Assembly (NCBI GenBank): GCA_964428315.1
Contig: CAYRXT010000003.1
Coordinates: 4,151 to 68,150, forward strand
Direction of reading: 5' to 3'
Origin: an uncultured Planctomycetales bacterium
GTDB lineage: Bacteria > Omnitrophota > Gorgyraeia > Zapsychrales > CAYRXT01
Length of the DNA: 64,000 nucleotides
Part shown: positions 1 to 64,000 of the stretch, in pieces
Layout of the letters: each line of letters begins with the position of its first letter
How positions within the stretch are numbered: the stretch's first letter is position 1
The notes under the pieces: generated by a model
Databases searched by the model: none
The model's input: only the letters and a program-made list of their open reading frames with translations
What the model was told of the DNA's origin: nothing
Translations under genes and position numbers: made by a program

Positions 1-647
1 TAGGAAACCATCTTAAGCATGGTCGGCATATAACTCTGTTCAAAAATCCAGAGTCCATCGTCATCGAGAATGTCACCCACCTCACTCATAAAGGACATCG
101 GCGCCTCCAGGTCATAAAACATGGCGATAGATGTCACGATCTTGGCCTTTTTTTGACCGAAATGTTTTTGGAACGTCTTTTCCGAAAAGAAATCGGAGAT
201 AAGCTCAATGTGCGGAGGATAATATTTTTTGAACTTTTTTCCGGCGGGGTCGATGCCGACCAACCGTCCCCCTTGCGGATAGGCCTTAAGAAGTGTGCCG
301 TCATTGCTGCCGATGTCGAGTATGATGTCCTGATCCGTAACGCTCACCTGGTCGCGGATCCTGTCCACGATTCCCTGCAGATGGCACACCATGGACTGAT
401 TAAGAGACGAGCGATAGCCGTAGTGATCGCCGTAAAGTTCCGAAGCCGGGTAAGAATGGCGAAGCTGCAAAAGTCCGCAGACCTCCTTGTGAGTCTCCCG
501 GCATTTCACAAGTTCAAGCGGACCGACGGTCAAAAGATAATCCTTTTTTCTTGGAAAAATCCCTGTCAGGGCGTGTTGGCCGAGGTCAATAACGGTATCC
601 AGCTGTGTATTGCCGCAAATCCGGCAACGGCTGATGGCTTTAATCAT
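1..647 (-). CDS. SAM-dependent sugar C-methyltransferase (TylCIII/NDP-hexose C-methyltransferase family), N-terminal part only; C-terminus runs off the window start
   Basis: Hand translation of the minus strand from ATG at 645-647 gives MIKAISRCRICGNTQLDTVIDLGQ...DIGSNDGTLLKAYP...: the N-terminal Cys-x2-Cys zinc-ribbon plus class I methyltransferase core typical of sugar C-methyltransferases. No stop codon before position 1. Paralogous to 28456..29709. Confidence 0.6.
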   Translation of the reverse strand, partial: MIKAISRCRICGNTQLDTVIDLGQHALTGIFPRKKDYLLTVGPLELVKCRETHKEVCGLLQLRHSYPASELYGDHYGYRSSLNQSMVCHLQGIVDRIRDQVSVTDQDIILDIGSNDGTLLKAYPQGGRLVGIDPAGKKFKKYYPPHIELISDFFSEKTFQKHFGQKKAKIVTSIAMFYDLEAPMSFMSEVGDILDDDGLWIFEQSYMPTMLKMVS

Positions 648-653
648 GAAGAT

Positions 654-2402
654 TCAGTTGTCCCTTCGTTCATAAATCGTCAGAGAACCAAGCCTCTTGA
701 CGGGATCATAGTGTTTGAGAATATATTCAGTGACTTCTTTGAATTTCACAATATTCCTCGGAAATTTGAAATACAATTGCGACGGAAATGTCCGGTGCCC
801 CAAATTGGTCATGACGGCAAACCTTGTCCGTTTCATCTTAATATCGTTGAGATACTCCCTATGCCATGCATCGTCCGCCCAAGATAGGGTCGCGATGGGA
901 AAACGGCTAACAAACGGCCTGTCAAAGAAAAAGTTAAGCGCCCCCAGTTCAGGGTAAGTCAATACTGCTTCATCCGGCGAAGTCTTGGAACGGATAAACC
1001 GGACGGTCTCTTCGATATCTTCAGCCTGCCATGCGGGGACGACCATGCCTTTGGCTCGCTCGATGTTTAATTCTTTGGTGTCTTGTCCGTGTAAAATGCT
1101 GTAGTCACCTGACGGCCTCGACTCCACCCAGTCAAGAAATCTTTTATATACGACAAAATGCCGGCTGAAACGCGTCAATGAATATCCCATAGACGACATA
1201 AACAAGGCGAAAATCAAAAAGGAAATCACGCCCAAAGCCATACGTCGCTTGACCGCCGTCCATATTATCCTCCGTTGCCGATACCAGGCGATGGTTTCGC
1301 AATATAGTATTTCAATCAAATAGAAATATATCAGTTTTTCCGGCTGCAAGGCCATTTCGAAATGGTGACCCCATATCGCGCGAAACGAAGCGGAATACAA
1401 AATCAGGGCGTAGGTTCCTAATGCGGTCAGCAGGGCCAATTCAAGACCGTGCTCTCTTCGCTGTCTGAACCTAACAACCATGTATCCGACAAATGCAGTA
1501 AAGAGAAAAACTGGCGTAAGGACCTTAAAATACGGACTGCCGGGCCATAAGGAGATGAGAAAATGCCCGAAGCTCGCAGGAATATGAGTTCCCATGTCCA
1601 GATACGTCGTCATCATCCGCAAGGGAAAAAGGATGGTAGCCTCCAGCATAGGCATCAAGGCTTTGTGTACACCCAAATAAACCAAAAACGGAAGCGTGAC
1701 CAGCGCCACACCGGCAAAAAACCATTTTTCCGCCGCCTTAAATTCTTTTACATCAATCACGTGGCCAATACGGGCGACAATTAGAGCGGCGCCCACCGAG
1801 ACCGCAGCGGAGAAACCGGATTCGATCGTCGTGAAAAAACCGGCGGCCGAGGCGACCCCGGAGGCCAATAGCCATGCGCATTTCCGGGTTTTCAGAAATT
1901 TTATTACACAATACACACCCGCTATCCCAAGTGCGTACCGCATGCCACCCCAGTAATAAAACGAAATCCTGGGGAAGGTCCTGGCCAAGACGACGAAAGA
2001 CATGAGAATGTACACAAACCGCGTACGCAACAACTCCCGACCGAGAAGAATAAATAGAATAATATTCATCATTGTCCCGGCGTAAAAAAAGACCGGCAGC
2101 CAGATCATATTGGTTCCCAAAGCCCTCATCATAAGGGCCGGGGCATAAATCTCAAACGGTCCACGGTAAAAGATAAAATCTTTTTGCGGGATCTGGCCGT
2201 CCAGGATTGCGTCAATGCCGGGAAGATATAGTCCCTGGTCAAGGTAAATGATCTCGTGATGAAAAAGGTAAATAGGAAAGGATATCACAAGAATAATCAA
2301 AACAAGGCAAAGCGTGTCAGCGAGGCGTGGTTCCCGGTTCAACCACGCACCAATCGACTGAGTCAGCTTCTTGGTCTCTTCTCTAAAAGCCATTAAATTC
2401 AT
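654..2402 (-). CDS. polytopic membrane protein, probable GT-C-fold glycosyltransferase (PMT/ArnT-like)
   Basis: 582 aa, roughly 12 hydrophobic helices and a C-terminal soluble domain. Sits immediately downstream of a GT2 polyprenyl-P-sugar synthase-like gene. Start moved to the ATG at 2400-2402 (MNLMAF, preceded by AGGT); the ORF-track start at 2507 would overlap the upstream gene. Confidence 0.4.
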   Translation of the reverse strand: MNLMAFREETKKLTQSIGAWLNREPRLADTLCLVLIILVISFPIYLFHHEIIYLDQGLYLPGIDAILDGQIPQKDFIFYRGPFEIYAPALMMRALGTNMIWLPVFFYAGTMMNIILFILLGRELLRTRFVYILMSFVVLARTFPRISFYYWGGMRYALGIAGVYCVIKFLKTRKCAWLLASGVASAAGFFTTIESGFSAAVSVGAALIVARIGHVIDVKEFKAAEKWFFAGVALVTLPFLVYLGVHKALMPMLEATILFPLRMMTTYLDMGTHIPASFGHFLISLWPGSPYFKVLTPVFLFTAFVGYMVVRFRQRREHGLELALLTALGTYALILYSASFRAIWGHHFEMALQPEKLIYFYLIEILYCETIAWYRQRRIIWTAVKRRMALGVISFLIFALFMSSMGYSLTRFSRHFVVYKRFLDWVESRPSGDYSILHGQDTKELNIERAKGMVVPAWQAEDIEETVRFIRSKTSPDEAVLTYPELGALNFFFDRPFVSRFPIATLSWADDAWHREYLNDIKMKRTRFAVMTNLGHRTFPSQLYFKFPRNIVKFKEVTEYILKHYDPVKRLGSLTIYERRDN

Positions 2403-2439
2403 GATTACCTGATTCTCATCACCAGCGTCAAACAGATGT

Positions 2440-3198
2440 CTACAATTTTCGGCCTCTGATTCCGTCAAACATGAAATGCCGCGCCAAATTCCGTTTTTCC
2501 AACACATACATCACCCCGCACCAGAGGACGCCGAACCCGTAACGGACGCTGCGGCGGAAATTAATCGAAGAGGAATCCTCATTGTAGGCGCACGGGGAGG
2601 TGATCTCCCCGATCCGGTAACCGCAGAACGCGGCCTGGACAAGGATCTGGTTGTCGAACACGAAATCGTCGGAGTTCTCTCCCAGCGGCAGGGTCTCGAG
2701 CACCTCCCTGGAAAAGGCCCGGTAACCGGTGTGGTATTCGGAGAGCTTCTGCCCGGTGAGCACATTTTCCACGGCCGTCAGCAGGCGGTTGGCGAGGTAT
2801 TTATAGAAGGGCATGCCTCCTTTGAGGGCGTAGCCGCCGAGGATGCGCGATCCCAGGACGACGTCGAAGAGCCCCGACGCGATCAGCGCCGCCATCGGGG
2901 ATACCAGTTGCGGAGGGTACTGGTAGTCGGGGTGCAGCATGACCACGATATCCGCTCCCCGGCGCAGGGCCTCGCGGTAACAGGTCTTCTGGTTGCCGCC
3001 GTACCCCAGATTCTTTTCGTGCACGATAAGGGACAGGTCAAGACGTCGGGCGACCTGCACGGTATGGTCCCGTGAATGGTCGTCCACGACGATGATCTCA
3101 TCGACGACTTCGCGCGGTATGCCCTGGACCGTCTTTTCGATCGTCTTCTCGGCGTTATACGCCGGCAGGACAACGATGATTTTTTTGTTGTTCAGCAT
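2440..3198 (-). CDS. GT2 family glycosyltransferase (dolichyl/undecaprenyl-phosphate sugar synthase-like)
   Basis: MLNNKKIIVVLPAYNAEKTIE...VVDDHSRDHT... is the DxD-type GT-A N-terminus; overall GtrB/DPM1-like. Confidence 0.75.
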   Translation of the reverse strand: MLNNKKIIVVLPAYNAEKTIEKTVQGIPREVVDEIIVVDDHSRDHTVQVARRLDLSLIVHEKNLGYGGNQKTCYREALRRGADIVVMLHPDYQYPPQLVSPMAALIASGLFDVVLGSRILGGYALKGGMPFYKYLANRLLTAVENVLTGQKLSEYHTGYRAFSREVLETLPLGENSDDFVFDNQILVQAAFCGYRIGEITSPCAYNEDSSSINFRRSVRYGFGVLWCGVMYVLEKRNLARHFMFDGIRGRKL

Positions 3199-3311
3199 GG
3201 CCTGCGCGTGATTCGTGATCCGGGTTTCCTGTCTGCCAGCAGGCAGGCGTGATTCGTCAAATGAATCTTTCGCGAATCACGCATCACGAACGACGAATCA
3301 CCTTTTCTTCC

Positions 3312-4340
3312 CTAAGTTTTCTTCTCCCCCCAAAATCCCCCGACGTATCGCCGGTCCATCTTGTCCTTGAGAGGACGCCACCAGTCTTCATGATCCCGGT
3401 ACCAGGCGATGGTCTCCTTCATCCCCTCTTCCATGGTGCAATCCGGTTTCCAGCCGAGCGCCCTCAATTTGGAACAGTCCAGGCTGTAGCGGAAATCATG
3501 TCCGGGACGGTCCATGACATATTTGATGGATGATTCGTCCTTTCCCGTCAGCCGAAGGATAAGCCTAGTCAGGTCCAGGTTCGAACACTCACCCGTGCCG
3601 CCGATATTATAGGTTTCCCCGTCTTCGCCGTTTTCTACGACCCGGTCTATCCCCCGGCAATGGTCTTCGACGTGCAGCCAGTCGCGCACCTGCTTCCCTT
3701 CCCCGTAAAGGGGCACCTTTTTTCCCTCCAGCAAGTTAGTGATGAAAAGAGGGATGACCTTCTCCGGGTAACAGCGCGGGCCGAAATTATTGGAGGCCCG
3801 CGTCACGATCACGGGCAGTTTATAGGTCGCGTAAAAACTGTGGGCCAGCCGGTCGCCGCCCAGTTTGGCCGCAGCGTAGGGGTTGCGCGGTTTCGTCTCA
3901 TCGGTCTCCCGGAAACTCCCTTCCCTGATCTCGCCGTACACTTCATCGGTGGAGACCTGGACGAATTTGTGCAGGCCTTTCTGCTTCCTGGCCTCCTCCA
4001 GCAGGACATAGACTCCCACCACGTCGGTGTAGAGGAACTCCTCACCCCGGTCGATCGAGCGGTCCACGGCGGACTCGGCGGCAAAGTTGACGACGACCTG
4101 CGCGTCCTGCATGGCCCCGCGCACCGTCTCTTTGTCGCAGATATCGCCGCGGATGAATTCAAAATCATCACGGCCTTCAAAGGCCTTCACATTTTCCGGA
4201 TTGCCGGCGTAGGTCAGCTTGTCCAGGACACGGACACGTATGTCTTTCTTGTTCCGGAAAAGATAACGCACAAAATTGCTGCCGATAAAACCGGCCGCGC
4301 CGGTGATAAGATATGTCACCCTACCGGGTCTGCTTTTCAT
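3312..4340 (-). CDS. rmlB: dTDP-glucose 4,6-dehydratase
   Basis: ITGAAGFIGSNFVRY..., STDEVYG, YAAAKLGGD and the characteristic C-terminus (DHEDWWRPL). Confidence 0.9.
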   Translation of the reverse strand: MKSRPGRVTYLITGAAGFIGSNFVRYLFRNKKDIRVRVLDKLTYAGNPENVKAFEGRDDFEFIRGDICDKETVRGAMQDAQVVVNFAAESAVDRSIDRGEEFLYTDVVGVYVLLEEARKQKGLHKFVQVSTDEVYGEIREGSFRETDETKPRNPYAAAKLGGDRLAHSFYATYKLPVIVTRASNNFGPRCYPEKVIPLFITNLLEGKKVPLYGEGKQVRDWLHVEDHCRGIDRVVENGEDGETYNIGGTGECSNLDLTRLILRLTGKDESSIKYVMDRPGHDFRYSLDCSKLRALGWKPDCTMEEGMKETIAWYRDHEDWWRPLKDKMDRRYVGGFWGEKKT

Positions 4341-6387
4341 GGGGATCCCCTTTCACGGCCGGGCCCTTTGTCGGGACCAAAAGCCTTATAATGACCATGG
4401 CCAGCCCAAGGTTCAGCCAAAGGTAATTGCCGAGTTTGACGGAATAGAAGCTGGTCTCGAAGGCCGCGTGGACAAGAAACCCGAACAGGCCGCTCACCAG
4501 GCCGTACGCCACGAAGGTCAACGGCCCATGTGCCGCTTTTTTGAGTTGCCGTCTGGAAAAAACAAAGAACCGCCAGAAAATCCACAGGAAGGCGAACAAT
4601 CCAGGGATACCGGTCTCCGCCCCCATCTGCAAATAGCAGTTGTGAGGGTATCCCCCCCAGGAAATCTTATAGTTCCGGCCCACCTGGGAATAGGTGTTCA
4701 CGCCTGTTCCAAGGAATAAGTGGTCTGCCATAATGGCTATGGCCTCATGCCAATAATTAAACCTTCCCGAGGCCCTGAATTTCTTGATATCCTTTATTTT
4801 CTCTTTGGTTATCACCCTGAGTTTTTCCATCTCCCGGTTCACCGCCAGTTCGACAGGACTCTTTTCCATTTCCCTCCTTGAATCTTCGGCTTCATCCATT
4901 GCCACGATCCCGGATGATGTTTCCGGCAAGTGTTCCGGCGTTATAGGGGGCAACTCAAATCTCCCCTCTCTCATCCCTTCTGTTTCGGACTGAGTATTGG
5001 CAGCGAGTTCAGGGCCAAATTTCGGCCGGGATGCATGCCGTGCCAAGGCCCCGGCATCCAGGACAAAATCGTCCCGCTGCCATTGAGAGCCCAAGAGCGT
5101 CCAGAGACAGACATATATCTTGTCCGCAGTCACAGGCACATCTTTGACAACATGGGACCCGCCGGGCCCCGCCTTGCCGCTGTATATGTCGCCCCAGGGA
5201 TCGGACCGGAAATATTTTTTGTCCGAAGCCAGGCTGAGCCAGTATTTTTCTGCCTGTGCGTTCTCCTTCCAGGAAAACCTTAAATCCTGTCCGCCCTCCG
5301 AATAACTGATCAACTTCACTCTGAGGGCCGGGTCATAAACGTCTTTCCCGGGTTCCTTCACGGCCTCATATTCCGGATTCTCCGGACCTTTTGTTTCTTC
5401 AACATCCCCGTTGCCCTCGATTTTCACCGCCCTTTCTCTCCTTTCCCGGTCGGCGGATTCAATCTTATCAATCTTTTTTTGAATGGCGCGCGCGACACGC
5501 CTGGTGTCATCGGTAAAATAGGACACATTGCGCAGATTTTTCATTTGCTGGGTAAACACCAGTCCGAACATGACTATAATCAACAAACTCATGCCGGCAT
5601 ACCTGCGATTCGAAAACAGATAACAAATCAATCCGGCAAACAATCCGAAATAGACGGCCCGGGAATACGTCCATCCGATATTCATTATGATCAGGACGGC
5701 GAGTATCAGGAACAGGATAAACCCGATGGCCCTCCTGCGTATTGTCAGTGTCTTATGCCCGGGGTCGGCAAGACCGAACAATAAGCTCAGGACCATCATA
5801 ACAGGCACAAGGAGGTAGGCGCCGAAATCGTTGGGGTGGCGGAAACACGAACCGATGCGCCCTCCCGCAATAATCTTGTGCGCGAAAATAAAACCCTCAC
5901 CGGTATGGAACTGCCAGAGACCGTTGATCGAAACCAGGGTGACGGCGGCCAGGAAGACACCCAGCAGAAATCGCACCTGCCGACTGGTCTTCACGCATTC
6001 CAGGATAATAAAATACAGAAACGTCCATTCAAGGATCTTATAGAAGAATCCCTTCAGGCTTAAAGCGAGATAATCGCTGACCAGTATGGATAACGCATTA
6101 ACGGCAATAAAGACGACAATCGGTCCGTCCAGGACGCTGGGCTCCGGACGGAAAGAGGAAAGGAACAAACGCACGACCGAATAAGCCTTATTGAAAAGAC
6201 CGCCCCGCCCGCGTCTTTCATGATTCATGCGGAATACGAACAGGTGCAGGCGTTTGATCCAGAAGAAAAATATGACGGCGCCGGCAAAACTTTCACACAA
6301 CGCGATCGAAATGGGCAAAAAATAGATCAATCCCACGTATGAAAAAAACAGGATTCTGTTATAAAACCGATACGGAAAATTATTCAT
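4321..6387 (-). CDS. O-antigen ligase/Wzy_C family membrane protein with a ~300-aa hydrophilic insertion
   Basis: N-terminal TM bundle, then a charged soluble segment (RERRERAVKIEGNGDVEETKG... plus a folded-looking segment YEAVKEPGKDVYDPALRVKLISYSEGG...). The C-terminus carries the Wzy_C signature ...GGYPHNCYLQMGAETGIPG. Confidence 0.6.
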   Translation of the reverse strand: MNNFPYRFYNRILFFSYVGLIYFLPISIALCESFAGAVIFFFWIKRLHLFVFRMNHERRGRGGLFNKAYSVVRLFLSSFRPEPSVLDGPIVVFIAVNALSILVSDYLALSLKGFFYKILEWTFLYFIILECVKTSRQVRFLLGVFLAAVTLVSINGLWQFHTGEGFIFAHKIIAGGRIGSCFRHPNDFGAYLLVPVMMVLSLLFGLADPGHKTLTIRRRAIGFILFLILAVLIIMNIGWTYSRAVYFGLFAGLICYLFSNRRYAGMSLLIIVMFGLVFTQQMKNLRNVSYFTDDTRRVARAIQKKIDKIESADRERRERAVKIEGNGDVEETKGPENPEYEAVKEPGKDVYDPALRVKLISYSEGGQDLRFSWKENAQAEKYWLSLASDKKYFRSDPWGDIYSGKAGPGGSHVVKDVPVTADKIYVCLWTLLGSQWQRDDFVLDAGALARHASRPKFGPELAANTQSETEGMREGRFELPPITPEHLPETSSGIVAMDEAEDSRREMEKSPVELAVNREMEKLRVITKEKIKDIKKFRASGRFNYWHEAIAIMADHLFLGTGVNTYSQVGRNYKISWGGYPHNCYLQMGAETGIPGLFAFLWIFWRFFVFSRRQLKKAAHGPLTFVAYGLVSGLFGFLVHAAFETSFYSVKLGNYLWLNLGLAMVIIRLLVPTKGPAVKGDPHEKQTR

Positions 6388-6529
6388 AATATCATCGCTG
6401 TCTGAATTGCTCGCGAGTGACCACAGGGAGCGGCGAAGCCCCCTGCGGGGAAGCGATCTTATACTCGACAGTCAGGATTGCTTCAGCCGCTGTGCCCCTT
6501 CGCAATTATACTTTTGCCCTTCCCGCTAT

Positions 6530-8519
<1,990 letters not shown>

Positions 8520-8523
<4 letters not shown>

Positions 8524-9845
8524 TCCTTAAATATGTTCACAGTTCTATCATAAAACTTGCCGCCGTTCAACAGGTTATACGCTGAAAGGTACAGCCCGAT
8601 CCCGGTCCAGGTGAGAACCGATAACTGCAGTGTGTACAAATCGACGTCAAAAAAACTGTGGACCAATATCGAGACCGTACCGCTCCCCAAACCCAGGGCG
8701 AGGATCCGCAACGCGTTGTCCGCCGGCAGCAGTTTGGCCCGCGCCAGCCTCATCATTGTCTTGAAAAAAGAAAGGACGATCCAGACAAAGCCCAAGAGTC
8801 CCAAAAGACCGGTCTCGGCCGCCATCTGGATATAGCAGTTATGCGCGTAGGTTTCGGAAAACAACCTGTTCTGCGGCCGGCGACGGTAGTCCTGAAACAA
8901 ACGCATGTACGTGTTCAGACCGTGACCAAAAAAGGGCCTCTCGCGGATCATGGCCAGGCTGTCTTCCCAAATGTTCAGGCGCCAGAGAAGATGAGAGTGC
9001 AGTTCCCGGCCGCTTAGCCTTTCTTTGACTTTCGGGTTACCGCCGAGCATACTCCCCAGACAGCCCGCCACGATGACGGCCCCGAACAGGACCCCCGCCC
9101 ACTTTTTACTGCTGAGAACGACGAAAACCGCCATACCCGCCGCCGCGGACAACCATCCGGCCCGGGAGAAGGTCAGGCCCAAAAGCCAGCCCGCGCCCGC
9201 GGCCAAAACACAAAGCAAGAAACGTTTACCTTTTTGAGTTCCGCTCATAGCGAAAACGGCCGCAGACATCGGCAACATCATCGCCAGATAGGCCGCGAGA
9301 CTGTTGGCGTGATGGAATCCCGCTGTCGCTCCGCCCCGCGTGATCTCCCGTCCCAAAAAGATATCTGTTCCGGTCCAGTAATACTGGACAAAACCGTCGA
9401 GTACCACAGCGGTCGTGGTAACGAGAAAAACGATAACGGCCCGCCGGATGTGCTCCGCTTTGGAAAAGGCTTCAATGACAAGAAAATACACTACGAACCA
9501 TTCCAGGGTTTTTGTAAAAAAGCCTCTTAACGACAAAGGCCAGATCCGGCTGGCCGGAATGGACAAGACGCACGCCAGCAGAAAGAAGGCAATCGGTTTG
9601 TTCAAAGGGCTCCGGACCGGTTTAAGGGCAGAGAACAGGCCCCTGATTTGTTCAGTCCATCCATTCTTCCTGAAGATGCCCGGCCCGTACGCCAGCCCTC
9701 TTTTGACCAGCCACAACAACAAGGCGATGATGACACAGGACTCCACGACCGCCGTGCTGTAGGGGAGCCAAAAAATCAGCAGATAAATGAAAAACCGGAT
9801 CCCTGATTCGATATAACCGATTATTCTTTCTTTATTCATAATCAC
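8520..9845 (-). CDS. O-antigen ligase/Wzy_C family membrane protein
   Basis: Polytopic; ...[22 protein letters not shown]... is the Wzy_C motif. Confidence 0.6.
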
Positions 9846-9848
9846 CTG

Positions 9849-9966
9849 GGTCCCCGCTTAAGGCATGCCTCGAAGGGGTCTAATCAACGGGGATGACAGG
9901 TTCCTTTAACCGTGTTATGCCCGCCGAGTTGCCCCCCTTGGGGGCGTAAGCGGGCTTCCCGCATCA
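9849..9966. repeat. structured intergenic repeat element, copy A (~118 nt)
   Basis: Shares with 15090..15201 a 12-nt left arm (cccgcttaaggc), a ~33-nt conserved core (gatgaNag..cctttaacNgtgtYatgcccgccgag) and a right arm (ggggcgNaagcgggc). The right arm is the near reverse complement of the left arm, giving a closing stem. Confidence 0.6.
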
Positions 9967-11388
9967 ATACGCCCCTTTGCCTTTAATAACAACCGGCACC
10001 GTCTGCAAAAGGATATAAAGGTCCAGGAAAAAAGACCAGTTGTTGATATACCAGATATCCCATCGGATCAGCCGGAAAAAAGAGACGTCGCTGCGGCCGC
10101 GTATCTGCCAGAGACCGGTGATGCCTGGCCTGACCTCCAGCCTTTTGAACTGCCGCAGGTCGTGCTTCTCGATCTGCTCAATCGGCAGTGGCCGCGGCCC
10201 CACCAGGCTCATCTCTCCGTGCAGGACGTTGATCAGTTGCGGCAGTTCGTCAAGGCTGTATCTCCGCAAAAAGGACCCGATGCGCGTGACCCGAGGATCT
10301 TTTTTCATCTTGAAAATCGGACCGTCCGTCTCGTTGAGATTACGCAGGTCCTTCAGCCTTTTGTCCGCCTCGTCAACCATGCTCCTGAATTTCAGCATAG
10401 AGAAGATCCGGCCCCTACGGGAGTAACGCCGAGACTTGTAAAAAACGGGTCCGGGGCTGTCAGCTTTGATTATAAGCGCAATGACAAGAAAGACCGGAAA
10501 GAGCACGATCAATGCGGCCAGGCTCATGACAAAATCAAAAAGCCTCTTGCCCAACTGTCTGCGAGTGTCGATGAGACCCGTATATTCCAAAACGGGGATG
10601 AATCCGATATTGAAACGGACGAGTTCCCCCTCGATATGTGAAAAACCCTCGGGTATGACGCGGACAGAAACACCCAGTTCCCTAGCCTGATCCAGAAGAC
10701 TCAAAAACGCCTTGCTGTCATGATGGATCGTAATGAAAACCTGGTGGATAAATTCCCTTCTGGCGACCGGCACGAAATCCGTGATCCGGCCCAGTATTTT
10801 CGGCGAATCCTCCGACTTCATTTCGGTTTTAAAATCATCCAGAAAGCCGGCCACGCGCAGTCCCAGGCTCGGCTGTTTCTTGATTTCCCAGGCCAGGGCG
10901 CTCCCGATCTTTCCCGCGCCGATCACCAGCACGTTAAAGTTGTTGTATCCGTGTGCCACGATATAATCGACAACCATCCTTTTCGCCATCCGCCAGAGAG
11001 ACATGAAGACAAACATGAACCCCGAGGTGATCGCAACGATCGTTCTCGGAAAACCCTCGATCTTGAGGACGTAAATCGTCACGATCAGGATAAGGGTGGC
11101 GATGACAACACATTTCAGCACCAGTAATATTTCCACGCCTTTAAAAACCTCGCGCCGGGTCTGGTAAAGGCGGTTGGCGTTGGCGCAGGAAACCGCCGAC
11201 AGGATCCACAGGGCGAAAAGATAACGGAAGGGATTGTCCTGGCTGAAAAGGATCCCGTCCCATGTGACCGGAAAACCCAGCGTCCCCTGACGGATCCATG
11301 AGGCCAGGAATACGGCCAGATAGATGACGAAAAAGTCAACGGCGATATAAAAACTTTTGATGAGGTAGTGGTTGATGATTCTTGTCAT
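9964..11388 (-). CDS. polyprenyl-phosphate phosphoglycosyltransferase (WbaP/WcaJ-like initiating enzyme)
   Basis: N-terminal TM helices and a Rossmann-like middle (VLVIGAGKIG). The C-terminal bacterial sugar-transferase domain reads ...KMKKDPRVTRIGSFLRRYSLDELPQLINVLHGEMSLVGPRP... Start chosen at M16 (MTRIIN), 3 nt after the upstream gene's stop. Confidence 0.85.
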   Translation of the reverse strand: MTRIINHYLIKSFYIAVDFFVIYLAVFLASWIRQGTLGFPVTWDGILFSQDNPFRYLFALWILSAVSCANANRLYQTRREVFKGVEILLVLKCVVIATLILIVTIYVLKIEGFPRTIVAITSGFMFVFMSLWRMAKRMVVDYIVAHGYNNFNVLVIGAGKIGSALAWEIKKQPSLGLRVAGFLDDFKTEMKSEDSPKILGRITDFVPVARREFIHQVFITIHHDSKAFLSLLDQARELGVSVRVIPEGFSHIEGELVRFNIGFIPVLEYTGLIDTRRQLGKRLFDFVMSLAALIVLFPVFLVIALIIKADSPGPVFYKSRRYSRRGRIFSMLKFRSMVDEADKRLKDLRNLNETDGPIFKMKKDPRVTRIGSFLRRYSLDELPQLINVLHGEMSLVGPRPLPIEQIEKHDLRQFKRLEVRPGITGLWQIRGRSDVSFFRLIRWDIWYINNWSFFLDLYILLQTVPVVIKGKGAY

Positions 11389-12143
11389 GACCTGTGGAAC
11401 GCGGACCGCGCCGCGCTGCGTGCCAGAAGGCACAAAAATTTCGTATTGCCGACGATATAACGTTTGCCCAGCCGCCGGGGTTCAGACATCAGCCGGAACA
11501 ACCATTCTAAACCGCTTCTTTGCATCCAGCAAGGGGCCTGCCTCTTTTCTCCGGAAAGGAAATCGAAGGCCGCCCCCACCCCGATCATCACCGGCGCCTC
11601 CAGGGCGGATCTGTTTTCGGCCATCCAGAAATCCTGCCTGGGCGAACCAAGTCCGACCCAGAGGATGTCAGGACTGGCCTTGTTAATGACGTCGACCATC
11701 CTGCGGTTTTGCTCCTCCGTGAACGCGCCGAACGGCGGGGCCAGGATTCCCGCGATCCCGATGCCCGGGAACTTCTTCTTGAGATTGTCCGCCAGCCGTC
11801 CGCACACTTCCGGCGTTGAACCGAAAAAGAAATGCGTAAACCTCCGCTTCAGTCCGTACCCGCACAACGCCAGAAGAAGATCGGGACCGTAAGTCCGGGC
11901 GATCATCCTTGACCCCCGGGCCTTCCCCAGCCAGACAAGCGGCATACCGTCGGGTGTGACGATCTCCGCATTGTTGACAACGCGGCGGTACCTTGGATCA
12001 TCCGCCGCCGCCACGATGGTAGAGACCGGGGCGACACACACATAGCCTTTGCGCCTTTGCGCGATCCACGCTTCAATATACCCGCATGTTTCCGAAAGAT
12101 TGGTGTCCGAGACCTCTACACCTAACACGTTAAAGCGGTTCAT
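11385..12143 (-). CDS. WecG/TagA/CpsF family glycosyltransferase (GT26)
   Basis: MNRFNVLGVEVSD... and ...VGLGSPRQDFWMAE... are typical GT26. The ORF-track N-terminal extension to 12380 overlaps the upstream GT2. The ATG at 12141-12143 overlaps that gene's stop (ATGA coupling). Confidence 0.8.
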   Translation of the reverse strand: MNRFNVLGVEVSDTNLSETCGYIEAWIAQRRKGYVCVAPVSTIVAAADDPRYRRVVNNAEIVTPDGMPLVWLGKARGSRMIARTYGPDLLLALCGYGLKRRFTHFFFGSTPEVCGRLADNLKKKFPGIGIAGILAPPFGAFTEEQNRRMVDVINKASPDILWVGLGSPRQDFWMAENRSALEAPVMIGVGAAFDFLSGEKRQAPCWMQRSGLEWLFRLMSEPRRLGKRYIVGNTKFLCLLARSAARSAFHRS

Positions 12144-12877
12144 TGTCCCGCCGTTTCTTCCGCCTTCACGGAATCGTTCACGATCCAGTACTTCAAGATA
12201 ACGCATATCGCCTGGAATCCGTCCCTCCAGGTTATCTTTTTGCCTTCGTCGTACGTCCGCCCGCTGTACGACACACCCACCTCGTAGATGCGGCACCTGC
12301 GCCGGGCGATCTTGGCCGTGACCTCCGGTTCGACGCCGAAACGGTTGGACCTTAAGGGGATGGCCTTGAGCAGATCGCAACGGAAGGCCTTGTATCCCGT
12401 CTCCATGTCCGTCAAATTAAGATTCGTAAAGACATTGCTCATCAGGGTCAACAGCTTGTTGCCGACATAGTGCCAGAAAAACAGGACCCTCTTCGACTGC
12501 GTTCCCACGAAACGCGAACCGTAAACGCAGTCCGCCCGCCCGTCGATTATGGGTTCGAGCATCAGCGGATAATCCTCCGGATCGTATTCCAGGTCGGCGT
12601 CCTGAATGATACAGATGTCGCCGGTCATGTTCTCGACAGCCGTGCGAAGGGCCGCGCCCTTCCCGGCATTCTGTTCATGGTAAAAGGCCCGGATGTCGGG
12701 ACGAAAGGACTTCTCCAATTCACGGATGATCTCCCCTGTCCCGTCGGACGAACAGTCATCAACGACGATGATCTCCTTTTCGCGCACACCGTCGATCTTC
12801 TGTCCCAGGACGCGCTGGACACAGTGCCGCAGCCATCTCTCCTCGTTATACGCCGGTATCAAAACGCTCAATTTCAT
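12140..12877 (-). CDS. GT2 family glycosyltransferase
   Basis: MKLSVLIPAYNEE...VVDDCSSDGT...IQDADLEYDP. Confidence 0.8.
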   Translation of the reverse strand: MKLSVLIPAYNEERWLRHCVQRVLGQKIDGVREKEIIVVDDCSSDGTGEIIRELEKSFRPDIRAFYHEQNAGKGAALRTAVENMTGDICIIQDADLEYDPEDYPLMLEPIIDGRADCVYGSRFVGTQSKRVLFFWHYVGNKLLTLMSNVFTNLNLTDMETGYKAFRCDLLKAIPLRSNRFGVEPEVTAKIARRRCRIYEVGVSYSGRTYDEGKKITWRDGFQAICVILKYWIVNDSVKAEETAGQ

Positions 12878-12934
12878 CGCCCGCCCTACCTCCCTCTTAT
12901 TCTCGTGTTTCCGTTTACCGGCTCATAAGCCGCC

Positions 12935-13633
12935 TCATCGTCTTTGAAAAGCCTTCTCCCACATCAAAAGGACGTGATCCCAGACCACCCGGGCCGACAA
13001 TTTACTGCGGCCGCAGTGACGGCCGCGGAACTTGTAGGGGATCTCCTTAAGCCGGACAGGTCCCGGGGAAGACGCGCACAGATCCAAAAGAATCTTGTAG
13101 CCCCGGCCCGAGAGGCCCGGCCGGCATGCTTCGAAAAATTCCCTGCGCACAACAAAAAAACCGCTCATGGGATCCTTGATACCGGTCCGGCTTATGCGCC
13201 GTCCCAGCCAGGTGGCCGTCCGGCTGATCCATGCCCGCGGTGCCGACAACCCCTGCGCCCCCCCGCCTTCAACATACCGGCTTCCGACAGCCACATCGCA
13301 GTCCTCCTCTTTCAAGGCCTCCACCATGGCCGGGATAATGGTCTCGTCATGCTGAAGATCCGCGTCCATGACCCCAAGAAATTCCGCCCGGCTGACTGCC
13401 ATCCCTTCAATGCACGCGGATGAGAGACCCCGCCGGCCGATCCGTTTCAGGCAGCGAACCCGCCGGTCCTGGCGGGCCACCTCGGAGACGGCCCCGGCCG
13501 TTCCGTCAGGAGAATCATCGTCGACAAAGATGATTTCCCAGTCGATGCCTTCCAGCACGCGTCTCAGTCTCTCGTACAGCGTCCGGATATTCTCTTTTTC
13601 ATTGTATGTGGGGATCACCATGCTTAATTCCAT
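12935..13633 (-). CDS. GT2 polyprenyl-phosphate sugar synthase (DPM1/ArnC/GtrB-like)
   Basis: LSMVIPTYNEKENI...FVDDDSPDGT...MDADLQHD. Sits immediately upstream of a GT-C membrane protein. Confidence 0.75.
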   Translation of the reverse strand: MELSMVIPTYNEKENIRTLYERLRRVLEGIDWEIIFVDDDSPDGTAGAVSEVARQDRRVRCLKRIGRRGLSSACIEGMAVSRAEFLGVMDADLQHDETIIPAMVEALKEEDCDVAVGSRYVEGGGAQGLSAPRAWISRTATWLGRRISRTGIKDPMSGFFVVRREFFEACRPGLSGRGYKILLDLCASSPGPVRLKEIPYKFRGRHCGRSKLSARVVWDHVLLMWEKAFQRR

Positions 13634-13651
13634 GATAAATATTCCTCATCC

Positions 13652-15043
13652 TCACCTTTTCCGCGGCAGCCACCGGTCCCAAAAGACCGCGACGCATATG
13701 ATGTACAGCGGCGCGACCGGCAGGGCGTATCTCGTCAAAATCGAATAACACGAATACAGGGCCATAAAGGGAACGATAACGAGCAGAGTAAAGGCCGGCA
13801 GTGCCGCCCCGCCGTCCCCGGAAAATATCCGCCTTCCTTTCGCAAGGACGCGGGCTAAAACATAGAAAAACCCGAACGCGGTCAAAAGCCCCGTCACGGC
13901 ACGCACGCCGTAACGCACAGCCTTCGCGTCATAGATTTTCCCCAGCCAGTCCGGATAATTGACAAAACCGATTTGGGTTGATTCCCAAAAAAACAGTTTG
14001 GGCGCCTCGAGCAGCATAAATAAAATGAATTTTGCCGGGTTCTCCCTGATAAAACGGAAAGTCAGGCGAAGGGTTTCGCCGGACCGCTCGTCGTCCGGAA
14101 CGCCTTTTAGGTACCGCTCAAGGTCCACGAGCCCGTAATAATCGGTCGTGGTGAAATTACAGTACGCGCATTCCTCCCGGGTAAAAAACATCCGGCACAC
14201 CCCGTCCCCGGGGATGTTCGCGACATGGGCGGCGACGATCCGCGGTGTCACCTCGCGGCTGCGCTTGTAGGCCGAACCGAAGAGCATCCAGTCGAAACGG
14301 TTGGTAAAGGCGTAGTTACCGTTATGCACCTTGTTCAGGTATTTGTATCCGGCCACGCCGCCCTCAAAAAGGAGGAGCACGGTAAAAAGGAATACGGCCG
14401 TATTCTTCAAACACCTCTTGTCCCTGGACGCTAAACTCTGAAAAAACCGGAAAACAAAAGGGATCAGGCATAAGAAATAAACATACTGGAACACGCCTTT
14501 GGAAAAGACACTCAGGCTGAAGGCTAGGCCCGTCAGAAGCGACCATCCCAAGACCCGCCGGATCCCGGCGTCGAGGAGCAAAAGCCACGAACGGTAAAGG
14601 CAATACACGGTGGCCAGGACAAAGGGAAAACTCATGATCTCGGAAAAAAGACTCATGCTCGCGTTAATAAGGGCGGGCGATAGTCCGATGTAGAGCACCG
14701 CCGCCATTTTGACGCCTTCCCTCACCCTTAGCCGCGAAAGGATCAACAGCGCCATGACCTGGGTCAGGAAAAGGAGGAAAACCTGAAAGATCTTCTGAAT
14801 GCTCTGGTACTGGGCCCCGAAAAGTTCAGCCATTTTCATCGAAAAGGCGATGGACAAAGGGTAAAGCGGCTCTCTGCGCGGGCCGCTCTTCAGATAGCCG
14901 TCGACGAAGCCGCGCTCTACGATCCGCTCCCCCAGCCCTTCATAGCTCCTGGCGTCCATACTGATGTTCATACGGCTCGCAAAGATTAAATGGGCCCAGA
15001 AAACAAAACAGAGGCTGAAAATAATTATCCATATCTTTTTCAT
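13652..15043 (-). CDS. GT-C fold membrane glycosyltransferase (ArnT/PMT_2-like)
   Basis: About 12 TM helices. The first periplasmic loop has DARSYEG, which resembles the DEARY motif of the ArnT/PMT family. Paired with a polyprenyl-P-sugar synthase. Confidence 0.5.
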   Translation of the reverse strand: MKKIWIIIFSLCFVFWAHLIFASRMNISMDARSYEGLGERIVERGFVDGYLKSGPRREPLYPLSIAFSMKMAELFGAQYQSIQKIFQVFLLFLTQVMALLILSRLRVREGVKMAAVLYIGLSPALINASMSLFSEIMSFPFVLATVYCLYRSWLLLLDAGIRRVLGWSLLTGLAFSLSVFSKGVFQYVYFLCLIPFVFRFFQSLASRDKRCLKNTAVFLFTVLLLFEGGVAGYKYLNKVHNGNYAFTNRFDWMLFGSAYKRSREVTPRIVAAHVANIPGDGVCRMFFTREECAYCNFTTTDYYGLVDLERYLKGVPDDERSGETLRLTFRFIRENPAKFILFMLLEAPKLFFWESTQIGFVNYPDWLGKIYDAKAVRYGVRAVTGLLTAFGFFYVLARVLAKGRRIFSGDGGAALPAFTLLVIVPFMALYSCYSILTRYALPVAPLYIICVAVFWDRWLPRKR

Positions 15044-15089
15044 GAGACTTCCTTTTTTCCGACGGTTTTCTTTTTTTTACATCCTCTTT

Positions 15090-15201
15090 GGATGCCCGCT
15101 TAAGGCGTACGGCCGACAGCGCCTCTGTGAGGGAGATGAAAGTCCCTTTAACTATGTCATGCCCGCCGAGCAGGCCCATTAAGGGGCGGAAGCGGGCATC
15201 C
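15090..15201. repeat. structured intergenic repeat element, copy B (~112 nt)
   Basis: See copy A. ggatgcccgcttaaggcg...tccctttaactatgtcatgcccgccgag...ggggcggaagcgggcatcc, where the outer arms are inverted repeats. Confidence 0.6.
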
Positions 15202-15210
15202 AGGTCATTC

Positions 15211-16413
15211 TCAATCTGACGCAACGGATTGTCGCCGCTTCGACTCCCGCAAAGCGTAAGCGTACACCTCCATCAGCCTCTCATGATTCTTATCCGGAGA
15301 CAGTTCCCGTTCATAATGCGTCTTCATATTTTCGCGGATACCGGGAAGCACATGCTCATTGCGCATAATCCACCGCACTTTTGCGGCCAGTGATTCCGCC
15401 GCCGGCTCAAAAAGGAATCCCGTTTCCCCCTCCTTCACCAGTTCCGGCATACCGCCCAGGCGGCTCACCGCAAGAGGCACCTGGCAGGCAAACGCCTCGG
15501 CCACTGTCCGGGGAAAATTCTCATAACAGACCGAAGGGACGATCATGAGTTTCGCGCCGCGAAGAGTCGCGTCATATTCAACGGGACTGAGAAAACCGCG
15601 GAATTCGACATGCTCAAGGTCATTTTGCCGGACAAAGGCCTTCATCTCATCAAACAACGGGCCCTGCCCAACGACTTTCAAAGTCAGGTCCGGGATGGAC
15701 GCCCACGCCTGGAGAAGAATCCGGATCCCTTTTTCTTCGCTCAAACGTCCCGCAAAAAGGGCATACCCTCTGTCTTCACTTTTGGCCTCACCGGAGGTGA
15801 ACGCGACATGCGGTTTGACAAAGATCTTCTCCGCCGGGACGCCGGCTGCGGCGTATTTCTGCCGGCCGAATTCCGTGGCCATGATGTAGGCGTCGACCAT
15901 GCGCGTCCAGGTGCCTCTCTTCCAGTGGTCTTCCAGCATCCGGACCATGACAAAGGTCAGCAAACGCGAATTCTTATAGCATCCGTAGCGCACGCCCCTG
16001 CGCAGAGACTTGTGCTCCCGGCACTCCTCGCATATCCTTCCGTCACGCAGAAAAAGGGCGTTCGAACATAAGAGCCGGAAATTGTGCTGGCTCTGCACGA
16101 CCGGGACCCCTTCGTCCCGGCAGGCCGCGTACACCGAAGGGGACAGCATGAAAAAGATGTTGTGGAAATGCGCGACCTCCGGCCGGAAATCCGCGATCAC
16201 CCTGCGCATGGCGTCATACGATTCCCGCGACCAGCGCATATCCGCGAAAAACCGCAGCGTCCGCAAAGGCGAAAGCCCGTCGAGCTCGCTGTTGCTGCGT
16301 TCATAATAACGCACCTCGTGGCCGTAACGACGCAGGAGATCGCGTTCGTTTTCGGCCACCGCGTCTTCCCCGCCGGGATGGCGGTACCGGTTGTGAGCGA
16401 TCAAGATACGCAT
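15211..16413 (-). CDS. GT4 (group 1) glycosyltransferase
   Basis: MRILIAHNRYRHPGGEDAV... with a C-terminal GT-B domain (EGFPRTVAEAFACQVPLAVS...). Confidence 0.8.
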   Translation of the reverse strand: MRILIAHNRYRHPGGEDAVAENERDLLRRYGHEVRYYERSNSELDGLSPLRTLRFFADMRWSRESYDAMRRVIADFRPEVAHFHNIFFMLSPSVYAACRDEGVPVVQSQHNFRLLCSNALFLRDGRICEECREHKSLRRGVRYGCYKNSRLLTFVMVRMLEDHWKRGTWTRMVDAYIMATEFGRQKYAAAGVPAEKIFVKPHVAFTSGEAKSEDRGYALFAGRLSEEKGIRILLQAWASIPDLTLKVVGQGPLFDEMKAFVRQNDLEHVEFRGFLSPVEYDATLRGAKLMIVPSVCYENFPRTVAEAFACQVPLAVSRLGGMPELVKEGETGFLFEPAAESLAAKVRWIMRNEHVLPGIRENMKTHYERELSPDKNHERLMEVYAYALRESKRRQSVASD

Positions 16414-16483
16414 GTTTTAACCGGAATTTTTCCGATGCCAGATGCCCGGTATCCAGTAAATCTCTAAGCAACACATTCCAAAT

Positions 16484-17404
16484 TCAACGCATCGTGTCCC
16501 TGTAATATTCCAGCGTCTGTCCCAGGCTTTCTTTCAAACGGACTTCCGGCTGCCAATCCGAAATCCGCCGCAGTTTCCGGTTCGACCCGACGCTGACGGG
16601 AATTCCTCTTGAAGAGTCTTTATTCTCTTTGATGTTGATCGTTCTTTTGTGTGCCTGGGTGAGCAGACAATGGACGACAGAACGCACGGCGCGCCCTTTT
16701 CCTGAGCTGACATGATAGATCTCTCCGGCCCTGCCGCGCCGGGCCACGGCCCAGAGACCGCGGCAGACATCCCGCACGTCGAGAAAATCCCGTTTCGCGG
16801 ACAGGTCACCCGTTTTGAGAACGTGTTTACTTATCATCCTTTCCATGAGGACAATATCACGGGCGAACGCCCCCGTGGAAAGGACCGGCGGCGTCCCGGG
16901 CCCGGTGATATTAAAAATCCGCGCGATGACCACGTCCAGCCCATTCCGGGCGAACATCAAGCCGAGCGCGGTCTGCATATATTTCACATAGCCGTACCAG
17001 CTCAGCGGACGGGGACAATCCTCTTCGGTAAGCATCCCGCCGCCGGTTTTCTGTCTCCCGTATTCGGCCGCACTGCCGGGAAGGACCACGCGAATAGCCT
17101 TCTTTTCACCGCAAATGGCATCCAGCAGGTTCGCCGTTGACCGGACATTCGACCTGATGAGGCCTTCCCTCTCTCCGGACCGTCCCCCGGCGAGATGAAA
17201 TACGATGTCAGGACGGAGAAGGGCCACGCATTTTCTTACCTGCGCCGGCGAACCCATGTCGCAACGCAAATATTTCTTTTCATTTCGCGGCCCGCGGATA
17301 TCACAGCCATAAATGTCCCAACGCGGCGCAATCTCCTCAAGACAGCATTTGAGGGCCCCTCCCAAGAAGCCTTTCACGCCGGTGATCAATATGCGTTTCT
17401 TCAT
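16484..17404 (-). CDS. NAD-dependent epimerase/dehydratase family (extended SDR) sugar nucleotide reductase/epimerase
   Basis: ILITGVKGFLGGAL and a YxxxK-type SDR. Downstream of a nucleotidyltransferase plus 4,6-dehydratase pair. Confidence 0.6.
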   Translation of the reverse strand: MKKRILITGVKGFLGGALKCCLEEIAPRWDIYGCDIRGPRNEKKYLRCDMGSPAQVRKCVALLRPDIVFHLAGGRSGEREGLIRSNVRSTANLLDAICGEKKAIRVVLPGSAAEYGRQKTGGGMLTEEDCPRPLSWYGYVKYMQTALGLMFARNGLDVVIARIFNITGPGTPPVLSTGAFARDIVLMERMISKHVLKTGDLSAKRDFLDVRDVCRGLWAVARRGRAGEIYHVSSGKGRAVRSVVHCLLTQAHKRTINIKENKDSSRGIPVSVGSNRKLRRISDWQPEVRLKESLGQTLEYYRDTMR

Positions 17405-18123
17405 GGCTTGTCCTTAAGGAACTTCCTCCCGTGCCTGCGAAACATCTCCTGCGAACGCTCCAGGTCGTCCGCGCGGCCCAGGTCAAGCCAGAGCCCCTTC
17501 ATGGGATAACAGTGCACGGCCTCGCCGGCGTCTCTTAATCTGAGCATCAATTCCGGCATCCCTATGCGCTCATTGCGCTTTATGTACCGGCGGCACCGGC
17601 GGGAAAACATATTGATGCCCGTGCTGACAAAGGATCGGTGTTCCGGCTTTTCGATATAATCCAGAAACCGGCCCTTCCCGTCGCTTTCCACGACGCCGAA
17701 ATCCGTCCTGACGATTCTTTCCTTGAGGACCATCGTGACCTGTCCCTCGTGTCTCTTGTGAAACGCCGTTAAACCTCGGAAATCCAGGTCCGTCAGGGTA
17801 TCGCCGTTGACGACAAGAAAATGCGGAGCCACATCCGGGATGAGATTAATAGCGCCGGCCGTCCCCAGAGGTTTTTTCTCTTCGACATACTCGATACGCA
17901 CCCCCCATCTTGTCCCGTCACCGAAATAGGCCTTGATCAATCCGGAGAGATATCCCGTGGCCATGCAAACCTTTGTGAAGCCGTAACTCTTTAACTGGCG
18001 GACAATGATCTCGGCGATGGGCATCCCGTGGACAGGGACAAGCGGCTTGGGGAGCACGGCCGTGTAGGGGCGCAGACGCGACCCCAGTCCCCCGGCAAGT
18101 ATGACAGCCTGAATTTTAGACAT
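17401..18123 (-). CDS. sugar-1-phosphate nucleotidyltransferase (HddC/RmlA-superfamily, short form)
   Basis: MSKIQAVILAGGLGSRLRPYTAVLPKPLVPV...GTAGAI. Start moved to the ATG at 18121-18123; the ORF-track extension overlaps the upstream gene. Confidence 0.7.
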   Translation of the reverse strand: MSKIQAVILAGGLGSRLRPYTAVLPKPLVPVHGMPIAEIIVRQLKSYGFTKVCMATGYLSGLIKAYFGDGTRWGVRIEYVEEKKPLGTAGAINLIPDVAPHFLVVNGDTLTDLDFRGLTAFHKRHEGQVTMVLKERIVRTDFGVVESDGKGRFLDYIEKPEHRSFVSTGINMFSRRCRRYIKRNERIGMPELMLRLRDAGEAVHCYPMKGLWLDLGRADDLERSQEMFRRHGRKFLKDKP

Positions 18124-19108
18124 TGTAGATCTCCGGTTTATATCGGTTGAGGTTGTCCTTGAACCAGCGGCAGGTCTTTTCCAGACCAGCCTCCAAATCG
18201 ACCTCGGTCTGCAATGAGACAAGCGAACGGAGTTCTCCGGCGTCGCAAACAAGCCTTTCCACTTCGCTTTTCGGCGGACGGAACCGTTCCTTCTTTTGGA
18301 CGATTCCGGCCCTGCGCCCTGTCATACGGCACAGCATACCGAACACGTCCCGGATCGAAGCTTCTCTCCCGCTGCCGTAGTTGAAGGTCCTGCCGATGGC
18401 CCGGTCTTCCCCGGCCAGCGCCAAAAAGGCATTGACCGTATTACCGACATAATTGAAATCCCGGGTGGAACCGATGTTTCCCAGGGCGACGGACTTTTTC
18501 CCCGCGTAAAGCTGGCTGATGATAGTCGGGATCACCGCGCGGGCCGACTGGCTCGGCCCGAAGGTGTTGAAGGGACGCAGGACCGTCACCGGCAGATCAA
18601 AGGAACGGTAAAAAGACAGCGCCAGCGTGTCGGCCCCGGCCTTGGTGGCGGCGTACGGGCTCTGGGGATTGACCGGATGTTTCTCATCGATGGGGACATA
18701 CTGGGCGGTCCCGTAAATCTCACTCGTCGAGGTATGGACCACCTTTTCCGCGCGGTGTTTTCTCGCGGCCTGAAGGATATTGAGCGTGCCCTTGATATTG
18801 GTGTCCACATAGCTGTCCGGGGAATGATAGCTGAAGGGGATGCCGATCAAGGCCGCGAGGTGGAAGACGACGTCGATGTCTTCCACCGCCTTTTCGACGC
18901 CGTGGGGATCACGCACATCCCCGGTGAAGATGTCAATCTTCCGTTTCTTCTTTTCCGGCAGAGTGTCCAGCCACCCCCAGTGGTTAAAGGCGTTGTAATA
19001 GACAAAGGCGCGGACCGTGGCTCCTTTGCCCAGTAAACGCTCCGTTAAATGGCTTCCGATGAATCCGTCGGCGCCTGTCACCAATACTCTTTTCCCCACC
19101 CAGTTCAT
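18116..19108 (-). CDS. NDP-sugar 4,6-dehydratase / UDP-glucuronate decarboxylase-like extended SDR
   Basis: VLVTGADGFIGSHL, STSEIYG and PYAATKAGAD match the catalytic signatures of 4,6-dehydratase/UXS enzymes. Confidence 0.7.
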   Translation of the reverse strand: MNWVGKRVLVTGADGFIGSHLTERLLGKGATVRAFVYYNAFNHWGWLDTLPEKKKRKIDIFTGDVRDPHGVEKAVEDIDVVFHLAALIGIPFSYHSPDSYVDTNIKGTLNILQAARKHRAEKVVHTSTSEIYGTAQYVPIDEKHPVNPQSPYAATKAGADTLALSFYRSFDLPVTVLRPFNTFGPSQSARAVIPTIISQLYAGKKSVALGNIGSTRDFNYVGNTVNAFLALAGEDRAIGRTFNYGSGREASIRDVFGMLCRMTGRRAGIVQKKERFRPPKSEVERLVCDAGELRSLVSLQTEVDLEAGLEKTCRWFKDNLNRYKPEIYNV

Positions 19109-21534
19109 GACGCGAATCCTTTCTCCCGTATCTTCTCTTCATTCATAAGTTTTCTGTAACGGGCAAAGGTTAACCCATAGATAGTCCAAATCGGAATCGC
19201 CGTGTAAGGGACCTCGAGCACCACCAGAAAATTGGCGGCCACAAACCAGTTGATAACGGCGGCCGAAAGCATGACCCCGATTAATGATTTCTTTTTCAGA
19301 AATAAGCCTATCATGTTCAACAAAAGGCCGAAAACAACTAGTAACCCGAACAGGCCGACCAGCCCGGAACGATAGAGTATGTGCAGAAAGGAATTGTGCG
19401 CCGCGACCCATCCGTCGCGCCGCCATTCGCCGGTGCCCCATCCGAGGACCTCGAGACTGATCGAACGCAGGGGTTTGCCAAACATGAAACCCAGATACGG
19501 AAAAGGCCGGTTATGCCAAAATTCATTGATCATGTCTTTCCAGATAAACAGACGAAACGCGACGTTCGTATAATACACGGCCTGGGGACGGGAAGGCTCG
19601 GCCTTTATCCTGCCGGCTTGCCTGTTACGGGGTTTCTCCGCTGAATCTCGGGATGCCTTTTCTATCCTTTCGCGCGCCCTTTCAAAAATGCCCGGGCTTT
19701 TCGAAGGCAGGCCCTCCATCGATGAGCTAAAGGTTTTTTTCGAAGCCGGTTTGCTGATCGAAGCGATGCCGGTTTGCGGATGTCGAACAGTTTTTAAGTG
19801 GGCCGCGGGCGCCAGATGGAAGTCTTGCGAGGAGGCTTCGTTTGATTGTTCAGATGCTTCGGCCTCCTGTTTCATGCCGGCCTGCAATTCTTTCTCGATC
19901 CCTTCGGCCCGTCTATGCCTTTGACCGGGGCTCCTGTCGACCGAATCAGGCCTCGGCACAGTATCTAGCGCTTCAACTGCTCTGTCTCCGGGTCCCGCCT
20001 GTGCGGACGGAGTCCGCGTCCCCTCGATTTGCGGCTCGGAAGCCACGGAGTCTTTTTCGATTCCCTGGACGGACAAATCTTCAGCCTTGCCCTGGTCCGC
20101 CTCCCTCCCCGATATTGAAACCTGCGCGGTCTCACTTAACGAGCCAGTCAACGGGACCTCATCTTCTGTCTTTTCACCAAGCCGAGCTTCTTCCTCACGG
20201 TGTTCAGCCGCGCCTTCTTCCAAAATATTGCCGGCAGCCGCGCCTCGCGTCCCGGCCGTCACTGTAGCGTCATCCTCGTCCCCTGCTGATAGCTCTTCCG
20301 TCTTTGTCTGCTCATCCACAATCTGTCGACCTTCTTCCGGCATATCAGGTCTTCCCGATTTTCCCAATGCATTGTCCTTTCTCATAACCATGGCTAAACG
20401 CGCATAATACTCTTTGTCTCGCTCCAAGTCCTTAAACAGCTTTTCACTCTCGAGTGGTAAAACCCTAAAAACAGGCCCTCCTTCATATACTTCGGCATCC
20501 AGGGACTTCTCTAAATCCTCTTCGCCCGAGAGCCCTTCTCCCGTCTCCTTCGCCCCCAGACCGCGCAGCCTTCGGCTGATTTTTATCTTTCTCTTCTTAT
20601 CAATGACGCGAAGGATGCTGTTGACTTCCTTTCGCTGTCTTTCGATAAAATTGCACTCGTTCGGGCTGTAGACCTTCAGATCCTCGATTTCATGCGGCCG
20701 GTAATAAGGGATTCTGTTCTGAACTGTCTGATTGTAATAATAATAAACCTCCAGAATTTTAGGCCAGTTCAAGATCGAACGCAGAGACCGCTGGTCAGCG
20801 ATTCGCGCGTAACCAAGGAAGACAGTCAGGACAACGCACGTTAAAATTAAAACCTTCTTCAGGCGGTTAACATTCCATATGAAAAAAAGAGGCCCTATAA
20901 GAAACGCTCCGGCCACAAAGTTGCTTACCATCATCATCCGCGCCGTCTTAAATAAAAGCCGGAACTCAAACAGAGCCAGGAAAACAGCCAACAAAACGTA
21001 GCGAAGTCTCCCCGGGATTTTATAGATCAAGATTAAACCAAGCATGAGCACGCTAAAAAGCCAATAATGATCAAAAATACCAATTAAAAATGCCCCGAAA
21101 AATAAACCCAAAATTGCTACATTGACCGGTGTCGTAAAAAATTCTTTCCGGTAAAAACTCCACGTCAAAACGGCAAAGAGAGGATAATAAAACAGGGCCG
21201 CGTTACGGAAGGCCAGAGGCCCCCAATGGGCGTACCCCGCGAACGCCTTGCCCAGGACAAACGCCAAATAACCGGCCATAACAAAGCTCCACAATCCGGT
21301 CAGACGCCGTTTCCCGAGCAGGGCCTGTTTCCAGAGAAAAAGACCCAGGCAGAAGGCCAGAAATATTTCCCCGGTGAAGACCGGAAAATCCAAAAAAGGC
21401 AGTCGCAGATGCATCTGCGCGAATGAACGTTTGAACATAAAGTACATCATGCATAAAAATCCGATCAGACAAAAACCTGCTGCGTCAATCCAGAAGATCC
21501 GATCATCCAGATTCTTTACCGGCCATCTACGCAT
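19105..21534 (-). CDS. Wzy_C/O-antigen ligase family membrane protein with a ~400-aa low-complexity acidic insertion
   Basis: N-terminal TM bundle (aa 1-250). A ~400-aa E/K/S/A/G/D-rich segment follows. The C-terminus has ...WVAAHNSFLHILYRSGLVGLFGLLVVFG... plus TM helices. Confidence 0.55.
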   Translation of the reverse strand: MRRWPVKNLDDRIFWIDAAGFCLIGFLCMMYFMFKRSFAQMHLRLPFLDFPVFTGEIFLAFCLGLFLWKQALLGKRRLTGLWSFVMAGYLAFVLGKAFAGYAHWGPLAFRNAALFYYPLFAVLTWSFYRKEFFTTPVNVAILGLFFGAFLIGIFDHYWLFSVLMLGLILIYKIPGRLRYVLLAVFLALFEFRLLFKTARMMMVSNFVAGAFLIGPLFFIWNVNRLKKVLILTCVVLTVFLGYARIADQRSLRSILNWPKILEVYYYYNQTVQNRIPYYRPHEIEDLKVYSPNECNFIERQRKEVNSILRVIDKKRKIKISRRLRGLGAKETGEGLSGEEDLEKSLDAEVYEGGPVFRVLPLESEKLFKDLERDKEYYARLAMVMRKDNALGKSGRPDMPEEGRQIVDEQTKTEELSAGDEDDATVTAGTRGAAAGNILEEGAAEHREEEARLGEKTEDEVPLTGSLSETAQVSISGREADQGKAEDLSVQGIEKDSVASEPQIEGTRTPSAQAGPGDRAVEALDTVPRPDSVDRSPGQRHRRAEGIEKELQAGMKQEAEASEQSNEASSQDFHLAPAAHLKTVRHPQTGIASISKPASKKTFSSSMEGLPSKSPGIFERARERIEKASRDSAEKPRNRQAGRIKAEPSRPQAVYYTNVAFRLFIWKDMINEFWHNRPFPYLGFMFGKPLRSISLEVLGWGTGEWRRDGWVAAHNSFLHILYRSGLVGLFGLLVVFGLLLNMIGLFLKKKSLIGVMLSAAVINWFVAANFLVVLEVPYTAIPIWTIYGLTFARYRKLMNEEKIREKGFAS

Positions 21535-22363
21535 GAGGGGCCTCCGAAGTTTTCCATTGCCGCCAATAATATCCTTTGCATCCTTTCAAAAATGTCCGCT
21601 TAGTCCGCGCGGCCGCCGTCAGGACGCCGCAAAGGCCTTGCCTGAATAGCGGAAAACAACGCCTCATGAAAGGATCATTCGCCATGAGAGAGCGTCTTTT
21701 TTCTTGAAGCTGTTTCCGGGTGCCTGTAAAACTCTTGCTTTCCCCGTGCGCGCGGAAATTCGCCATCACCTGGGGGATGTGCCTGAACCTGAAACCGCGC
21801 AGGGCCAGCCGCAGAAAGAAATCATAATCCATGGAATACCGGTAATCCTCATCCAGAAAATGTCCTTCATCAAAAATGCGCCGACGGAAAAAGGATGCCG
21901 TCGACGGGATGGGAAGAACGTGCAGATACTTTAGCATGAAGAGATCGAAATCCAGCTCCCGGCGGTTCTGCACGGTCCGGCCTTCCTCGTCGATCAAACG
22001 GTAATCCCCGTAAACGACGTCCGCGCTTTTATCCTCTTCGAAGGAACGGCTCACGCGCTCAAAACATCCCGGCAGGTAACTGTCGTCCGCGTTCAGCCAG
22101 CCGATAATATCGCCTTTTGCCCGGCGGAAGCCCTTGTTCAGGGCGTCGCTCTGCCCGCGGTCCGGTTCTCGGACAATCTCAAGGCCCGGGTAGCCGCTCA
22201 AAATATCCGCGGTGTTGTCGTTCGAACAGTTATCCACAACAATGTGCTCCACAAACGGATACCCCTGCGCCCTTACGCTTTCGACGGCCTCCCGTATAAA
22301 CTTTCCTTGATTAAAGGACGGCGTCACAACGGTGATCAAAGGTTTTTGTGTCCTATCGTTCAT
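21527..22363 (-). CDS. GT2 family glycosyltransferase
   Basis: LITVVTPSFNQGKFIREAVESV...GWLNADDSY. Confidence 0.75.
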   Translation of the reverse strand: MNDRTQKPLITVVTPSFNQGKFIREAVESVRAQGYPFVEHIVVDNCSNDNTADILSGYPGLEIVREPDRGQSDALNKGFRRAKGDIIGWLNADDSYLPGCFERVSRSFEEDKSADVVYGDYRLIDEEGRTVQNRRELDFDLFMLKYLHVLPIPSTASFFRRRIFDEGHFLDEDYRYSMDYDFFLRLALRGFRFRHIPQVMANFRAHGESKSFTGTRKQLQEKRRSLMANDPFMRRCFPLFRQGLCGVLTAAARTKRTFLKGCKGYYWRQWKTSEAPHA

Positions 22364-23372
22364 CTTCCGCAAAAGCGCCCCGCGCGTGCGCAGCCCTGTA
22401 TTTCTGGTACTGTTTCTCTTCGGCGACCAAACGCGCGATCAACTCTGAGAAAGAGAGGCGATAATCCCAGCGAAGCTGTTTCTTCGCTTTCGAAGGGTCA
22501 CCGCAAATGGCCTCGATGTCGGAAGGCCGAAAGAGCCCCTCATCAATAATGACATGCTCCCGCCAGTGCAGGTCGAGTTCGGCGAAGACCTTCTCGATAA
22601 AGGAGCGCAGGCTGTGCATATCGCTGGTCGCGATGATATAGTCGTCCGGCCTCCTCTGCTGAAGCATCAGCCACATCGCCCTGACGTAATCCGGCGCGTA
22701 TCCCCAGTCCCGCTTGACATAAATATTGCCCAAGGTCAACTTTTCATTGCTTCCGTTTTTAATGCGAATAGCCGTCGAAAGGATCTTCTTCGTCACAAAG
22801 TGGCTTTTGCGCAGCACGGATTCATGGTTAAACAGGATCCCGCAGCAGCTGAACAGACCGAAGGCCTCGCGGTAATTGATGGTCGTCCAGTGACAGGCGG
22901 CCTTGGAGATCGCGTAGGGGCTTACCGGATGAAGGACCGCGTCCTCCGCGACCGGAAGGTCTTTGACATGGCCGAACATCTCACTGGTTGAGGCCTGATA
23001 AAACCGTGTTTTTAAAGACAGACTGCGGACCGATTCCAGCAGATGCAGGGTGCTGGACAGATTGAAGGCCATGGTCATCCGGGGATGGGCGAAAGAAAAC
23101 CCCACGGAACTCTGGGCCGCGAGATGATATATTTCTTCCGGCCGGCTGTCATTTAACAAATTTTTCACCGCGTCGCTGTTTAATAGATCCAGACGGATCA
23201 AGCGCACCTTATCGCGGATGCCGAGGTAGTCCAGACCGGAAAGGTCCGTATCCTTATCGGCACGGATGACGCCTGTCACCTCGTAACCTTTATTCAGGAG
23301 AAACCGGGCAAGGTAACAGCCGTCTTGACCGTTTATTCCTGTGATCAAAGACTTTTTCGGATTGTGATCCAT
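22353..23372 (-). CDS. GDP-mannose 4,6-dehydratase paralog (Gmd-like NDP-sugar 4,6-dehydratase)
   Basis: SLITGINGQDGCYLARFLLNKGYEVTGVIR, FNHES, and Gmd-like length (339 aa) when started at the ATG 23370-23372, which overlaps the upstream stop by 1 nt. The ORF-track 63-aa N-terminal extension is Arg/Gly-rich junk. Confidence 0.7.
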   Translation of the reverse strand: MDHNPKKSLITGINGQDGCYLARFLLNKGYEVTGVIRADKDTDLSGLDYLGIRDKVRLIRLDLLNSDAVKNLLNDSRPEEIYHLAAQSSVGFSFAHPRMTMAFNLSSTLHLLESVRSLSLKTRFYQASTSEMFGHVKDLPVAEDAVLHPVSPYAISKAACHWTTINYREAFGLFSCCGILFNHESVLRKSHFVTKKILSTAIRIKNGSNEKLTLGNIYVKRDWGYAPDYVRAMWLMLQQRRPDDYIIATSDMHSLRSFIEKVFAELDLHWREHVIIDEGLFRPSDIEAICGDPSKAKKQLRWDYRLSFSELIARLVAEEKQYQKYRAAHARGAFAEDER

Positions 23373-24484
23373 TATGTCGATCTTTCTGTCAATACACTTT
23401 TGTAGACATCCAGCGTCTTTCTGGCTGTTTTCTCCCAGGAAAACATTTCCACGCGCTTCAGTCCGTCCTTTATCCGCTGTCCCGTCCTCCCTTGCGACCA
23501 CACATCGTCCAAGGCCCGGCGCAAGGCCTCGGCATCCCGTGGATCGAAATAATGCGGGCAAGATCCCGCGATCTCTTCGGTGGTAGGAATTCTCGAGGCC
23601 ACAACCGGACAGCCGCAGGCCATCGCCTCCAAAAGCGGAATACCGAACCCCTCGTACAAAGACGGGTAAACAAAGGCCTCGGCCTGATTATACAACTCGC
23701 ATAATTTCTCATCGTCGATATAGGACAGGCGCTTAACGGTTTTATCCAGCCCTGACTCCCGGACCTTTCTGTTTTCTTCCCGCGACCAGGGCGGCCCCAC
23801 GGCCACGAGATCATAATCCTCCTTTTTCGACCACCGCGAAAAGGCCTTCAACAACAGATCGAAATTCTTGTAATGCACGCGGCTGCCGACATAAAGCAGA
23901 AACGGCCTTTGTGGCCTTTCAATGTCTTCTTTAGGGCGAAAGGTTTCCGCCGCAGCCAGGTGCACCACATAAGTTTTTTCCGGCGCGACATCATGAAACC
24001 GGATGAGATCCCTGCGGGTCGTCTCCGAGATACAGATCACCGCCTCCGCGCACTTGATACATCTTTTTTTGCACAGACGGAAGGCCCCGTTGTCCCTGCC
24101 AGGCAATAACTCGGGGAACCATTCATGGATCAAATCGGCCACCGTCAGGACAACAGGCAGGGACCGGCCCTGCGGCAAGGTATAATAGGTCGAATGCCAT
24201 ATTTGCCCGGGCGTTGTTTTTATAATCCAGGGGAACAATACCCTTCTCGCCAAGAATCTCACTCCCCGCCGGAGAAACCGATTCCCGCCTGAAAAGGACA
24301 GCAACTCTCGACGGGCGATGCGCGCGTGGGCGGGCAGATCTTCTCCGGGGACACCTTGGGACAAAAGCGTCACGCGAATATCCGGCTCGACCGAGCACAA
24401 CCGCGGGAGGGTCTCGTGAAATATCCGCGAGATCCCTCCCCTCTTCTGAAGCTCGTATATTATTCCGTCGACAATAAGATCCAT
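23372..24484 (-). CDS. GT4 (group 1) glycosyltransferase
   Basis: GT-B C-terminal domain: ...EGFGIPLLEAMACGCPVVAS... Confidence 0.75.
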   Translation of the reverse strand: MDLIVDGIIYELQKRGGISRIFHETLPRLCSVEPDIRVTLLSQGVPGEDLPAHARIARRELLSFSGGNRFLRRGVRFLARRVLFPWIIKTTPGQIWHSTYYTLPQGRSLPVVLTVADLIHEWFPELLPGRDNGAFRLCKKRCIKCAEAVICISETTRRDLIRFHDVAPEKTYVVHLAAAETFRPKEDIERPQRPFLLYVGSRVHYKNFDLLLKAFSRWSKKEDYDLVAVGPPWSREENRKVRESGLDKTVKRLSYIDDEKLCELYNQAEAFVYPSLYEGFGIPLLEAMACGCPVVASRIPTTEEIAGSCPHYFDPRDAEALRRALDDVWSQGRTGQRIKDGLKRVEMFSWEKTARKTLDVYKSVLTERST

Positions 24485-24488
24485 GGAG

Positions 24489-26234
24489 TTAAAGGGTTAT
24501 TTCAATACAGGCCACGGCCCTGGCGGCCGCGGCGAAATCCGCGTCAAATTTTTTTGAAGCATGAACGTCAAAATAACGATTGTCACTGCATTGCGTCACT
24601 TGGCCCGCCTTCCAACCCCCTGGCGTATAAGTGTAATAATTCACAGCCACATGTCCCGAACCAAAAACCTCAATAATTCTGCGGATCATCACCTCATCAA
24701 ATTGCTGCAGCCAGGAGAGGTTTTCATAACGCCCGTAAGGGACTGTTAAAAAAACCCTCCCCCCCTTCCTGACGAGACGACGGAGTTCCTTAACAGCGAT
24801 AAGATAATCCTGCGGTCTGGCTTCGCAAAATCGTTCGTCATTTGTATAAACGCGAACGTTATCCATACCGATATGCTCAAGTGTTGACAGGCAAACAATC
24901 TCGTCAAAGGCTTCATCCTCAAACCCCGTCTTTCTTAAGTCACCGCGTACGTATGATAGATCCTTGCGGTCGATACGCCGCTCCTTTGTCAGGTTAAAAA
25001 CAACAATCCTTTTTTTAAGCAATATTTCATTTTCCAGTAGATAAGAATAGTTGAGGACGGCCCCGGCATCCAAAAGCCGGGCCGGGCCACGGTCAAGTCG
25101 AGAAAAAAGCCATGGATATTCAACAATCCTTTCATCCACTCTAAGCCCGAAACCGTCTGGAAGGGACATCCCGGCCCTGAAATTTTCCAGTAATAACGGA
25201 TCTCTCAATACCCGGCTGATAGATCGCTCCTTATATTCCCGATAACCAAACGACCAAGGTCGCTTTCCATGCAGATAAAAATACGCAATCCTCAAGCTAT
25301 GAACGCCCGATCGCAAAATGCCTTTGTTCCATTTTCTGAATCTTCCGCAGGACATCATTTTCATGAAGCATCTCTGTTTGTCCCTTAGGACCCAATATAT
25401 ACGTCGCATCAAAAACAAAATATAGTAATATAACGATATCAAGGACAGCTTGATTTTTTTCCAAATTTTCACAGACATGCGAAAAATAATTTTCTGTAAC
25501 CATAACTCCCTTATTAAGTAAGGAAAATAAACATGGGGGTTCTGTTTTAGGCACTGCGCCTTGGCATTGGCCTTGAAATTTGCCGAAGCACCACCCCAGC
25601 GCTTATGCAGTTGAACTTCATTAATTATAAAAAACTCACCCAACAGGCTTAAATGGGCCAAGAAGAGATGGTCGCAGGTCAATATCTGCTTGAGCGGCAA
25701 TACCTTTTTAAGAATGTCCCTTTTGTGAAGACCATAGAAAATGCCGTTCAAACACGATCCGTTCTGTAAATAGGAAAGATACATGGCGAATCGCCTCTCT
25801 GGAGACTGACCGACAGTATTAATGCCACGATCCAAGATGAGCCTCTCGCCGCTAACCGCATTAAATCCTTCCGTGTATGTCCCCACTGAAACGATACCGT
25901 TTGAATAACCAAAGGCCGCCAAACATCGGCTGATGTAGTTCCTGCCCCGCCAGTCATCGTGCGCGGACCACATAAAGTATTTGCCATCCGCAAGATCAAA
26001 GACCCTGTTAAAATTCCAAGCCGAGCCCCTGTTCTTTTCCTCCCGGACATAGCGGATGCGATAGTCTGATTCAGCCAATCGACGGCAAATCTCAGGCGTC
26101 TTATCACGCGAGCCATTGTCAGAGATAATAATTTCAAAATCCTGATAATCCTGAGCCAATAGCGATTTTACTGCATTTTCGAGATGTGCTTCTCCATTAT
26201 AGACGGGTAATCCTATGGCAACATTCATCTCCAT
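24489..26234 (-). CDS. bifunctional GT2 glycosyltransferase (N-terminal) / class I SAM-methyltransferase (C-terminal)
   Basis: N-terminus VAIGLPVYNGEAHL...IISDNGSRDKT. C-terminus ...LDAGAVLNYSYL...DEIVCLSTLEHIG...GGRVFLTVPYG, a Methyltransf_11-like motif. Confidence 0.65.
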   Translation of the reverse strand: MEMNVAIGLPVYNGEAHLENAVKSLLAQDYQDFEIIISDNGSRDKTPEICRRLAESDYRIRYVREEKNRGSAWNFNRVFDLADGKYFMWSAHDDWRGRNYISRCLAAFGYSNGIVSVGTYTEGFNAVSGERLILDRGINTVGQSPERRFAMYLSYLQNGSCLNGIFYGLHKRDILKKVLPLKQILTCDHLFLAHLSLLGEFFIINEVQLHKRWGGASANFKANAKAQCLKQNPHVYFPYLIRELWLQKIIFRMSVKIWKKIKLSLISLYYYILFLMRRIYWVLRDKQRCFMKMMSCGRFRKWNKGILRSGVHSLRIAYFYLHGKRPWSFGYREYKERSISRVLRDPLLLENFRAGMSLPDGFGLRVDERIVEYPWLFSRLDRGPARLLDAGAVLNYSYLLENEILLKKRIVVFNLTKERRIDRKDLSYVRGDLRKTGFEDEAFDEIVCLSTLEHIGMDNVRVYTNDERFCEARPQDYLIAVKELRRLVRKGGRVFLTVPYGRYENLSWLQQFDEVMIRRIIEVFGSGHVAVNYYTYTPGGWKAGQVTQCSDNRYFDVHASKKFDADFAAAARAVACIEITL

Positions 26235-26245
26235 TACAAATTCCT

Positions 26246-27010
26246 TTATTTTCTCTTCAACCAGGCATCCGGCCAATGGGTGACATTCTTCCGCAAATTG
26301 CTTTCATTAAACAGCCAATCTGGCTGTTCAAGAATAAACTCAGGATGGCAAGCTAAAAATTCATTAACCGCCTCTACAGGGTTGCCGTTAGACAAATACA
26401 TGCAGCCTCTCGGCGTGTCCTTGAGGTCACGGATTATACCATCTGTCGCAACGATATAAGACCCCGGACTGACCAGAGAATTATAGGCCTGCAATTCCTT
26501 AAAAACATGTTCCTTTCCATGGAATGAGTCGAGGAAGACAATCGCCCGTTCGTTAGATGTAATTTCTTTTTTGACGGACTCGACAGTGCCGGGATCAATC
26601 GAATCGCCTTCGATCAATGTGATTAAGGATGACAATTCATGAGACTCGATGGCCCGCCGGTTGTGAGGCCGGATTGCGATGTCGATTCCAATGACACGGC
26701 CGCAACCCATCAACCTGCATAAGCTTGCGAAGAATATCAGAGACCCGCCATGGGCGACACCCGTCTCAACGATCACGTCGGGTCGAAGACGATAAATCAC
26801 CTCCTGAACGCGGATTAAATCTTCTGGCAATTGAATGACTGGCCGTCCAAGCCAAGTGAAGGTGTATGTGTACTTTTCATTCCAACAGATTTTCAGCCAT
26901 TCTTGTGAAATGATTTCAAAAGCCTCGCGGGAATAGAGCGGGATTTCTTTTAAAGCATTACGCTCCTGAATTGACAGGATGCGCCGTTTCGTATCAATGA
27001 CGAATTTCAT
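26246..27010 (-). CDS. CmcI/cephalosporin-hydroxylase-family class I methyltransferase (sugar O-methyltransferase-like)
   Basis: MKFVIDTKRRILSIQERN...VIETGVAHGGSLIFFA...IGIDI. Start moved to the ATG 27008-27010. Confidence 0.65.
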   Translation of the reverse strand: MKFVIDTKRRILSIQERNALKEIPLYSREAFEIISQEWLKICWNEKYTYTFTWLGRPVIQLPEDLIRVQEVIYRLRPDVIVETGVAHGGSLIFFASLCRLMGCGRVIGIDIAIRPHNRRAIESHELSSLITLIEGDSIDPGTVESVKKEITSNERAIVFLDSFHGKEHVFKELQAYNSLVSPGSYIVATDGIIRDLKDTPRGCMYLSNGNPVEAVNEFLACHPEFILEQPDWLFNESNLRKNVTHWPDAWLKRK

Positions 27011-27929
27011 GTCTTTCTCCGAATCGCGTAACTTTCCACCACTGAATCGTTTCCTTGAGTGCATTTTCAAGCGTGAAATGAGGCCTCCACCCGACCTCAT
27101 GATTCAGTCGGTGTGTATCCCCAACACAAATGGCCGGTCTCTGCTCATGGCCTTCTCCCTCAGGTAACAATAGGCAATCCTCGGCGTGCATTAGGTTCGC
27201 AAGTTGTTGAAGAATGTCGCGCAACACAATTGATTCTCCAGAGGCAATATTAACCGCCCCTTCGATATCTGCGGAAAAAAGATGAATAAATGCATCAGCA
27301 ACATCTTTAACGTACAGAAAATCCATTTGCGAACCGGCTGAGCGGCATCGAAAGATTTTCTTTTGTAAAAGAGCACAAATAGCGGAAGGGATCAATCGCT
27401 GCGCATTTTCATGTGGCCCGAAAGTAAAAAAGATATGTCCCCACGCTCCGCTCAGGGACTTCTTTCGGCAAAAATCATCGAAATATCGGTGAAAAGCCCT
27501 TTTTGCTTGACCATAAGCCGATATCGGCATCAGCGGCGTTTCACCTTCAACTTTCGGCCCTGTCGCATCTGCATCATACTCCGCGCATGTTCCGGCAACA
27601 ACGACCCGCTGCCCCCCTCGCTTCTGGAACTCTCTAAGGAGATGACAGCTGGCATCAAACCAGCGTTCATTCTCCGGTGACTGCCAGTATTCCCCCGGTT
27701 TAGTCATCCAAGCGAAATGAAACAGACTGTCGGGTTTGATCCGTTGACATAATTTTCCTACGGCAGAATTATCCAACAAATCCAATTTGTAGAGGTGCAA
27801 ATTTTCTCCGCGAAAAAATGCGTCCGTATATGTTAACGCGTGAATTTCATATTCTCTTTTGGCTTGAAGCAAACCCAAGACTTGCCGCCCAATAAAACCA
27901 TTAGCACCTGAGATTAAAACTCTATTCAT
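26994..27929 (-). CDS. NAD(P)-dependent extended SDR, NDP-4-keto-6-deoxyhexose reductase-like
   Basis: VLISGANGFIGRQV, YGQAK. Lies between the epimerase and the O-methyltransferase in the CDP-hexose branch. Confidence 0.6.
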   Translation of the reverse strand: MNRVLISGANGFIGRQVLGLLQAKREYEIHALTYTDAFFRGENLHLYKLDLLDNSAVGKLCQRIKPDSLFHFAWMTKPGEYWQSPENERWFDASCHLLREFQKRGGQRVVVAGTCAEYDADATGPKVEGETPLMPISAYGQAKRAFHRYFDDFCRKKSLSGAWGHIFFTFGPHENAQRLIPSAICALLQKKIFRCRSAGSQMDFLYVKDVADAFIHLFSADIEGAVNIASGESIVLRDILQQLANLMHAEDCLLLPEGEGHEQRPAICVGDTHRLNHEVGWRPHFTLENALKETIQWWKVTRFGERHEIRH

Positions 27930-28459
27930 TACTTAAAATCAGGAAAGTCCCTGTCTCTCTGTGATAGAATGCGGTTTTTACAATCCGGCCATTCAATTTG
28001 AAATGCCGGATCATCCCAACGAACGCCCGCGGCCGATGCAGGATGGAATGGCCGCGACATCTGATACAAGACTTCACACCCCTCACACAGCGTCTGAAAA
28101 CCATGAGCCACGCCTTCAGGGATATATAGCATTGTTCGTTTCTCTGCGGATAACTCTAACCCGATCCAATTCCTGAAGGTCGGTGATGCCTGGCGCAGGT
28201 CTAACGCTACGTCATAAATGCAACCAGCCGTGCAGCGCACGACCTTCGCTTCCTCATACGGCTTCCGTTGGTAATGCATACCGCGCAATGTTCCCGTCTT
28301 CTTGTTAAATGAAATGCTGATTTGCTGAATGCAAGGATTAAGCCCTGCCTTACGGAATTCTTCACGGCAAAATATCCTTGCGAAAAAACCCCTCTCATCG
28401 CCCTTCGATTCAATCTCGATGACAAAAACTCCCAACACTTTTGTCTGAATAAATTTCAA
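27929..28459 (-). CDS. NDP-4-keto-6-deoxyhexose 3,5-epimerase (RmlC/cupin family), TTG start
   Basis: ...ERGFFARIF...HYQRK...YIPEGVAHGF... is the RmlC fold. There is no in-frame ATG near the conserved N-terminus. TTG 28457-28459 is preceded by GGAG at -8 and overlaps the upstream stop (TTGA). The ORF-track GTG at 28555 gives a 32-aa non-homologous extension. Confidence 0.6.
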   Translation of the reverse strand: MKFIQTKVLGVFVIEIESKGDERGFFARIFCREEFRKAGLNPCIQQISISFNKKTGTLRGMHYQRKPYEEAKVVRCTAGCIYDVALDLRQASPTFRNWIGLELSAEKRTMLYIPEGVAHGFQTLCEGCEVLYQMSRPFHPASAAGVRWDDPAFQIEWPDCKNRILSQRDRDFPDFK

Positions 28460-29709
28460 GGGATAATCTCCAAAACGGGAATAGGAACCACAAACTGCGC
28501 CTTCCACTCTCTTATATAATGCAGCTGATCCATGATTTCCTCTTTGATGTTCCACGGCAAAATAAATATGTAGTCAGGTTTTTCCGCGATTATTTCATCG
28601 GGAGAAACAATGGGAATATGACTTCCCGGCATGTATCGTCCCTGCTTATACGGATTGCGGTCGGCTATAAAAACAATGTCTCGTGCACTGACTTGGCAGT
28701 AGTTAAGCAGGGTGTTACCTTTCGCCGCCGCGCCGTAACCGGCTATGGTCTTCCTTTGCTGCCCAGCCCATCTCAAAAATGAAACAACTTCATTTTTCAC
28801 GCGGCATACTTCTTTTTGAAAATGCTGGTAATAATCCAGGGTTTGCATGCCGGCCTCTTCTTCTTTGCGCAATAATACAGACACGTATGGGCGAACCGGA
28901 TGAACACCCCTCCCTTCATGCTGGACAAATACCCTCAGAGATCCGCCATGTGTAGGGATCTCCTCAACATCAAAAACCTCAAGACGATGTTTCTCAAAGG
29001 CCTCTTTAACCGTAAAGAAAGAAAAATAAGAAAAGTGCTCATGATAAATGGTATCAAACTGCACTTGCTCTACCAGCCGGAACAAATGAGGGAATTCCAT
29101 GGTGATAATGCCGGAATCCTTCAACAGAATCCTCATTCCTTCGAGAAAATTATTTAGTTCGGGAACATGAGCCAAGACATTATTTCCGATAATCAAGTCC
29201 GCCTTTTTATTTTTCTGTACAAGCTTTTCAGCCAGACTAACGCCGAAAAACTCAATCTCAGTCGGTATACCTTTTTCCCTCGCGCAGAGGGCCACGTTGG
29301 CAGCCGGTTCAATTCCAAGCACTTCAAATACTTTGCGGTTGAAAAACTGTAACAGATATCCGTCATTGCTGGCAACCTCAATAACACGACTCCCAGGTAA
29401 GAATGAAAACCGCCGTGTGACATCTTCCACGTAAGAGCGAATATGTTCCAGCCAATATTGCGAGTAGGACGAGAAATAGGCGTAGTCGGAAAATATTTTA
29501 TCCGGAGCCTGAAAAACCGGAAGTTGAGCCAAAAAACATTTTTCGCAAAGAAATACATCTAACGGATAGACGGCCTCTGTCGAACAAACGTCCGAATCTT
29601 TCAAAAAGGCGTTCGACAAAGGCATCTTTCCCAGCCTGACGAAATAAGTCTCTACGCGTGATCCGCATAACCGACAATGCGGCATTTCAATATTGACACA
29701 GTCTTTCAT
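28456..29709 (-). CDS. NDP-hexose C-methyltransferase (TylCIII-like; Zn-ribbon plus class I MTase plus C-terminal C-MeTrfase domain)
   Basis: ...MPHCRLCGSR...LCEKCFLAQL... N-terminal 4-Cys ribbon, VIEVASNDGYLL methyltransferase core, 417 aa. The alternative start M9 (ATG 29685) would remove the overlap with rfbG. Confidence 0.75.
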   Translation of the reverse strand: MKDCVNIEMPHCRLCGSRVETYFVRLGKMPLSNAFLKDSDVCSTEAVYPLDVFLCEKCFLAQLPVFQAPDKIFSDYAYFSSYSQYWLEHIRSYVEDVTRRFSFLPGSRVIEVASNDGYLLQFFNRKVFEVLGIEPAANVALCAREKGIPTEIEFFGVSLAEKLVQKNKKADLIIGNNVLAHVPELNNFLEGMRILLKDSGIITMEFPHLFRLVEQVQFDTIYHEHFSYFSFFTVKEAFEKHRLEVFDVEEIPTHGGSLRVFVQHEGRGVHPVRPYVSVLLRKEEEAGMQTLDYYQHFQKEVCRVKNEVVSFLRWAGQQRKTIAGYGAAAKGNTLLNYCQVSARDIVFIADRNPYKQGRYMPGSHIPIVSPDEIIAEKPDYIFILPWNIKEEIMDQLHYIREWKAQFVVPIPVLEIIP

Positions 29710-30772
29710 AATCGTTTATTTGCCTATAGATCAAACCAAGAACATCTTCCCCGGCGTAAAATGCCTTGTACAATTCAATGGTCTTTTGCAAAGCTGTCTC
29801 GACAGACCAGCGTGCGCGGACTGCAAGATTTTTTTCAGCCTTTGAGCAGTCTAAACCAAGAAAACCGGCTTCATGCGGTTTTTCTCCGCTTTCAAATTCC
29901 CAAGATGCCTCGCTGCCCCAAAGTTCGACAACGCGCTCAACAATCCATCGCACCTGTTTTAGTTCTGATTTTCCTGGTCCAAAGTTCCAAGCACCGCAAG
30001 ATTTCTGAAAACGGTTATATAAAACCATACCCAATTTCAGATAGCCATAAAGCGGTTCCACGACATGCTGCCACGGACGCACCGCATCGGGATAACGGAT
30101 TCTCACCGGCCGGCCGTTCGTCAAAGCCCGTATGCAATCGGGCAAAAGCCGCTCTTTCGCCCAATCGCAACCGCCGATCACATTGCCCGCCCTGGCTGAG
30201 GCCAAAAATATTTTCTTATCTGGAGAATGCCAATAAGATCGGTTATAGGCTTGAACAACAAACTCCGCCGAGGCCTTCGAATTACTGTAAGGATCATGAC
30301 CGCCGAGGCGGTCATCCTCCACGAAGAATTGTTCTCCTTCTTTTTGTTCATAGCATTTATCGCTAGTTAAAACGACAATGGCCCTCACCGAACCTATGCC
30401 GCGACATGCCTCCAAGACATGGGCCGTTCCCATCACATTTGTCGAAAATGTTTCAACCGGAGAAAGATAGGATTCCCGGACCAAAGACTGTGCCGCGGCA
30501 TGAAAAACCATCTCCGGCCTTTCTTCGGAAACGAATTTGCATACAGCCGAAAAATCGCGGATATCACCGGTCTTTGAACTCATTTTCCCCTCCAAACCGG
30601 CCGCCTTGAATAGACTGGGTTCTGTCGGGGGAGGTAGGGCATATCCAATGACTTTGGCTCCCATGCGTTGCAACCATAAACTTAACCATGCCCCTTTGAA
30701 ACCTGTATGGCCTGTAACGATGACTTTTTTATTCTTGTAAAAAGAATGCAATTTCACTCCCAAATTTTCCAT
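29687..30772 (-). CDS. rfbG: CDP-glucose 4,6-dehydratase
   Basis: VIVTGHTGFKGAWLSLWL, TSDKCYE, PYSNSKASAE are the RfbG/DdhB signatures. Confidence 0.85.
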   Translation of the reverse strand: MENLGVKLHSFYKNKKVIVTGHTGFKGAWLSLWLQRMGAKVIGYALPPPTEPSLFKAAGLEGKMSSKTGDIRDFSAVCKFVSEERPEMVFHAAAQSLVRESYLSPVETFSTNVMGTAHVLEACRGIGSVRAIVVLTSDKCYEQKEGEQFFVEDDRLGGHDPYSNSKASAEFVVQAYNRSYWHSPDKKIFLASARAGNVIGGCDWAKERLLPDCIRALTNGRPVRIRYPDAVRPWQHVVEPLYGYLKLGMVLYNRFQKSCGAWNFGPGKSELKQVRWIVERVVELWGSEASWEFESGEKPHEAGFLGLDCSKAEKNLAVRARWSVETALQKTIELYKAFYAGEDVLGLIYRQINDYERLCQY

Positions 30773-31533
30773 CTGGCTTCACCCTGATTCCATAAACGGT
30801 TGAGATATTCCATGTCGCGCAAGGTGTCCATGCATGACCAAAATCCTTTATGGATGTAGGCCATTAACTGTCTTTGCTTAGCGACCTCTTCCAGGGCTCC
30901 AATCTCCAGATCGCATGAATCTTCATCTTTCAAAAAATTAAATATTTCCCGGCTAAACACAAAAAACCCGCCGTTAATTAAACCATTGCCTTCTTTCGGT
31001 TTTTCCGAAAAACTCAAGACCTCTTGATTCTTCGTTTTAAGTTCACCAAAACGCGATGCCGGGTTAATGCCTGTCAAGGTCGCAACTTTTCCGTGCGATC
31101 GATGGAAGGCCAACAACTCCGGAATATTAACATCTGCGACTCCGTCGCCATAGGTCATCAAGAAGACATCGTCAGAGATATATTTTTTCACCCGATACAA
31201 ACGCGCGCCTTTTAAGGCCCCCTTTCCGGTATCAACGAGTGTGACCCTCCACCCCGCCTGGCGATGCTTGCTGTGGATCTGAATTCTCTTCTTTGATCCC
31301 AGTTCAATTGAAAAATCATTGTTGATCAATTCATAATTATAAAAATACTCTTTGATTATTTCACCCTTATATCCCAAACATAGAATAAAATCCTTGTAAT
31401 CGTAATGGGCGAAGAGATTCATGATATGGTTAAGAATAGGCTTGCCTCCGATTTCCAACATCGGCTTGGGACGAAACTCTGTTTCCTCCCTTAACCGGCT
31501 CCCCAATCCTCCGCATAGAATCACAACTTTCAT
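30754..31533 (-). CDS. rfbF: glucose-1-phosphate cytidylyltransferase
   Basis: MKVVILCGGLGSRLREETEFRPKPMLEIGGKPIL..., 259 aa, RfbF/DdhA-like. Confidence 0.85.
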   Translation of the reverse strand: MKVVILCGGLGSRLREETEFRPKPMLEIGGKPILNHIMNLFAHYDYKDFILCLGYKGEIIKEYFYNYELINNDFSIELGSKKRIQIHSKHRQAGWRVTLVDTGKGALKGARLYRVKKYISDDVFLMTYGDGVADVNIPELLAFHRSHGKVATLTGINPASRFGELKTKNQEVLSFSEKPKEGNGLINGGFFVFSREIFNFLKDEDSCDLEIGALEEVAKQRQLMAYIHKGFWSCMDTLRDMEYLNRLWNQGEARWKIWE

Positions 31534-31597
31534 TCTTTCCTCCCAATTAGGCAGTAAATCGAAACTTCGCTGCGCGGTTTGTACTTATAATGGCCCA

Positions 31598-33190
31598 TCA
31601 ACCTCTCCATTTACTGTCCCCCCTAGAATGACCGTACGCCATAGAATTCCTTCTACCGGGCAAACATGTCAATCGGCTGAAATTATTTTTGCCGACGTCC
31701 TCCACGTACTGTAAAAACTGGTTCTGTATGAGGGTTTTCTGTTGATGATAGGCCGCTAAAATCCGCCCGGGATAGACGGCTTTTAACTGCTCATTGTCCC
31801 TGGATTCGGCGAACGTCAAGGCCGGTCCCGCAGCAAAGGGCACGGTGGTATATTTCAGCATGTACAGATAACAAAACTTGGCCCGCAACCGCTGTTCGGT
31901 GCTCAGCCTGCGAGGAATAAACCCTTTCAAGACGGAAAAGTATTCTTCTTTGGTCCGGGGCTCTATGTTGAATCCGAGCCCGCTGAACGACGCCTCTCCC
32001 GCCAGAAGCGCGGGGATCCCCCGCAGGGCAGGCATCTCGACCCCCGGAGAGCCCAGGCAGGTCACGATCATGTCGGCCACATTCAAAACGGTCAAGGGCG
32101 TGATATCACTGTCACACGGCGCATAACGGACATGTCCCGGAGCCGTGCTCATGATTTGATTCATGTCAATGTCATGCGCAGGGTAATAAACATTGGCGGG
32201 ATGCTCCTTGAAAATCCAGTTCTTCGAAGTGTCTTTCACAGCAAACTCCAAGGTCTGCCTGAACCAGTCATAATAATCCCGGAAAATCATCCATTCAAAA
32301 TGTGAGTGGGGAAAATCGTTAAAACAATGGAGCATGACAAAGACAATCGGCCGGTGTTCCATTCCCATTTTTTTGAAAAACTCTTCTCGATTTTGTTGCT
32401 CGGGAATCTCATTATCCTCCTCCACCGGAAAGGCCCCCAGGAAGGGATTATTGGCCTGGCATATCATGTCCCGGAACTCTTCTTCTATTGTCCGGCTGAA
32501 ATTATTGACAGCGTGCTCCATTTCCTCAAAAGAGGGCTTCAAAGGATACTTGTAAACGTCCGGAAGGCCTTTGAATAACGATAGACAAATGATTCCATGG
32601 CCTCCTCCTTTCCAGTAAGCAGGGATGTTGTTCTGCAAGGCCACGCGCACAAGGGCCCCTTTATTGACCCCGACGTAGTGGGCCGTCAGGATGGCCTTGA
32701 TGTTCTCCGTTTTCAGCAGTCTTCTCGCCTGGAAGTCGCGGAAAAGCAGAGAATAGAATACAACGACCAACCGCGGATCGAAGCGGTGCAGTGTCGCGTA
32801 ACAGTAACGCGCCAGGTATCCGTCGTAAACACAATCCCCGTAAACAATCCCTTTATACCGGAAACTCAGAATCCGGTCGGAGAATACCGCGTAAGCCAAA
32901 TAAAAATAAAGCGCCCGCGAGAGAAACCCGAAAACCAGCCAAAGAGAGGGGCGCTCCCGGCGGATGAAAAGCGAGTTTCGTGAATAACTCCGCATCAGGG
33001 CCTCATCCGTGAAGTCTTCTTTCAGCCAGCCGATACGGTAATGTTTCGCGCGGGCCACAATCTTTGCCGCCACCGCGTTTGAATGGTTTATCAACACATT
33101 ATCCGAGGTCTCGACCAGAAGAACGGCGTCCTTTCCTGATTCGGGATAAGAGGCCCAAAATCGTCTGTTAGCGTCAATAAACTCAGTCAT
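31598..33190 (-). CDS. Capsule_synth (KpsS/KpsC/LpsZ-like) family protein, putative nonulosonic-acid/Kdo-type transferase
   Basis: ...PIVFVMLHCFNDFPH...NWIFKEHPANVYY... resembles the KpsS/KpsC ...Q..ND...KHHP core. Paralog of 39276..40895. Start set at M26, where the paralog alignment begins; the ORF track extends to 33265. Confidence 0.4.
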   Translation of the reverse strand: MTEFIDANRRFWASYPESGKDAVLLVETSDNVLINHSNAVAAKIVARAKHYRIGWLKEDFTDEALMRSYSRNSLFIRRERPSLWLVFGFLSRALYFYLAYAVFSDRILSFRYKGIVYGDCVYDGYLARYCYATLHRFDPRLVVVFYSLLFRDFQARRLLKTENIKAILTAHYVGVNKGALVRVALQNNIPAYWKGGGHGIICLSLFKGLPDVYKYPLKPSFEEMEHAVNNFSRTIEEEFRDMICQANNPFLGAFPVEEDNEIPEQQNREEFFKKMGMEHRPIVFVMLHCFNDFPHSHFEWMIFRDYYDWFRQTLEFAVKDTSKNWIFKEHPANVYYPAHDIDMNQIMSTAPGHVRYAPCDSDITPLTVLNVADMIVTCLGSPGVEMPALRGIPALLAGEASFSGLGFNIEPRTKEEYFSVLKGFIPRRLSTEQRLRAKFCYLYMLKYTTVPFAAGPALTFAESRDNEQLKAVYPGRILAAYHQQKTLIQNQFLQYVEDVGKNNFSRLTCLPGRRNSMAYGHSRGDSKWRG

Positions 33191-33234
33191 CTCATTGTGC
33201 GCCTTGAACGGACGACCTCCGGCCCCGTTCCGCC

Positions 33235-34140
33235 TTACATCTGGTCGTGTTGCGGTCTCAGCCATATTCCCTCTTCTGCATCTGTGCGCTCAAAGGTTTC
33301 CGGATCATACCGGCCGCGGCGCATCCGGCGCTGTTTGAGGCGTTCGCTGGGAGAAGGCGTCTTCTCTCCTGAACCCAGGGCTCCTTCAAGCGACCGGATT
33401 GTCCCGACCATCGAGCGGAACTCTTCCATGGTCATGGAGAAACCGTGATCCGGCCCCGGACCGCCCCTCTCGAAGGTGACATGCTTTTCGATGCAAGTCC
33501 CGCCCAAGGCGACCGCCGAGACGGGGACAAGATCCCCCGGCGTATGGTCCGAGATTCCGACCGGCAGGCCAAAAGTCTCTTTGAGCGTCAGCACGGCCCG
33601 CAGGTTCATCTCGTCAAACTTCGGCGGATACTGGCTGACGCAATGCAGAAGCGTAATATCTCCGGCGCCGGCCTCACGCAGCGTATCGAGAGCGTTCCGT
33701 ATGTCGTCCAGGCCGCTCGCGCCGGTCGACAGGATCACCTTTTTCTGTGTCCTTCCGACCGCCTCCAGGAGCGGCGAAAACGTGATATCACCCGCCGCGA
33801 TCTTGTAGGTTTTGACCCCCACCCGCTCCAGCAGGTCCACGGCCTTCAGAAAAAAAGGCGTCGAGATGAATTCGATGCCCGTCTGGTCGGCCGTCTTCTT
33901 CAGTTCGAAATGCCACTCCTCAGGCAGTTCGAGGCTGGAAAACTGACTGTACACCGGGTTACGCTTCCTTTCCCCGCCTTCCCAGACGAACGGCGCCACA
34001 AGTTTTTCCTTTTTCAGCGTCTGAAACTTGACCGCATCAGCCCCGGCCTCCTTGGCCGCGACGACATAAGCCTTTGCCTTTGAAAGATCGCCGTCATAAT
34101 TCGATCCCACCTCCGCAATGATCCGGACATGCTGTTTCAC
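33235..34140 (-). CDS. pseI: N-acylneuraminate/pseudaminic acid synthase family (NeuB/PseI-like), short C-terminus
   Basis: RIIAEVGSNYDGDLSKAKAYVVAAKEAGADAVKFQT is the NeuB TIM-barrel N-terminus. The C-terminal SAF/AFP-like domain looks truncated (ends ...GIWLRPQHDQM). Confidence 0.7.
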   Translation of the reverse strand: MKQHVRIIAEVGSNYDGDLSKAKAYVVAAKEAGADAVKFQTLKKEKLVAPFVWEGGERKRNPVYSQFSSLELPEEWHFELKKTADQTGIEFISTPFFLKAVDLLERVGVKTYKIAAGDITFSPLLEAVGRTQKKVILSTGASGLDDIRNALDTLREAGAGDITLLHCVSQYPPKFDEMNLRAVLTLKETFGLPVGISDHTPGDLVPVSAVALGGTCIEKHVTFERGGPGPDHGFSMTMEEFRSMVGTIRSLEGALGSGEKTPSPSERLKQRRMRRGRYDPETFERTDAEEGIWLRPQHDQM

Positions 34141-35189
34141 TGTTTGACTCCGCTTAGCGTCCCGATAAGGAGATCGCTCACACAGCCGGTTCCGTTCCCG
34201 TCGACCAATTGCCTCCCTCTCGCCGACATGGCCCGCCTGCGCTGTCCGTTATTCAGCAGGGACTTAACGGTGCGGACAATCTTCCGGCCGTCCAGCTGTT
34301 CGACGGCTCCAAGATAGACGGCGGTACCCATAGCGTGCCAGGCCTCGCAATTCGGTTTCTGATTGCCGGCGATTTGAATGATACAGGCGGGAACACCCAG
34401 GGCCGCGGCCTCGAACGACGTTATTCCCCCGGCGATCAAGGCCAGATCCGCGTCCGCCATGCATTCGGCCACGTCCGGCGTATCGATAAGAATCCGAACC
34501 CTCAATTCCGGATGCCTTTTCACCCATAACTCGACGGCTTCCCTTCCGGGATTGAGAGAACTCAAAAGGACAACGTATTCCATGCGGGTTTCCAGGGAAC
34601 TGAGGGCCTCTAAACATAAAAGGGCGGCTCCCCGGTCATCACCTCCTCCGAAGGTCAGAAGAATGCGTTCCGGCTTCCGCCGGCATGCGTACCGTGTCCT
34701 GGCCGCGGCGAATTCCGGACGAAGGAGGGCGTATTGCGGACCGACCAGCAACCGCGTTTCCCTTCTTCGCAGATACGGCCGGTAATCCTGTTCACTGAAT
34801 ACGGGACTGGCGTTGAAGACCCAGTCAGCCCAAAGGTCCTTGTGGGGTCTTCCGTCGAACTGCAGCCATCTCACCCCGGCCGAAAGAAGTTCCATTTGAT
34901 AGTCCGCGTCCGTGCGGTAATGGTCGACAACGGCCGCATCGATGTCCCATGTCCGAAAAAGCCCGGCCAGCCTTTGCGCATCTTCGAAAGGGTCTGTCCG
35001 CCAATCCATATGTTCCCACTGCCGCACGGTTTCGGCAAGGAGGCCTTCCAGCGCCATGTCCTCATCGCGGCACAAAAAGAATATCCCGGCGCCGTTGCGC
35101 CGGAGTTCACCGGCGAGCGCGAGACAGCGCCGCAAATGTCCTGTGCCCAGGGATGGAGAAACATCACAACGGAAAAGGAATCGTTTCAT
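34137..35189 (-). CDS. pseG: UDP-2,4-diacetamido-2,4,6-trideoxy-beta-L-altropyranose hydrolase (PseG-like, MurG-type GT-B)
   Basis: MKRFLFRCDVSPSLGTGHLRRCLALAGEL is the PseG N-terminal signature. About 350 aa. Confidence 0.65.
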   Translation of the reverse strand: MKRFLFRCDVSPSLGTGHLRRCLALAGELRRNGAGIFFLCRDEDMALEGLLAETVRQWEHMDWRTDPFEDAQRLAGLFRTWDIDAAVVDHYRTDADYQMELLSAGVRWLQFDGRPHKDLWADWVFNASPVFSEQDYRPYLRRRETRLLVGPQYALLRPEFAAARTRYACRRKPERILLTFGGGDDRGAALLCLEALSSLETRMEYVVLLSSLNPGREAVELWVKRHPELRVRILIDTPDVAECMADADLALIAGGITSFEAAALGVPACIIQIAGNQKPNCEAWHAMGTAVYLGAVEQLDGRKIVRTVKSLLNNGQRRRAMSARGRQLVDGNGTGCVSDLLIGTLSGVKQ

Positions 35190-36088
35190 TCCATTCTTTC
35201 TTTTTTCAGGAATTTCATCATGTTCATCTGATGATCAATAGCGAAATGACCTGATACCTTTTTGTTTTGGGGGACATCTTTTATAACAATACTACCCGCC
35301 ATGACCATTGCCCCCTTTCCGACGGTTACATATTCACGAATAACCGCGGAACTCCCAATCCAAGCCGCATCTCCGATGACGGCCTTGCGTGCCAAGACAC
35401 AATTATTGGAAATAACGCAGTTTTTGCCGATCTGCACTTCATGCCCAATACTTGACCTAATGCCAATGAGAGAATGATCTCCGATTGACGTTAAGAGTGT
35501 CGGATGAATCGAACGGGCGATAACGGCCTGGCTGAGAATTGTCACGTTACGCCCCACATGCACCCCTCCTCCATGTCGCACAGGATAAATGTCCCCATCC
35601 TCCTTCAGATAGAGCAATCCGTCTGTTCCGACAACCGCCCCCGCGTCAATTCTGGCATTATCACCGATGACGACCTCATCTTTGATGACGACATTCGCCT
35701 CAATCGTAACATTATTTCCGATCTTAGACTTCTTGGACAGGATAGCCGAAGGATGTATACAACAATTTTTCCCAACCCCATAAATAATATCTGACGGCAT
35801 GAGGTTATGACTCAGCAATTGATGATGGATGCGATAGAAACAGTTTCTTGGGTATTCGGCAACAACAACACCTTTTTTCGGGGCAACATCCTTAGAAAGA
35901 CTTTTTGTCGTCACAACACAACTGACCCGATCATTCTTGTTTGCCGCTTTAACATAAAAAATAGTGTCACAATAAACCAAGGTGCCGGCACAGGAAGTCT
36001 GCACATGCCCCAATGTCATAAACTGACCATCGCGGACGATTTCGGCTTTTGAAAAAAAATCTGATAACCGCATTTTTCTTGCCTTCAA
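35186..36088 (-). CDS. LpxD-like hexapeptide-repeat (left-handed beta-helix) N-acyltransferase
   Basis: Long run of [LIV]G.N..I hexapeptide repeats after a ~100-aa N-terminal domain, which is LpxD-like architecture. Immediately downstream of the ACP and the KAS III. Confidence 0.6.
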   Translation of the reverse strand: MKARKMRLSDFFSKAEIVRDGQFMTLGHVQTSCAGTLVYCDTIFYVKAANKNDRVSCVVTTKSLSKDVAPKKGVVVAEYPRNCFYRIHHQLLSHNLMPSDIIYGVGKNCCIHPSAILSKKSKIGNNVTIEANVVIKDEVVIGDNARIDAGAVVGTDGLLYLKEDGDIYPVRHGGGVHVGRNVTILSQAVIARSIHPTLLTSIGDHSLIGIRSSIGHEVQIGKNCVISNNCVLARKAVIGDAAWIGSSAVIREYVTVGKGAMVMAGSIVIKDVPQNKKVSGHFAIDHQMNMMKFLKKERME

Positions 36089-36342
36089 GTCGATGTCTTC
36101 TTGCCAGCCTCGGCCTTAACATACTCCATGATAGCATTCAATGAATTCAGCCTGTCGATGTCATTTTCGGGAATATCAGACAATCCAAATTTTTCCTGAA
36201 CATTCAAAAATAAAGTCATGACATCCAGAGAATCAATGCCGAGTTCACTTAGCCGGCGCTCCCAGTTCGCCTCATCGGCCAGCATGTCCGTTGATACAAA
36301 CTCTCCGACCATTTCCGCAATCTTTTGTTTAATGTCCTGCAT
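36085..36342 (-). CDS. acyl carrier protein (dedicated)
   Basis: 85 aa with ...LGIDSLDVMTL..., where the Ser of DSL is the phosphopantetheine attachment motif. Confidence 0.75.
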   Translation of the reverse strand: MQDIKQKIAEMVGEFVSTDMLADEANWERRLSELGIDSLDVMTLFLNVQEKFGLSDIPENDIDRLNSLNAIMEYVKAEAGKKTST

Positions 36343-36352
36343 AATCCTCTCC

Positions 36353-37279
36353 TTAGTTTTTTCTTGTTAACAGACCGCTTGCCCATGAAAGCCCAACACC
36401 AAAACCGCAGAGAACAACTTTTTCAATGTCATTACGCGATGCGTACTTCTCCAAAACTAACGGGATGGAAGAAGAAATCGTATTCCCGCATTCGCTCATC
36501 AGCAAAGGCACTTTTTCTTCCGGAAGGCTCATACGTTTGCGTAACCGATCGATGATATATTTGCTTCCTTGATGGAAAATAAACAGATCGATTTCATCCA
36601 AGCCCAGCCCTTCTTTTTCCAAGAGGCCCTGCACTTGGAGGGGCACCTCGACGGCCGAAAAATTGAAAATAGCCCGTCCATTCATATAAAGGGACTCTCT
36701 CCGGTTATGTAAAACTCCCGCTTCCTTTCCCCTGCTCGCAAAACGAAAGGTTTTCGGGGCCCATATCCCTTGTCCTTCCCGCAAAAATGTTACGGTCGCG
36801 GCGTCCCCGAATAACAAAGCAGTATTCTTCTCCAACGGATCAACCGTTTTCGAATACGGATCGGCCGTAAAGAGAAGCCCCTTTCTGAAACCGTGCGCCT
36901 CCATAAAGGCCTTAACGATGGATAACGTATACACATATCCCGAACACCCCAGGGAAATATCAAAGCAAGCGCATGTTTCAGGCAAGTCAAGCTTGCCGTG
37001 TACGACCGCTGATGTATGCGGGATGCCGTGGCCATCGGGGTTTTGCGTACAGACTACAAGGCATTCGATATCCATACCAGTATCTGTCGTTGCTCGCAGC
37101 CGCTCAAAGGCCTTCACACACAAATCCGACGTATCCTCTTCAAGGGCCTTCTGTGAAACCGCATGGACACCTAATTTATCCCTTATGAAATTATCGTCGA
37201 TTTCAAAAAGACCCTTGCGGTCAAAATTTGAAATTCTGTGTTCGGGAATATAGCTATTGATCGCGGCGATGATAATCAT
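36353..37279 (-). CDS. 3-oxoacyl-ACP synthase III (FabH-like KAS III)
   Basis: Catalytic Cys in ISLGCSGYVY, His in FHQGS and Asn in CGNTISSS. 308 aa. Confidence 0.75.
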   Translation of the reverse strand: MIIIAAINSYIPEHRISNFDRKGLFEIDDNFIRDKLGVHAVSQKALEEDTSDLCVKAFERLRATTDTGMDIECLVVCTQNPDGHGIPHTSAVVHGKLDLPETCACFDISLGCSGYVYTLSIVKAFMEAHGFRKGLLFTADPYSKTVDPLEKNTALLFGDAATVTFLREGQGIWAPKTFRFASRGKEAGVLHNRRESLYMNGRAIFNFSAVEVPLQVQGLLEKEGLGLDEIDLFIFHQGSKYIIDRLRKRMSLPEEKVPLLMSECGNTISSSIPLVLEKYASRNDIEKVVLCGFGVGLSWASGLLTRKN

Positions 37280-37887
37280 TTCAGAACTTGTGAGAAATAG
37301 ATATGCCCGATTATGCCCCCATCGACAATCACCAACGATTTTGTCATCCGGAAAGCGAAATTCTGCGCCAACCTGACCTCGAACTTAGTCTTATCGTCTT
37401 CTCTCAATAACCGGTTCAATTCAAGCCGCGTAAAAAGCCACTTTCCTTTGGCATTCGGAAAAAGCATCAAAAGGAGATGCTTGTTGATGGCGACCAGGAC
37501 CTCTATCGGATGGAAGGGCACCTCTTGGTGAATTTTGATGATCTTATCCTCGACATGTGAAACCTTGACAATATCATCTTCCGGATAGGGATAACGATCA
37601 ACAACGGGCTCGTCTGTCTCAACCAACCAACCCAAAAGGCCCTTTTCTCTGCCGGAAAAAGAGAATTCGGCACTCGGATGGGCGACAGAAGGCAGAGGCT
37701 CGCCGACTTCACCAAAGATAATCCGGCACTGATGACGTATTAATGCGTGCATGGCCATCTTAAATACTCCCGGCGACTGGTTTATTCTTGGCGCGATCAA
37801 CTCGGAAATCTCCTTGTACATGCATGGCCCGTGGACATACTCTCGTTTGCCTTTATAACGAAATTTCAGCATTTGTTCTTCCATCAA
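37276..37887 (-). CDS. hypothetical protein (no recognisable family)
   Basis: 203-aa ORF with coding-like composition, translationally coupled between the KAS III and the M28-like gene. No recognisable motif. Confidence 0.35.
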   Translation of the reverse strand: MMEEQMLKFRYKGKREYVHGPCMYKEISELIAPRINQSPGVFKMAMHALIRHQCRIIFGEVGEPLPSVAHPSAEFSFSGREKGLLGWLVETDEPVVDRYPYPEDDIVKVSHVEDKIIKIHQEVPFHPIEVLVAINKHLLLMLFPNAKGKWLFTRLELNRLLREDDKTKFEVRLAQNFAFRMTKSLVIVDGGIIGHIYFSQVLK

Positions 37888-37905
37888 AACCTCCAGATTT
37901 TTGGT

Positions 37906-39279
37906 TTACCTGTGTTTTTTTCTGCTTTTCGAGGCCGGCCTCATCAGATTCGCCCCCAATAAGTCTTCGACAGGTCTGTCAAAATATTCGATGGGATAAC
38001 CGGCCTTGTCCGCGATGTCCAACAAATCCGTCTTGCCATCGACATTCCACATCAGATGATAGTAGGCCCGAGCCCGCTTACGGGCCTCCTCCCCGCTGGC
38101 CTTCGTCGTCCCCTCTCCCACACCCAAATCAAAAGGATAGATCCCATATCCCGTGAGAAACGGTTCTACGACAAAATTTCCTTTGTAAACCTGCGTACGC
38201 TCAATGGTCGTAAGAACCTTCCAATACGCGCAAAGGGACTTGAAAAGCGCTTCCGGCTTGACGTATTCCAGGTTGTCGAGGCTCGTGTGATAAGTGGAAT
38301 ATTTTCCGGGTGGAGTACGCATGAGACTTCCCATGGGAAGGCGCACCCCGATACCATTAAACTGTCTCTCGTCCGAATAACGCTCGTTGCCGGGCAAAAC
38401 GACATAGTCATATCCTAAGCTAGCCAGGGCATGCGTAACCGCCCGGTCAAACACGGAATCCTTTTGGAAGCTGGGATTGTAATGGAACCGACCGCTTTCA
38501 TCGTCACCGAGGCAGAGCAGGACGTAGCCTCCCACGGTCTTTTTCAAACGCTCTGGGTAGTGGTAAATATACGTAACAGCCCCGATCGTCTCCGGCCAGA
38601 TGACAAGCCGGTAAGAATAACGGCGGCGGGGAAGCCTCTCCAGCATTTTGAATAGTTCAACGGCTACGGCCACACCGCTAAGATTATCATTGGCGCCGTG
38701 GGGATGGCACAGGTAGCTGGTGATCAAGACCTCCTCCTCGCTTTCACCAGGAAGAAAATATTCCCCCATGCGCAGGGCGCCGTCAAAGTGTTCCGTATCA
38801 ATACGTACCTGATAGCGCCCTGGCACAAGGGCATCCACTTGGCGTTGAGAAGCGCATAATCCCCATTTTTCGCGATAATAGGTGACTCGCAGAGGAATCG
38901 CATCGGGGAGAAGGTGATGCGATCCGATATGTTCCAATAATTCCTCACGATCCATCTCACCGCAAAAGGGTTGGCTGTAGACAAACAGATGGTAATGACA
39001 CTCTTCGAAATCCAGGATCTTCTGTCCATCTGGATCAACAACATAACTGGAATTCACTTTGAATTCTTTAGGTATAACCCAATCAAACACCCTTCTCTGG
39101 CTAGGAAATTCCTTGATCGTCAATGGTAGTTTTTTTTTAATACTTTTTAACGAAATATGAAATCCCGGTCCCAGCAATGAACGATAAAGAGGAAACAATT
39201 CAACCATAAGCTCCCACATGCTTTGGGCATTGCGATCATTGGGTTCAATCTTTTTCTTTTCCGGATTCTCCGTCTTCAC
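37906..39279 (-). CDS. M28-peptidase-fold (aminopeptidase-like, DUF4910-type) protein
   Basis: ...CHPHGANDNLSGVAVAVEL... resembles the M28 metal-ligand G-A-x-D-N-x-SG block. 457 aa. Confidence 0.4.
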   Translation of the reverse strand: MKTENPEKKKIEPNDRNAQSMWELMVELFPLYRSLLGPGFHISLKSIKKKLPLTIKEFPSQRRVFDWVIPKEFKVNSSYVVDPDGQKILDFEECHYHLFVYSQPFCGEMDREELLEHIGSHHLLPDAIPLRVTYYREKWGLCASQRQVDALVPGRYQVRIDTEHFDGALRMGEYFLPGESEEEVLITSYLCHPHGANDNLSGVAVAVELFKMLERLPRRRYSYRLVIWPETIGAVTYIYHYPERLKKTVGGYVLLCLGDDESGRFHYNPSFQKDSVFDRAVTHALASLGYDYVVLPGNERYSDERQFNGIGVRLPMGSLMRTPPGKYSTYHTSLDNLEYVKPEALFKSLCAYWKVLTTIERTQVYKGNFVVEPFLTGYGIYPFDLGVGEGTTKASGEEARKRARAYYHLMWNVDGKTDLLDIADKAGYPIEYFDRPVEDLLGANLMRPASKSRKKHR

Positions 39280-40895
39280 TTTCTCCCCTCCTTACACCCT
39301 TCTCGCAAGAATGCGTATCTGTCCAAATCTACATACTGGATTCTCATATCATCAAGAACAAAACGCGTTATTTGTTCGACTTGTTCTTTCATTTTTTTGA
39401 CGTGTTCAGGTTGAAGAAACTGACGACCTGCCTTGTCCCACAAAGCACCCCCCCGCCAGTCTTTGAGAATGCAGCGGGCACCAACATGAGGACAGAAGTA
39501 ATACGTTGTGTTCTCCATTATACTGTAAAGGAAATAGGTCATAACCTTGGCGGCCCGTATCTGTCCAGCGTTCAACGGTTTCAATGCCCTAATCTGTTTG
39601 AGATAATTGCAAAATTCTTCGACGTTGGGCGGTTCGATCGTGAATCCGTGTCCTCCGTACCGGCCTTCTGTTGTCAGGACACACGGTATGCCATAGGCCG
39701 AAAATTCAAGCCCTGCGGTTCCTGTCCCCGTCACAATCGCGTGTGCGATATAGCGTAATGAGCTTGTATTGAAATCGGCTTCCGCATCGAGAAATCGGAT
39801 ATGCTCGCACGCAACGCGCGACATAATTCCATTCAAATCGATATCTTTTGTCGGATAATATCTCTGTGTAGGATGTTCCTTGAATATCCAGTTGACCTCT
39901 TTGACATTTCGGGCAATATCCAACGTTTTCATGAAGAGATGATAATAATCCGTAAATAACATGCGGCGGGGATAACTCCAGTGGGGATTGTCGTTAAAGG
40001 CATGCAGCATGACGAAAACAAGAGGCTTGCGGTCATCCAGGTCGTAATCTTTATAAAAAGATTCCGGGGAAGTATAAAGTTTTTTTTCGGGATTGAAGGC
40101 CAGGGCGGCGTCTATGCGCCCCACGCCTCCTGTGAGCCTTTTTTCAAGATACTCATCAGCCGCACGCTCAACCGTTCCGTCATCGTTTTCCATCATAAGA
40201 GAAAAATACTCGGGAATGGGTGATGTGGGATGACGGGTGGAATCATCCATGGTGCGGTATTTTTTTATGAGCAACTGATGAGAACCGACTCGATTCAAAA
40301 TCTCGATACCCTCACGAATAATATGCTTCGCGATAATACTACCTTTTGGCCCCATCAACTGGCTTAAGACGGCAATTTTTATCGGGTAAACATGCAAAAT
40401 GCGCTTGATGGCATCCCGCGTCAGGTAGATACTAACCAGCGCGCGCAACACTTTTCCATCGATGCGATGAATCGTTGCGTAACCGTAGGATAGAACGGCA
40501 TCGTAGATGACATTTCCTATTACAATGTCGTCTACTCGCAGCTCCAGAATATCACCAGGTGTCTTTAAAGAGCGAAAAACGCGGTAGGCTTTCCAGGCCG
40601 CTCTTAACTTTGACAACCGAAAAGGCCATCCTGCCAGATAAACAAACTCAGCCTGCGGATAGGTTTCGAGTATTTGTTTAACCGGCGTCTTCACTGTATC
40701 CCTGATGGCAAACAGGGGCTTGACACCTTTGGCCTGCGCGACGATCATGCCGAAAGAGGCGTTGCACAGATCGATCACGTCGTGGCCCGTGGTCTCAATA
40801 TAAACGTATCCGTCCACCTCTTCCGGCGGGGAATACCGGCTCCAGAACTTATTGTTCTCCTGCATAAACAGTATTTGGGATGGCGTCAACGGCAT
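39276..40895 (-). CDS. Capsule_synth (KpsS/KpsC/LpsZ-like) family protein, paralog
   Basis: ...PLVFVMLHAFNDNPH...NWIFKEHPTQRYY... is the same conserved core as 31598..33190. The ORF track extends to 41027. Confidence 0.4.
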   Translation of the reverse strand: MPLTPSQILFMQENNKFWSRYSPPEEVDGYVYIETTGHDVIDLCNASFGMIVAQAKGVKPLFAIRDTVKTPVKQILETYPQAEFVYLAGWPFRLSKLRAAWKAYRVFRSLKTPGDILELRVDDIVIGNVIYDAVLSYGYATIHRIDGKVLRALVSIYLTRDAIKRILHVYPIKIAVLSQLMGPKGSIIAKHIIREGIEILNRVGSHQLLIKKYRTMDDSTRHPTSPIPEYFSLMMENDDGTVERAADEYLEKRLTGGVGRIDAALAFNPEKKLYTSPESFYKDYDLDDRKPLVFVMLHAFNDNPHWSYPRRMLFTDYYHLFMKTLDIARNVKEVNWIFKEHPTQRYYPTKDIDLNGIMSRVACEHIRFLDAEADFNTSSLRYIAHAIVTGTGTAGLEFSAYGIPCVLTTEGRYGGHGFTIEPPNVEEFCNYLKQIRALKPLNAGQIRAAKVMTYFLYSIMENTTYYFCPHVGARCILKDWRGGALWDKAGRQFLQPEHVKKMKEQVEQITRFVLDDMRIQYVDLDRYAFLREGCKEGRK

Positions 40896-41023
40896 AGGAA
40901 CAAACCTGTGGAGACACTCTTGCCACAGCTTCACGGCCCGGCACCGCGCCGCTCTCAAGACGGATGCGGGGGGCCAACGGCCTCCCCCTCTCTCCTCAGC
41001 ATGCCTGTTTGGACCTTTGGTTT

Positions 41024-41854
41024 TCATTTTTGATACGGCCTCACCCTAGGCGGTTCATCCAGCCAGATGTAGATGTCCTCTTTAAAGGCCTCAATGGTCC
41101 ATCGATAAAAATCGTTCAGCGAGTAGGCGTATAACAGGCCTTTTCCCAACTTCGATTCAGCGATCCGGTGCCCCTTTTGCAGAAAACGTTCAAAAATCTT
41201 CACATTGCGGTTGCGTTTGATAGCGCATTCCCGGTAATACACAAAAAGATAAAACGGCTCCTCGGCGATGTCCTGCCCGCGGACGACCGGGTGTATGAAT
41301 TCCTTTGTGTATCGATAGGGGACCCCCATAATCATCTCGACATGGTGCACCAAAGACGTAGTCAGCCGGGGCGGCAACCCCATGCTGACGCAAAGCGTTT
41401 CTCGTTCGAGCAAGCGCGCCTTGGGAGTTTGCGGACCGTAGGCATGGCGGGAGACATCGCTGCACATCTCTCTGGCTTCCCGGCCGATGGCCGCATACGA
41501 CGTAAAGGGATGAAAACTCCGGACCGCACCCTCTCGTGTCCGGATGTACTCCGTCAGGACACCCCGTTCGCTTTTTGTCGTACGGGGATCAAAGGGTTCC
41601 TTTGTATTGCACAGGTAAGTGCTGGAAGTGCTCACGACGATCGTCCCCTTGTTCAGATCGACCAAATCCGAAAGAACACGAAAATGAGCCTCCAGGATAT
41701 CTTCTTTTTTTCGGGATTCAAAATATCCAAGTTTGAGCAGGTCTGTCTTGAGAAGGACCGTCATGCCCCTCCTGACCCCGACCTCCTCGTAGGCCCTGCG
41801 TAAATCCTCCGCCGTATAATCCACCATGTTTTTCCCCCGTTTGCTTACCGACAT
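41024..41854 (-). CDS. AAC(3)-family (aminoglycoside N3-acetyltransferase-like) amino-sugar N-acetyltransferase
   Basis: Antibiotic_NAT-like: ...LGVRRGMTVLLKTDLLKLGYF... and FDP...T are motifs of the AAC(3) fold. Confidence 0.45.
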   Translation of the reverse strand: MSVSKRGKNMVDYTAEDLRRAYEEVGVRRGMTVLLKTDLLKLGYFESRKKEDILEAHFRVLSDLVDLNKGTIVVSTSSTYLCNTKEPFDPRTTKSERGVLTEYIRTREGAVRSFHPFTSYAAIGREAREMCSDVSRHAYGPQTPKARLLERETLCVSMGLPPRLTTSLVHHVEMIMGVPYRYTKEFIHPVVRGQDIAEEPFYLFVYYRECAIKRNRNVKIFERFLQKGHRIAESKLGKGLLYAYSLNDFYRWTIEAFKEDIYIWLDEPPRVRPYQK

Positions 41855-43134
41855 CAGGACCGGAAAACGGCCTTAAGCGGAACTCCCTTAATCATTTTTT
41901 TCACACTATTAGTCTCCAGCGCTTTCTTTATGATCCCGAGCGTCTGCCGGTAAACACGCAGAGTGATTTTGATCTCCCTGTCAGTATGACGGTAACAGAC
42001 AAGATGGTTTCCCGTAAAGAGAAGACCACGCTTGATGCATTCCTGCTGGAAAAGGCTCTTCACGAGAAGATCTTCGCGCCCCTGCCTGTCGTAAAAGAAA
42101 ATCTTGTTTCTGGGGGCAAACCCCACACATCGCGTCAAGGAACCGAGCCCAAGTTCCCCGGCCAGTTTATTGTAACCGCTCTGCAGTTGTTCCCCTTGTC
42201 TCCACAAACGGGGAATCACTCTTTGCTTCTTGATCTCCCTAATCGTTGCCAGCGCCGCCGCAATGGAAACAATCTCGCCGCCAAACGTAAAGGAAAAAAA
42301 GACCTTATCGAAGTCCTTCATGATATCCCTTTTTCCCACGACCGCTGAAATGGGAAAACCGTTTCCCATGGCCTTTCCGAAACAGGCCAGATCCGGGACA
42401 ACGCCGAAATATTCCTGGGCTCCGCCGAGGGTAAAGCGGAACCCCGTCACGATTTCGTCAAAAATCAGCAAGGCGCCGTTGCCGTGTGCCAGCCGCTTCA
42501 CCTTGCGCAGGAAGCCGTTCTTCGGAGATTCCATGCCCACAGGCTCCATAATCACACAGGCGATCTCTCCTTTGTTTTTGTCAAAAATCTTTTTCAGTCC
42601 ACTCAAATCATTATATTGAAAAGGCAGGGTCAGTTTTTTCGTGCATTCCGGGACACCTCTATTCCAGGCTGTCGTCGCGATATACCAGTCCTGCCAACCA
42701 TGGTATCCGCAGCAGGCCACCTTTTCTCTCCCGGTAACCGCCCGCGCCAGCCTGACCGCTCCAGAGGTCGCGTCCGAACCGTTTTTTCCGAAACGCGCCA
42801 TCTGCGCGCAGGGGATGATGTCACACAAAACACGGGCCAGCTCATGCTCCAGTGGATGCGGAAGCGTAAATGTCGTTCCTTTCCCCAGAACACCTTTAAC
42901 GGCAGACGTGACCGCGGGATGATTATGTCCCAATATGACCGGGCCCAGGGCCATCAGGTAATCGATATATCTGTTGCCGTCCACGTCCCAGACGTAACAG
43001 CCTTTTCCTTTTTTGATAAAGGCCGGGGCAACACCCTCTACAAACTGGGACGACCCCTTGCTAAGAGTCTGCGTCGCGCCGGGGATCCGTTGGCGGGCCT
43101 TCTTCAACAACCGTTTCGACTGGGACATTTGCAT
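41854..43134 (-). CDS. class III PLP aminotransferase (glutamate-1-semialdehyde 2,1-aminomutase-like)
   Basis: ...YIDYLMALGPVILGHNHP...FDEIVTGFRFTLGGAQEYFGVVPDLACFGKAMGNGFP... is the GSA-AT/class III fold with the Lys in FGKAMG. Confidence 0.75.
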   Translation of the reverse strand: MQMSQSKRLLKKARQRIPGATQTLSKGSSQFVEGVAPAFIKKGKGCYVWDVDGNRYIDYLMALGPVILGHNHPAVTSAVKGVLGKGTTFTLPHPLEHELARVLCDIIPCAQMARFGKNGSDATSGAVRLARAVTGREKVACCGYHGWQDWYIATTAWNRGVPECTKKLTLPFQYNDLSGLKKIFDKNKGEIACVIMEPVGMESPKNGFLRKVKRLAHGNGALLIFDEIVTGFRFTLGGAQEYFGVVPDLACFGKAMGNGFPISAVVGKRDIMKDFDKVFFSFTFGGEIVSIAAALATIREIKKQRVIPRLWRQGEQLQSGYNKLAGELGLGSLTRCVGFAPRNKIFFYDRQGREDLLVKSLFQQECIKRGLLFTGNHLVCYRHTDREIKITLRVYRQTLGIIKKALETNSVKKMIKGVPLKAVFRS

Positions 43135-43165
43135 CGATCAAATCTCTCATACACTCATCGGTGTC

Positions 43166-43891
43166 TTACCACTTGACTATCAGGATATCCTCACGCGTCT
43201 TGTTCATCGGCAACCCGTCTCTCTGGGGTAAAAGATACGTCTCACAGCCCATGCCGCGGTACCTCTGCAAAATGGAAAACACCACGCTCTCGTCGAATTC
43301 TCCCTCTTTAAAGGTATTCCATTCGACCTTCGGGGGTTCCGCGGTCTTCGCCCATTCCATGTGCAAACGCCTGCCGGCCTCCGAGCCGAGGAAGCGCCTC
43401 TTTTTCGTGATATTGGGCAGGTCTCCCAAAAGAAGCCGGCCACCGTTCTTCAAAAGCGAAACGGCCTTGTCCAGGAATCGGAACATGTTACCGTGGACAA
43501 AGACGATCTGGATCACGCTGTAAACGATGACATAATCGATGCCGTCCTTGTATTCTTCAATAAAGTCAGAACATATCGGAAACTCGCACGAGATTTTTTC
43601 AAGAAAGCTCTCATCGGGAAGCTGATCGAGCATCTCCTTGGAATCGATCAGGATAAGAGGATTCTTGTTGACCCGTGCGAAGTCTATCAGGTCGCGCGCC
43701 GGCGTACTGCATCCGCAGCCGATATCGCAGATGACGCCGCCCGGTTGGATATCCAGTTTGTCACGGACATCGGGAACAATATTCTTCTCTTTGTTCTCTG
43801 GCCCAACATGGATCTGCGCGCGTCCGACCTTTTCAAAGGCGCGCAGTTTTTCGTCCCTGGCTTTCCTGCGAAAATCGTCAAACGTCAGCAT
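43166..43891 (-). CDS. class I SAM-dependent methyltransferase
   Basis: VICDIGCGCS Gly-rich motif I and ...LKNGGRLLLGD... 241 aa. Confidence 0.6.
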   Translation of the reverse strand: MLTFDDFRRKARDEKLRAFEKVGRAQIHVGPENKEKNIVPDVRDKLDIQPGGVICDIGCGCSTPARDLIDFARVNKNPLILIDSKEMLDQLPDESFLEKISCEFPICSDFIEEYKDGIDYVIVYSVIQIVFVHGNMFRFLDKAVSLLKNGGRLLLGDLPNITKKRRFLGSEAGRRLHMEWAKTAEPPKVEWNTFKEGEFDESVVFSILQRYRGMGCETYLLPQRDGLPMNKTREDILIVKW

Positions 43892-44943
43892 GGCATGGCC
43901 TCCATGACATTGTTTTTGAACGTGTCCGCGTCCTTCAAAAAAAAGGCCTTGTCGAAATATTTAACGCCGCGGAACAACGGCACCATCTTCGTCCCGAACC
44001 CCCGTTTGAAATGGCTGATGTTGATCTGTTTGGCGTCCAGGTAGCTTCCGAATCCGTCGACCCGGTTGAACCCGCACGGCCTCGCTAATTGCAAAAATTC
44101 AAAACCCCGGTTCTTATAATACTGGACCGCGCGCCAGATCAGGACATGGTAGACCGGGAGGCTCCCGTATTCGGGATCATCCGAACCGCTGGCGTACACC
44201 GCGGTCCTGCCCTGATGAAAAAAATACAGGAAACCGATGAAGCGCCGTTTTTTCTTCAGCCCGAAAAGGCTGGCCTCGTCGTTCTTCAACATGGCGAACT
44301 GCAGGTCAAAGGTTTTTTTGCCGCGCGTGACCCGGCCCGCGCATTGCCGGTGAAGCTTCCGGTAGGTCTCATGGACCTTATAATCCGGTTTGTGGAAGTC
44401 AAACAGGACAACCTGCAAGGCTTTGTCGTCCATGATCTTTTTGATACTGCGCCGGTGGTTCTCCCGGAACGACCGGAAAATGCTCTGGCCGCCGGGCCGC
44501 AGGTCGATGATTCCGTCCGTGGAAGAGGTGTCCATATAGCCGAACGCGAGCAGATTGTTGAACTTCTCGCGGTATTCCATGACCAGAGGATCCAGATAAA
44601 AACGGATAACCGCGATCCTGTGCTCCCGGGCCAGCCCGTCAATAAAAGCGAACATCTCCTTTTCCACTTTTTCGTCCGACGCCAGCGGGGCGGGGACATA
44701 ACCTCCGGAGGCCGTCATGCATCGGCGTCCCATGCGTTCCTCGACCGGAAGAAAACAGATGCCGACCGGATCCTTGCCGCGCAGGGCCACAAAGCTGAGA
44801 TCATCAACCATTGCCGTGGAATAGGTCAGCATATAATCCAGACAGCGGGGGAGGTAACGATAACTGGCAGGATAACCGTCGAGAAAGGCCTTCCATTTCT
44901 TGACGAACTCCTTCTCGTTATCTTTTCTAAACAAGATATTCAT
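43885..44943 (-). CDS. FemAB/BioF2-like (Acetyltransf_6) GNAT-fold acyl/aminoacyl transferase
   Basis: ...HRRSIKKIMDDKALQVVLFD... and ...FIGFLYFFHQGRTAVYASGSDDPEYGSLPVYHVLIWRAVQYYKNRGFEFLQL... match the FemAB-family C-terminal pattern. Confidence 0.5.
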   Translation of the reverse strand: MNILFRKDNEKEFVKKWKAFLDGYPASYRYLPRCLDYMLTYSTAMVDDLSFVALRGKDPVGICFLPVEERMGRRCMTASGGYVPAPLASDEKVEKEMFAFIDGLAREHRIAVIRFYLDPLVMEYREKFNNLLAFGYMDTSSTDGIIDLRPGGQSIFRSFRENHRRSIKKIMDDKALQVVLFDFHKPDYKVHETYRKLHRQCAGRVTRGKKTFDLQFAMLKNDEASLFGLKKKRRFIGFLYFFHQGRTAVYASGSDDPEYGSLPVYHVLIWRAVQYYKNRGFEFLQLARPCGFNRVDGFGSYLDAKQINISHFKRGFGTKMVPLFRGVKYFDKAFFLKDADTFKNNVMEAMPC

Positions 44944-46261
44944 AATGAACAGTTTTGTTCGATGACAGTTCTTTCTTGTTTTCGTAAACCTTACAGAAGG
45001 CACGAACAATATCTTTTATATCACTTTTTTTCAGTGGATAACGGCAAAGCCCGGTCGTTATCAACGCTTCCGCGTGCATCTTTTCGGCGACAGGACAGAT
45101 ACCCGGAGAATAGTCCACACGACCTTTATAATAAGGCGGCCGGAACGGATAGCCTTGCCGGCCGAGTGCGGTCTTTTTTTGATACATGGGTTCGAAATAA
45201 ATCGGCCGGACGTAGCCTTCGCCAAGGGGTATGCCTTCCGCCCTGACAGCTTTTACAAAAATACCGCGTGAAAAACCGGCAGTTTCTGCCTTCAATTTTA
45301 TGGGGAAAGAAAAATACACGTGACGGTTGCCCGGCCGAATTAAGGGTAATTCCAGTCCCGGCAATCCCGCTTTTTTCAAGCCGTCTCGCAAGGTGTCGGC
45401 CAATTCAATGCGGTATTCTGTCAAATACTCAAGCTTGTCGAACTGCGCAATACCCACTGCCGCTTCCAGTTCCGTCATTCGGTAATTCCAACCCAGCATA
45501 TTGACGATATCGTTCATCTTCATCTTTCCGACCACAACCTCTCCGTGGTTACGGATCAGACGCGCCTTCTCGGCGATCCTCGCATCATTTGTCATGATCA
45601 TGCCGCCCTCACCGGTCGTCATCGTCTTTTGCTGGTTAAAACTGAAAACACCGGCGGTGCCGATCGTTCCTACGTAGCGGCCTTTATAAGTTGCCGCCGG
45701 CGACTGCGCGCAGTCCTCGATAAGCGCCAGTCTGTACCGCCTTGCCAAGGTCTTGAGCCCGGACATATCGGCGGCCTGTCCGAAGAGATGCACCACAACA
45801 ATCGCCCTGGTGTATTTCGTAATCTTCTTTCTCACGCATTCGGGATCCAGACCGAAGATGTCCTCCTGTATATCGGCAAAAACCGGAATGCCGCCGGTCA
45901 TAACAATGGCGGAGGCCGAAGCGGACATCGTATAGGGCGTGACAATCACCTCGTCGCCGGGGCCGACCCCGGCGGCGGCCAGCGCGGCATGCAGACCAGC
46001 CGTCGCCGAATTGACCGCCACGGCATATTGTATTTCGAAATACCGGCAAAAGCGCCTCTCCAGTTCCCGAACCTTCGGTCCTCCGAGAAACGGCTCACCG
46101 GGCGAAGCCAGAAATCCGGACAAAATCCCGCTTTTCAGGACGTCCCTGACCTGGCGCAACTCCTCTTTGCCGAGGACAGGATGAGCGGAAAACGGTTTCA
46201 GTCGAACCTTTTTTCCCCCGAACAAGGCCAATGCCGGGCGTTTCTTAGCAGCTGAGCTCAT
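44927..46261 (-). CDS. DegT/DnrJ/EryC1/StrS family PLP sugar aminotransferase
   Basis: ...AVAVNSATAGLHAAL...VIVTPYTMSAS...FSFNQQKTMTTGEGG... places the conserved Lys in FNQQK. Confidence 0.8.
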   Translation of the reverse strand: MSSAAKKRPALALFGGKKVRLKPFSAHPVLGKEELRQVRDVLKSGILSGFLASPGEPFLGGPKVRELERRFCRYFEIQYAVAVNSATAGLHAALAAAGVGPGDEVIVTPYTMSASASAIVMTGGIPVFADIQEDIFGLDPECVRKKITKYTRAIVVVHLFGQAADMSGLKTLARRYRLALIEDCAQSPAATYKGRYVGTIGTAGVFSFNQQKTMTTGEGGMIMTNDARIAEKARLIRNHGEVVVGKMKMNDIVNMLGWNYRMTELEAAVGIAQFDKLEYLTEYRIELADTLRDGLKKAGLPGLELPLIRPGNRHVYFSFPIKLKAETAGFSRGIFVKAVRAEGIPLGEGYVRPIYFEPMYQKKTALGRQGYPFRPPYYKGRVDYSPGICPVAEKMHAEALITTGLCRYPLKKSDIKDIVRAFCKVYENKKELSSNKTVHYEYLV

Positions 46262-47253
46262 CTCAATCTGATCCTCCTTTGCTTCCGGGCCGAAAGGACC
46301 AAGGCCTCGACAACCCTTAGTGATTTTAAAGCATCACGCCCCGGTGAAAGGGGTTTCTCTCTTTTCTCCAGACACCGGATGATATGATCGACTCCCTGCT
46401 CCAGGGAGATCGGCCCGCGGCGATTCTTAAAGGGCAAGCCCCCTCTTGCCGAAAGTCTTCTGAGTTTCAATAACGGGTTGATATCAGACGACTCAAAATA
46501 TTCAACCGTCTGGTCAAACCGGACGCGCGCGCGGGATCCCACGATATCGATTTCAAGAATGATAAAATTTCTGTCGTCGCAGGCTTTTAACGCGACATCG
46601 GGTCCCCCTCGAAATCGAATAACCCCGTCGAGATTCGGATCACCCCTCCTGCGCGAAACGTTCCAGCTGGGATGAGCCAAAACCTCAACCGGCTCTCCGA
46701 AAAGAAATCTTAAATAATCCACAACATGGATCCCCGTGTTAAAAATGCCTCGGGTGTAGTAGACATTCACCTGCTGAATGCGCCCCACTTCCAGACGGCG
46801 GATCTTCGCAGCAAGCTCACGGTGAAAGGGATCAAAACGACGCTGATGGTTGACCATTAACAAAACCCGTTTACGGGCGCAGGCCTTCACGATAATCTCG
46901 GCGTCGCGTGAAATCGAAGCAATCGGCTTTTCGCAAAAAATCGCCTTAACCGGATAGTGGAGCACGGCCCTGATGACATCCAGATGAGTTGGCGACGGCG
47001 TACATACACTCACAATATCCACCGCTTCGTTTTCCATCATTTTCCCAATGTCCTTATAGGCGGAGGGCACGCGCCACTTTTTTTGAAAGGCCCGGCGTCT
47101 GGAGGCGTTGGGTTCGCAAACAGCTGCCAGTTCCGTGCGCAGATGCTTCGTGTACGCGCCGGCATGGGTGAGGACGAAAGGTCCACTGGTACCGGTGTCA
47201 AACCCGCCTGCGATCCGTCCGCAGCCAATGATGCCTGTCTTATAGATTCTCAT
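46258..47253 (-). CDS. Gfo/Idh/MocA family NAD-dependent sugar oxidoreductase (WbpB-like)
   Basis: MRIYKTGIIGCGRIAGG... Rossmann N-terminus with ...EKPIA... Co-occurs with a DegT aminotransferase, as in oxidise-then-transaminate pairs. Confidence 0.7.
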   Translation of the reverse strand: MRIYKTGIIGCGRIAGGFDTGTSGPFVLTHAGAYTKHLRTELAAVCEPNASRRRAFQKKWRVPSAYKDIGKMMENEAVDIVSVCTPSPTHLDVIRAVLHYPVKAIFCEKPIASISRDAEIIVKACARKRVLLMVNHQRRFDPFHRELAAKIRRLEVGRIQQVNVYYTRGIFNTGIHVVDYLRFLFGEPVEVLAHPSWNVSRRRGDPNLDGVIRFRGGPDVALKACDDRNFIILEIDIVGSRARVRFDQTVEYFESSDINPLLKLRRLSARGGLPFKNRRGPISLEQGVDHIIRCLEKREKPLSPGRDALKSLRVVEALVLSARKQRRIRLR

Positions 47254-47792
47254 TTCCTCCGGTATTCCCTGCGCAGGATGCTCATCCGCAGGGCGTCATA
47301 AAAACGGTTATTGCGAAAAATCTCATCCCGCAGGACGCCCTCTTTGACAAAACCAGCCTTCTCGTAAGTCTTCACGGCAGCCAAATAGTCGGCGTTCACC
47401 CCCAGAAATATCTTATGGAAGTTCAGCTTCTCGAATCCGTACTGGACCATCAGCCTGGTCGCTTCGGTGGCAAAGCCCTTGTTCCATTTTGTTTTTTCAC
47501 CGATGAAGATCCTGTACTCGGCGGCATGCGTGACGGCGCGGATCCCGTAAAAACCGCACCATCCGACAGGCCTGGCGGTCTTCTTGTCCACGATCGTCAT
47601 GGGAATGGTTTTCGTGTCGCGTATCTCCTTCTGCCACTGTTCGTCCAAGACTTCAAGATGCGTCGGCCTTTCCCCCATGATCATAAATTTCGTTACCTCG
47701 GGGTCATTAAGCCAGTGCAAGATAAATGAAAGGTCCTCCCGGGTCGTTCCGCGCAGATCCAACCTCTTCCCCCCCAAAAATGGTGAATTCAT
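47250..47792 (-). CDS. GNAT family N-acetyltransferase (PseH-like candidate)
   Basis: RimJ/RimL-like GNAT core: ...VGWCGFYGI...WNKGFATEATRLMVQYGFEKLNFHKIFLGVNADYLAAVKTYEKAGF... Start at M17 abuts the upstream stop. Confidence 0.6.
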   Translation of the reverse strand: MNSPFLGGKRLDLRGTTREDLSFILHWLNDPEVTKFMIMGERPTHLEVLDEQWQKEIRDTKTIPMTIVDKKTARPVGWCGFYGIRAVTHAAEYRIFIGEKTKWNKGFATEATRLMVQYGFEKLNFHKIFLGVNADYLAAVKTYEKAGFVKEGVLRDEIFRNNRFYDALRMSILRREYRRK

Positions 47793-48559
47793 GAATCGGC
47801 CTCCTTTTTTGTGCTCGACGGCCTCAGACGCGTGTTCCATCGCTCATTGATTCTTTTAAGTTCCGGCCGCCTGTCCAGCAGCCGGCAAATATCTTCCAGA
47901 AGAAACATCTCCTTTTGCGGATAAAGGGCCTCGATGATCTGCCCGATGAGTTGATAATCCTCTTCGTAATCAAGAGTCAAACGAAGATCCGAAAGATCCC
48001 AGTCACAGCGCGGTCCGTCAACGCGGAACCTCTGCGGATGCCTCAAAACATAAGCCCAGGCATCGGCCCGCCACCTCTTTTTTTTCACTTCCCTATCGAG
48101 CCTCTCCAAGGTTGAAAGGGGCATCACGGCCACATCCATGCCATCGGGAAAACCCCGTGCACTTCCCGTATTCACATAGTCCAACTCCGACTCTCGATCA
48201 CAATAAAAGCGAATCGCTGAATCAATGATACGCGGATCCGTTAACGGACAATCAGCGCCGATCCGCACAATAACATTCCCCTGAAATCGCCTTGCTGCTT
48301 CCAGGTTGCGACTGATAAGATCCGCTTCACTGCCGGCATAAAAGTCGACCCCTTCCGCCTGAGCAAATTCCACAATGGGCGTGTTGGCAGGCGTATCAGC
48401 GGTTGCGATAACAATTTTGTCGATGAATTTGGCATGAGCCATTCGCCGGTATTGATACCATAACAAAGCCCTGTCCAGCACCCTCATAAGCGACTTTCCT
48501 CTAAGTCGGCTCGAGTTAAATCGCGCCTGAATAATTCCTAATCGCATATCCGAACCCAT
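47789..48559 (-). CDS. CMP-sugar cytidylyltransferase (SpsF/NeuA/PseF family)
   Basis: LGIIQARFNSSRLRGKSL is the CTP_transf_3 P-loop-like N-terminus. 256 aa. Confidence 0.6.
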   Translation of the reverse strand: MGSDMRLGIIQARFNSSRLRGKSLMRVLDRALLWYQYRRMAHAKFIDKIVIATADTPANTPIVEFAQAEGVDFYAGSEADLISRNLEAARRFQGNVIVRIGADCPLTDPRIIDSAIRFYCDRESELDYVNTGSARGFPDGMDVAVMPLSTLERLDREVKKKRWRADAWAYVLRHPQRFRVDGPRCDWDLSDLRLTLDYEEDYQLIGQIIEALYPQKEMFLLEDICRLLDRRPELKRINERWNTRLRPSSTKKEADS

Positions 48560-50292
48560 CGTTTTAGCCTGTTGGACTGCTTCATCTTGTGCAGAATGTG
48601 TTGGATGCGGATACCTTTTTCTAAATCAATCGGGGAATCGGCGTCCCCGTTGACACACTGCACAAAGCATGCGATCTCGCGTTTATATATAGCGTCGATC
48701 TCCTTGGCCCTGCAAAACACTTGCCATCGGTTCTTTTTCACTTCATAGACCTTAACAACACCTTTCAAAAGATCACAAACAATCGCACCCTTTTCACCGA
48801 TTACATCCATTGTCCGCGTTGTGGGTCTCATAATGTAATCCGCGTGGCACTGCATAATAAAATTTTCATGGAATTTAATCAACAACTCGGCAGTATCTTC
48901 CACATCCGTTTTCAAAGAGGTGCGCCTATCCGCCCAACAAAATATTTCTTTCACCTCTCCGAACAAAAACCCTGCATTGAACACGTGATGGCTCAATGTG
49001 TCCAAAATCACGCCGCCTCCAAGGATCCTCCGAGCCCCGTACTCTGTGCTATAATCCTGCGTGGGGTGCCTGTCCGGAAGATAAGAACCGGCAAATGTCT
49101 TGGCTGAAATCAGAGGACCGATAATCCCTGATTGTAATATTTTTTTAACAGTGTTAAGACACTGGCTGAACGCGTTATTATAACCTATAAAAGTAACCAG
49201 CCGCTTCTTTCCGACAATATCGAGAAGACTGTCCAGGCCCCTCATATTATGGGAAAGCGGCTTTTCGATAAAAAGATGACAGCCTTGCTTCGCGGCTTTC
49301 AAGGCGTAGGGGACATGCAGAGAAGTCGGCGTCGTAATGAATACGGCGTCAGGTTTTGATTCCCAGCAGGCCTTCAACTCCGTCAAACATGCAATGTTGG
49401 AAGATATCTTTCTAACCTCAACAAATCGTGAAGGATCAATATCGTAAGCCAAAAGACGTCCGGCCTTCTGGGCCAGCAAATTCTTCAAGTGCCTCTGTCC
49501 GATGGATCCGCACCCGATGACAAGGAACGTCTTGATCCTTCTTTTGGCCTTCTGGATAAAATCCGGATTTCTCTTCTGCGCGGACATCTCTTTAAACATC
49601 GCTTTATGCCGGGAATAATACCGGACGATGTCCTTCAAGCCGAAATTTTCGTTGGCCTTCTTCATGTCCGCGACCATAATGTTGATGGTCTTGAGGTCAA
49701 CGGGATAATCAACAGTCAAATGGATATGGGAATAGTCTTTGTTCAACCGCAATCTGTTGATCTTGAACTCCTTCTGCTGTCTCATCCACCTGTTGGGGAA
49801 TTCGCGGAAAAAAGGATCCTCCAGATTCTTGGCGAGATAACGCAGCAGTGCCCCGGAATAGATTTCCGCGTTGAGCCCGAAGGGAAATGTCAGCGGGATG
49901 TTATTGGTTGTGTACGGCTTTTTGTTCTTCAGGCTTTTGAGAACCATGCGGTCGATCCAGACAGGATCAATCAAAGGACAGTCTCCCCACACGCGCACCA
50001 CCCAGTCCGCCTTAAACTTCCGGCACGCGCCGTCGAGGCGGCCGACGATGTCCTCGTTCGCGCCCCGGGAATACGGGATCTTTTTCCTCTTCAGAAAGGC
50101 CGCCAGCTTATCGTCGCTGGAACGGCGGGTCGTCGCGACACAAACCTGGTCGACCAGGCGGCACTTTTTCAGCCGCCCAGCAATGAATTCGACCATCGGT
50201 TTGCCGCCGATCTTCTTAAGCGGCTTGCCGGGAAGACGGCTGGACCCCATCCTGGACTGAATGAGCGCTATGACCTTTGCCTTCTTCTTCAT
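48538..50292 (-). CDS. fusion protein: SpsF-like cytidylyltransferase (N-terminal) plus Gfo/Idh/MocA oxidoreductase (C-terminal)
   Basis: N-terminus KVIALIQSRMGSSRLPGKPL (cytidylyltransferase). C-terminal half IKTFLVIGCGSIGQRHL...IEKPLS... (Gfo/Idh/MocA Rossmann plus EKP motif). Confidence 0.65.
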   Translation of the reverse strand: MKKKAKVIALIQSRMGSSRLPGKPLKKIGGKPMVEFIAGRLKKCRLVDQVCVATTRRSSDDKLAAFLKRKKIPYSRGANEDIVGRLDGACRKFKADWVVRVWGDCPLIDPVWIDRMVLKSLKNKKPYTTNNIPLTFPFGLNAEIYSGALLRYLAKNLEDPFFREFPNRWMRQQKEFKINRLRLNKDYSHIHLTVDYPVDLKTINIMVADMKKANENFGLKDIVRYYSRHKAMFKEMSAQKRNPDFIQKAKRRIKTFLVIGCGSIGQRHLKNLLAQKAGRLLAYDIDPSRFVEVRKISSNIACLTELKACWESKPDAVFITTPTSLHVPYALKAAKQGCHLFIEKPLSHNMRGLDSLLDIVGKKRLVTFIGYNNAFSQCLNTVKKILQSGIIGPLISAKTFAGSYLPDRHPTQDYSTEYGARRILGGGVILDTLSHHVFNAGFLFGEVKEIFCWADRRTSLKTDVEDTAELLIKFHENFIMQCHADYIMRPTTRTMDVIGEKGAIVCDLLKGVVKVYEVKKNRWQVFCRAKEIDAIYKREIACFVQCVNGDADSPIDLEKGIRIQHILHKMKQSNRLKRWVRICD

Positions 50293-51464
50293 GAACTTTT
50301 TAACTCCTTCCTCAAACTCTTGATGACATGACGAACCTGCCTGGTGTCCATCCGGGGATGCAACGGGATTGAGACCGTCCCGGCATAATGGCCCTCGGCA
50401 CAGGGAAAGTCCTTGGGGGACAAACGGAAATATTTCCTATAAAACGGCTGACGGTAAAGCGGTATGTAATGGACCTGTGTCTGGACTCCCTTTCTCTGGA
50501 GCCGTTCCATAAACTTTTTCCTCGTCGTTTTCCTTTTCGCGAAATCAACACGCAAGACGTACAGATGCCAGCCGTGCCTTTTCCCCTGCCCTCCGTCGTC
50601 CGGCAGGACCAGTCCGTCAATATCCTGTAAGGCCTCCGAATAGGCCTTCGCGATCTCTGTCCGCTTCGCGATAAAGCCAACCGCCTTTTTGAGCTGGCTC
50701 AGCCCCAGTGCGCACTGAACATCGGTGATGCGGTAATTGAACCCCAGCTCCCGCATCTCGTGATACCACGACCCAACCGAATGCGCCATGCCGGGGGTCT
50801 TGGTAACGCCGTGCGTCCGCAAAGCGCGAAGGCGTTCATAAAAGCCTTTATCATTCGTCGTGATCATGCCGCCTTCACCGGTGGTGATGGTCTTCAGGGG
50901 ATGGAAGCTGAAAACCGTCATGGCCGAGTGCCGGCAGGACCCGACCTTAACCCGGCGCCCCTGATGTCTGTACGCCGCGCCGAGCGCGTGGCAGGCATCC
51001 TCGATGACAGTAAGTTTCCCGCGTTTTGCCGCCGCGGCGATGCGCGGCATATCACAGGGCAGTCCGGCGAAATGGACGGGCAGGACCGCCTTTGTCCTTT
51101 GGTTTATCCTTTTTTCCAGTTCTCCGGGATCGATGTTTCCCGTCCGCAAATCGATATCGGCGAACACCGGACGCCCGCCGGCATAGACAACGGCATTGGC
51201 CGTGGCCATGAAGGTGACAGGCGAGGTGACGGCCTCATCGCCTTTTTTGAGGCCTGCCGCCAGGCAGGCCAGATGGAGCGCCGCCGTCCCGCTCGAGACC
51301 GCCACGGCATAACGGCTCCCGCAATAGCGCGCGAAGGCCTTTTCAAATTCTGCGACCTTCGGCCCCTGTGTCAGCCAGTCTGATTTAAGGACCCGGACGA
51401 CTTCCCGGATATCGTGATCATCAATCGACTGCCTTCCATAGGTAATGCCTTTCTTTGTCCCCAT
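50289..51464 (-). CDS. pseC: UDP-4-amino-4,6-dideoxy-N-acetyl-beta-L-altrosamine transaminase (PseC-like DegT aminotransferase)
   Basis: ITYGRQSIDDHDIREVVRVLKSDWLTQGPKVAEFEKAFARYCGSRYAVAVSSGTAALH is the PseC-type N-terminus. The Lys is in ...FSFHPLKTITTGEGG. Confidence 0.75.
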   Translation of the reverse strand: MGTKKGITYGRQSIDDHDIREVVRVLKSDWLTQGPKVAEFEKAFARYCGSRYAVAVSSGTAALHLACLAAGLKKGDEAVTSPVTFMATANAVVYAGGRPVFADIDLRTGNIDPGELEKRINQRTKAVLPVHFAGLPCDMPRIAAAAKRGKLTVIEDACHALGAAYRHQGRRVKVGSCRHSAMTVFSFHPLKTITTGEGGMITTNDKGFYERLRALRTHGVTKTPGMAHSVGSWYHEMRELGFNYRITDVQCALGLSQLKKAVGFIAKRTEIAKAYSEALQDIDGLVLPDDGGQGKRHGWHLYVLRVDFAKRKTTRKKFMERLQRKGVQTQVHYIPLYRQPFYRKYFRLSPKDFPCAEGHYAGTVSIPLHPRMDTRQVRHVIKSLRKELKSS

Positions 51465-51466
51465 CC

Positions 51467-52432
51467 TTATTCTTCCTCTTTTGCGATCTTCTGCAATGCC
51501 TCGACAGACAACCATTGCGTGTTGTTGTCACTGCGGTATCCCTCAAAATGCTCGTCCAGAGGCCTGCCTCCGTTTTTGCGTTCCTTGTGGCGGACGACAA
51601 ACGGATACGTGATGAAACGGTCTTCATACTCATACGTGTAGATGCCGTCGTCTTTGGTCACGAGGATCTCGTGAAGTTTTTCCCCGGCGCGGATTCCGAT
51701 AATGTCCTGTTTGCATTCCGGGCAGATGGCGCGCGCCAGATCGGTAATCTTCATGCTGGGGATCTTGGGGATAAACACCTCGCCTCCCTGCATGTCGTCC
51801 ATACATTTCATGACGAATTCAACGCCCCGCTGGAGGGTGATCCAGAAACGCGTCATCCGCTCGTCCGTGATGGGCACCGCGCCCTTTTGGCGGCATTCCA
51901 CGAAAAACGGCACCACGCTTCCCCGCGAACCGAAGACGTTGCCGTAACGGGCCACGCTGAATTTCGTCCCAAAAGGAGAATAATTGTTGGCCGCCACGAA
52001 CATCTTTTCCATGCACAGCTTCGTCGCCCCGTAGAGGTTGATGGGATTCGCAGCCTTGTCCGTGCTCAGGGCGATCAGCTTTTTCACCCCGCAGTCTATG
52101 GCCGTGTTGATCACGTTCTCCGCGCCGATCACGTTGGTCTTGACGGCCTCGAACGGGTTGTATTCCGCCGTCGGGACGATCTTCAGGGCCGCGGCATGGA
52201 CAACGATGTCTACGCCGTTGAACGCCCGTCGAAGCCGCTCGGGATCCCTCACGTCACCGATGAAATAGCGGATGGCGGGGTGAGCGAAATGCTGGCTCAT
52301 CTCGTATTGCTTCATCTCGTCGCGGCTGAAGATGATGAGTTTTTTCGGCCGATGCCTCGAGAGCAGGGTCTCGGTAAATTTTTTGCCGAACGACCCCGTA
52401 CCGCCCGTAACCAAAATGGTCTTTCCGTCCAT
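51467..52432 (-). CDS. pseB: UDP-N-acetylglucosamine 4,6-dehydratase (inverting), PseB/FlaA1-like
   Basis: ILVTGGTGSFGKKF, ...STDKAANPINLYGATK... About 320 aa, PseB/CapD short form. Confidence 0.8.
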   Translation of the reverse strand: MDGKTILVTGGTGSFGKKFTETLLSRHRPKKLIIFSRDEMKQYEMSQHFAHPAIRYFIGDVRDPERLRRAFNGVDIVVHAAALKIVPTAEYNPFEAVKTNVIGAENVINTAIDCGVKKLIALSTDKAANPINLYGATKLCMEKMFVAANNYSPFGTKFSVARYGNVFGSRGSVVPFFVECRQKGAVPITDERMTRFWITLQRGVEFVMKCMDDMQGGEVFIPKIPSMKITDLARAICPECKQDIIGIRAGEKLHEILVTKDDGIYTYEYEDRFITYPFVVRHKERKNGGRPLDEHFEGYRSDNNTQWLSVEALQKIAKEEE

Positions 52433-52456
52433 GCGTTCTCCTTCAGTTCTTTTCCG

Positions 52457-54277
52457 TCATTTTTGCAGTGAATCCATCAGATAAAATTTTCCCTTCCTGG
52501 CCAGAAGCTCCTGATAGGTGCCGGCCTCGCAGATCCGTCCGTCTTCAAGGACATAGATCACATCCGCGGTTTTTACCGTCGAAAGCCGGTGGGCCACCAT
52601 GACAATGGTCAGATGGTCCTTGAGTGACTGTATCGTATCCTGGATCATGCGTTCCGATTCCGAATCGAGTTCGCTGGTGGCCTCGTCCAGTATCAGCAGT
52701 TTCGGTTGTGTCAAAAGGGCTCTCGCGATGGCCACGCGCTGGCGCTGTCCTCCGGAAAGTTTGATGCCATTTTCCCCGATCACCGTGTCCCACCTCCTCG
52801 GCCACTGTCCGACAAAATCCAGGATATGGGCCCTTCGCCCGGTCTCTTCCAACAACGCCTCATCGGCAACCGGATTGGCCACGGTCAGGTTTTCCCTGAG
52901 CGTGCCGTCCAGAAGGGACGGCTGCTGCGTCACGTAAGCGATCTTCTTGCGTAACGACCGCTTGTCCAGATCACCATGGGGCACCTCCCCGTAATAGATC
53001 GCACCTTCCTGCGGCGAGATAAGACGGAGAATCAGATCAAGCACCGTTGATTTTCCGGCTCCTGATCCCCCTACAATGGCCACGGTCGTACGCGGTTCGA
53101 CCACCATGTTCAGCCCGTCCAGGACCCTGCCGCCGGCCGGATAAGAAAAAACCACGTCGGTGAAACGGATCGGCTTGTCTTCGCAAAAGGACTGTCCGCC
53201 GTTGTCCTCCTGATGCGCCTCGAGTTCGCCCAGGTGTCTCTGCAGGGAACGGTGCATCGGCATGGTGCTGTCGAGAACGGCGTAGATCGTCGCCAGGGCC
53301 GTGAACTGGGGCGCGATCCGGAAAAAGATCAGCAGGATTACCAACAGCGTCGCGTAATCCAATGACAGCGCCTCATGGAAAAATATGATAAGTAAAAGGA
53401 AGGCCGACGTGGCGACCATGCTCCACATCCGCTGGAATTCCATGTGCACATACTGCCTCTTGTAGGACCGGCTGACCTGCAGGATCAAATCCAGTATCTT
53501 CTTAATGAACGCCCCCCCCAGAAGCGACGTCTTGAAAAATTTTCTGTTCTGCTGGAAACCCGTCATCACGTTGGAGAAGGCCGTCAGCTGGAGATTGTAT
53601 CTGTCCGCTATACGGTAAACGAAGCTTGAATTGATGATGCTGACCAGGCCTATAATGGCGTAAATTCCCAGGGCCAGAAGGGTAACCGGAAAAGATAGTG
53701 TCATCGCTATGGCCAGAAAGACAAAGACCTGGAAAAAGTTGATGAGGACCCGCTGGGCGCTCAGGTGGGCCTCGCTCGCCAGCTGGGCCTCCTGGATCAC
53801 CGCGTAAAAGACGCCGCCCGAGCGGCTCTCGGTCAGCCATAACCAGTCGGCCGTTAAATACCGGTTGAATATCCTTTCCCGGTAGGATCTCAGGAGCCTT
53901 TCTCTGGCAAAGGCCGCGATCAGGCTCGAGACGCTCACCAGCACCTGGCCCGCGATGATAAAAATTCCCGCCGATACCAGCAGGACATGAAAAGACGGCT
54001 CGATACCCATAGCCTGCAGGGGCTTGACGACGAACGGCAGCAGCCCGCCGCCGCCATCCGCCGTTTGACCGCCCCGCATGAATTCCAGGACCGGGATCAG
54101 GACCGGGAGCCCCACGAAACTCGCCGCGCCGCTGACAGCCTGCGTCAAGAGGATCCACCCGAAATACGGCGTCGAAACAATAAGCCGAGATATATATCTC
54201 AGCTTTCTCCAGACCTTATTCAGCATTTCCAGGCACCACATTTTTTCCGAAGGGGATTCTGTTCCACAACCGCTCAT
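52457..54277 (-). CDS. ABC exporter, fused TMD-NBD (MsbA/PglK/Wzk-like lipid-linked glycan flippase candidate)
   Basis: Six-TM N-terminal half. Walker A GGSGAGKST, ABC signature LSGGQRQRVAIARAL, Walker B LILDEATSELD. True start may be M13 or M18 (54241 or 54226). Confidence 0.85.
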   Translation of the reverse strand: MSGCGTESPSEKMWCLEMLNKVWRKLRYISRLIVSTPYFGWILLTQAVSGAASFVGLPVLIPVLEFMRGGQTADGGGGLLPFVVKPLQAMGIEPSFHVLLVSAGIFIIAGQVLVSVSSLIAAFARERLLRSYRERIFNRYLTADWLWLTESRSGGVFYAVIQEAQLASEAHLSAQRVLINFFQVFVFLAIAMTLSFPVTLLALGIYAIIGLVSIINSSFVYRIADRYNLQLTAFSNVMTGFQQNRKFFKTSLLGGAFIKKILDLILQVSRSYKRQYVHMEFQRMWSMVATSAFLLLIIFFHEALSLDYATLLVILLIFFRIAPQFTALATIYAVLDSTMPMHRSLQRHLGELEAHQEDNGGQSFCEDKPIRFTDVVFSYPAGGRVLDGLNMVVEPRTTVAIVGGSGAGKSTVLDLILRLISPQEGAIYYGEVPHGDLDKRSLRKKIAYVTQQPSLLDGTLRENLTVANPVADEALLEETGRRAHILDFVGQWPRRWDTVIGENGIKLSGGQRQRVAIARALLTQPKLLILDEATSELDSESERMIQDTIQSLKDHLTIVMVAHRLSTVKTADVIYVLEDGRICEAGTYQELLARKGKFYLMDSLQK

Positions 54278-54443
54278 GGACGAAATAAAGAACCATTTTC
54301 ACAAGGGCCTCCACCCCTCCGACAGAGACGGCCAAAACGATCTTCCCGGTAAAAATATATACGATCAATGTCGTGGTCAACGTGGCCAGGCACCGCCAGG
54401 ACAGGGCCTTCAAGAGAGAACGGCGTTTTCTTTCGCTAAACAT
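54216..54443 (-). CDS. DUF2061 small membrane protein
   Basis: ...RKRRSLLKALSWRCLATLTTTLIVYIFTG...GVEALVKMVLYFVHERLWNRI... matches the DUF2061 consensus. Start at M41 of the ORF-track translation. Confidence 0.5.
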   Translation of the reverse strand: MFSERKRRSLLKALSWRCLATLTTTLIVYIFTGKIVLAVSVGGVEALVKMVLYFVHERLWNRIPFGKNVVPGNAE

Positions 54444-54454
54444 ATGACCTCGCT

Positions 54455-55282
54455 TTATTGATAAAATCCCCGCACATAATTCATTTTCATCAACACCAGG
54501 GCCCAAAGTGAACCCGTAATATCCCGAAATAACCGAACCTTGGAGCGCCGGTCGTTTCGCCACAGCACCGGGACCTCGCAGATATTCAGACGGTGAAGCA
54601 GCGCGATATAAATCAGTTCCGTGTCAAAGGCCCAGCTGCAGATCCTCTGCCGAGAAAAAATAATCTCCGCCGCCTGCCGGGAATACATTTTAAAACCGCA
54701 GGTGAAATCGCTGATGCGCGAACCGGTCATCCACTGCGAGAGCCGCCGGAATCCCTCACCGAAAAATCTGCGCGCCCAGGGCTGTTTCTCCTGATAGGAA
54801 TCGCTTCTCATCCGCCGGCTTCCGATAATGACATCACAGTGATCTTCATCGGCCTTCTTCATAAATTCTTCAACCGCCCGCAGATCCGTCGAAAGATCAA
54901 CATCCATGAACAAACGGTAATCCCCCCCGGCCCGCTGCATCCCGTGACGGATCGCGTACCCCTTGCCGCGGTTCTGTTCATATCCGGCAACCCGGACCGT
55001 ATCCGACTCCAGACTTTGGGCAATCTCCCTCGTCCTGTCGTTCGAGCCATCGTCCACAATGATGATCTCATAACCCATATCCAGCGCATCCAGCTTTTCC
55101 TGTAGTGAGGCCACGTTCCTGGATAATGTCATCTCCTCATTGAAAGCGGGTAAAATCACAGACAGCAATGTTCTCCCTCCGTCACTCCGGTCAAGTATGC
55201 CCAGCGGTCCCGGCCTTCCTTCTCCTCCAGCCGATCCCTTGCGCAATAACGGAATCCCAGCACCATCCCACAAAAAAGGCAT
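54455..55282 (-). CDS. GT2 polyprenyl-phosphate sugar synthase-like glycosyltransferase
   Basis: ...LLSVILPAFNEEMTL...IIVDDGSNDRT...MDVDLSTD... True start is probably downstream of the ORF-track M (a non-ATG start is likely), because the 5' end overlaps the upstream GT-C gene by ~90 nt. Confidence 0.7.
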   Translation of the reverse strand: MPFLWDGAGIPLLRKGSAGGEGRPGPLGILDRSDGGRTLLSVILPAFNEEMTLSRNVASLQEKLDALDMGYEIIIVDDGSNDRTREIAQSLESDTVRVAGYEQNRGKGYAIRHGMQRAGGDYRLFMDVDLSTDLRAVEEFMKKADEDHCDVIIGSRRMRSDSYQEKQPWARRFFGEGFRRLSQWMTGSRISDFTCGFKMYSRQAAEIIFSRQRICSWAFDTELIYIALLHRLNICEVPVLWRNDRRSKVRLFRDITGSLWALVLMKMNYVRGFYQ

Positions 55283-56558
55283 AAAGGGCCATAACCCAAA
55301 CTATTTGCCTATGCAGAAACCAGTATCCGGCATGCAAATCGGCAAGGAGTTTCAACTGGATCGGTACAATGACCACAATCAGAAAGAAACCGACCTGCCG
55401 ATAGCGTTCTTTATGGGGTATGATAAAGGCCAGCAGAATTCCGTTAATAAGCCATTTCAATTTCTTGACCCCCGTCATGTTGCCGAACACGGTCCTCAGG
55501 AAGTTGTTCAAATTGACGATAGGATTGGGAATATAATCGAAGGTGTTCATTCCCACTTTGGTGGCGAAAGAATAGGACAGCGTGGTGCCTCCGGTGGCAT
55601 ACCAGAAAAAAACCAGCATCCCGGCAAGGCCGAAAGGCCACCAGCCGCGCACGACGGATCGGCAAACATCCTTCAGCGGCCTGTGCTCAGTTTCGGACAG
55701 CACAAAAAACAACAGGCAGCAGCCGATTATCATTATGCCGTAGGCATGGTACATCACTGTGAGGACAAGGAACAAGCCGATCATGGTCTTGCGCAGAGAG
55801 CCCAGCCTTTCCGGCCGGACAATCTTATCCCCGAGATAAAAAACAATCAGGGCCAGGGTCGGCAAAACCGCGTACGGTCTGAATTCGAAGGCATGATAGA
55901 CCAGGTTTTTGTTTAAGCTGTATAGGGCAAAGGCCGCCGTGAATCCCGCGAGCGTCCTGAAATATTGGCGGCAAAGCAGATAGAGCACGATAAACCCGGC
56001 TATGCTGAACAGGATATGCGGGATCGCCAATCCCCATTTGTTGTGGCCAAAGATCTGGACGAAAGGATAATTGAGCAGATACTCTCCTGGAAAACAGGTG
56101 CGTTCCCCGTATGTCAGCCTTAACCAGAAGGGTTTGAACGGGCCGAGGGTGTTCTTGATCTGGTTCAACTCGTCGGTCCAGAGATTCCTGTTCGCCAGAG
56201 TCTGAAAACGCCAATAAAGACCAACCATCGTGAAAACGAGAGCCACGATCGGCCTGATAGACCGGCTATGCCATTTACCTTTATTGTTTCGGCAAAAACG
56301 GCCGAGCCATTTTCTGATTCCCGGTACTGGCGGCCAATCAGAAAAGCGCCGGGCGCGTCCCCCTTCCATTCCCGAGGGATCTCCCGGCCTTTCCCCGTCG
56401 TATGCGAGAAACAGGCAGTATCCCTGCCGGATGAAAGGACGGGACATCATCCTGATATTGGCCAGTGAAAGGCAGATGCGGCGGGCAAGGCGGTTTCGGC
56501 TTCCGGATGCATGTGGCGCAAAGGCAGAAATGAGCTCTAACTCTTTTTGCTTGAGCAT
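55191..56558 (-). CDS. GT-C fold membrane glycosyltransferase (ArnT/PMT-like)
   Basis: Ten or more TM helices from ...IVALVFTMVGLYWRF... onward. The ORF-track start (56585) is a TTG inside the promoter/operator; the first ATG is at 56558. The ~100 N-terminal residues are Arg-rich and may not be coding. Confidence 0.45.
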   Translation of the reverse strand: MLKQKELELISAFAPHASGSRNRLARRICLSLANIRMMSRPFIRQGYCLFLAYDGERPGDPSGMEGGRARRFSDWPPVPGIRKWLGRFCRNNKGKWHSRSIRPIVALVFTMVGLYWRFQTLANRNLWTDELNQIKNTLGPFKPFWLRLTYGERTCFPGEYLLNYPFVQIFGHNKWGLAIPHILFSIAGFIVLYLLCRQYFRTLAGFTAAFALYSLNKNLVYHAFEFRPYAVLPTLALIVFYLGDKIVRPERLGSLRKTMIGLFLVLTVMYHAYGIMIIGCCLLFFVLSETEHRPLKDVCRSVVRGWWPFGLAGMLVFFWYATGGTTLSYSFATKVGMNTFDYIPNPIVNLNNFLRTVFGNMTGVKKLKWLINGILLAFIIPHKERYRQVGFFLIVVIVPIQLKLLADLHAGYWFLHRQIVWVMALYAFFVGWCWDSVIAQGIGWRRRKAGTAGHT

Positions 56559-56578
56559 GTTTATTGTCTTAAAAATAA

Positions 56579-56595
56579 TGTTCAATGATTGAACA
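56579..56595. promoter_or_regulatory. perfect 7-3-7 palindrome tgttcaa-tga-ttgaaca overlapping the predicted +1 of the sigma70 promoter (candidate operator)
   Basis: Direct reading: tgttcaatgattgaaca is its own reverse complement. It lies 3-16 nt downstream of the -10 hexamer. Confidence 0.5.
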
Positions 56596-56597
56596 AC

Positions 56598-56625
56598 ATT
56601 ATAAACATACCAGCTTGAGTGTCAA
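56598..56625 (-). promoter_or_regulatory. near-consensus sigma70 promoter (TTGACA-N16-TATAAT) heading the minus-strand super-operon
   Basis: The reverse complement of 56591..56630 reads atttcTTGACActcaagctggtatgttTATAATgttgttc. The -35 is at 56620..56625 and the -10 at 56598..56603, with a 16-nt spacer, inside a 160-bp AT-rich island. Confidence 0.55.
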
Positions 56626-56745
56626 GAAATAAACGGAGAGCAATTTATATGAAATAGTTTATAACTTACTGCAAATACAATAGTTGCAAATATCCTGGCC
56701 CGGGGGTGGATTTTTTTTCATATAAGTACTAATAGTTCTAGTATG

Positions 56746-58146
56746 TTATATAAATTTTAGACTTCTGCAAGCAATCCCGCACATTTTCAATAGAAGCTGG
56801 CCATGGCGGAACCGGCTTATCTGGGATGAACCGTACCGGCGGGCCTGATAACGCACAGGAAGATCGGTAATTTTCAAATTAAGCTTTGCGGCCCCAAAAA
56901 GCAAATCAAAATCCCCAAAGGGGTCCATCTCTCCGAAAGAGGAACGTTGCGCCATAATGTTTTCATAATGCCCTCTGGTGACAACCTTCGTCCCGCACAG
57001 CGTATCCTTGACGTCCTGTCCGAGCAACCAGGAAAACAATATGGAAAAGAATTTATTGGCAACCCGGTTCAGAAATCGCATGGCATGAGGCTCCATGGGA
57101 TAAACAAGACGGCACCCGTTGATCAATTCCCCTTTATTCGTCAACAAGGCCTCATAAAATTTTGTGAGCTCCTCAGGTGGCACGGTCAAGTCCGCATCGA
57201 GGATCATAAAGATGTCATGGCGGGCCTCGCGGAAACCGAGACGCACGGCATCGGCCTTCCCCCGCCCTTCCTGACGTATGAACCGGACGGATTTATCCGG
57301 ATAGGCTCGGATGACACTTTCGATCTCCTGAGAAGTCCCGTCATCGGAACCTCCTTCCACGAAAATTATCTCCTGCTGACCGGCCATCGAGGGAATCCGA
57401 CGGACGGCCTCCTCGATGTTGCCTTTTTCGTTCTTGGCCGGGATCACCACGCTGACCGAACGGGCATCAACGGCCTCACACCGAGGCCTGGCCACGACAA
57501 AATGATTGAGTGTCAGCGCCTCGAACAAGGGCAGCCGCGCCAAAAATCGGTTTAAAAATGCACTGACAAAGAAAATCCTTTTGGGAAAGAGCGTACAGCG
57601 GGCCTTGCGCACGGTCTCCCAGCCGCTCAAACGCAGAAAGTTGGCGATGTCGTGATAGGTCAGCCAGTTCTGTTCCGGCTGGGGAATCTTCCACCCGCAT
57701 CTTTCTCCGAGCCGCAAGATACACTGCCAAAGGTAAGAGTAATACTCAATGATCACACGGGTACCGGGATGGCACCATTGTTTTAAACCTTCAAAAAATG
57801 CCTGGATATCATCCAGTTCGCCGACAAGACCCGAAAGGATGATATAGTCGAACGGTTCGTCACTGGACCAGTCATCAAGCGCACAGGCTTCGAAATGCAG
57901 ATGGGGGAATTTCTCACGGGCGATGCGGATGGCCTCCGCACTGATATCGATCCCCGCACCGTAAGCGGGCCGCACGGCATTTAGCAGTTCACCCGTTGAA
58001 CAGCCGACTTCCAGGACGCGCTTGTGCGGCGGGATGAAAAAAGCGTACTGCTTGAAAAGGAGCTGATAATAATAGGCGTTTCGATGGAAAAAATCGTCGC
58101 GGCGCGGCGCGAGCCGGTCATAATGTTCGGCAAGATGATCTTTCAT
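56746..58146 (-). CDS. bifunctional class I SAM-methyltransferase (N-terminal) / GT2 glycosyltransferase (C-terminal)
   Basis: N-terminus ...RVLEVGCSTGELL...DYIILSGLVGELDD... (MTase). C-terminus ...VSVVIPAKNEKGNIE...FVEGGSDDGT...LDADLTVPPEE... (GT2). Confidence 0.7.
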   Translation of the reverse strand: MKDHLAEHYDRLAPRRDDFFHRNAYYYQLLFKQYAFFIPPHKRVLEVGCSTGELLNAVRPAYGAGIDISAEAIRIAREKFPHLHFEACALDDWSSDEPFDYIILSGLVGELDDIQAFFEGLKQWCHPGTRVIIEYYSYLWQCILRLGERCGWKIPQPEQNWLTYHDIANFLRLSGWETVRKARCTLFPKRIFFVSAFLNRFLARLPLFEALTLNHFVVARPRCEAVDARSVSVVIPAKNEKGNIEEAVRRIPSMAGQQEIIFVEGGSDDGTSQEIESVIRAYPDKSVRFIRQEGRGKADAVRLGFREARHDIFMILDADLTVPPEELTKFYEALLTNKGELINGCRLVYPMEPHAMRFLNRVANKFFSILFSWLLGQDVKDTLCGTKVVTRGHYENIMAQRSSFGEMDPFGDFDLLFGAAKLNLKITDLPVRYQARRYGSSQISRFRHGQLLLKMCGIACRSLKFI

Positions 58147-58269
58147 GAGCGAGAATTGGTTCTGCGTGCAGGCACTCCTAGCGACGACCCGGCCTCCTGG
58201 ACCGGATGACTGCGGATAATCTCTCCTTTTTGCCTGCCGTCACGCGGATTCCATGTTATAATATCATCC

Positions 58270-59151
58270 GTGATGCGGCCTCTCACAGAAATTTTTAATC
58301 AAAAGAAACGCACCTTTTCCTTTGAACTGTTTCCGCCCAAGACGCCGGAAGGTTATAAGAGACTGCTCTCGACGATCGAGCGGCTCGCACTGCTCCAGCC
58401 GGATTTCATATCCGTCACCTACGGCGCCGGCGGGGGCAACCGCGAAAAGACCCTCGATATCGTCGAGCACATCCAGACAAGGCACAAGATCACCGGCGTG
58501 GCGCATCTGACCTGCGTCCGGCACACGAAAAAGGAGATCGCGCGCATCGTCAATGATATCCGCCAGCGCGGAATCCGGAACATCCTCGCGCTGCGGGGCG
58601 ATCCGCCGCGCGAGGACCCCGACTGGCAGCCGACCGAAGTCAACTTCCGCTTCAGCTACGAACTCACCCGGTTTATCCATGACAATCATCCCGGCCAGTT
58701 TGCCGTCGGTGTGGCGGGCTTTCCGGAAGGCCATGTCCTTTGTCCCGACAAAGATTTAGACGCGCGGTACCTCAAGATGAAGATCGACGCGGGGGCTGAT
58801 TATGTCATCACCCAGCTTTTTTTCGATAACCGGGATTACTTCGACTATGTCGGCCGCCTGCGCAATCTCGGCGTGGAGAAACGTATCATCCCCGGCATCG
58901 TACCCATCACGGATTTTAAGGGTATCGTGAAATTCTGCCGCAGCTGCGGGGCCACGATCCCTTCAAAAATGCGATCGATTTTTGAGCCGATTCAGGATGA
59001 CAAAGAGGCCGTCATGCAGGCGGGCATCGACTACTGCCGTGAACAATGCCGGCAGCTGCTGGCCGGTGGCGCGCCGGGTATCCACTTTTACGCGCTTAAC
59101 AAATCCCATCCCGTGGACGTGATCCTTCCGGCATTAAGGCAACTCCCCTGA
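58270..59151 (+). CDS. metF: 5,10-methylenetetrahydrofolate reductase
   Basis: ...FSFELFPPKT...ISVTYGAGG... are MTHFR signatures. 293 aa. Confidence 0.85.
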   Translation: MMRPLTEIFNQKKRTFSFELFPPKTPEGYKRLLSTIERLALLQPDFISVTYGAGGGNREKTLDIVEHIQTRHKITGVAHLTCVRHTKKEIARIVNDIRQRGIRNILALRGDPPREDPDWQPTEVNFRFSYELTRFIHDNHPGQFAVGVAGFPEGHVLCPDKDLDARYLKMKIDAGADYVITQLFFDNRDYFDYVGRLRNLGVEKRIIPGIVPITDFKGIVKFCRSCGATIPSKMRSIFEPIQDDKEAVMQAGIDYCREQCRQLLAGGAPGIHFYALNKSHPVDVILPALRQLP

Positions 59152-59377
59152 TCAAAAGATACCTGCCGTCATGTCTAGGGACAGCCGCCTCCTCAGGGAA
59201 GCGATGGCCTCGTCAAAACTACTGGTCTTGGACGCAAAATCGTCTCTTTCGGCCAACCTCGCGCCGGTCGCGTTCACAGCCGCCGGTATTAGCCGCGCAG
59301 ATCTCAATTTTCTGAAGAAATGCCTGAAGAACTAGAACAGCAAGATAGCGCTGGTGCCGGGATCCCGGGGACATGCT

Positions 59378-60763
59378 TTAGCCGGAATACACCGGCAACA
59401 GAATGACGGCGGCAAAGGCCAGCATCATGCTGACGAGGCCGACCGACAGGCCGATCTTCAGCCATTCGAAGAAAGGCACCTTAAGATTTTGCTCCTTTTC
59501 CAGGAGCCCCAGGGCCACGATATTGGCCGTGGAACCGATCATCGTGATGTTCCCTCCGTAGCAGGCCCCGAAAAGCAAAGACCACCACAAAGGCTGAAGA
59601 TTCACGTGCATCATGTCCAGGCTCTTGACGACAGGGACATAAGAGGCCACTGCCACGACGTTATCCAGACCGCTGGAAAGGAATCCGCTTGTGAATAAAA
59701 CGGTCCCCGATAGGATGTTCGGGTGATTCCCGATAATCTCGATCAGCTTATCGGCGATAAAACCCGCTATACCTGTCGCCTGGATGACCCCCGCCTGGGC
59801 AAACAGAAAAAGAAAAAACAAAAGCGAGTTCCACTCCACTTCCTTTTCCACGTAAATCCTCGCCTTGTCATGCCGGTAGATCATGACAATGCCGGCCGCA
59901 ATCACCGGCAGCATGATCAGCAGCGTGTTTTCTTCCAGGGCAAGCAGGATCTCCAGCCTCCTGTGCAGGGCGATGAGCAGGATCGTCACGCCGAAAATCA
60001 TCATGCTGATCTTCGTCTTTCTGTCCGCCGGGATGGAAATGAGATAGAGGAAACTCGTATCCCCCGAATACACTTTCAGCTTTTCGGTCAGTTCCCTGAT
60101 GTACTCTTTATAGTGAACCGCCAGCATCCACACAATGACGAAAAGGACGCAAAGGCTTAAAGGCAACGCCCGCGTAAGAAAGTCCTCGAAGGAAAGACCG
60201 CTGCGCGCGGCGATCAGAACTCCGACCGGATTCCCCAAGACGGTCGCCGCCGAGCCGATATTCGTGGCCAGGACAGAAGAGATCACCAGGGGCATGGCGC
60301 GGATCTCGAGCAGACTGCTGATATTGAGTATCACCGTGACCATCAGGATAATCGAGGTCACCTCGCCCATCAGCGCGGAAAAGATCGCCGAAACGAACAT
60401 CAGGATAACGAACAGCTTCAGCCCCGTCAGATTCCTGACCCTCAGGAGGACTGTTATGATCCAGTAAAAGAATCCCGCCTCCTTCATCATGCCGACGATG
60501 ATCATCATAGAAATAAGGAAGAGGATGACGTCCAGCGAGGCGAAACGGATAAATTCTTCCAGATTCACGGCCTTGATCATAAGGAAAATGCCGCTGCCCA
60601 TGAAGACAAAGCTCAGGCGGAAATCCCAGAAGAACAACGTCCCCAAAATCGAGAGGTTAAAGATGGCCAGCACAACGGACTGTTTGGCATCAAGACCGAC
60701 GGCATGACCGCCAAAACCGACCAGAAGGGTTAAGAGAATCAGGAGAGAAAACTTTTGTTTCAT
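59378..60763 (-). CDS. ArsB/NhaD superfamily anion permease (CitMHS/SLC13-like)
   Basis: 461 aa and highly hydrophobic with internal repeat halves. ...GNPVGVLIA... and ...GSTANIV... hairpin-like motifs. Confidence 0.6.
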   Translation of the reverse strand: MKQKFSLLILLTLLVGFGGHAVGLDAKQSVVLAIFNLSILGTLFFWDFRLSFVFMGSGIFLMIKAVNLEEFIRFASLDVILFLISMMIIVGMMKEAGFFYWIITVLLRVRNLTGLKLFVILMFVSAIFSALMGEVTSIILMVTVILNISSLLEIRAMPLVISSVLATNIGSAATVLGNPVGVLIAARSGLSFEDFLTRALPLSLCVLFVIVWMLAVHYKEYIRELTEKLKVYSGDTSFLYLISIPADRKTKISMMIFGVTILLIALHRRLEILLALEENTLLIMLPVIAAGIVMIYRHDKARIYVEKEVEWNSLLFFLFLFAQAGVIQATGIAGFIADKLIEIIGNHPNILSGTVLFTSGFLSSGLDNVVAVASYVPVVKSLDMMHVNLQPLWWSLLFGACYGGNITMIGSTANIVALGLLEKEQNLKVPFFEWLKIGLSVGLVSMMLAFAAVILLPVYSG

Positions 60764-60895
60764 TCAGGCCGTTCCTTCATTTTTTTTGCTATGATAACAT
60801 TTTTATACGATTTGTGAATTCATGCAAGAATTTTCCAAGATTTCTGGTAAGATAACATGGTCTTTTGTTCAGTTTGTCCAATAACAGGATAACCC

Positions 60896-61693
60896 ATGTT
60901 AGAAAAAATCGTTTTGGGCGCCGTCCAGGGCATCGCCGAATGGCTGCCGGTCAGTTCGGAAGGACTGATCGTCCTTGTCAAAACACAACTCTTTTCCGAC
61001 ACGTCTTCGCTGGATGCCATCATGCGCGAAGCCCTCTTTTTCCATTTTGGCACCTTCCTGGCTGCTTTGGTCTATTTACGCAAAGACGTCGGTGTCCTGT
61101 TCAAGGCCCTGATGAATCGCCGGTCGGCAGAAGAAACCAACCGGAACATCCTCTCGTTTCTTATCGTCTCCACCCTGGTCACGGGAGTTGTGGGACTGCT
61201 CATCTTTACCGGCATTCAATTTATTCATTTCAATCTTCTCTTAACGGGAAAAATCATCACGTTCGGCATCGGATTATGCCTTATCTTCACCGCTTTCCTG
61301 CAGATCAGGATGTCACGCGGAGGCGCGCGCGGCGCGGACGAACTGAATTGGAAAGACGGCGTCCTGCTGGGGTTTGTTCAGGGATGTTCCGTCATCCCGG
61401 GATTGTCGCGGTCCGGACTGACAGTGGCCGCTCTGCTATTCCGCAAGGTCAACAAGTCGCTGGCCCTGCGACTGAGTTTTCTGATGAGTCTGCCCGTCGT
61501 GCTGTTCGGCAACATCCTGCTCAATACCAAGGACTTGTTTTCTTTCCGTCCGGACTTCCTCCTCGGAACAGGCTGCGCTTTCCTCTTCGGACTCCTCACT
61601 ATCCACGCGCTCCTCACCTTGGCGCGGAGGGTCAATTTCGGCTACTTCGTTCTTCTCTTCGCCTTCGTAACGATCATGGCCGCCTTCTTCTAA
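60896..61693 (+). CDS. uppP: undecaprenyl-diphosphate phosphatase (BacA/UppP)
   Basis: ...AVQGIAEWLPVSSEG... and ...PGLSRSG... are the BacA motifs. 265 aa with 8 TM helices. Confidence 0.8.
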   Translation: MLEKIVLGAVQGIAEWLPVSSEGLIVLVKTQLFSDTSSLDAIMREALFFHFGTFLAALVYLRKDVGVLFKALMNRRSAEETNRNILSFLIVSTLVTGVVGLLIFTGIQFIHFNLLLTGKIITFGIGLCLIFTAFLQIRMSRGGARGADELNWKDGVLLGFVQGCSVIPGLSRSGLTVAALLFRKVNKSLALRLSFLMSLPVVLFGNILLNTKDLFSFRPDFLLGTGCAFLFGLLTIHALLTLARRVNFGYFVLLFAFVTIMAAFF

Positions 61694-62457
61694 TCCTGTT
61701 TTAGCGTCCTCTCAAACCATCTGCGGACCGCCCCGAGCATCTGGGTCCTGTTGTTGCGGACAAGGTATTCCGCGTGGGGACCCTTGGGGATCATGGTCAA
61801 CTGTTTCTCCGCATGTGTCTTTTCAAACAGCTTAAGAGAATGCCAAGGTTTGATCAACCAGTCGGCTTCACCATGAATGTAGCAGACCGGCACGCTTAGC
61901 CTGGAAACGACATTGACGGGTTTCTCTTTGGGAAGCCAGAACGGTCCGGGCCGCACGCCCTTGCCGAACCTCCCGTTTCCGATAAGATTGTAGACTATAT
62001 CCGTTTCCACATCGAGCTCCCAGAACCGGTAATCGATCCGCTCGAATTCGGTCGGGCAGCTCACGGCAATAAGGCTGTCGATCTTCTCTGTCCTGCCGGC
62101 CGCGATCAAGCTTGTCGCCGCGCCGAGGGAGAATCCGACAAGGCCCAGATGCTTATAATGCCGGCCGGCGTATTCGATCACCGCCTCGAGATCGAGATGT
62201 TCCTTGGCAGTCCAATAAAAAAGCCCTGCGCTTCGGCCGTGTCCGCGGAAATCAAAAAGAAGGACATCGTAGCGGTCATGGATGGCCGATCCCAGCTCCT
62301 TAAGGAGAAGGGATTCCTTGCTGTTAAAAAAACCGTGGGCCACAATAACCACCGAGCTATGGCCTGCCTTATACAGGTCAAATGATACCCGGCACCCGTC
62401 TTTGGTTTCAAGGTGAGAGCAAAGGGCCGGCTTAAACACCCTTCGGCCCGCTTTCAC
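61690..62457 (-). CDS. alpha/beta hydrolase fold protein
   Basis: ...VIVAHGFFNS...GFSLGAA... nucleophile elbow (G-x-S-x-G). 255 aa. Confidence 0.6.
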   Translation of the reverse strand: MKAGRRVFKPALCSHLETKDGCRVSFDLYKAGHSSVVIVAHGFFNSKESLLLKELGSAIHDRYDVLLFDFRGHGRSAGLFYWTAKEHLDLEAVIEYAGRHYKHLGLVGFSLGAATSLIAAGRTEKIDSLIAVSCPTEFERIDYRFWELDVETDIVYNLIGNGRFGKGVRPGPFWLPKEKPVNVVSRLSVPVCYIHGEADWLIKPWHSLKLFEKTHAEKQLTMIPKGPHAEYLVRNNRTQMLGAVRRWFERTLKQD

Positions 62458-64000
62458 CCGTCAGGCATGCGACGGGAAATTCTTGGATGATATCCCCCAC
62501 AGGGACCCTTTCGCCCCCTTTCAAAGACCGTCCGGTCAAACAATCCCGCCACGCCGAAGGGGATCCGGACGGGAGCAAAAGCGCTGTGTCCTCCCACAGA
62601 CTCCGCCCAAAAGGCAATTGCTCTTCTTCCATGACGGTAGTCAGGAAACGAGGGGCCGCCGTCAGAACCCACCGGTCATCCAACCTGCGGATGAAAGACA
62701 GGACATGTCCCTTGCGCGTTCCCTCAATATCGACCGCAAGATATTCTCCTCGGGCAAAAACATCCGCCCAGCGTTGTCTGATAAGCAGGATTTTATTGAT
62801 CAAAAACATTTTGATCATACCGTTATGCCTCTCGCGCCAAAGCTGCTTTAACCAGTCCGACGGTTCACTCCCCGATTGTCTTTTTATTTCCGCCAAATAA
62901 CGCCTCCTCTGTTCATAGTCGACCGGCCGCCGGTTATCGGGGTCCACGAGGCTGAAGTCCCACAACTCCGCGCCCTGATAAAAGTCCGGGACGCCCGGCG
63001 AGGTCATCTTGAGAAGCGTCTGTGACAACGAATTATATACGCCGAAATAGGCGATCTTTCGCCGAAAGGCACCAAAGTCCTGCAGAAATTCCTCCGATTG
63101 GACCGGGTCCAGAATCCGGCTGATAAAACGGCAGTAGGCATCCTCGTATTCGGTGTCAGGAGAAAGCCAGGCCGTATGAACCTTGGCCTCCCGCACGGCC
63201 TTAACGATGTACGTCATGATGCGGTCGGCGTAATCGTCCTGGGGCGCCGTGTCGAAAGGCCACGTCCCTAAAAGCGTCTGATATAGAAAGTATTCATCGT
63301 TGTTTTCCGGTATGCTCCGTCCGGACAGTTTTTTCTTTTTGTTGCGGTTCAGCCTGCGCCAGACACGCAGTCTTCTCCCCCATTCTTCGGGCAATTCGGA
63401 AAGCACGTTGAGCCTGGCGCGCACATCCTCTCCCCGTTTTGTGTCGTGGGTCGCGGTGGCATTCATGCCCGACGGCCAGTGGCGGTTCTTGTCCGCGTTA
63501 TAATGATGGAACGCCGCACCGCTTGTGCCGAATGTTTCCGGCGCGCCCCCCACTTCATTCAGGGACAACAGACGGTTGTAGACGTACAAGCCGGTGTCCT
63601 CGAATCCTTTGGCCATCAACGGACCGGTAAACTGCTGGAAGCGCATCACAAAGCGTATCCACTCCCGTTTTTCCTTTTCCGTGCAATAGTCTTTGAACCT
63701 CAGGAACAAAAAGTTCTCGATGAAATTCAGTTCATTCATCATGCCGGGATTATCCGACTTGACGTTCTTGACAGTCCGTTCGAGGATCAGGCGGTCCTGC
63801 GTCCCGATAGACGACCCGTTGATATAAGTCCGGTAGACCGGGAAATAGGCCATAACCTCGACAAGGGCGCGCTTCAGCCCGTAAAGCGTGATATCGCTGC
63901 CGTAACGGTCATTCTTCGAGATGCGTTTCATGTGACGAGCCAGGTTGTCGATATCCCCAGCCATATGCTTGCCCATGATGAGCCTCTTTTTGTTCTTCAT
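62432..64000 (-). CDS. treY: malto-oligosyltrehalose synthase, C-terminal ~520 aa (partial; N-terminus beyond the window end)
   Basis: ...VPDFYQGAELWDFSLVDPDNRRPVDY... and ...TATHDTKRGEDVRARL... are characteristic of TreY. The ORF reaches the window edge; an ATG at the edge is probably coincidental. Confidence 0.7.
   Translation of the reverse strand: MKNKKRLIMGKHMAGDIDNLARHMKRISKNDRYGSDITLYGLKRALVEVMAYFPVYRTYINGSSIGTQDRLILERTVKNVKSDNPGMMNELNFIENFLFLRFKDYCTEKEKREWIRFVMRFQQFTGPLMAKGFEDTGLYVYNRLLSLNEVGGAPETFGTSGAAFHHYNADKNRHWPSGMNATATHDTKRGEDVRARLNVLSELPEEWGRRLRVWRRLNRNKKKKLSGRSIPENNDEYFLYQTLLGTWPFDTAPQDDYADRIMTYIVKAVREAKVHTAWLSPDTEYEDAYCRFISRILDPVQSEEFLQDFGAFRRKIAYFGVYNSLSQTLLKMTSPGVPDFYQGAELWDFSLVDPDNRRPVDYEQRRRYLAEIKRQSGSEPSDWLKQLWRERHNGMIKMFLINKILLIRQRWADVFARGEYLAVDIEGTRKGHVLSFIRRLDDRWVLTAAPRFLTTVMEEEQLPFGRSLWEDTALLLPSGSPSAWRDCLTGRSLKGGERVPVGDIIQEFPVACLTGESGPKGV

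Follow-up and report, generated by a model that had tools for sequence, protein, structure and literature searches.

The 64-kb window, that is, the whole stretch of DNA analysed, holds a glycan-synthesis ("sugar-coat") gene cluster, whose source is probably an uncultured Omnitrophota bacterium, with three membrane enzymes of the O-antigen ligase (WaaL/Wzy_C) type, named here W1, W2 and W3. The three are probably paralogous, divergent WaaL-fold transferases of the ligase type with a periplasmic active site, in which the large inserts of W1 and W3 are accessory elements placed at one site. W1 and W3 are thus an unusual form of a well-known kind of enzyme, with large extra segments in the predicted periplasmic loop. 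A sequence-only reading of this DNA had proposed three Wzy_C-family genes, and all three open reading frames (688, 441 and 809 aa) were recovered on the minus strand.

4321..6387, minus strand: W1, Wzy_C/WaaL-fold membrane transferase of 688 aa with a domain insertion (Pfam Wzy_C, 53.6 bits)
4774..5529, minus strand: predicted periplasmic insertion region of W1, aa 287-538, with charged linkers and a globular module (alignment with P0002, P0007, P0008 and W2; AF2 secondary structure)
5038..5304, minus strand: single unannotated repeat module of ~80-90 aa in W1 (exhaustive phmmer)
8520..9845, minus strand: W2, canonical minimal Wzy_C/WaaL-like enzyme of 441 aa with a 68-aa periplasmic loop (Pfam Wzy_C, 81.8 bits)
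19105..21534, minus strand: W3, member of a divergent, Omnitrophota-associated Wzy_C/WaaL-like subfamily, 809 aa (homologues, hhalign, AF2, Foldseek)
19585..20664, minus strand: hypervariable disorder-type segment of W3, predicted periplasmic, aa 291-650 (pLDDT, composition, alignment to relatives)

Family and fold of W1, W2 and W3

Both W1 (E 2.7e-14) and W2 (E 5.5e-23, whole domain covered) passed the Pfam Wzy_C gathering score of 31.7 bits, and the two proteins share 34% identity. The W1-family profile matched the WaaL structure 7TPG (E 3.9e-6), and the same alignment placed R542 opposite Arg-265 and H582 opposite His-313. The core of W1 was modelled by AF2 with pLDDT >90, and Foldseek with this model retrieved 7tpg_B (E 6.7e-4, probability 1.0, TMt 0.59). 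The start ATG of W1 at 6387 retains the conserved TM1, which is truncated in the database version P0001 (665 aa). The top NCBIfam matches of W1 and W2 were IctB (TIGR00947) and the exosortase-associated PEP_O_lig_1 (TIGR03097), which are uncharacterised Wzy_C-type membrane proteins; since the scores of 40-63 bits were far under the cutoffs of 366 and 188, W1 and W2 were not regarded as members of these families.

W3 itself scored below the Wzy_C threshold (19.9 bits, E 6.9e-4). Sequence and model comparisons place it in the WaaL/Wzy_C superfamily because its relatives P0034 and P0057 exceeded the threshold (34.5 and 33.2 bits), the loop-deleted W3-family profile A5 was aligned by hhalign with the W1-family profile A3 (95.9%, E 6.1e-9, 236 columns), and WaaL 7tpg_B was the top but weak Foldseek match (probability 0.93, E 0.19, 197 columns) of a model with a core pLDDT of ~90. 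A precomputed PF04932 annotation was present on many of the W3 homologue matches, and no match of the W3-family profile to 7TPG was reached by HMMER. W3 had 35 homologues at E<=3e-44; species-representative genomes contributed 98 relatives, almost exclusively from Omnitrophota MAGs. The family shows 30-59% identity with strict motifs throughout the phylum: R661, R690 and H713 were invariant across 34 relatives and R199 was conserved in at least 90%, and the subfamily motif HNSFLHxxYRxG was accompanied by the further invariant motifs FLDFPIFIGE and GPLAFRNAALFYYP. The motif block H-N-x-[YF]-L/I-Q-x-x-A/G-E-x-G, which the sequence-only reading had assigned to all three proteins, fits W1 (HNCYLQMGAETG) and W2; W3 (HNSFLHILYRSG) lacks the Q and the [AG]-E and retains only H-N-x-F-L...G.

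Catalytic residues, topology and the site of insertion

By alignment, the WaaL triad Arg-191, Arg-265 and His-313 is conserved in all three enzymes, the proposed residues being R243/R542/H582 in W1, R228/R289/H335 in W2 and R199/R661/H713 in W3. The hhalign alignment of A5 and A3 paired R199 with R243, R661 with R542 and H713 with H582. Because a His occupies the WaaL His-313 position in each enzyme, the alignments favour the chemistry of a ligase over that of a polymerase; in inverting Wzy-type polymerases from the clan of WaaL this position holds Asp/Glu, a distinction proposed as a hypothesis from alignments (PMC10920833).

W1 and W3 each have nine predicted TM helices ahead of the loop and three behind it, a layout that matches that of WaaL 7TPG. 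In the short loops of W1, Lys and Arg made up 17 of 81 residues on the inner side and 3 of 39 on the outer side; the corresponding counts in W3 were 15 of 48 and 2 of 32. The AF2 helices together with this distribution (positive-inside rule) support, at the level of prediction, an N-in topology with both inserts in the periplasm, within the extracytoplasmic catalytic loop, consistent with the earlier suggestion of periplasmic domains; the occurrence of the W1 repeat module in secreted proteins (below) fits this placement. The inserts share one site, between TM9 and the helix bearing the second (catalytic) Arg, and both fell between equivalent flanks in the A5/A3 alignment.

Insertions of W1 and W3

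The periplasmic loop of W1 is ~297 aa long versus 68 aa in W2, and is larger by ~170-200 aa than the loops of its closest homologues; in a comparison with 24 homologues, whose loops measured 70-141 aa, the W1 loop came to 318 aa. The insert was found in no homologue, and its linkers (charged-residue fraction 0.39-0.44) matched only P0001 in a search of 1.84 billion representatives. The "folded-looking subdomain" noticed earlier was borne out by exhaustive phmmer, in which residues 362-450 matched a repeat family of 652 representative clusters at E<=1e-3, with the consensus ...VTFTW..G.GA.EYWLDVGT...DIY...TSATVSGLPTDGSTIYVRLWS..GG.WQYNDYTYTA and with Omnitrophota proteins as the best matches. 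The module had no Pfam match and, by sequence, no PDB match. Elsewhere the repeat occurs in 2-17 tandem copies with a period of ~94 aa, versus the one copy of W1. N-terminal signal-like segments were detected in 67 of 149 repeat-module proteins, none of which was polytopic, and the repeat otherwise appears to be used in tandem in secreted proteins of Omnitrophota, Acidobacteriota and Planctomycetota. Long helices were predicted by AF2 on either side of the module, at aa 295-325 and 494-536, and recall the helical periplasmic domains of co-polymerases. The W1 insert may represent a lineage-specific domain capture, in which a single beta-rich repeat module came to lie between the two predicted helices. 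As the alignments lacked depth at the inserts, pLDDT was <50 within those of both W1 and W3, and the helical hairpin and module fold of W1 are for this reason only putative.

In W3, the loop is ~479 aa, of which ~360 aa (291-650) could not be aligned to relatives that carry 44-100 aa at this position. The segment showed pLDDT mostly <50, a net charge of -11, 77% disorder-promoting and 2.5% aromatic residues, and an entropy of 3.9 bits, and no tandem DNA repeat was found in it; its earlier description as low-complexity thus holds for the biased composition and not in the strict sense. Identity to relatives was 34-41% in the core versus 7-24% in the loop. Among 34 family proteins the loop measured 137-647 aa, and among 70 ORFs taken from genomes 130-641 aa, with a median of 203; in the Omnitrophota W3 family the loop is as a rule enlarged, unalignable and of the disorder type. 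In two relatives, P0048 and the L045 protein, the loop contains a LamG domain (Laminin_G_3), which is lectin-like. In W3, a disordered polyampholyte linker would have expanded to an extreme size; across the subfamily this linker is hypervariable, in sequence as well as in length.

That the long ORFs are products of chimeric assembly, of a frameshift fusing two genes or of sequencing error could be suspected from their source, a metagenome-assembled genome, and from inserts of a length seen in no close relative. The probability of such an artefact, which the sequence-only reading had also raised, is negligible: exactly identical proteins were present in Logan assemblies made separately from two SRA runs (W1 from SRR7048224, W3 from SRR7048225), and the N-terminal TM1-9 share a frame with the C-terminal part (catalytic helix and TM10-12) over 250-360 stop-free codons, the conserved C-terminal module of W3 being in frame beyond 360 of them. 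Moreover, neither half alone is a complete enzyme, GC3 is similar in inserts and cores, and such loops are typical of the whole W3 family.

Neighbouring genes

9964..11433, minus strand: WbaP/WcaJ-like initiating polyprenyl-phosphate glycosyl-phosphotransferase (Bac_transf, 229 bits; TIGR03025, 409 bits, cutoff 295.55)
15211..19108, minus strand: remainder of the recurring cassette, downstream of W3 (profile matches, neighbour clustering), with the following four genes
15211..16413, minus strand: GT4
16484..17404, minus strand: epimerase/reductase
17401..18252, minus strand: sugar-1-P nucleotidyltransferase
18116..19108, minus strand: LegB-like 4,6-dehydratase
21527..22372, minus strand: TuaG-like GT2 glycosyltransferase (Pfam Glycos_transf_2, 111.9 bits; NCBIfam TuaG-like, 74 bits, below cutoff)
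52457..54277, minus strand: fused TMD-NBD ABC exporter, MsbA/HepA/PglK-like (ABC_tran, 115 bits; ~6 TM helices; HepA 304, MsbA 280 and PglK 196 bits, each below cutoff)

The 3' end of the GT2 gene overlaps the start of W3 by 8 nt, and the two were adjacent in 46 of 80 loci (38 of 80 with a stricter window), indicating that GT2 is a conserved partner of the W3 family. Neighbour clustering at these loci recovered GT4 in 61/80, the dehydratase in 56/80 and the nucleotidyltransferase in 36/80, and the exact order GT2, W3, dehydratase, nucleotidyltransferase, epimerase, GT4 was seen in at least nine; the W3 subfamily appears to travel with GT2 and a 6-deoxy-sugar nucleotide cassette. Genes for a pseudaminic-acid-type pathway are also present in the locus (PseG, 184 bits; NeuB; PseB-, PseC-, PseF- and PseH-like genes), and pseudaminic acid is frequent on pilins and flagellins. 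As the sequence-only reading had noted, Wzx and Wzz were missing: a Pfam scan that covered minus-strand ORFs with at least 150 aa gave no match of either type, and from its profile matches the ABC exporter is the sole flippase candidate in the window. No lipid A-core, pilin or S-layer gene and no acceptor was visible in the 64 kb.

Proposed function and alternative explanations

W1, W2 and W3 would be inner-membrane transferases of GT-C_B fold (Pfam Wzy_C, CAZy GT121-like) with 12 TM helices each, W2 being the minimal enzyme of the three. In the periplasm-facing active site, the two Arg would bind the diphosphate of an undecaprenyl-PP (Und-PP)-linked glycan and the His would activate the acceptor. 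The WbaP/WcaJ-like enzyme would make donors of the Und-PP-linked class on which WaaL-type enzymes draw; together with the many GT2 and GT4 enzymes of the locus, it would assemble them on the cytoplasmic face. The donors would then be flipped, perhaps by the MsbA/PglK-like ABC exporter, perhaps by a flippase from another part of the genome, and would finally be passed en bloc to acceptors in the periplasm. The insertions would occupy a permissive site, the periplasmic loop after TM9 and before the second-Arg helix, and take no part in the chemistry. They may instead serve acceptor, glycan or partner binding or spacing, and perhaps suit the individual paralogues to different acceptors or contexts, the least certain part of the proposal; the role of spacer or scaffold suggested earlier is plausible.

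Among the closest known systems is WaaL (Cupriavidus metallidurans, PDB 7TPG/7TPJ; E. coli; CAZy GT121, GT-C_B), the best structural match of both the W1 and W3 models, which likewise has 12 TM helices and a large TM9-TM10 periplasmic loop; the donors here would likewise be Und-PP-linked, made by the WbaP-type initiating enzyme of the locus. Unlike WaaL, W1 and W3 carry insertions of ~200-360 aa in the catalytic loop (repeat module plus predicted helices in W1, disordered polyampholyte in W3), the W3 subfamily is very divergent with motifs of its own, and core genes are absent from the window; the acceptor could be lipid A-core, a protein or another molecule.

The inserts could be functionally neutral, a possible but doubtful explanation in which an insertion-tolerant loop has acquired drifting filler in W3 and an accidental domain capture in W1. 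A loop unalignable even to the closest relatives and so variable in length is equally expected of a functionless drifting linker, the W1 insert has no counterpart in homologues, and the cores keep all catalytic residues whatever the insert. However, the loop is >=130 aa in all of >100 W3-family members versus ~70 aa in canonical enzymes, its charged, aromatic-poor composition is maintained despite sequence change, a 360-codon frame has stayed open, and two subfamilies have independently acquired folded binding-type domains at this position. These domains (the W1 repeat; LamG in W3 relatives) could also point to one or more protein O-oligosaccharyltransferases like PglL, PilO (TfpO) or PglS among the three, with W1 or W3 as the likeliest candidates. 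In that case the module or tether would recruit the proteins to be modified, or the W3 loop, which contains Ser, Ala and Pro, would itself be glycosylated. Such enzymes have the Wzy_C domain, topology and R/R/H triad in common with W1-W3, PglL and WaaL are in general inseparable by sequence (PMC3643930), and other O-oligosaccharyltransferase classes exist; they also transfer Und-PP-glycans en bloc and would be a plausible reason for several paralogues, three of which in one locus suggest different acceptors, and the pseudaminic-acid-type pathway would fit. This assignment is nevertheless unlikely, given that PglL_A (PF15864) had no match at E<=1 in W1, W2 or W3, that neither the window nor the +/-10 kb around each of 80 W3 relatives contained a prepilin-like ORF, that the genes sit inside glycan-synthesis cassettes with no obvious target beside them, a setting opposite to that typical of pglL (PMC3643930), and that lectin-like LamG is more often carbohydrate-binding.

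Quite improbable is an arrangement in which one or two paralogues polymerise repeat units in the manner of Wzy, another acts as the ligase, and the inserts replace the missing Wzz chain-length regulator. The lack of a Wzz match among the minus-strand ORFs searched, the long helices on both sides of the W1 insert and the wide loop-length variation among species would suit it, and some Wzy polymerases belong to Pfam Wzy_C with the fold and clan of WaaL (PMC10920833). Inverting Wzy/BP-Pol polymerases (clan GT-C1, GT125-GT131 type) share with W1-W3 a related fold, conserved diphosphate-binding Arg residues and a location in polysaccharide clusters; in contrast to their Asp/Glu, all three enzymes have His at the acceptor-activating position, no Wzx partner was detected in the same ORF set, and the W3 family, with its fixed GT2 partner, shows much stronger conservation than is usual for Wzy proteins, which are serotype-specific and poorly conserved. 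Several WaaL paralogues per genome are also known, such as three in Yersinia enterocolitica (PMC3643930). Of the earlier suggestion of O-oligosaccharyltransferases or polymerases with added periplasmic domains, the extra segments in the predicted extracytoplasmic loop stand, whereas the His argues against the polymerase part.

For accessory modules joined to ligase-family cores, precedent exists in bimodular or fused Wzy_C proteins, such as WadA (GT121 plus GT25) and Wzy_C proteins with a C-terminal TPR (e.g., P0005). As far as literature searches show, insertion of a module inside the periplasmic catalytic loop of a ligase-family enzyme has not been described; the known fusions are terminal appendages, whereas the W1 and W3 modules are located inside that loop.

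Family membership of the three Wzy_C/WaaL-like proteins

Three open reading frames (ORFs) assigned to the Wzy_C family by a sequence-only reading of this DNA were recovered at exactly the coordinates claimed and are named W1 to W3:

4321..6387, (-) strand: W1, 688 aa
8520..9845, (-) strand: W2, 441 aa
19105..21534, (-) strand: W3, 809 aa

The C-terminal HN motif attributed to all three was found in W1 (HNCYLQMGAETG) and W2, whereas W3 carries a degenerate form (HNSFLHILYRSG). The gathering score of Pfam Wzy_C (PF04932; 31.7 bits, whole protein) was passed by W1 (53.6 bits) and W2 (81.8 bits) and was not reached by W3 (19.9 bits). Relatives of W3 re-scanned with this model scored 16-34.5 bits, on both sides of the cutoff, with some at 16-23 bits and two homologues above it (P0057, 33.2 bits; P0034, 34.5 bits). 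Many of the 35 database homologues of W3 at E<=3e-44 have a precomputed PF04932 match, and the database name of two is 'O-antigen ligase family protein [Candidatus Omnitrophica]'.

The raw W3-family profile with its loop kept (A2) matched the W1-family profile (A3) weakly by hhalign (61%, E 8e-5). Once the loop was removed (A5), the match to A3 reached 95.9% (E 6.1e-9, 236 columns); it starts at the S/T-R motif, takes in the catalytic helix and the HN motif and extends into the last transmembrane (TM) helices. This alignment, together with relatives that straddle the Pfam cutoff, indicates that W3 is probably a divergent superfamily member missed by the Pfam Wzy_C model.

The WaaL O-antigen ligase structure of Cupriavidus metallidurans (7TPG, chain 7tpg_B) was matched by the W1-family profile with HMMER (E 3.9e-6). 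Searched against the PDB, A2 returned low-complexity noise only (a designed helical repeat, huntingtin) and A5 did not reach 7TPG by HMMER. Because both W3-family profiles missed this structure by HMMER, homology of W3 was shown by hhalign and Foldseek. The best PDB match in Foldseek was 7tpg_B both for the W1 model (E 6.7e-4, TMt 0.59) and, weakly, for the W3 model (probability 0.93, E 0.19, 197 columns), with SEDS proteins ranked next in each case.

Among NCBIfam models, IctB (TIGR00947; cutoff 366.4 bits) scored below cutoff in W1 (40.2 bits) and W2 (62.8 bits) and had no match in W3. The exosortase-associated O-glycosylation ligase PEP_O_lig_1 (TIGR03097; cutoff 188.1 bits) scored 53.8 bits in W2, also below cutoff, with no match in W1 or W3; the NCBIfam scan of W3 returned nothing. 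The database version of W1 (P0001, 665 aa) begins 23 codons downstream and thereby cuts the conserved first TM helix (FSYxxLIYFLPISIAL; region 6319..6387); the ATG at 6387 is preferable as the start codon.

Catalytic residues

W1 R542 and H582 were placed on Arg-265 and His-313 of 7TPG by HMM alignment, and R243, in an invariant T-x-S-R motif, was equated with Arg-191 on the basis of the motif (TRGA versus SRA), the HMMER register there being uncertain. In W3, R199, R661 and H713 aligned to the WaaL triad positions (hhalign, A5/A3), and the W2 counterparts are R228, R289 and H335. Across 34 W3 relatives, R661, R690 and H713 were invariant and R199 was kept in at least 90%. The position of WaaL His-313 is a histidine in W1, W2 and W3 and is invariant in both the W1 and the W3 family. 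The Und-PP-binding arginine pair and the acceptor-activating histidine thus appear to be present in all three proteins. The same R/R/H triad is common to E. coli WaaL (R215, R288, H338) and PglL (R224, R298, H349) (PMC3643930).

Site, topology and integrity of the inserts

AF2 models of W1 and W3 showed nine TM helices, a long loop and three further TM helices, with core pLDDT of ~90 or more; WaaL, a GT121 enzyme with the GT-C_B fold, has the same layout, with 12 TM helices and a long periplasmic TM9-TM10 loop. With an N-in start, an odd number of TM helices precedes the loop in both proteins, and K+R residues in short loops amounted to 17/81 inside versus 3/39 outside for W1 and 15/48 versus 2/32 for W3. 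From this distribution and the odd TM count, the catalytic loops of W1 and W3 are predicted to be periplasmic. The predicted TM layout and the positive-inside counts thus agree with the periplasmic location of the motif loop on which the sequence-only reading depends. In the hhalign alignment and in a separate three-way alignment of W1, W2 and W3, both inserts occupy the same site, past the first periplasmic helix after TM9 and directly before the second-arginine helix. Apart from the W1 flanking helices, pLDDT in the inserts was below 50.

The inserts are real. An identical W1 (the 665-aa start variant) is encoded in the Logan assembly of SRR7048224, and a 53.8-kb Logan contig from SRR7048225 encodes an identical 809-aa W3 flanked by the same genes. 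The conserved C-terminal halves stay in frame past 250-360 stop-free codons, and insert GC3 (0.56-0.66) resembles core GC3; an assembly artefact is refuted by these observations. Slippage-driven expansion was ruled out, tandem DNA repeats being absent from both inserts, and recent foreign acquisition was unsupported, insert GC3 being close to core GC3.

The W1 insert contains one copy of a widespread repeat module

The hydrophilic loop measures 318 aa in W1 versus 70-141 aa in 24 W1 homologues, which are 406-501 aa long except for one 741-aa TPR fusion. The closest of these (P0002, P0007 and P0008) carry a K/E-rich stretch of ~60 aa at the insert site, where W1 exceeds them by ~170-200 aa. In the AF2 model long helices are predicted at 295-325 (pLDDT ~80-90) and 494-536 (pLDDT ~60-80), on either side of a middle part that was unmodelled, the alignment lacking depth there.

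In an exhaustive phmmer search with W1 aa 305-500 against 1.84 billion representatives, the W1 protein alone matched over the full length, and aa ~365-450 alone were matched by 652 proteins at E<=1e-3. This segment corresponds to the following feature:

5038..5304, (-) strand: repeat module of ~80-90 aa (W1 aa 362-450), consensus SVTFTWTAGSGASEYWLDVGT..GGGDIYS...TSATVSGLPTDGSTIYVRLWSLIGGAWQYNDYTYTA, carriers P0061-P0209

Carriers contain 2-17 copies in tandem with a period of ~94 aa, and the W1 copy aligns well to their repeats. Hypothetical proteins of Omnitrophota match best; other carriers include an S8 peptidase from Acidobacteriota and an M6 metalloprotease from Planctomycetota. The number of hydrophobic segments per carrier is 0-3, with an N-terminal signal-like one in 67 of 149, and W1 is the sole polytopic carrier among the 150 best representatives. 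W1 is therefore a WaaL-like core with a single captured copy of a module that is elsewhere a building block of secreted proteins.

The module is a candidate new domain family. Pfam scans gave no match to it in nine carrier proteins or 40 isolated copies, a PDB profile search detected no solved structure by sequence, tblastn against plasmids and phages gave no match, and the module was absent from 80 loci carrying W3 relatives. One carrier is labelled 'fibronectin type III domain-containing' at NCBI; hhalign against human fibronectin 10Fn3 gave 2.8%, and an FN3 relationship is unsupported. Queried with the 196-aa W1 insert, a word-indexed protein search gave no match at E<=10 and missed even the identical parent P0001, which the exhaustive search recovered at E 1.8e-127; negatives of this word-indexed search with short or biased queries are untrustworthy.

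The W3 family has a hypervariable loop and a conserved gene cassette

An enlarged loop of 137-647 aa was present at the same site in 34 of 34 database homologues of W3. A scan covering one genome per species detected 98 W3 relatives, nearly all in Omnitrophota MAGs or TPA bins labelled Planctomycetales. The 70 cleanly extracted ORFs encode proteins of 391-1007 aa (median 532) with loops of 130-641 aa (median 203); the W3 loop is 484 aa long, and only two of these ORFs have a longer one. Identity between W3 and its nearest relatives was 34-41% in the core versus 7-24% in the loop, and a 360-aa stretch of W3 is represented there by 44-100 aa. The W3 insert is a polyampholyte (net charge -11, charged fraction 0.36, aromatic residues 2.5%) with basic ends and an acidic middle.

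A Pfam Laminin_G_3 (ConA-like lectin/glucanase) domain, at 65-70 bits, was found inside the periplasmic loop of two W3 relatives:

P0048, aa 573-723: Laminin_G_3 domain
L045:9926-12859: Laminin_G_3-carrying W3 relative

In the 1007-aa ORF L018:9354-12377, two complete W3-like proteins are joined head to tail. At four further loci (L026, L032, L039, L069) the match runs past a single ORF and may represent tandem paralogues.

In 46 of 80 loci the gene directly upstream of the W3 relative encodes a TuaG-like GT2, and in the window the GT2 and W3 genes share 8 nt. Genes for a GT4 (61/80 loci), a LegB/RmlB-like dehydratase (56/80) and a nucleotidyltransferase (36/80) were found no more than 7 kb from the W3 relatives, and the exact window order GT2-W3-dehydratase-nucleotidyltransferase-epimerase-GT4 (22372..15211) recurs in at least nine loci. 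W1- or W2-like genes occurred within 10 kb in only 8 of 80 loci. Unlike serotype-specific Wzy genes, the W3 enzyme and its neighbours are conserved across the phylum, which suggests that the family and its cassette serve a conserved glycoconjugate.

Glycan locus and type of reaction

Substantial ORFs from ~650 to 58,150 all lie on the (-) strand and together make up a single, very large glycan-biosynthesis locus.

Features of the glycan locus
9964..11433, (-) strand: WbaP/WcaJ-like initiating phosphotransferase (TIGR03025, 409 bits)
within the locus, (-) strand: WecG/TagA-type transferase
within the locus, (-) strand: ~ten GT2 and GT4 genes
directly downstream of W2, (-) strand: gmd (551 bits) and an fcl-like gene
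directly downstream of W1, (-) strand: RmlB (428 bits)
within the locus, (-) strand: three GT-C/PMT-like membrane proteins
within the locus, (-) strand: C- and O-methyltransferases
52457..54277, (-) strand: fused ABC exporter (HepA-, MsbA- and PglK-like, below their cutoffs)
33235..35189 and 47250..52432, (-) strand: pseudaminic-acid-type gene set (PseG, 184 bits, above cutoff; NeuB/PseI)

The pseudaminic-acid-type set also includes a PseB-like Polysacc_synt_2 protein, DegT aminotransferases, a GNAT protein and two CTP_transf_3 cytidylyltransferases, of which one is a fusion with a GFO/IDH/MocA oxidoreductase. The (-) strand ORFs of >=150 aa in the 64-kb window gave no Polysacc_synt/MOP or Wzz Pfam match and contained one ABC exporter, in line with the sequence-only reading, which had noted an ABC flippase candidate and no Wzx or Wzz. 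Other polytopic proteins in the window were limited to GT-C-like proteins, the phosphotransferase, the ABC exporter and a CitMHS transporter. No lipid A-core genes were present in the window.

A Wzy-type polymerase activity of W1-W3 is disfavoured by the histidine at the acceptor-activating position in all three, the absence of a Wzx flippase and a Wzz co-polymerase, which usually share a cluster with the polymerase, from the (-) strand ORFs of >=150 aa in the 64-kb window and the conservation of W3. Where WaaL has His-313, the inverting polymerases of its clan (Wzy/BP-Pol, clan GT-C1) carry Asp or Glu (PMC10920833). Applying this published, alignment-based rule to the conserved R/R/H, with His in place of Asp/Glu, we infer that W1, W2 and W3 resemble ligases or oligosaccharyltransferases more than polymerases. 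A less likely alternative is that they are PglL-type protein O-oligosaccharyltransferases, of which two usual signatures, PglL_A and an adjoining target gene, are absent. The PglL_A motif (PF15864), reported to be conserved in PglL and not in WaaL (PMC3643930), had no match at E<=1 in W1, W2 or W3, and the prepilin motif G[FMY][TS][LF][ILVM]E, scanned for as a mark of pilin-type targets, was absent from the window and the 80 W3-relative loci. All three genes lie within a glycan locus, in contrast to PglL-type genes, which are expected outside LPS/glycan loci. Several WaaL paralogues per genome have precedent in the three of Yersinia enterocolitica (PMC3643930).

Interpretation and novelty

The best-supported reading is that W1-W3 are three WaaL-fold, ligase-type transferases acting on Und-PP-linked glycans from the locus. 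W2 would be the minimal form, and W1 and W3 would be variants that carry additional elements at a periplasmic site tolerant of insertion. Acceptor, partner or spacing functions of these elements are argued for by binding-type modules captured independently at this site in two subfamilies, by the enlarged loop that every W3 relative retains and by a loop composition that is maintained though the sequence is not. The missing conservation of the loop sequences fits neutral drift of the inserts equally well; the enlarged loop in all W3 relatives, the kept composition and the two module captures speak against drift. A far-reaching extension of the functional reading, which we consider improbable when taken as one joint claim, is that WaaL-type enzymes of Omnitrophota have a modular 'specificity slot' in the loop that precedes the catalytic arginine helix, with folded binding modules plugged in (the W1 repeat; LamG in W3 relatives) alongside disordered tethers of variable length, that the inserts choose or orient the acceptor, control distance or chain length as a substitute for Wzz, or become glycosylated, and that the W3 subfamily and its fixed GT2/6-deoxy-sugar cassette build a conserved, phylum-wide envelope glycoconjugate, not a serotype-variable O-antigen.

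The kind of enzyme is already known, and NCBI names W3 relatives 'O-antigen ligase family protein'. Three features appear to be new: the insertion of a domain and a tether within the catalytic loop, an Omnitrophota-associated subfamily in which the loop is hypervariable and the cassette conserved, and a widespread repeat domain without a Pfam model. Literature searches found nothing on loop insertions in Wzy_C enzymes, a generic mention only of Omnitrophota ligases, and none on the W3 subfamily and its cassette or the repeat domain.

WaaL, PglL and Wzy_C enzymes determine what bacteria attach to their surface and are used for glycoconjugate vaccines; to our knowledge, the determinants of their acceptor choice are poorly understood. 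The set from the uncultured phylum Omnitrophota, with binding-type domains or long tethers in the catalytic periplasmic loop, would offer a natural test of whether this loop governs acceptor choice or product length. Two entities could be annotated, namely the Omnitrophota-associated WaaL-like subfamily with its conserved gene cassette, partly missed by current Pfam thresholds, and the ~80-aa repeat domain, with at least 652 representative clusters and neither Pfam model nor solved structure. Even if the inserts are neutral, they map a highly insertion-tolerant site for engineering WaaL-type enzymes.

Other genes of the window

At 654..3198, a polytopic membrane protein of 617 aa, whose C-terminal domain is soluble and which matched nothing in Pfam or NCBIfam, adjoins a polyprenyl-phosphate-sugar-synthase-like GT2 (AglJ/PpgS-like, 65-70 bits), and the two look like a donor-synthase and GT-C pair; a second such pair (GT2 and PMT_2) lies at 54455..56585. 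Four ORFs of the glycan locus had no Pfam match (31598..33265, 555 aa; 39276..41027, 583 aa; 37276..37887, 203 aa; 43166..43891, 241 aa), and the two largest (555 and 583 aa) had no NCBIfam match. No Rfam families or tRNAs were detected in the window. The sub-cluster at 36353..43134 encodes FabH-like, DUF4910/DUF2172/M28-like, aminoglycoside-3-N-acetyltransferase-like and class-III aminotransferase proteins, which suggests N-acyl or amino sugar modification. The glycan locus ends at ~58.1 kb and is followed at 59378..64000 by the CitMHS transporter, an alpha/beta hydrolase and a partial malto-oligosyltrehalose synthase gene (TreY, 508 bits), of which the 3' part lies in the window and the remainder extends beyond its edge.

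Follow-up and report, generated by a model that had tools for sequence, protein, structure and literature searches.

Location of the element

We analyzed a 64-kb stretch of DNA (the window) from an uncultured Omnitrophota bacterium, in which a large operon of sugar-polymer (glycan) genes carries a palindromic sequence of approximately 120 bp at two gene junctions. Copy A fills the spacer from the stop codon of a Bac_transf gene (9964-9966) to the ATG of a Wzy_C gene (9837-9839), and copy B fills the spacer from the stop codon of a GT4 gene (15211-15213) to the ATG of a GT-C gene (15041-15043); all four genes are on the minus strand. The initial annotation had placed two copies within the glycan locus, and both were found there, with refined limits of 9845-9962 for copy A and 15083-15204 for copy B. 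The features of the two copies are as follows:

9845..9962, minus strand: copy A, whole element, 118 nt (the gene-sense strand is the minus strand)
9853..9864, minus strand: copy A, 3′ arm (gene sense), GCCTTAAGCGGG, which pairs with 9947-9954 of the 5′ arm in an 8-bp closing stem
9892..9928, minus strand: copy A, conserved asymmetric core, sense CTCGGCGGGCATAACACGGTTAAAGGAACCTGTCATC
9941..9955, minus strand: copy A, 5′ arm (gene sense), GCCCGCTTACGCCCC, which includes a conserved CGCCCC block
15083..15204, minus strand: copy B, whole element, 122 nt
15089..15101, minus strand: copy B, 3′ arm (gene sense), one half of a 13-bp perfect inverted repeat, TGGATGCCCGCTT / AAGCGGGCATCCA
15135..15170, minus strand: copy B, conserved asymmetric core, sense CTCGGCGGGCATGACATAGTTAAAGGGACTTTCATC
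15190..15202, minus strand: copy B, 5′ arm (gene sense), the other half of the 13-bp inverted repeat

The two copies share one orientation, gene-sense relative to transcription, in a cluster of co-directional genes that spans about 57 kb. They are direct repeats 5,242 bp apart and flank a five-gene initiating-transferase module (9964-15043) that is syntenic across Omnitrophota. Their 5′ ends lie 1-7 nt past the upstream stop codon (6 nt for copy B). Copy A ends 5 nt before the downstream ATG, and its 3′ end and flank together form the Shine-Dalgarno sequence AGGTGA, whereas a 39-nt A-rich leader (15044-15082) separates copy B from the GT-C ATG. Both downstream genes, Wzy_C and GT-C, encode polytopic membrane proteins with 7-8 predicted transmembrane segments. 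The G+C content of the element is 0.61-0.63, compared to 0.52 for the window.

Conserved and variable parts

Inverted arms delimit the element, and beyond them the two copies have unrelated flanks. A 26-nt core pattern matched the window exactly twice, compared to no matches in 100 shuffles. The arm GCCTTAAGCGGG (minus strand) also occurred exactly twice, at 9853-9864 and 15095-15106, where 0.27 occurrences were expected with at most one mismatch, and the distal arm ggggcgNaagcgggc was located at 9941-9955 and 15184-15198. A search with nhmmer (--max) using a two-copy profile found no third copy in the 64-kb window. The anatomy of arms and core described in the initial annotation, and the equivalent position of both copies 5′ of genes for polytopic membrane proteins, proved to be right. 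Its core consensus is recognizable in both copies, with a 1-nt indel and with copy B deviating at one position (ctatgtc vs ccgtgtt).

Common to both copies are the terminal inverted arms CCCGCTT/AAGCGGG, a GGGGCG block and an asymmetric core of approximately 37 nt. The terminal inverted repeats are perfect over 13 bp in copy B and over 8 bp, with a GGG/CCC extension, in copy A, and all four ends share GG(G/A)(T/A)n(G/C)CCCGCTT. The conserved CGCCCC block of copy B lies just inside the 5′ arm (15184-15189). In addition, each copy has the motif (A/T)nGCCCGC in the left arm, the core and the right arm, three sites whose spacing is conserved. Pairing is confined to the terminal 8-16 bp, and the interior is asymmetric.

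The pairwise identity of the two copies is 75/117, or 64%; the figure of 79-82% returned by the tool is a mean column identity, not a pairwise one. Identical stretches do not exceed 13 bp, and a variable 24-nt segment is no more similar between the copies than shuffled sequence. This identity of 64%, with perfectly kept blocks beside filler at random level, argues for selection or a modular family and not for recent transposition. A stem that is invariant on both strands, next to saturated filler, points to sequence-specific recognition of the ends, beyond mere pairing.

Equivalent junctions in relatives and searches for known families

The closest syntenic relative, L015, has the same gene order (GT2-WecG-Bac_transf-Wzy_C-Gmd-epimerase), with protein identities of 65% and 44%. 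Its Bac_transf/Wzy_C junction reads TAT TGA AGA ATG, a 3-nt spacer, and every junction in this locus is 39 nt or shorter. Overlaps take the place of a spacer in two other relatives: 8 nt between the syntenic GT4 and GT-C genes of L004, and 4 nt between GT4 and the gene after it in L036. L014 has spacers at both junctions; these are unrelated in sequence to the element and not significantly structured. The element was absent from the equivalent junctions of L004, L011, L014 and L015, and L036 likewise lacks it; in the relatives, the equivalent gene module has no flanking repeats. Since the junctions of L015 (3-nt spacer) and L004 (8-nt overlap) are tight, both copies appear to be lineage-specific gains, although the relatives with empty sites are distant (37-65% protein identity) and loss in those lineages is also possible.

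Copy A is flanked by a direct TGAT (9963-9966 and 9841-9844), and if the element and one TGAT are taken out, the remaining TGA-TT-ATG is similar to the L015 junction. This TGAT is a possible target-site duplication, but a weak one, as a 4-nt match with flexible boundaries arises by chance in about 8% of cases. The flanks of copy B share a 3-bp repeat only, ATG(A/T).

At gathering thresholds, Rfam returned no matches for the whole window, with the epsC/EAR model included, and the best hits of a lax search were archaeal snoRNA models (E = 1.6), well under threshold. No score reached the gathering threshold for epsC/EAR, group II introns, HEARO or ribozymes, so that assignment to a known Rfam family, raised in the initial annotation, was not obtained. 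Searching 185,579 species genomes and JGI metagenomes with the core pattern gave only chance core-only matches, and IMG/VR, plasmids and phages gave nothing beyond such matches. No tRNA signal was found at the element. The 64-kb window contains no transposase or insertion sequence with matching ends, no recombinase or integrase gene and no nearby regulator gene. An integron attC site was rejected: the ends are GCCCGCTT ... AAGCGGGC, not RYYYAAC ... GTTRRRY, and whereas attC sites follow each cassette, there are only two sites among about 50 genes here, with no integrase in the window.

A proposed MITE-like insertion

Taken together, these results describe an element that looks like a small mobile-type insertion and not like a known or conserved regulatory RNA. 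In the explanation that we prefer, with a probability we put at about even, it is an orphan MITE-like insertion, palindromic and rich in G+C, which would share the operon's transcript and may alter mRNA stability or the coupling of translation between cistrons; we infer its mobility, its transcription and any effect on expression. The initial annotation had offered two readings. The MITE-like repeat gains from the tight, empty-site-like junctions of the relatives, and also from the discrete limits of the element, its invariant stem beside saturated filler, the similar folding of both strands, the lack of coding or known-RNA signals and a second palindromic spacer in the operon. A conserved regulatory RNA is disfavored by the absence of the element from syntenic relatives, the lack of an Rfam match and, between the two copies, the lack of covariation in the invariant stem.

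A cognate autonomous insertion sequence is a desirable but not an obligatory feature of MITEs. Bacterial MITEs and small palindromic intergenic repeats, such as ERIC, Correia/NEMIS, RUP, RPE and YPAL, have been reviewed (PMC2229807). Like these, the element is non-coding, falls within about 100-200 bp (the upper bound for MITEs is roughly 200-300 bp) and has terminal inverted repeats (4-24 bp in MITEs); its transcript is predicted to form a long, stable stem-loop, it lies between operon genes and is presumably co-transcribed, and relatives have empty-site-like junctions. Unlike most bacterial MITEs, it is G+C-rich and has no TA termini. YPAL is a documented exception among MITEs that is not AT-rich and has no TA termini (PMC2229807), which shows that a MITE need be neither AT-rich nor ended by TA. 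The element further differs from MITEs in its known copy number of two, in lacking a clear target-site duplication, in the age of its copies (old, at 64% identity) and in having no cognate insertion sequence in the window; in addition, its pairing is limited to the terminal 8-16 bp, around an asymmetric interior made up of a conserved core and unrelated filler. It has no sequence similarity to any described MITE family. Also against the MITE-like reading are the number of copies seen in 64 kb (two) and their same orientation to transcription.

REP/BIME sequences and REPINs are likewise intergenic palindromes found inside operons just past stop codons, and REP elements can stabilize upstream mRNA segments, as the malE-malF REP does. 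However, REP units are palindromes of just 20-40 nt that carry a conserved 5′ GTAG/GTGG and occur in clusters, with tens to hundreds of copies, and REPINs are symmetric doublets mobilized by RAYT. A REP/BIME assignment was rejected since the element, at about 120 nt, forms one asymmetric unit without a GTAG-type head, and no RAYT gene was seen in the window.

According to the preferred MITE-like explanation, a small orphan repeat (about 120 bp) that consists of inverted ends of 8-13 bp (TGGATGCCCGCTT type), an asymmetric core with a third arm motif inside it and unrelated filler would have been gained as a non-autonomous insertion at two cistron junctions of the glycan operon. Since it lies inside the co-directional gene cluster, the element is presumably part of the polycistronic mRNA. 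There, the arms would close a stem and bring the upstream stop codon near the downstream ribosome-binding region. Likely side effects would be altered stability or processing of mRNA segments and a loss of direct stop-start coupling, with translation of the downstream membrane-protein gene then starting independently or in a structure-dependent manner. ERIC shows that such insertions can change mRNA stability in a way that depends on their orientation.

Predicted folding and a possible RNA switch

When the copies were folded in isolation, the closing stem had a predicted probability above 0.9 in both. The closing stem expected in the initial annotation is thus predicted for both isolated copies; with flanks included, however, copy A has a minimum-energy fold in which the 5′ arm pairs with the core and this stem is displaced. 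Within the core of copy A, GCGGGC is a potential partner of the 5′ arm, as an alternative to the closing stem, and both competing helices are predicted to be possible in both copies. Of the expected internal hairpins, that of the core is predicted for copy A alone (probability 0.97 vs 0.00-0.01 in copy B), and forcing it in copy B costs 7.7 kcal/mol. The folds are more stable than those of shuffled sequence (z of -2.0 to -3.6), and the plus strand folds about as well as the gene-sense (minus) strand. With two sequences to compare, the pairs of the closing stem are invariant and show no covariation, and there is one G-C to A-U exchange in the core hairpin, the hairpin that is predicted in copy A only. 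A second palindromic spacer is present in the same operon at 3199-3311; it is unrelated to the element and has a z of -4.1.

Competing helices could form a lineage-specific cis-regulatory RNA switch, in which the GCCCGC of the 5′ arm pairs with either the 3′ arm or the core GCGGGC and thereby sets processing, read-through or translation of Wzy_C and GT-C. We consider such a switch possible but on balance unlikely. It is favored by the alternative helix in the flanked copy A, by the excess stability over shuffled sequence, by the single base-pair exchange, by the gene-sense placement of both copies just past a stop codon and before genes for polytopic membrane proteins, and by the block-like conservation beside random-level filler, which argues for purifying selection. 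Against it, the antisense strand folds equally well, the closing stem lacks covariation, the core hairpin is practically missing from copy B, and no terminator was found after either copy. Moreover, the ribosome-binding-site geometry differs, with the ATG 5 nt (copy A) or 39 nt (copy B) past the element, five or six other polytopic membrane-protein genes of the locus do not have the element, and it is missing from equivalent junctions in four syntenic or related loci. Rfam gave no match, EAR included. EAR of the Bacillus eps operons resembles the element as a structured RNA of about 100-120 nt between genes of a long polysaccharide operon, and the put RNAs of HK022 resemble it in being two diverged copies in one genome. 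The element differs from EAR and put in that it does not match the Rfam model, is not conserved in related operons and lacks support for a pseudoknot or covariation; to our knowledge, EAR is restricted to Bacillales. A more specific version, an undescribed RNA switch of one Omnitrophota lineage that sits between cistrons, gates Wzy_C and GT-C by mutually exclusive pairings of the 5′ arm, and was recruited from, or spread like, a mobile palindrome, is unlikely.

DNA-level alternatives and coding potential

Surface-glycan loci commonly hold invertible switches, as seen in B. fragilis and in PhaseFinder studies, and Mpi controls invertible capsular polysaccharide promoters in Bacteroides fragilis. 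An inverton at this locus, in which a recombinase encoded elsewhere flips the 86-88 bp between the arms and makes the glycan genes phase-variable, is improbable. As with the B. fragilis Mpi and E. coli fimS switches, conserved short inverted repeats (13 bp perfect in copy B, 8 bp in copy A) flank a small segment in a surface-glycan locus in more than one copy per genome, and the arms are conserved between the copies while the interior filler is not, as if one recombinase served several switches. However, known invertible switches span about 150-320 bp and 86-88 bp is unusually short, no recombinase gene is present in the window, and the element lies between cistrons and not at the operon start. 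No sigma-70-type promoter was found in either orientation, where Omnitrophota promoters are uncharacterized, and L002, the sole independent assembly covering copy B, shows the same orientation.

Three GCCCGC-type sites per copy at conserved spacing could also form a DNA-level binding array for a locus regulator, and the direct repeats around the syntenic module could be a recombination site allowing exchange of 9964-15043; we regard either as very improbable. No regulator or recombinase gene is nearby, a binding array would have no promoter there to regulate, the module is not repeat-flanked in relatives, and identical stretches of up to 13 bp are too short for homologous recombination, which needs a minimal homology of about 25 bp. 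Coding of a small conserved peptide (minus frame ...AR(L/F)RP..G.LGGH(N/D).VKGT) or a gene-end relic is effectively refuted. In its favor, both copies have one frame that stays open through the 5′ arm and the core, with a few synonymous-looking changes, and a copy A ATG overlaps the upstream stop (TGATG). However, the open frames differ in length and ends (26 aa vs 94 aa, the latter an ORF that continues into the GT-C gene), no plausible start codon exists in copy B, and only 7/14 differences are at third positions. When 1.84 billion representative proteins were searched exhaustively with HMMER, the only hits were a translated CRISPR array and low-complexity repeats.

Significance

Omnitrophota are known almost only from metagenomes, and if the MITE-like reading is true, the element would be a first glimpse of such a palindromic insertion in this phylum. 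It would also be an element that is tolerated at stop-start operon junctions, where its arms hold the cistron ends together and its 3′ end helps to form the ribosome-binding site. Such a finding would be useful for annotation and for thinking about the evolution of operon junctions, and would not surprise specialists. It would carry more weight if the core turned out to act as a regulatory RNA, or as the target of a recombinase, that controls surface-glycan variation in these possibly host-associated ultra-small bacteria.

Two diverged copies of an intergenic element in a glycan operon

The window is almost entirely a single glycan-biosynthesis cluster of ~57 kb and ~50 genes, all on the minus strand, whose products include sugar-nucleotide enzymes, GT2, GT4 and GT-C transferases, two Wzy_C proteins, NeuB and an ABC transporter. 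This co-directional cluster spans positions 654-58146, nearly the entire window, and also carries NeuB-type nonulosonic-acid genes, C- and O-methyltransferases, aminotransferases, an ACP/KAS III pair, GT-C/PMT-like transferases and an ABC exporter. The window has no gene for a transposase, a recombinase or a NusG/RfaH-like (NusG-type) factor. Homologues of the proteins flanking the element are overwhelmingly from Candidatus Omnitrophota metagenome-assembled genomes, and since the best matches are only 53-65% identical, the lineage is poorly sampled. The element lies at two junctions of this operon:

9845-9962, minus strand: copy A, between the Bac_transf stop codon (TGA, 9964-9966) and the Wzy_C start codon (ATG, 9837-9839)
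15083-15204, minus strand: copy B, beginning 6 nt past the GT4 stop codon and followed by a 39-nt A-rich leader and the GT-C start

Alignment with an orthologue places the Wzy_C start at ATG 9837-9839 and not at the GTG at 9845. When the two spacers were aligned on the minus strand, 75 of 117 ungapped columns were invariant, which shows that the two-copy element proposed in the initial annotation is real, although the pairwise identity of the copies is 64% and not ~80%. On the gene-sense strand, the 5′ arm in both copies is GCCCGCTT followed by CGCCCC, the core is CTCGGCGGGCAT-R-ACA-YR-GTTAAAGG-R-AC..TCATC, and the 3′ arm is GCCTTAAGCGGG. The core contains a 1-nt indel, and the 24 nt from the core to the 3′ arm are no more similar than shuffled sequence. 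The mismatches between copies A and B are significantly clustered, with 17 falling within a 24-nt window (p = 0.004). Together with the shuffled-level stretch, this clustering indicates that the element combines perfectly conserved blocks with unrelated filler in a mosaic. Within the 64 kb there are exactly two occurrences of the 26-nt core pattern and of each 12-mer (expected, 0 to 0.6), and a profile search run with every heuristic switched off did not find a third copy in the window.

Searches for known families and further copies

Rfam gave no meaningful match, either for the window at gathering thresholds or for each copy at E up to 10. No tRNA or tmRNA was detected by ARAGORN, and scanning for promoters and terminators revealed no sigma-70 or intrinsic type, respectively, within either element. 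Scanning with the core pattern did not reveal the full element in 185,579 species genomes, JGI metagenomes or IMG/VR; the matches consisted of the core alone, within coding regions or without arms, at about the rate expected by chance. One such match (L001), inside an Acetatifactor cation-efflux gene, was counted as a core-only chance match. The sole metagenome match (locus L007, 3372-3420) also agrees at three extra bases (CTC), and it was judged to be due to chance because it lies antisense within a Listeria-Bacteroides-repeat-like protein gene and both arms are absent. Plasmids and phages gave no match to the element by blastn, and in the literature the motif strings led only to unrelated primer sequences.

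Several known kinds of element were rejected on anatomy, namely attC sites, retrons, DGR template/variable repeats and REPINs: the ends are wrong, reverse transcriptase and integrase are absent, the differences between copies are not adenine-specific, and there is no symmetric doublet. A resemblance to IS66-type ends (GTAAGCG...) was taken as coincidence, because the GTAAGCGGGC of copy A faces outward and copy B carries GGAAGCGGGC.

The two junctions in relatives of this organism

Several Omnitrophota contigs have the same gene module as the window. Junctions were compared at four loci:

L015 (GCA_053939265.1): gene order GT2-WecG-Bac_transf-Wzy_C-Gmd-epimerase, as in the window; Bac_transf 65% and Wzy_C 44% identical
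L004: syntenic GT4 and GT-C, 37% and 43% identical, with an 8-nt gene overlap
L036: GT4 homologue with a different next gene, overlapping it by 4 nt
L014 (GCA_021108075.1): whole module conserved, with spacers of 102 and 216 nt at the two junctions

In L015, the Bac_transf/Wzy_C junction reads TAT TGA AGA ATG, a spacer of 3 nt, and all operon junctions are 39 nt or shorter. The L014 spacers are unrelated in sequence to the element and have no significant structure. Of all 36 loci compared, only L002, from the same organism, carries the element. The most economical account is that this lineage acquired homologous sequences of ~120 bp at two junctions, with the distant relatives representing putative empty sites. 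Acquiring such sequences at junctions that in L015 and L004 are tight is how a dispersed, insertion-type repeat behaves.

The filled site at copy A reads TAT[TGAT]GCGGGAAG...GACCCAGG[TGAT]TATG, and removal of the element and one TGAT leaves TGA-TT-ATG, close to the TGA-AGA-ATG of L015. The candidate target-site duplication is TGAT at copy A and only ATG(A/T) at copy B, and a 4-nt match has a chance probability of ~8%. In L014, an IS66-family transposase fragment (11858-12061) lies between GT-C and GT2, and a TIR/nSTAND NTPase gene (1-1429) adjoins the glycan locus, which indicates that the glycan loci of this phylum are visited by mobile DNA.

Predicted structure and alternative readings

When the copies were folded without flanks, the closing stem had a probability above 0.9 in both. 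The arms form a 13-bp perfect inverted repeat in copy B and an 8-bp repeat with a GGG/CCC extension in copy A. The core hairpin with its AAAGG loop has a probability of ~0.97 in copy A and of 0.01 or less in copy B, where forcing it costs 7.7 kcal/mol. The 5′ arm can alternatively pair with GCGGGC in the core, and when 20-40 nt of flanks are added, this arm-core helix displaces the closing stem in the minimum-energy fold of copy A; copy B retains the closing stem with flanking sequence added. Fold stability against shuffles is moderate (z between -2.0 and -3.6), with the sense strand no better than the antisense. The seven core stem pairs are invariant and a single hairpin pair switches from G-C to A-U, two sequences being too few for covariation. 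In these folding models, the terminal inverted repeat is the only structural feature confidently common to both copies, and the alignment indicates that its sequence itself is conserved, beyond its ability to pair. A CsrA-site reading of the AAAGG(A/G)A loop was set aside as speculative, and an RNase III substrate was ruled out because the stem of copy A is too short.

Of the two readings offered in the initial annotation, a MITE/REP-like repeat is better supported and a regulatory RNA less so. That the element is a locus-specific RNA switch is a tentative and rather unlikely explanation. The copies share one orientation, sit before genes for polytopic enzymes (Wzy_C and GT-C, with 7-8 predicted TM segments each), are conserved in blocks and retain the alternative pairing, but the element is missing in relatives, the copies fold inconsistently and without strand preference, their position relative to the ribosome-binding site differs, and there is no terminator at all. 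The element is missing from five or six further polytopic-protein genes of the locus. A rough hydropathy count makes only ~8 of the ~50 genes in this tightly packed cluster polytopic, and four of its seven spacers of at least 60 nt immediately precede, on the 5′ side, genes for polytopic membrane proteins (two Wzy_C, GT-C and PMT_2):

6388-6529, minus strand: 142-nt spacer 5′ of the second Wzy_C gene (4321-6387)
9846-9963: spacer holding copy A
15044-15210: spacer holding copy B
56586-56745: 160-nt AT-rich spacer (GC 0.32), which may be a promoter region

Spacers before polytopic genes may reflect a general need to uncouple membrane-protein translation. The spacer at 6388-6529 contains an 11-bp G+C hairpin (CCGCAGGGGGC...GCTCCCTGTGG), and its overall stability is not above that of shuffled sequence (z = -0.6).

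Conserved inverted arms within a glycan locus would also fit an inverton, which we consider improbable given a segment of just 86-88 bp, an inter-cistronic position and neither a promoter nor a recombinase in evidence. A DNA operator or module-exchange site is poorly supported and more improbable still. Least credible of all is a coding sequence: one frame is superficially protein-like, but its matches among 1.84 billion representative proteins were only a translated CRISPR array and low-complexity repeats. The TTG-initiated 94-aa ORF at 14940-15224 (minus strand), which spans copy B into the start of the GT-C gene, had no homologues in a protein search and is best treated as spurious.

A proposed MITE-like insertion, and other repeats in the window

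We favour, with evenly balanced confidence, the reading that the element is an orphan MITE-like palindromic insertion, passive in the polycistronic mRNA. The arms, by closing a stem, would keep the upstream stop codon near the downstream initiation region, and at copy A the 3′ end of the element (…CCCAGG) together with the flank makes up the Shine-Dalgarno sequence AGGTGA. The conserved blocks may be sequences required for mobilisation (the ends and an internal third copy of the arm motif), or may instead have been conserved through later exaptation. Precedents are ERIC, Correia, RUP, RPE and YPAL, which measure ~100-170 bp, fold into stable stem-loops and are transcribed together with adjacent genes; ERIC alters mRNA stability depending on its orientation (PMC2229807). 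Unlike these families, the element is G+C-rich (0.61-0.63, against 0.52), lacks TA termini, has an asymmetric interior, and shows an old divergence between its only two known copies, both within the 64-kb window.

Two other repeats occur in the window:

3199-3311, minus strand: palindromic spacer of 113 nt (MFE -44.2 kcal/mol, z = -4.1) between the epimerase gene (3312-4340) and a GT2 gene (2440-3198)
8099-8179 and 22966-23046: longest direct repeat in the window (81 nt, 70% identity)

The direct repeat lies within two strong GDP_Man_Dehyd matches (genes 7489-8523 and 22353-23561), and thus looks like coding sequence common to paralogues rather than a non-coding repeat. The palindromic spacer, in the same operon as the copies, is built of three copies of CGTGATTCG / CGAATCACG and is unrelated in sequence to the element. 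It may be another small palindromic insertion, which suggests that operon junctions in this genome carry such insertions as a general feature.

Follow-up and report, generated by a model that had tools for sequence, protein, structure and literature searches.

A glycan locus of an uncultured bacterium, probably a Candidatus Omnitrophota MAG, raises the question of which sugar its lowest-GC segment would make. The window, by which we mean the whole 64,000-nucleotide stretch of DNA analyzed here, contains a glycan locus of about 58 kb, in which genes for GDP-sugar pathways and for a pathway of the pseudaminic-acid type are present as well. Within it, seven intact, adjacent genes occupy positions 24489-31533 of the minus strand. 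The first-pass annotation had placed seven open reading frames here and assigned each to a family; all are present, and Pfam or NCBIfam profiles match every one over its full length and agree with the assignments.

A seven-gene cassette predicted to make a branched, methylated sugar

Read from rfbF, the order of the genes is as follows:

30754..31533, minus strand: RfbF (rfbF/ddhA), glucose-1-phosphate cytidylyltransferase, 259 aa (TIGR02623, PF00483)
29687..30772, minus strand: RfbG, predicted to make CDP-4-keto-6-deoxy-D-glucose (TIGR02622)
28456..29709, minus strand: TylC3/TcaB9-type NDP-hexose C-methyltransferase, 417 aa from the ATG at 29709 (PF08421, PF13489, PF08484)
27929..28459, minus strand: RmlC-type 4-keto-6-deoxyhexose 3,5- (or 5-) epimerase, 176 aa (TIGR01221)
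26994..27929, minus strand: extended short-chain dehydrogenase/reductase (SDR), putative 4-ketoreductase, 311 aa (PF01370, 128 bits)
26246..27010, minus strand: CmcI / rhamnosyl O-methyltransferase family methyltransferase, 254 aa (PF04989, 232 bits)
24489..26234, minus strand: fusion of an N-terminal GT2 glycosyltransferase and a C-terminal class I SAM methyltransferase (GT2-MT), 581 aa (PF00535, PF08241)

We interpret these genes as one operon-like module for a CDP-activated, C-methyl-branched, O-methylated L-series 6-deoxyhexose on a surface glycan, a reading that we hold with a probability of about two in three. RfbF would convert glucose-1-phosphate and CTP to CDP-D-glucose, which RfbG would dehydrate to CDP-4-keto-6-deoxy-D-glucose. 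From here on we infer the substrate of each enzyme. The C-methyltransferase would use SAM to methylate the carbon beside the 4-keto group, most likely C3; the RmlC-type enzyme would epimerize C5 (and C3 too, if it acts before methylation), leading into the L-series; and the SDR would reduce the 4-keto group. The CmcI-family enzyme would then O-methylate a hydroxyl, after which the GT2 domain of the fusion would transfer the sugar and its methyltransferase domain could add a further methyl. The gene content supports the succession proposed by the first-pass annotation, from CDP-4-keto-6-deoxy-D-glucose through C-methylation, epimerization, 4-ketoreduction and O-methylation to transfer. The most likely product of this pathway would be an O-methylated CDP-6-deoxy-3-C-methyl-L-hexose resembling CDP-vinelose, with CDP-6-deoxy-3-C-methyl-2-O-methyl-L-talose (vinelose) or its C4 epimer (2-O-methyl-3-C-methyl-L-rhamnose) expected.

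Predicted CDP-sugar entry without 3-deoxygenation

The two entry enzymes are assigned by equivalog matches. RfbF scores 343 bits against TIGR02623 (cut-off 300) and covers 255 of 255 profile positions, and RfbG scores 450 bits against TIGR02622 (cut-off 278) as well as 381 and 373 bits against the solved CDP-glucose 4,6-dehydratases 1wvg and 1rkx. The absence of an E1/E3 3-deoxygenation pair, proposed earlier, is borne out. No protein in the window matches the RfbH/E1 equivalog: the two members of the DegT family, at 141 and 189 bits, stay far below its cut-off of 423, and one of them is a PseC equivalog. Likewise, no E3-type reductase domain occurs among the minus-strand open reading frames of at least 150 aa in the window.

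The C-methyltransferase

The third enzyme has the full domain set of its family: PF08421 (65 bits), PF13489 and PF08484 (210 bits), the three domains that the first-pass annotation had named for checking this assignment. The public gene call, 389 aa from a start at 29625, loses the first CxxC of the zinc ribbon. In the 417-aa form, the zinc-ligand cysteines C12, C15, C55 and C58 are kept along with Y76, H181, Y222, E224 and H225; all are invariant across 17 relatives and are also found in MtmC, KijD1 and SgcA3. The best solved relatives are MtmC (4rv9, 263 bits), KijD1 and TcaB9. RfbF-linked C-methyltransferases form a clade separate from the dTDP-dependent actinomycete enzymes, with 50-58% identity kept across phyla.

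This conservation, the retention of all SAM-binding and catalytic residues and the presence of a dedicated SDR in the cassette make it highly improbable that the homolog performs no carbon methylation, acting solely as a ketoreductase or being inactive, and that the product is an O-methylated but unbranched CDP-6-deoxy-L-hexose. Such a role would have some precedent in MtmC, the closest solved relative, for which an additional 4-ketoreductase activity has been reported (S. argillaceus work as cited in PMC3539893).

The site of carbon methylation is a separate matter. Analogy with TylCIII implies C3, which the sequence itself cannot establish. Our enzyme is 36% identical to MtmC, 32% to KijD1 and 37% to the C-methyltransferase of the C-1027 cluster on plasmid SGLP1, which we take to be SgcA3, a proposed C5 methyltransferase. 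Because it is as near to SgcA3 as to the C3 enzymes, and SgcA3 and MtmC are themselves 49.5% identical, similarity cannot separate C3 from C5 methylation, nor can the C4 configuration be read from the sequence. A C5 enzyme would yield a noviose-type product, a CDP-linked 5-C-methyl (gem-dimethyl) 6-deoxy-L-hexose that is O-methylated afterwards. The set of 4,6-dehydratase, RmlC-like enzyme, TylC3-family C-methyltransferase, 4-ketoreductase and O-methyltransferase would also fit that route, and the RmlC-like protein is nearer to full 3,5-epimerases than to 5-epimerases such as EvaD. However, we regard methylation at C5 as quite unlikely: the solved relatives are all 3-C-methyltransferases, 5-C-methyl hexoses are to our knowledge confined to actinomycete antibiotics, and vinelose, the one CDP-linked C-methyl sugar that we know of, is a 3-C-methyl sugar. 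In addition, bacterial polysaccharides are documented to contain 3-C-methyl 6-deoxyhexoses (PMC7203242 and its references; PMC3539893). For the favored C3 methylation, the reported effect of TylC3 on the C3 hydroxyl is inversion (PMC3539893); together with 5-epimerization, this would point to the L-talo/L-manno series.

A second gene of this family lies at the start of the window:

1..647, minus strand: divergent C-methyltransferase-family gene, N-terminal 215 aa, cut by the window edge (PF08421, 53 bits; PF13489)

It is 26% identical to the first, in keeping with its earlier description as truncated and divergent.

Recurrence in other genomes

At least 600 species-level genomes from many phyla encode a close relative of the C-methyltransferase, and we surveyed the neighborhoods of 81 loci that contain such a gene. 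In 73 of the 81, the neighbors include either a true RfbF (48 loci) or an RfbF-like paralog (25 loci), on the same strand as the C-methyltransferase in 72 of the 73 and at a median distance of 1.6 kb. RfbF, RfbG and RmlC all accompany it in 19 of the 81, and a CmcI homolog adjoins in 10 of these 19. The complete set, including the same SDR type, is found in deltaproteobacterial (L014), acidobacterial (L027) and gammaproteobacterial (L039) MAGs. L014 and L039 share the window's order from RfbF through RfbG, the C-methyltransferase, RmlC and the SDR to CmcI, whereas L027 has RmlC ahead of the C-methyltransferase. Accordingly, the earlier statement that CDP-activated branched-chain sugars are very rare holds for characterized chemistry but not for genomes.

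The rfbF-rfbG-(rfbC)-C-methyltransferase core is annotated on a Brachyspira hyodysenteriae plasmid and had already been annotated in Synechocystis PCC 6803 (PMC3769361, PMC12285223) and S. meliloti (PMC4053727). In Synechocystis, the RmlC homolog of this operon is dispensable for rhamnose (PMC12285223), which fits a different product of that operon.

Predicted epimerization, reduction, O-methylation and transfer

The RmlC-like protein (longest open reading frame to 28555, probable start 28459) scores 168 bits against TIGR01221 (cut-off 156) and 136-139 bits against solved RmlCs, and it keeps the His, Lys, Tyr and Asp aligned with H63, K73, Y133 and D170 of 1dzr. The SDR has both expected motifs, GANGFIG (GxxGxxG) and YGQAK (YxxxK). 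It matched no equivalog in the NCBIfam profile search, and its nearest solved relatives, UDP-xylose synthase and GDP-4-keto-6-deoxymannose reductase, reach only 61-68 bits; gene context suggests that it is the 4-ketoreductase. The CmcI-like enzyme (longest open reading frame to 27100, probable start 27010) has CmcI as its sole solved relative and falls below the mycobacterial rhamnosyl O-methyltransferase equivalog NF045824 (72 bits, cut-off 400). We infer that it is a sugar O-methyltransferase; the vinelose precedent and the mycobacterial rhamnosyl 2-O-methyltransferase in the same Pfam family suggest position 2.

The fusion protein (longest open reading frame to 26276, probable start 26234) has PF00535 (residues 22-139) and PF08241 (residues 434-509), and an AF2 model of its C-terminal 303 aa (pLDDT 90) shows a generic class I methyltransferase fold. 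Its gene matches the six sugar genes in low GC. The search recovered only about 8 homologs spanning the full length; in other cases, the halves are encoded separately. The fusion is a candidate for transferring the new sugar and for a second methylation, although GT2-MT fusions in loci L085 and L086, which lack CDP genes, indicate that it is not strictly tied to this sugar.

This arrangement bears on when O-methylation would occur. CDP-vinelose was isolated as a nucleotide with its 2-O-methyl group already on, and the CmcI-like gene of L014 and L039 continues the row of sugar-synthesis genes, both of which argue for methylation before transfer. A tentative but serious alternative is that the nucleotide sugar is C- but not O-methylated. 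Methylation by the CmcI-like enzyme and by the fusion's methyltransferase domain would then follow transfer and take place on the lipid-linked or polymerized glycan, perhaps at other residues or as a cap that terminates the chain. The rhamnosyl O-methyltransferase for which PF04989 is named acts on a glycolipid rather than a nucleotide sugar. Furthermore, CmcI-like and GT2 genes are tightly linked, the former directly preceding the latter in 5 loci and even being fused to it in the protein P0272; the glycosyltransferase of the cassette itself carries a second, fused methyltransferase; and L087 has CmcI-like and GT2-MT genes with no CDP-sugar genes on that contig.

Composition and borders of the cassette

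The cassette was also said to be AT-richer than the 2-24 kb portion of the locus, consistent with horizontal acquisition. Indeed, its GC content is 0.458, compared to 0.546 for positions 2000-24488 and 0.536 for the other genes, and its GC3 is 0.475, compared to 0.649 +/- 0.071 in the other 48 genes (Mann-Whitney p = 4e-7). It is the lowest-GC 7 kb in the window, with 0.35% of same-length sliding windows equally GC-poor, and the GC steps are sharp and coincide with both gene borders. The flanking genes are of normal GC:

31598..33265, minus strand: 555-aa soluble protein without a Pfam family, upstream flank at the 5' border
23372..24484, minus strand: GT4 glycosyltransferase, GC 0.545, downstream flank (PF00534, PF13439)

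Profile searches yield no family for the 555-aa protein, which has one weak hydrophobic segment. Synteny was found with just two loci, L085 and L086; in both, the gene immediately before GT2-MT encodes a protein of 517-527 aa with 23% identity to the 555-aa protein. The GT4 shares 32-37% identity with its counterpart after GT2-MT in L085, L086 and L087, and belongs to a conserved GT2-MT / GT4 / GT2 backbone. In L085 and L086 this backbone, headed by the homolog of the 555-aa protein, occurs without the six sugar-synthesis genes. The absence of these genes and the GC contrast support the proposed acquisition, and the module has the appearance of an insert acquired by a mosaic glycan locus.

Low GC could instead reflect the bias typical of variable surface-glycan genes, or ancient residence; the genes would then have been lost from the syntenic loci. 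No integrase, transposase, tRNA or flanking repeat was found marking the low-GC block, and a second such block (35186-41027) and further dips occur within the glycan locus. The nearest homologs share just 43-60% identity, too little to name a donor, and the syntenic loci are themselves distant (23-59% identity). Nevertheless, we consider these explanations unlikely: the fall in GC3, about 0.17, is limited to exactly these seven functionally linked genes and has sharp borders, the backbone is found without the sugar genes, and equivalent cassettes lie in unrelated settings, namely a Paenibacillus flagellin island and Brachyspira, Sinorhizobium and Mesorhizobium plasmids.

Comparison with known systems

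Two known systems frame the prediction. The noviose route (NovT/NovW/NovU/NovS/NovP) uses the same enzyme types as the cassette. CDP-vinelose of Azotobacter vinelandii, described in the 1960s, is a CDP-activated C-methyl, O-methyl 6-deoxyhexose, and it gives a cassette type that is common in genomes an old chemical precedent. The predicted product would be like CDP-vinelose in its CDP carrier, its 3-C-methyl branch, its O-methyl group and its 6-deoxy-L-hexose skeleton.

Gene content of the cassette

Seven minus-strand ORFs adjoin or slightly overlap between 24489 and 31533. Profile searches gave every one of them a full-length family match, which bears out the seven-gene cassette described by the first-pass annotation.

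Genes of the cassette
30754-31533, minus strand: RfbF; TIGR02623 343 bits over the full length (equivalog cut-off 300)
29687-30772, minus strand: RfbG; TIGR02622 450 bits (equivalog cut-off 278)
28456-29709, minus strand: C-methyltransferase; PF08421, PF13489 and PF08484
27929-28459/28555, minus strand: RmlC-type epimerase; TIGR01221 168 bits (cut-off 156)
26994-27929, minus strand: extended SDR; GANGFIG and YGQAK motifs
26246-27010/27100, minus strand: CmcI/rhamnosyl-O-methyltransferase family protein; PF04989 232 bits
24489-26234/26276, minus strand: GT2 glycosyltransferase fused to a class I methyltransferase (GT2-MT)

RfbF and RfbG are the CDP-hexose entry enzymes, predicted to be CDP-specific by their equivalog scores. 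RfbG also matches two solved CDP-glucose 4,6-dehydratases, with 381 bits (1wvg) and 373 bits (1rkx). In the RmlC-like protein, the residues aligned with H63, K73, Y133 and D170 of Salmonella RmlC (1dzr) are all kept. By its score and this catalytic His/Lys/Tyr/Asp set, it belongs with RmlC and is a predicted epimerase.

The CmcI-like protein scores 72 bits on the mycobacterial rhamnosyl O-methyltransferase equivalog NF045824, which has a cut-off of 400, and its sequence places it in the broader Pfam family PF04989 only. For both this protein and the SDR, relatives among solved structures are too distant to fix specificity. The C-terminal domain of GT2-MT is predicted with a pLDDT of 90 to adopt a class I methyltransferase fold. 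The fold is generic: a fold search with this domain returned hundreds of matches, the sugar O-methyltransferases RebM and AtmM among them, and so assigns no specificity.

The third gene encodes a complete C-methyltransferase

Absence of the C-terminal C-methyltransferase domain would have spoken against the proposed role of the third gene. The domain is present: PF08484 scores 210 bits, alongside PF08421 (65 bits) and PF13489 (53 bits), all in excess of their gathering scores. The protein aligns over its full length with the solved enzymes MtmC, KijD1 and TcaB9. Translated from the ATG at 29709, the 417-aa protein carries four zinc-ribbon cysteines (C12, C15, C55 and C58) and the active-site set Y76, H181, Y222, E224 and H225. 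In our alignment, these cysteines and active-site residues are invariant in 17 relatives and common to MtmC, KijD1 and SgcA3. Structural papers on TcaB9 reportedly establish the roles of the residues corresponding to Tyr76, His181, Tyr222, Glu224 and His225 and of the zinc cysteines. The public gene call (P0001, 389 aa) starts at 29625, 28 codons later than 29709, and loses the first zinc-ribbon CxxC. The complete set of zinc ligands needs a start at 29709 or 29685.

Identity to known enzymes is modest: 36% to MtmC and 32% to KijD1, both of which act at C3, and 37% to the C-methyltransferase of the C-1027 cluster, presumably SgcA3, for which action at C5 has been proposed. The cassette enzyme is thus equally far from both types, while MtmC shares 49.5% identity with SgcA3. 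In a small tree, a C3 enzyme and the proposed C5 enzyme group together, apart from the cassette enzyme, which sits in a separate clade with other RfbF-linked enzymes. The window also begins with a second, divergent C-methyltransferase, as had been noticed at first reading; 1-647 holds the N-terminal part of this family member, which is 26% identical to the cassette enzyme.

A predicted route to a branched CDP-sugar

RfbF and RfbG also open the CDP-3,6-dideoxyhexose routes, which continue with the 3-deoxygenation pair E1 and E3. The window's only two DegT-family proteins reach 141 and 189 bits on the E1 (RfbH/DdhC) profile NF011936, against a cut-off of 423, and one of the two is a PseC equivalog. 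For E3 (RfbI/DdhD/AscD), Pfam scans found no ferredoxin-reductase-type domain in any minus-strand window ORF of at least 150 aa. Because the E1/E3 pair is absent, we exclude a 3,6-dideoxyhexose route within the window, in agreement with the earlier statement that this is not an abequose, paratose or tyvelose pathway.

Ordinary dTDP-rhamnose synthesis was also rejected. The block contains no RmlA, RmlB or RmlD, and its entry enzymes are predicted to be CDP-specific. In Synechocystis, a 2025 study found that the homolog slr0985 is not needed for rhamnose and left the product of its operon open, handling slr1610 as a generic methyltransferase (PMC12285223).

The most economical reading, by analogy, is that the cassette would carry out dTDP-L-mycarose chemistry moved onto CDP, without the 2-deoxygenation. 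RfbF and RfbG would make CDP-4-keto-6-deoxy-D-glucose, and the C-methyltransferase would alkylate the enolisable carbon beside the ketone. The RmlC homolog would then invert C5 and the SDR would reduce C4. The CmcI-family enzyme would O-methylate the sugar and the GT2 domain would transfer it, in either order. Methylation by TylC3 is reported to invert the C3 hydroxyl (PMC3539893); since this inversion would be combined with 5-epimerisation, the product is expected to belong to the L-talo or L-manno series. We consider this pathway interpretation well supported in silico.

The cassette lies in a large surface-glycan locus

The window is almost wholly one minus-strand glycan locus. Every inferred gene in 1-58146 lies on the minus strand, and the cumulative GC skew declines almost monotonically across the window. 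Upstream of the cassette, at 33-52 kb, is a pathway of the pseudaminic-acid type for a nonulosonic acid.

Equivalogs of the nonulosonic acid pathway
within 33235-34140 and 44927-52432, minus strand: PseB equivalog; 498 bits
within 33235-34140 and 44927-52432, minus strand: PseC equivalog; 475 bits

The same pathway includes a NeuB/PseI-like synthase that scores below both cut-offs, a second DegT aminotransferase and two CMP-transferase-like genes, one of them fused to a GFO/IDH/MocA oxidoreductase. Between NeuB and rfbF, at 31598-33265, lies a gene for a 555-aa soluble protein without a family. It shows 23% identity to proteins at the same position in two comparison loci from other genomes, L085 and L086, and may be a nonulosonic acid transferase.

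The downstream side of the cassette holds genes of the GDP-mannose dehydratase type, numerous glycosyltransferases and an initiating sugar transferase, as well as three Wzy_C membrane proteins. The three large multi-pass proteins with Wzy_C (O-antigen ligase/polymerase) signatures are encoded at 4321-6387, 8520-9845 and 19105-21534, the third match being weak (20 bits). A second methyltransferase-GT2 fusion is found at the far end of the locus (56746-58146) in reversed domain order, with the methyltransferase N-terminal and GT2 C-terminal. The best named relatives of a flanking transporter belong to Candidatus Omnitrophota MAGs (64-71% identity), which tentatively places the organism in that phylum.

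Composition and origin of the block

The cassette had been described as AT-richer than the 2-24 kb part of the locus. Windowed GC agrees, at 0.458 for the block and 0.546 for 2000-24488, and nowhere else in the window is GC lower over a stretch of this length. The seven genes have a GC of 0.458 and a GC3 of 0.475, compared with 0.536 ± 0.036 and 0.649 ± 0.071 for the other 48 genes (p = 4e-7). The steps in GC fall at 24.5 kb and 31.6 kb, matching the outer gene borders.

Loci L085 and L086, both only distantly related to the window, keep the flanking order: KAS III, ACP, hexapeptide acyltransferase, NeuB, further genes, a 517-527-aa homolog of the 31598-33265 protein, GT2-MT, GT4 and GT2. Both are without the six sugar-synthesis genes. 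The closest homolog of GT2-MT (47%) occurs in a third locus, L087, where the preceding module (203-5777) instead contains radical SAM/SPASM, CmcI-like and E1-dehydrogenase alpha/beta-like genes, an arrangement suggestive of a module for a two-carbon branched sugar at this same site. The position upstream of GT2-MT thus behaves like an exchange site for sugar-tailoring modules, which supports acquisition of the block. Because its best homologs are only 43-60% identical, a donor cannot be named.

The window contains no tRNA, and repeats flanking the block are short and at chance level. Integrase or transposase domains were absent from all ORFs scanned, and scans for promoters and terminators gave nothing above chance. 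In terms of the criteria for a genomic island, the block has deviating composition with sharp borders and its six sugar genes are missing from syntenic loci; signatures of mobility are lacking.

A second low-GC block lies at 35186-41027 (GC3 0.46-0.55). It encodes a hexapeptide acyltransferase, an ACP (about 36.1-36.35 kb), KAS III, a 203-aa unknown, a DUF4910/M28-like protein and a 583-aa unknown. This block is probably another exchangeable module, perhaps one that acylates the nonulosonic acid.

The cassette core is widespread

The first-pass annotation held that CDP-activated branched sugars are very rare. At the genome level, this argument from rarity does not hold. Over 8000 database entries are related to the C-methyltransferase at E < 1e-20, and the enzyme matches at least 600 stretches in a one-genome-per-species (GTDB) collection. 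Among the matches listed are Planctomycetota, Bacteroidota, Cyanobacteria, Nitrospirota, Acidobacteriota, Proteobacteria, Firmicutes and archaea.

We compared 81 loci containing a relative. A true RfbF lies near the C-methyltransferase in 48, with sampled members scoring 363-477 bits on TIGR02623. Another 25 have an RfbF-like paralog beside it (L015, L018, L028, L032, L033, L047, L049, L054, L059, L071, L073, L076 and L079 are among these loci); three that were sampled reach 211-215 bits, below the TIGR02623 cut-off of 300. The RfbF or RfbF-like gene is on the same strand as the C-methyltransferase in 72 of 73 loci, at a median distance of 1.6 kb. RmlC homologs are frequent (66 of 81 loci) and RfbG is found in 22 of 81. 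RfbF, RfbG and RmlC occur together in 19 of the 81 loci, ten of which also have CmcI. Three MAGs of different phyla carry the full set with the same SDR type (L014, L027 and L039), and L014 and L039 share the gene order of the window. There is close coupling between CmcI-like and GT2 genes, and the database protein P0272 is a natural CmcI-GT2 fusion. S. meliloti, Mesorhizobium and Brachyspira hyodysenteriae carry the core on plasmids.

Several loci show other settings or variant gene sets. In Paenibacillus zeisoli (L002, 1548-13194), rfbF, rfbG, the C-methyltransferase, RmlC, an acetyltransferase and an SDR lie between flagellin and flaG/fliD with TPR-GT2 proteins; because of this placement, the set is probably a flagellin glycosylation island. 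On a Mesorhizobium plasmid (L088, 8233-9048), the RfbF-like paralog occurs together with DUF4910 and PIG-L deacetylase genes. A Nitrospira MAG (L012, 5767-14977) has a variant cassette of RfbF, an FAD-dependent oxidoreductase (DAO), an SDR unlike RfbG, the C-methyltransferase and RmlC, continuing with DUF4910/DUF2172/HTH_47, an unknown, an SDR and a GINT1_N-like protein. Judging by these genes, it appears to follow a different route after CDP-glucose. The 32-kb plasmid pZH1261 of Brachyspira hyodysenteriae (L091, 5524-15652) carries rfbF, a radical SAM gene, an RmlC-family gene and a C-methyltransferase with 48% identity to that of the window, along with a DegT aminotransferase, an acetyltransferase, an SDR, a second methyltransferase, radical SAM/SPASM and ATP-grasp. 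This set looks like an elaborate pathway for a CDP-linked branched amino sugar.

The core has been annotated before, as slr0983, slr0984, slr0985 and slr1610 in Synechocystis (PMC3769361) and as SMb21416-SMb21418 in S. meliloti (PMC4053727). Because of its distribution and these published annotations, the cassette type must be considered common and already annotated. A literature search found no paper linking the cassette to a sugar.

A candidate genetic basis for CDP-vinelose-type sugars

CDP-vinelose of Azotobacter vinelandii is CDP-6-deoxy-3-C-methyl-2-O-methyl-L-talose, reportedly described by Okuda, Suzuki and Suzuki (J Biol Chem 1967-68). We know of no genes assigned to vinelose, and our literature search found no paper containing the word. 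This compound gives the predicted product class a precedent. We put at roughly 0.45, somewhat short of even odds, the probability that the missing genes for CDP-vinelose-type sugars are those of a large family of rfbF-linked C-methyltransferase operons, so far unrecognised, to which the cassette would belong.

In that case, CDP-carried, C-methyl-branched and often O-methylated 6-deoxyhexoses would be common yet overlooked in surface glycans. They would occur in LPS, EPS and flagellin glycans throughout numerous bacterial phyla and in some archaea, with the slr0983-slr1610 operon of Synechocystis as an example. Taken alone, the window contributes a further predicted cassette for an unusual sugar, from an uncultured bacterium; it is the comparison that gives the finding wider value. 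The widespread set comprises rfbF, usually rfbG, a distinct C-methyltransferase clade and an RmlC homolog, and is routinely labeled as a "class I SAM-dependent methyltransferase" beside a "dTDP-4-dehydrorhamnose 3,5-epimerase". Linking it to CDP-vinelose would bring long-known chemistry together with its genes and correct misleading rhamnose annotations. It would also predict hydrophobic branched sugars on many cell surfaces, of relevance to immune recognition, to serotyping and to phage receptors. Being compact and collinear, the seven-gene version described here would be convenient for reconstitution in vitro.

Comparison with known systems

Synechocystis PCC 6803, S. meliloti and the 32-kb plasmid of Brachyspira hyodysenteriae share the rfbF-rfbG-(rfbC)-C-methyltransferase core with the window, and the S. 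meliloti enzyme, like that of Brachyspira, is 48% identical to the window C-methyltransferase. However, these loci are without the CmcI-like and GT2-MT genes or have other tailoring genes (aminotransferase, radical SAM).

Published O-antigens include examples with 3-C-methyl 6-deoxyhexoses (PMC7203242, PMC3539893). GDP-virenose (6-deoxy-3-C-methyl-gulose) of Coxiella burnetii resembles the predicted product as a 3-C-methyl 6-deoxyhexose of a Gram-negative surface polysaccharide with a TylCIII-like enzyme, and the same likeness applies to 3-C-methylrhamnose in the O-antigens of Azorhizobium, Phyllobacterium and Burkholderia andropogonis (PMC3539893, PMC3204966, PMC7203242). In those systems, the proposed carrier is GDP (or dTDP) rather than CDP, and no O-methylation is reported.

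The CDP-3,6-dideoxyhexose pathways (ddhABCD/rfbFGHI with abe/prt/tyv; ascarylose) have their first two steps, RfbF and RfbG, in common with the window, whose RfbG scores 373-381 bits against the Salmonella and Yersinia dehydratase structures of these pathways. In place of E1 (RfbH/DdhC) and E3 (RfbI/DdhD), the window has a C-methyltransferase. The noviose (NovT, NovW, NovU, NovS, NovP) and SgcA3 pathways combine a TylC3-family C-methyltransferase, an RmlC-like enzyme and a 4-ketoreductase with an O-methylated product, as predicted here, but their sugars are carried on dTDP, methylation is at C5 (as proposed in the case of SgcA3), and the genes sit in antibiotic clusters of actinomycetes.

In dTDP-L-mycarose synthesis, the chemical parallel we propose, enzymes of the same three families act on a 4-keto-6-deoxyhexose in matching order: the C-3 methyltransferase TylC3/EryBIII, the 5-epimerase TylK/EryBVII and the 4-ketoreductase TylC2/EryBIV. 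Its C-methyltransferase has the three-domain architecture and catalytic residues of the window enzyme. Mycarose, a 2-deoxygenated sugar from the secondary metabolism of actinomycetes, is carried on dTDP, whereas the window has predicted CDP entry enzymes in a surface-glycan locus, no 2,3-dehydratase or 3-ketoreductase genes, and a C-methyltransferase in a separate clade at 32-37% identity.

CDP-vinelose matches the predicted product class itself: a CDP-activated 6-deoxyhexose of the L-series, C-methyl branched and O-methylated. The sugar predicted here may carry its C-methyl group at C3 or C5, may be of the talo or manno type, and may have its O-methyl group at another position; the vinelose producer, A. 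vinelandii, is unrelated to the window organism.
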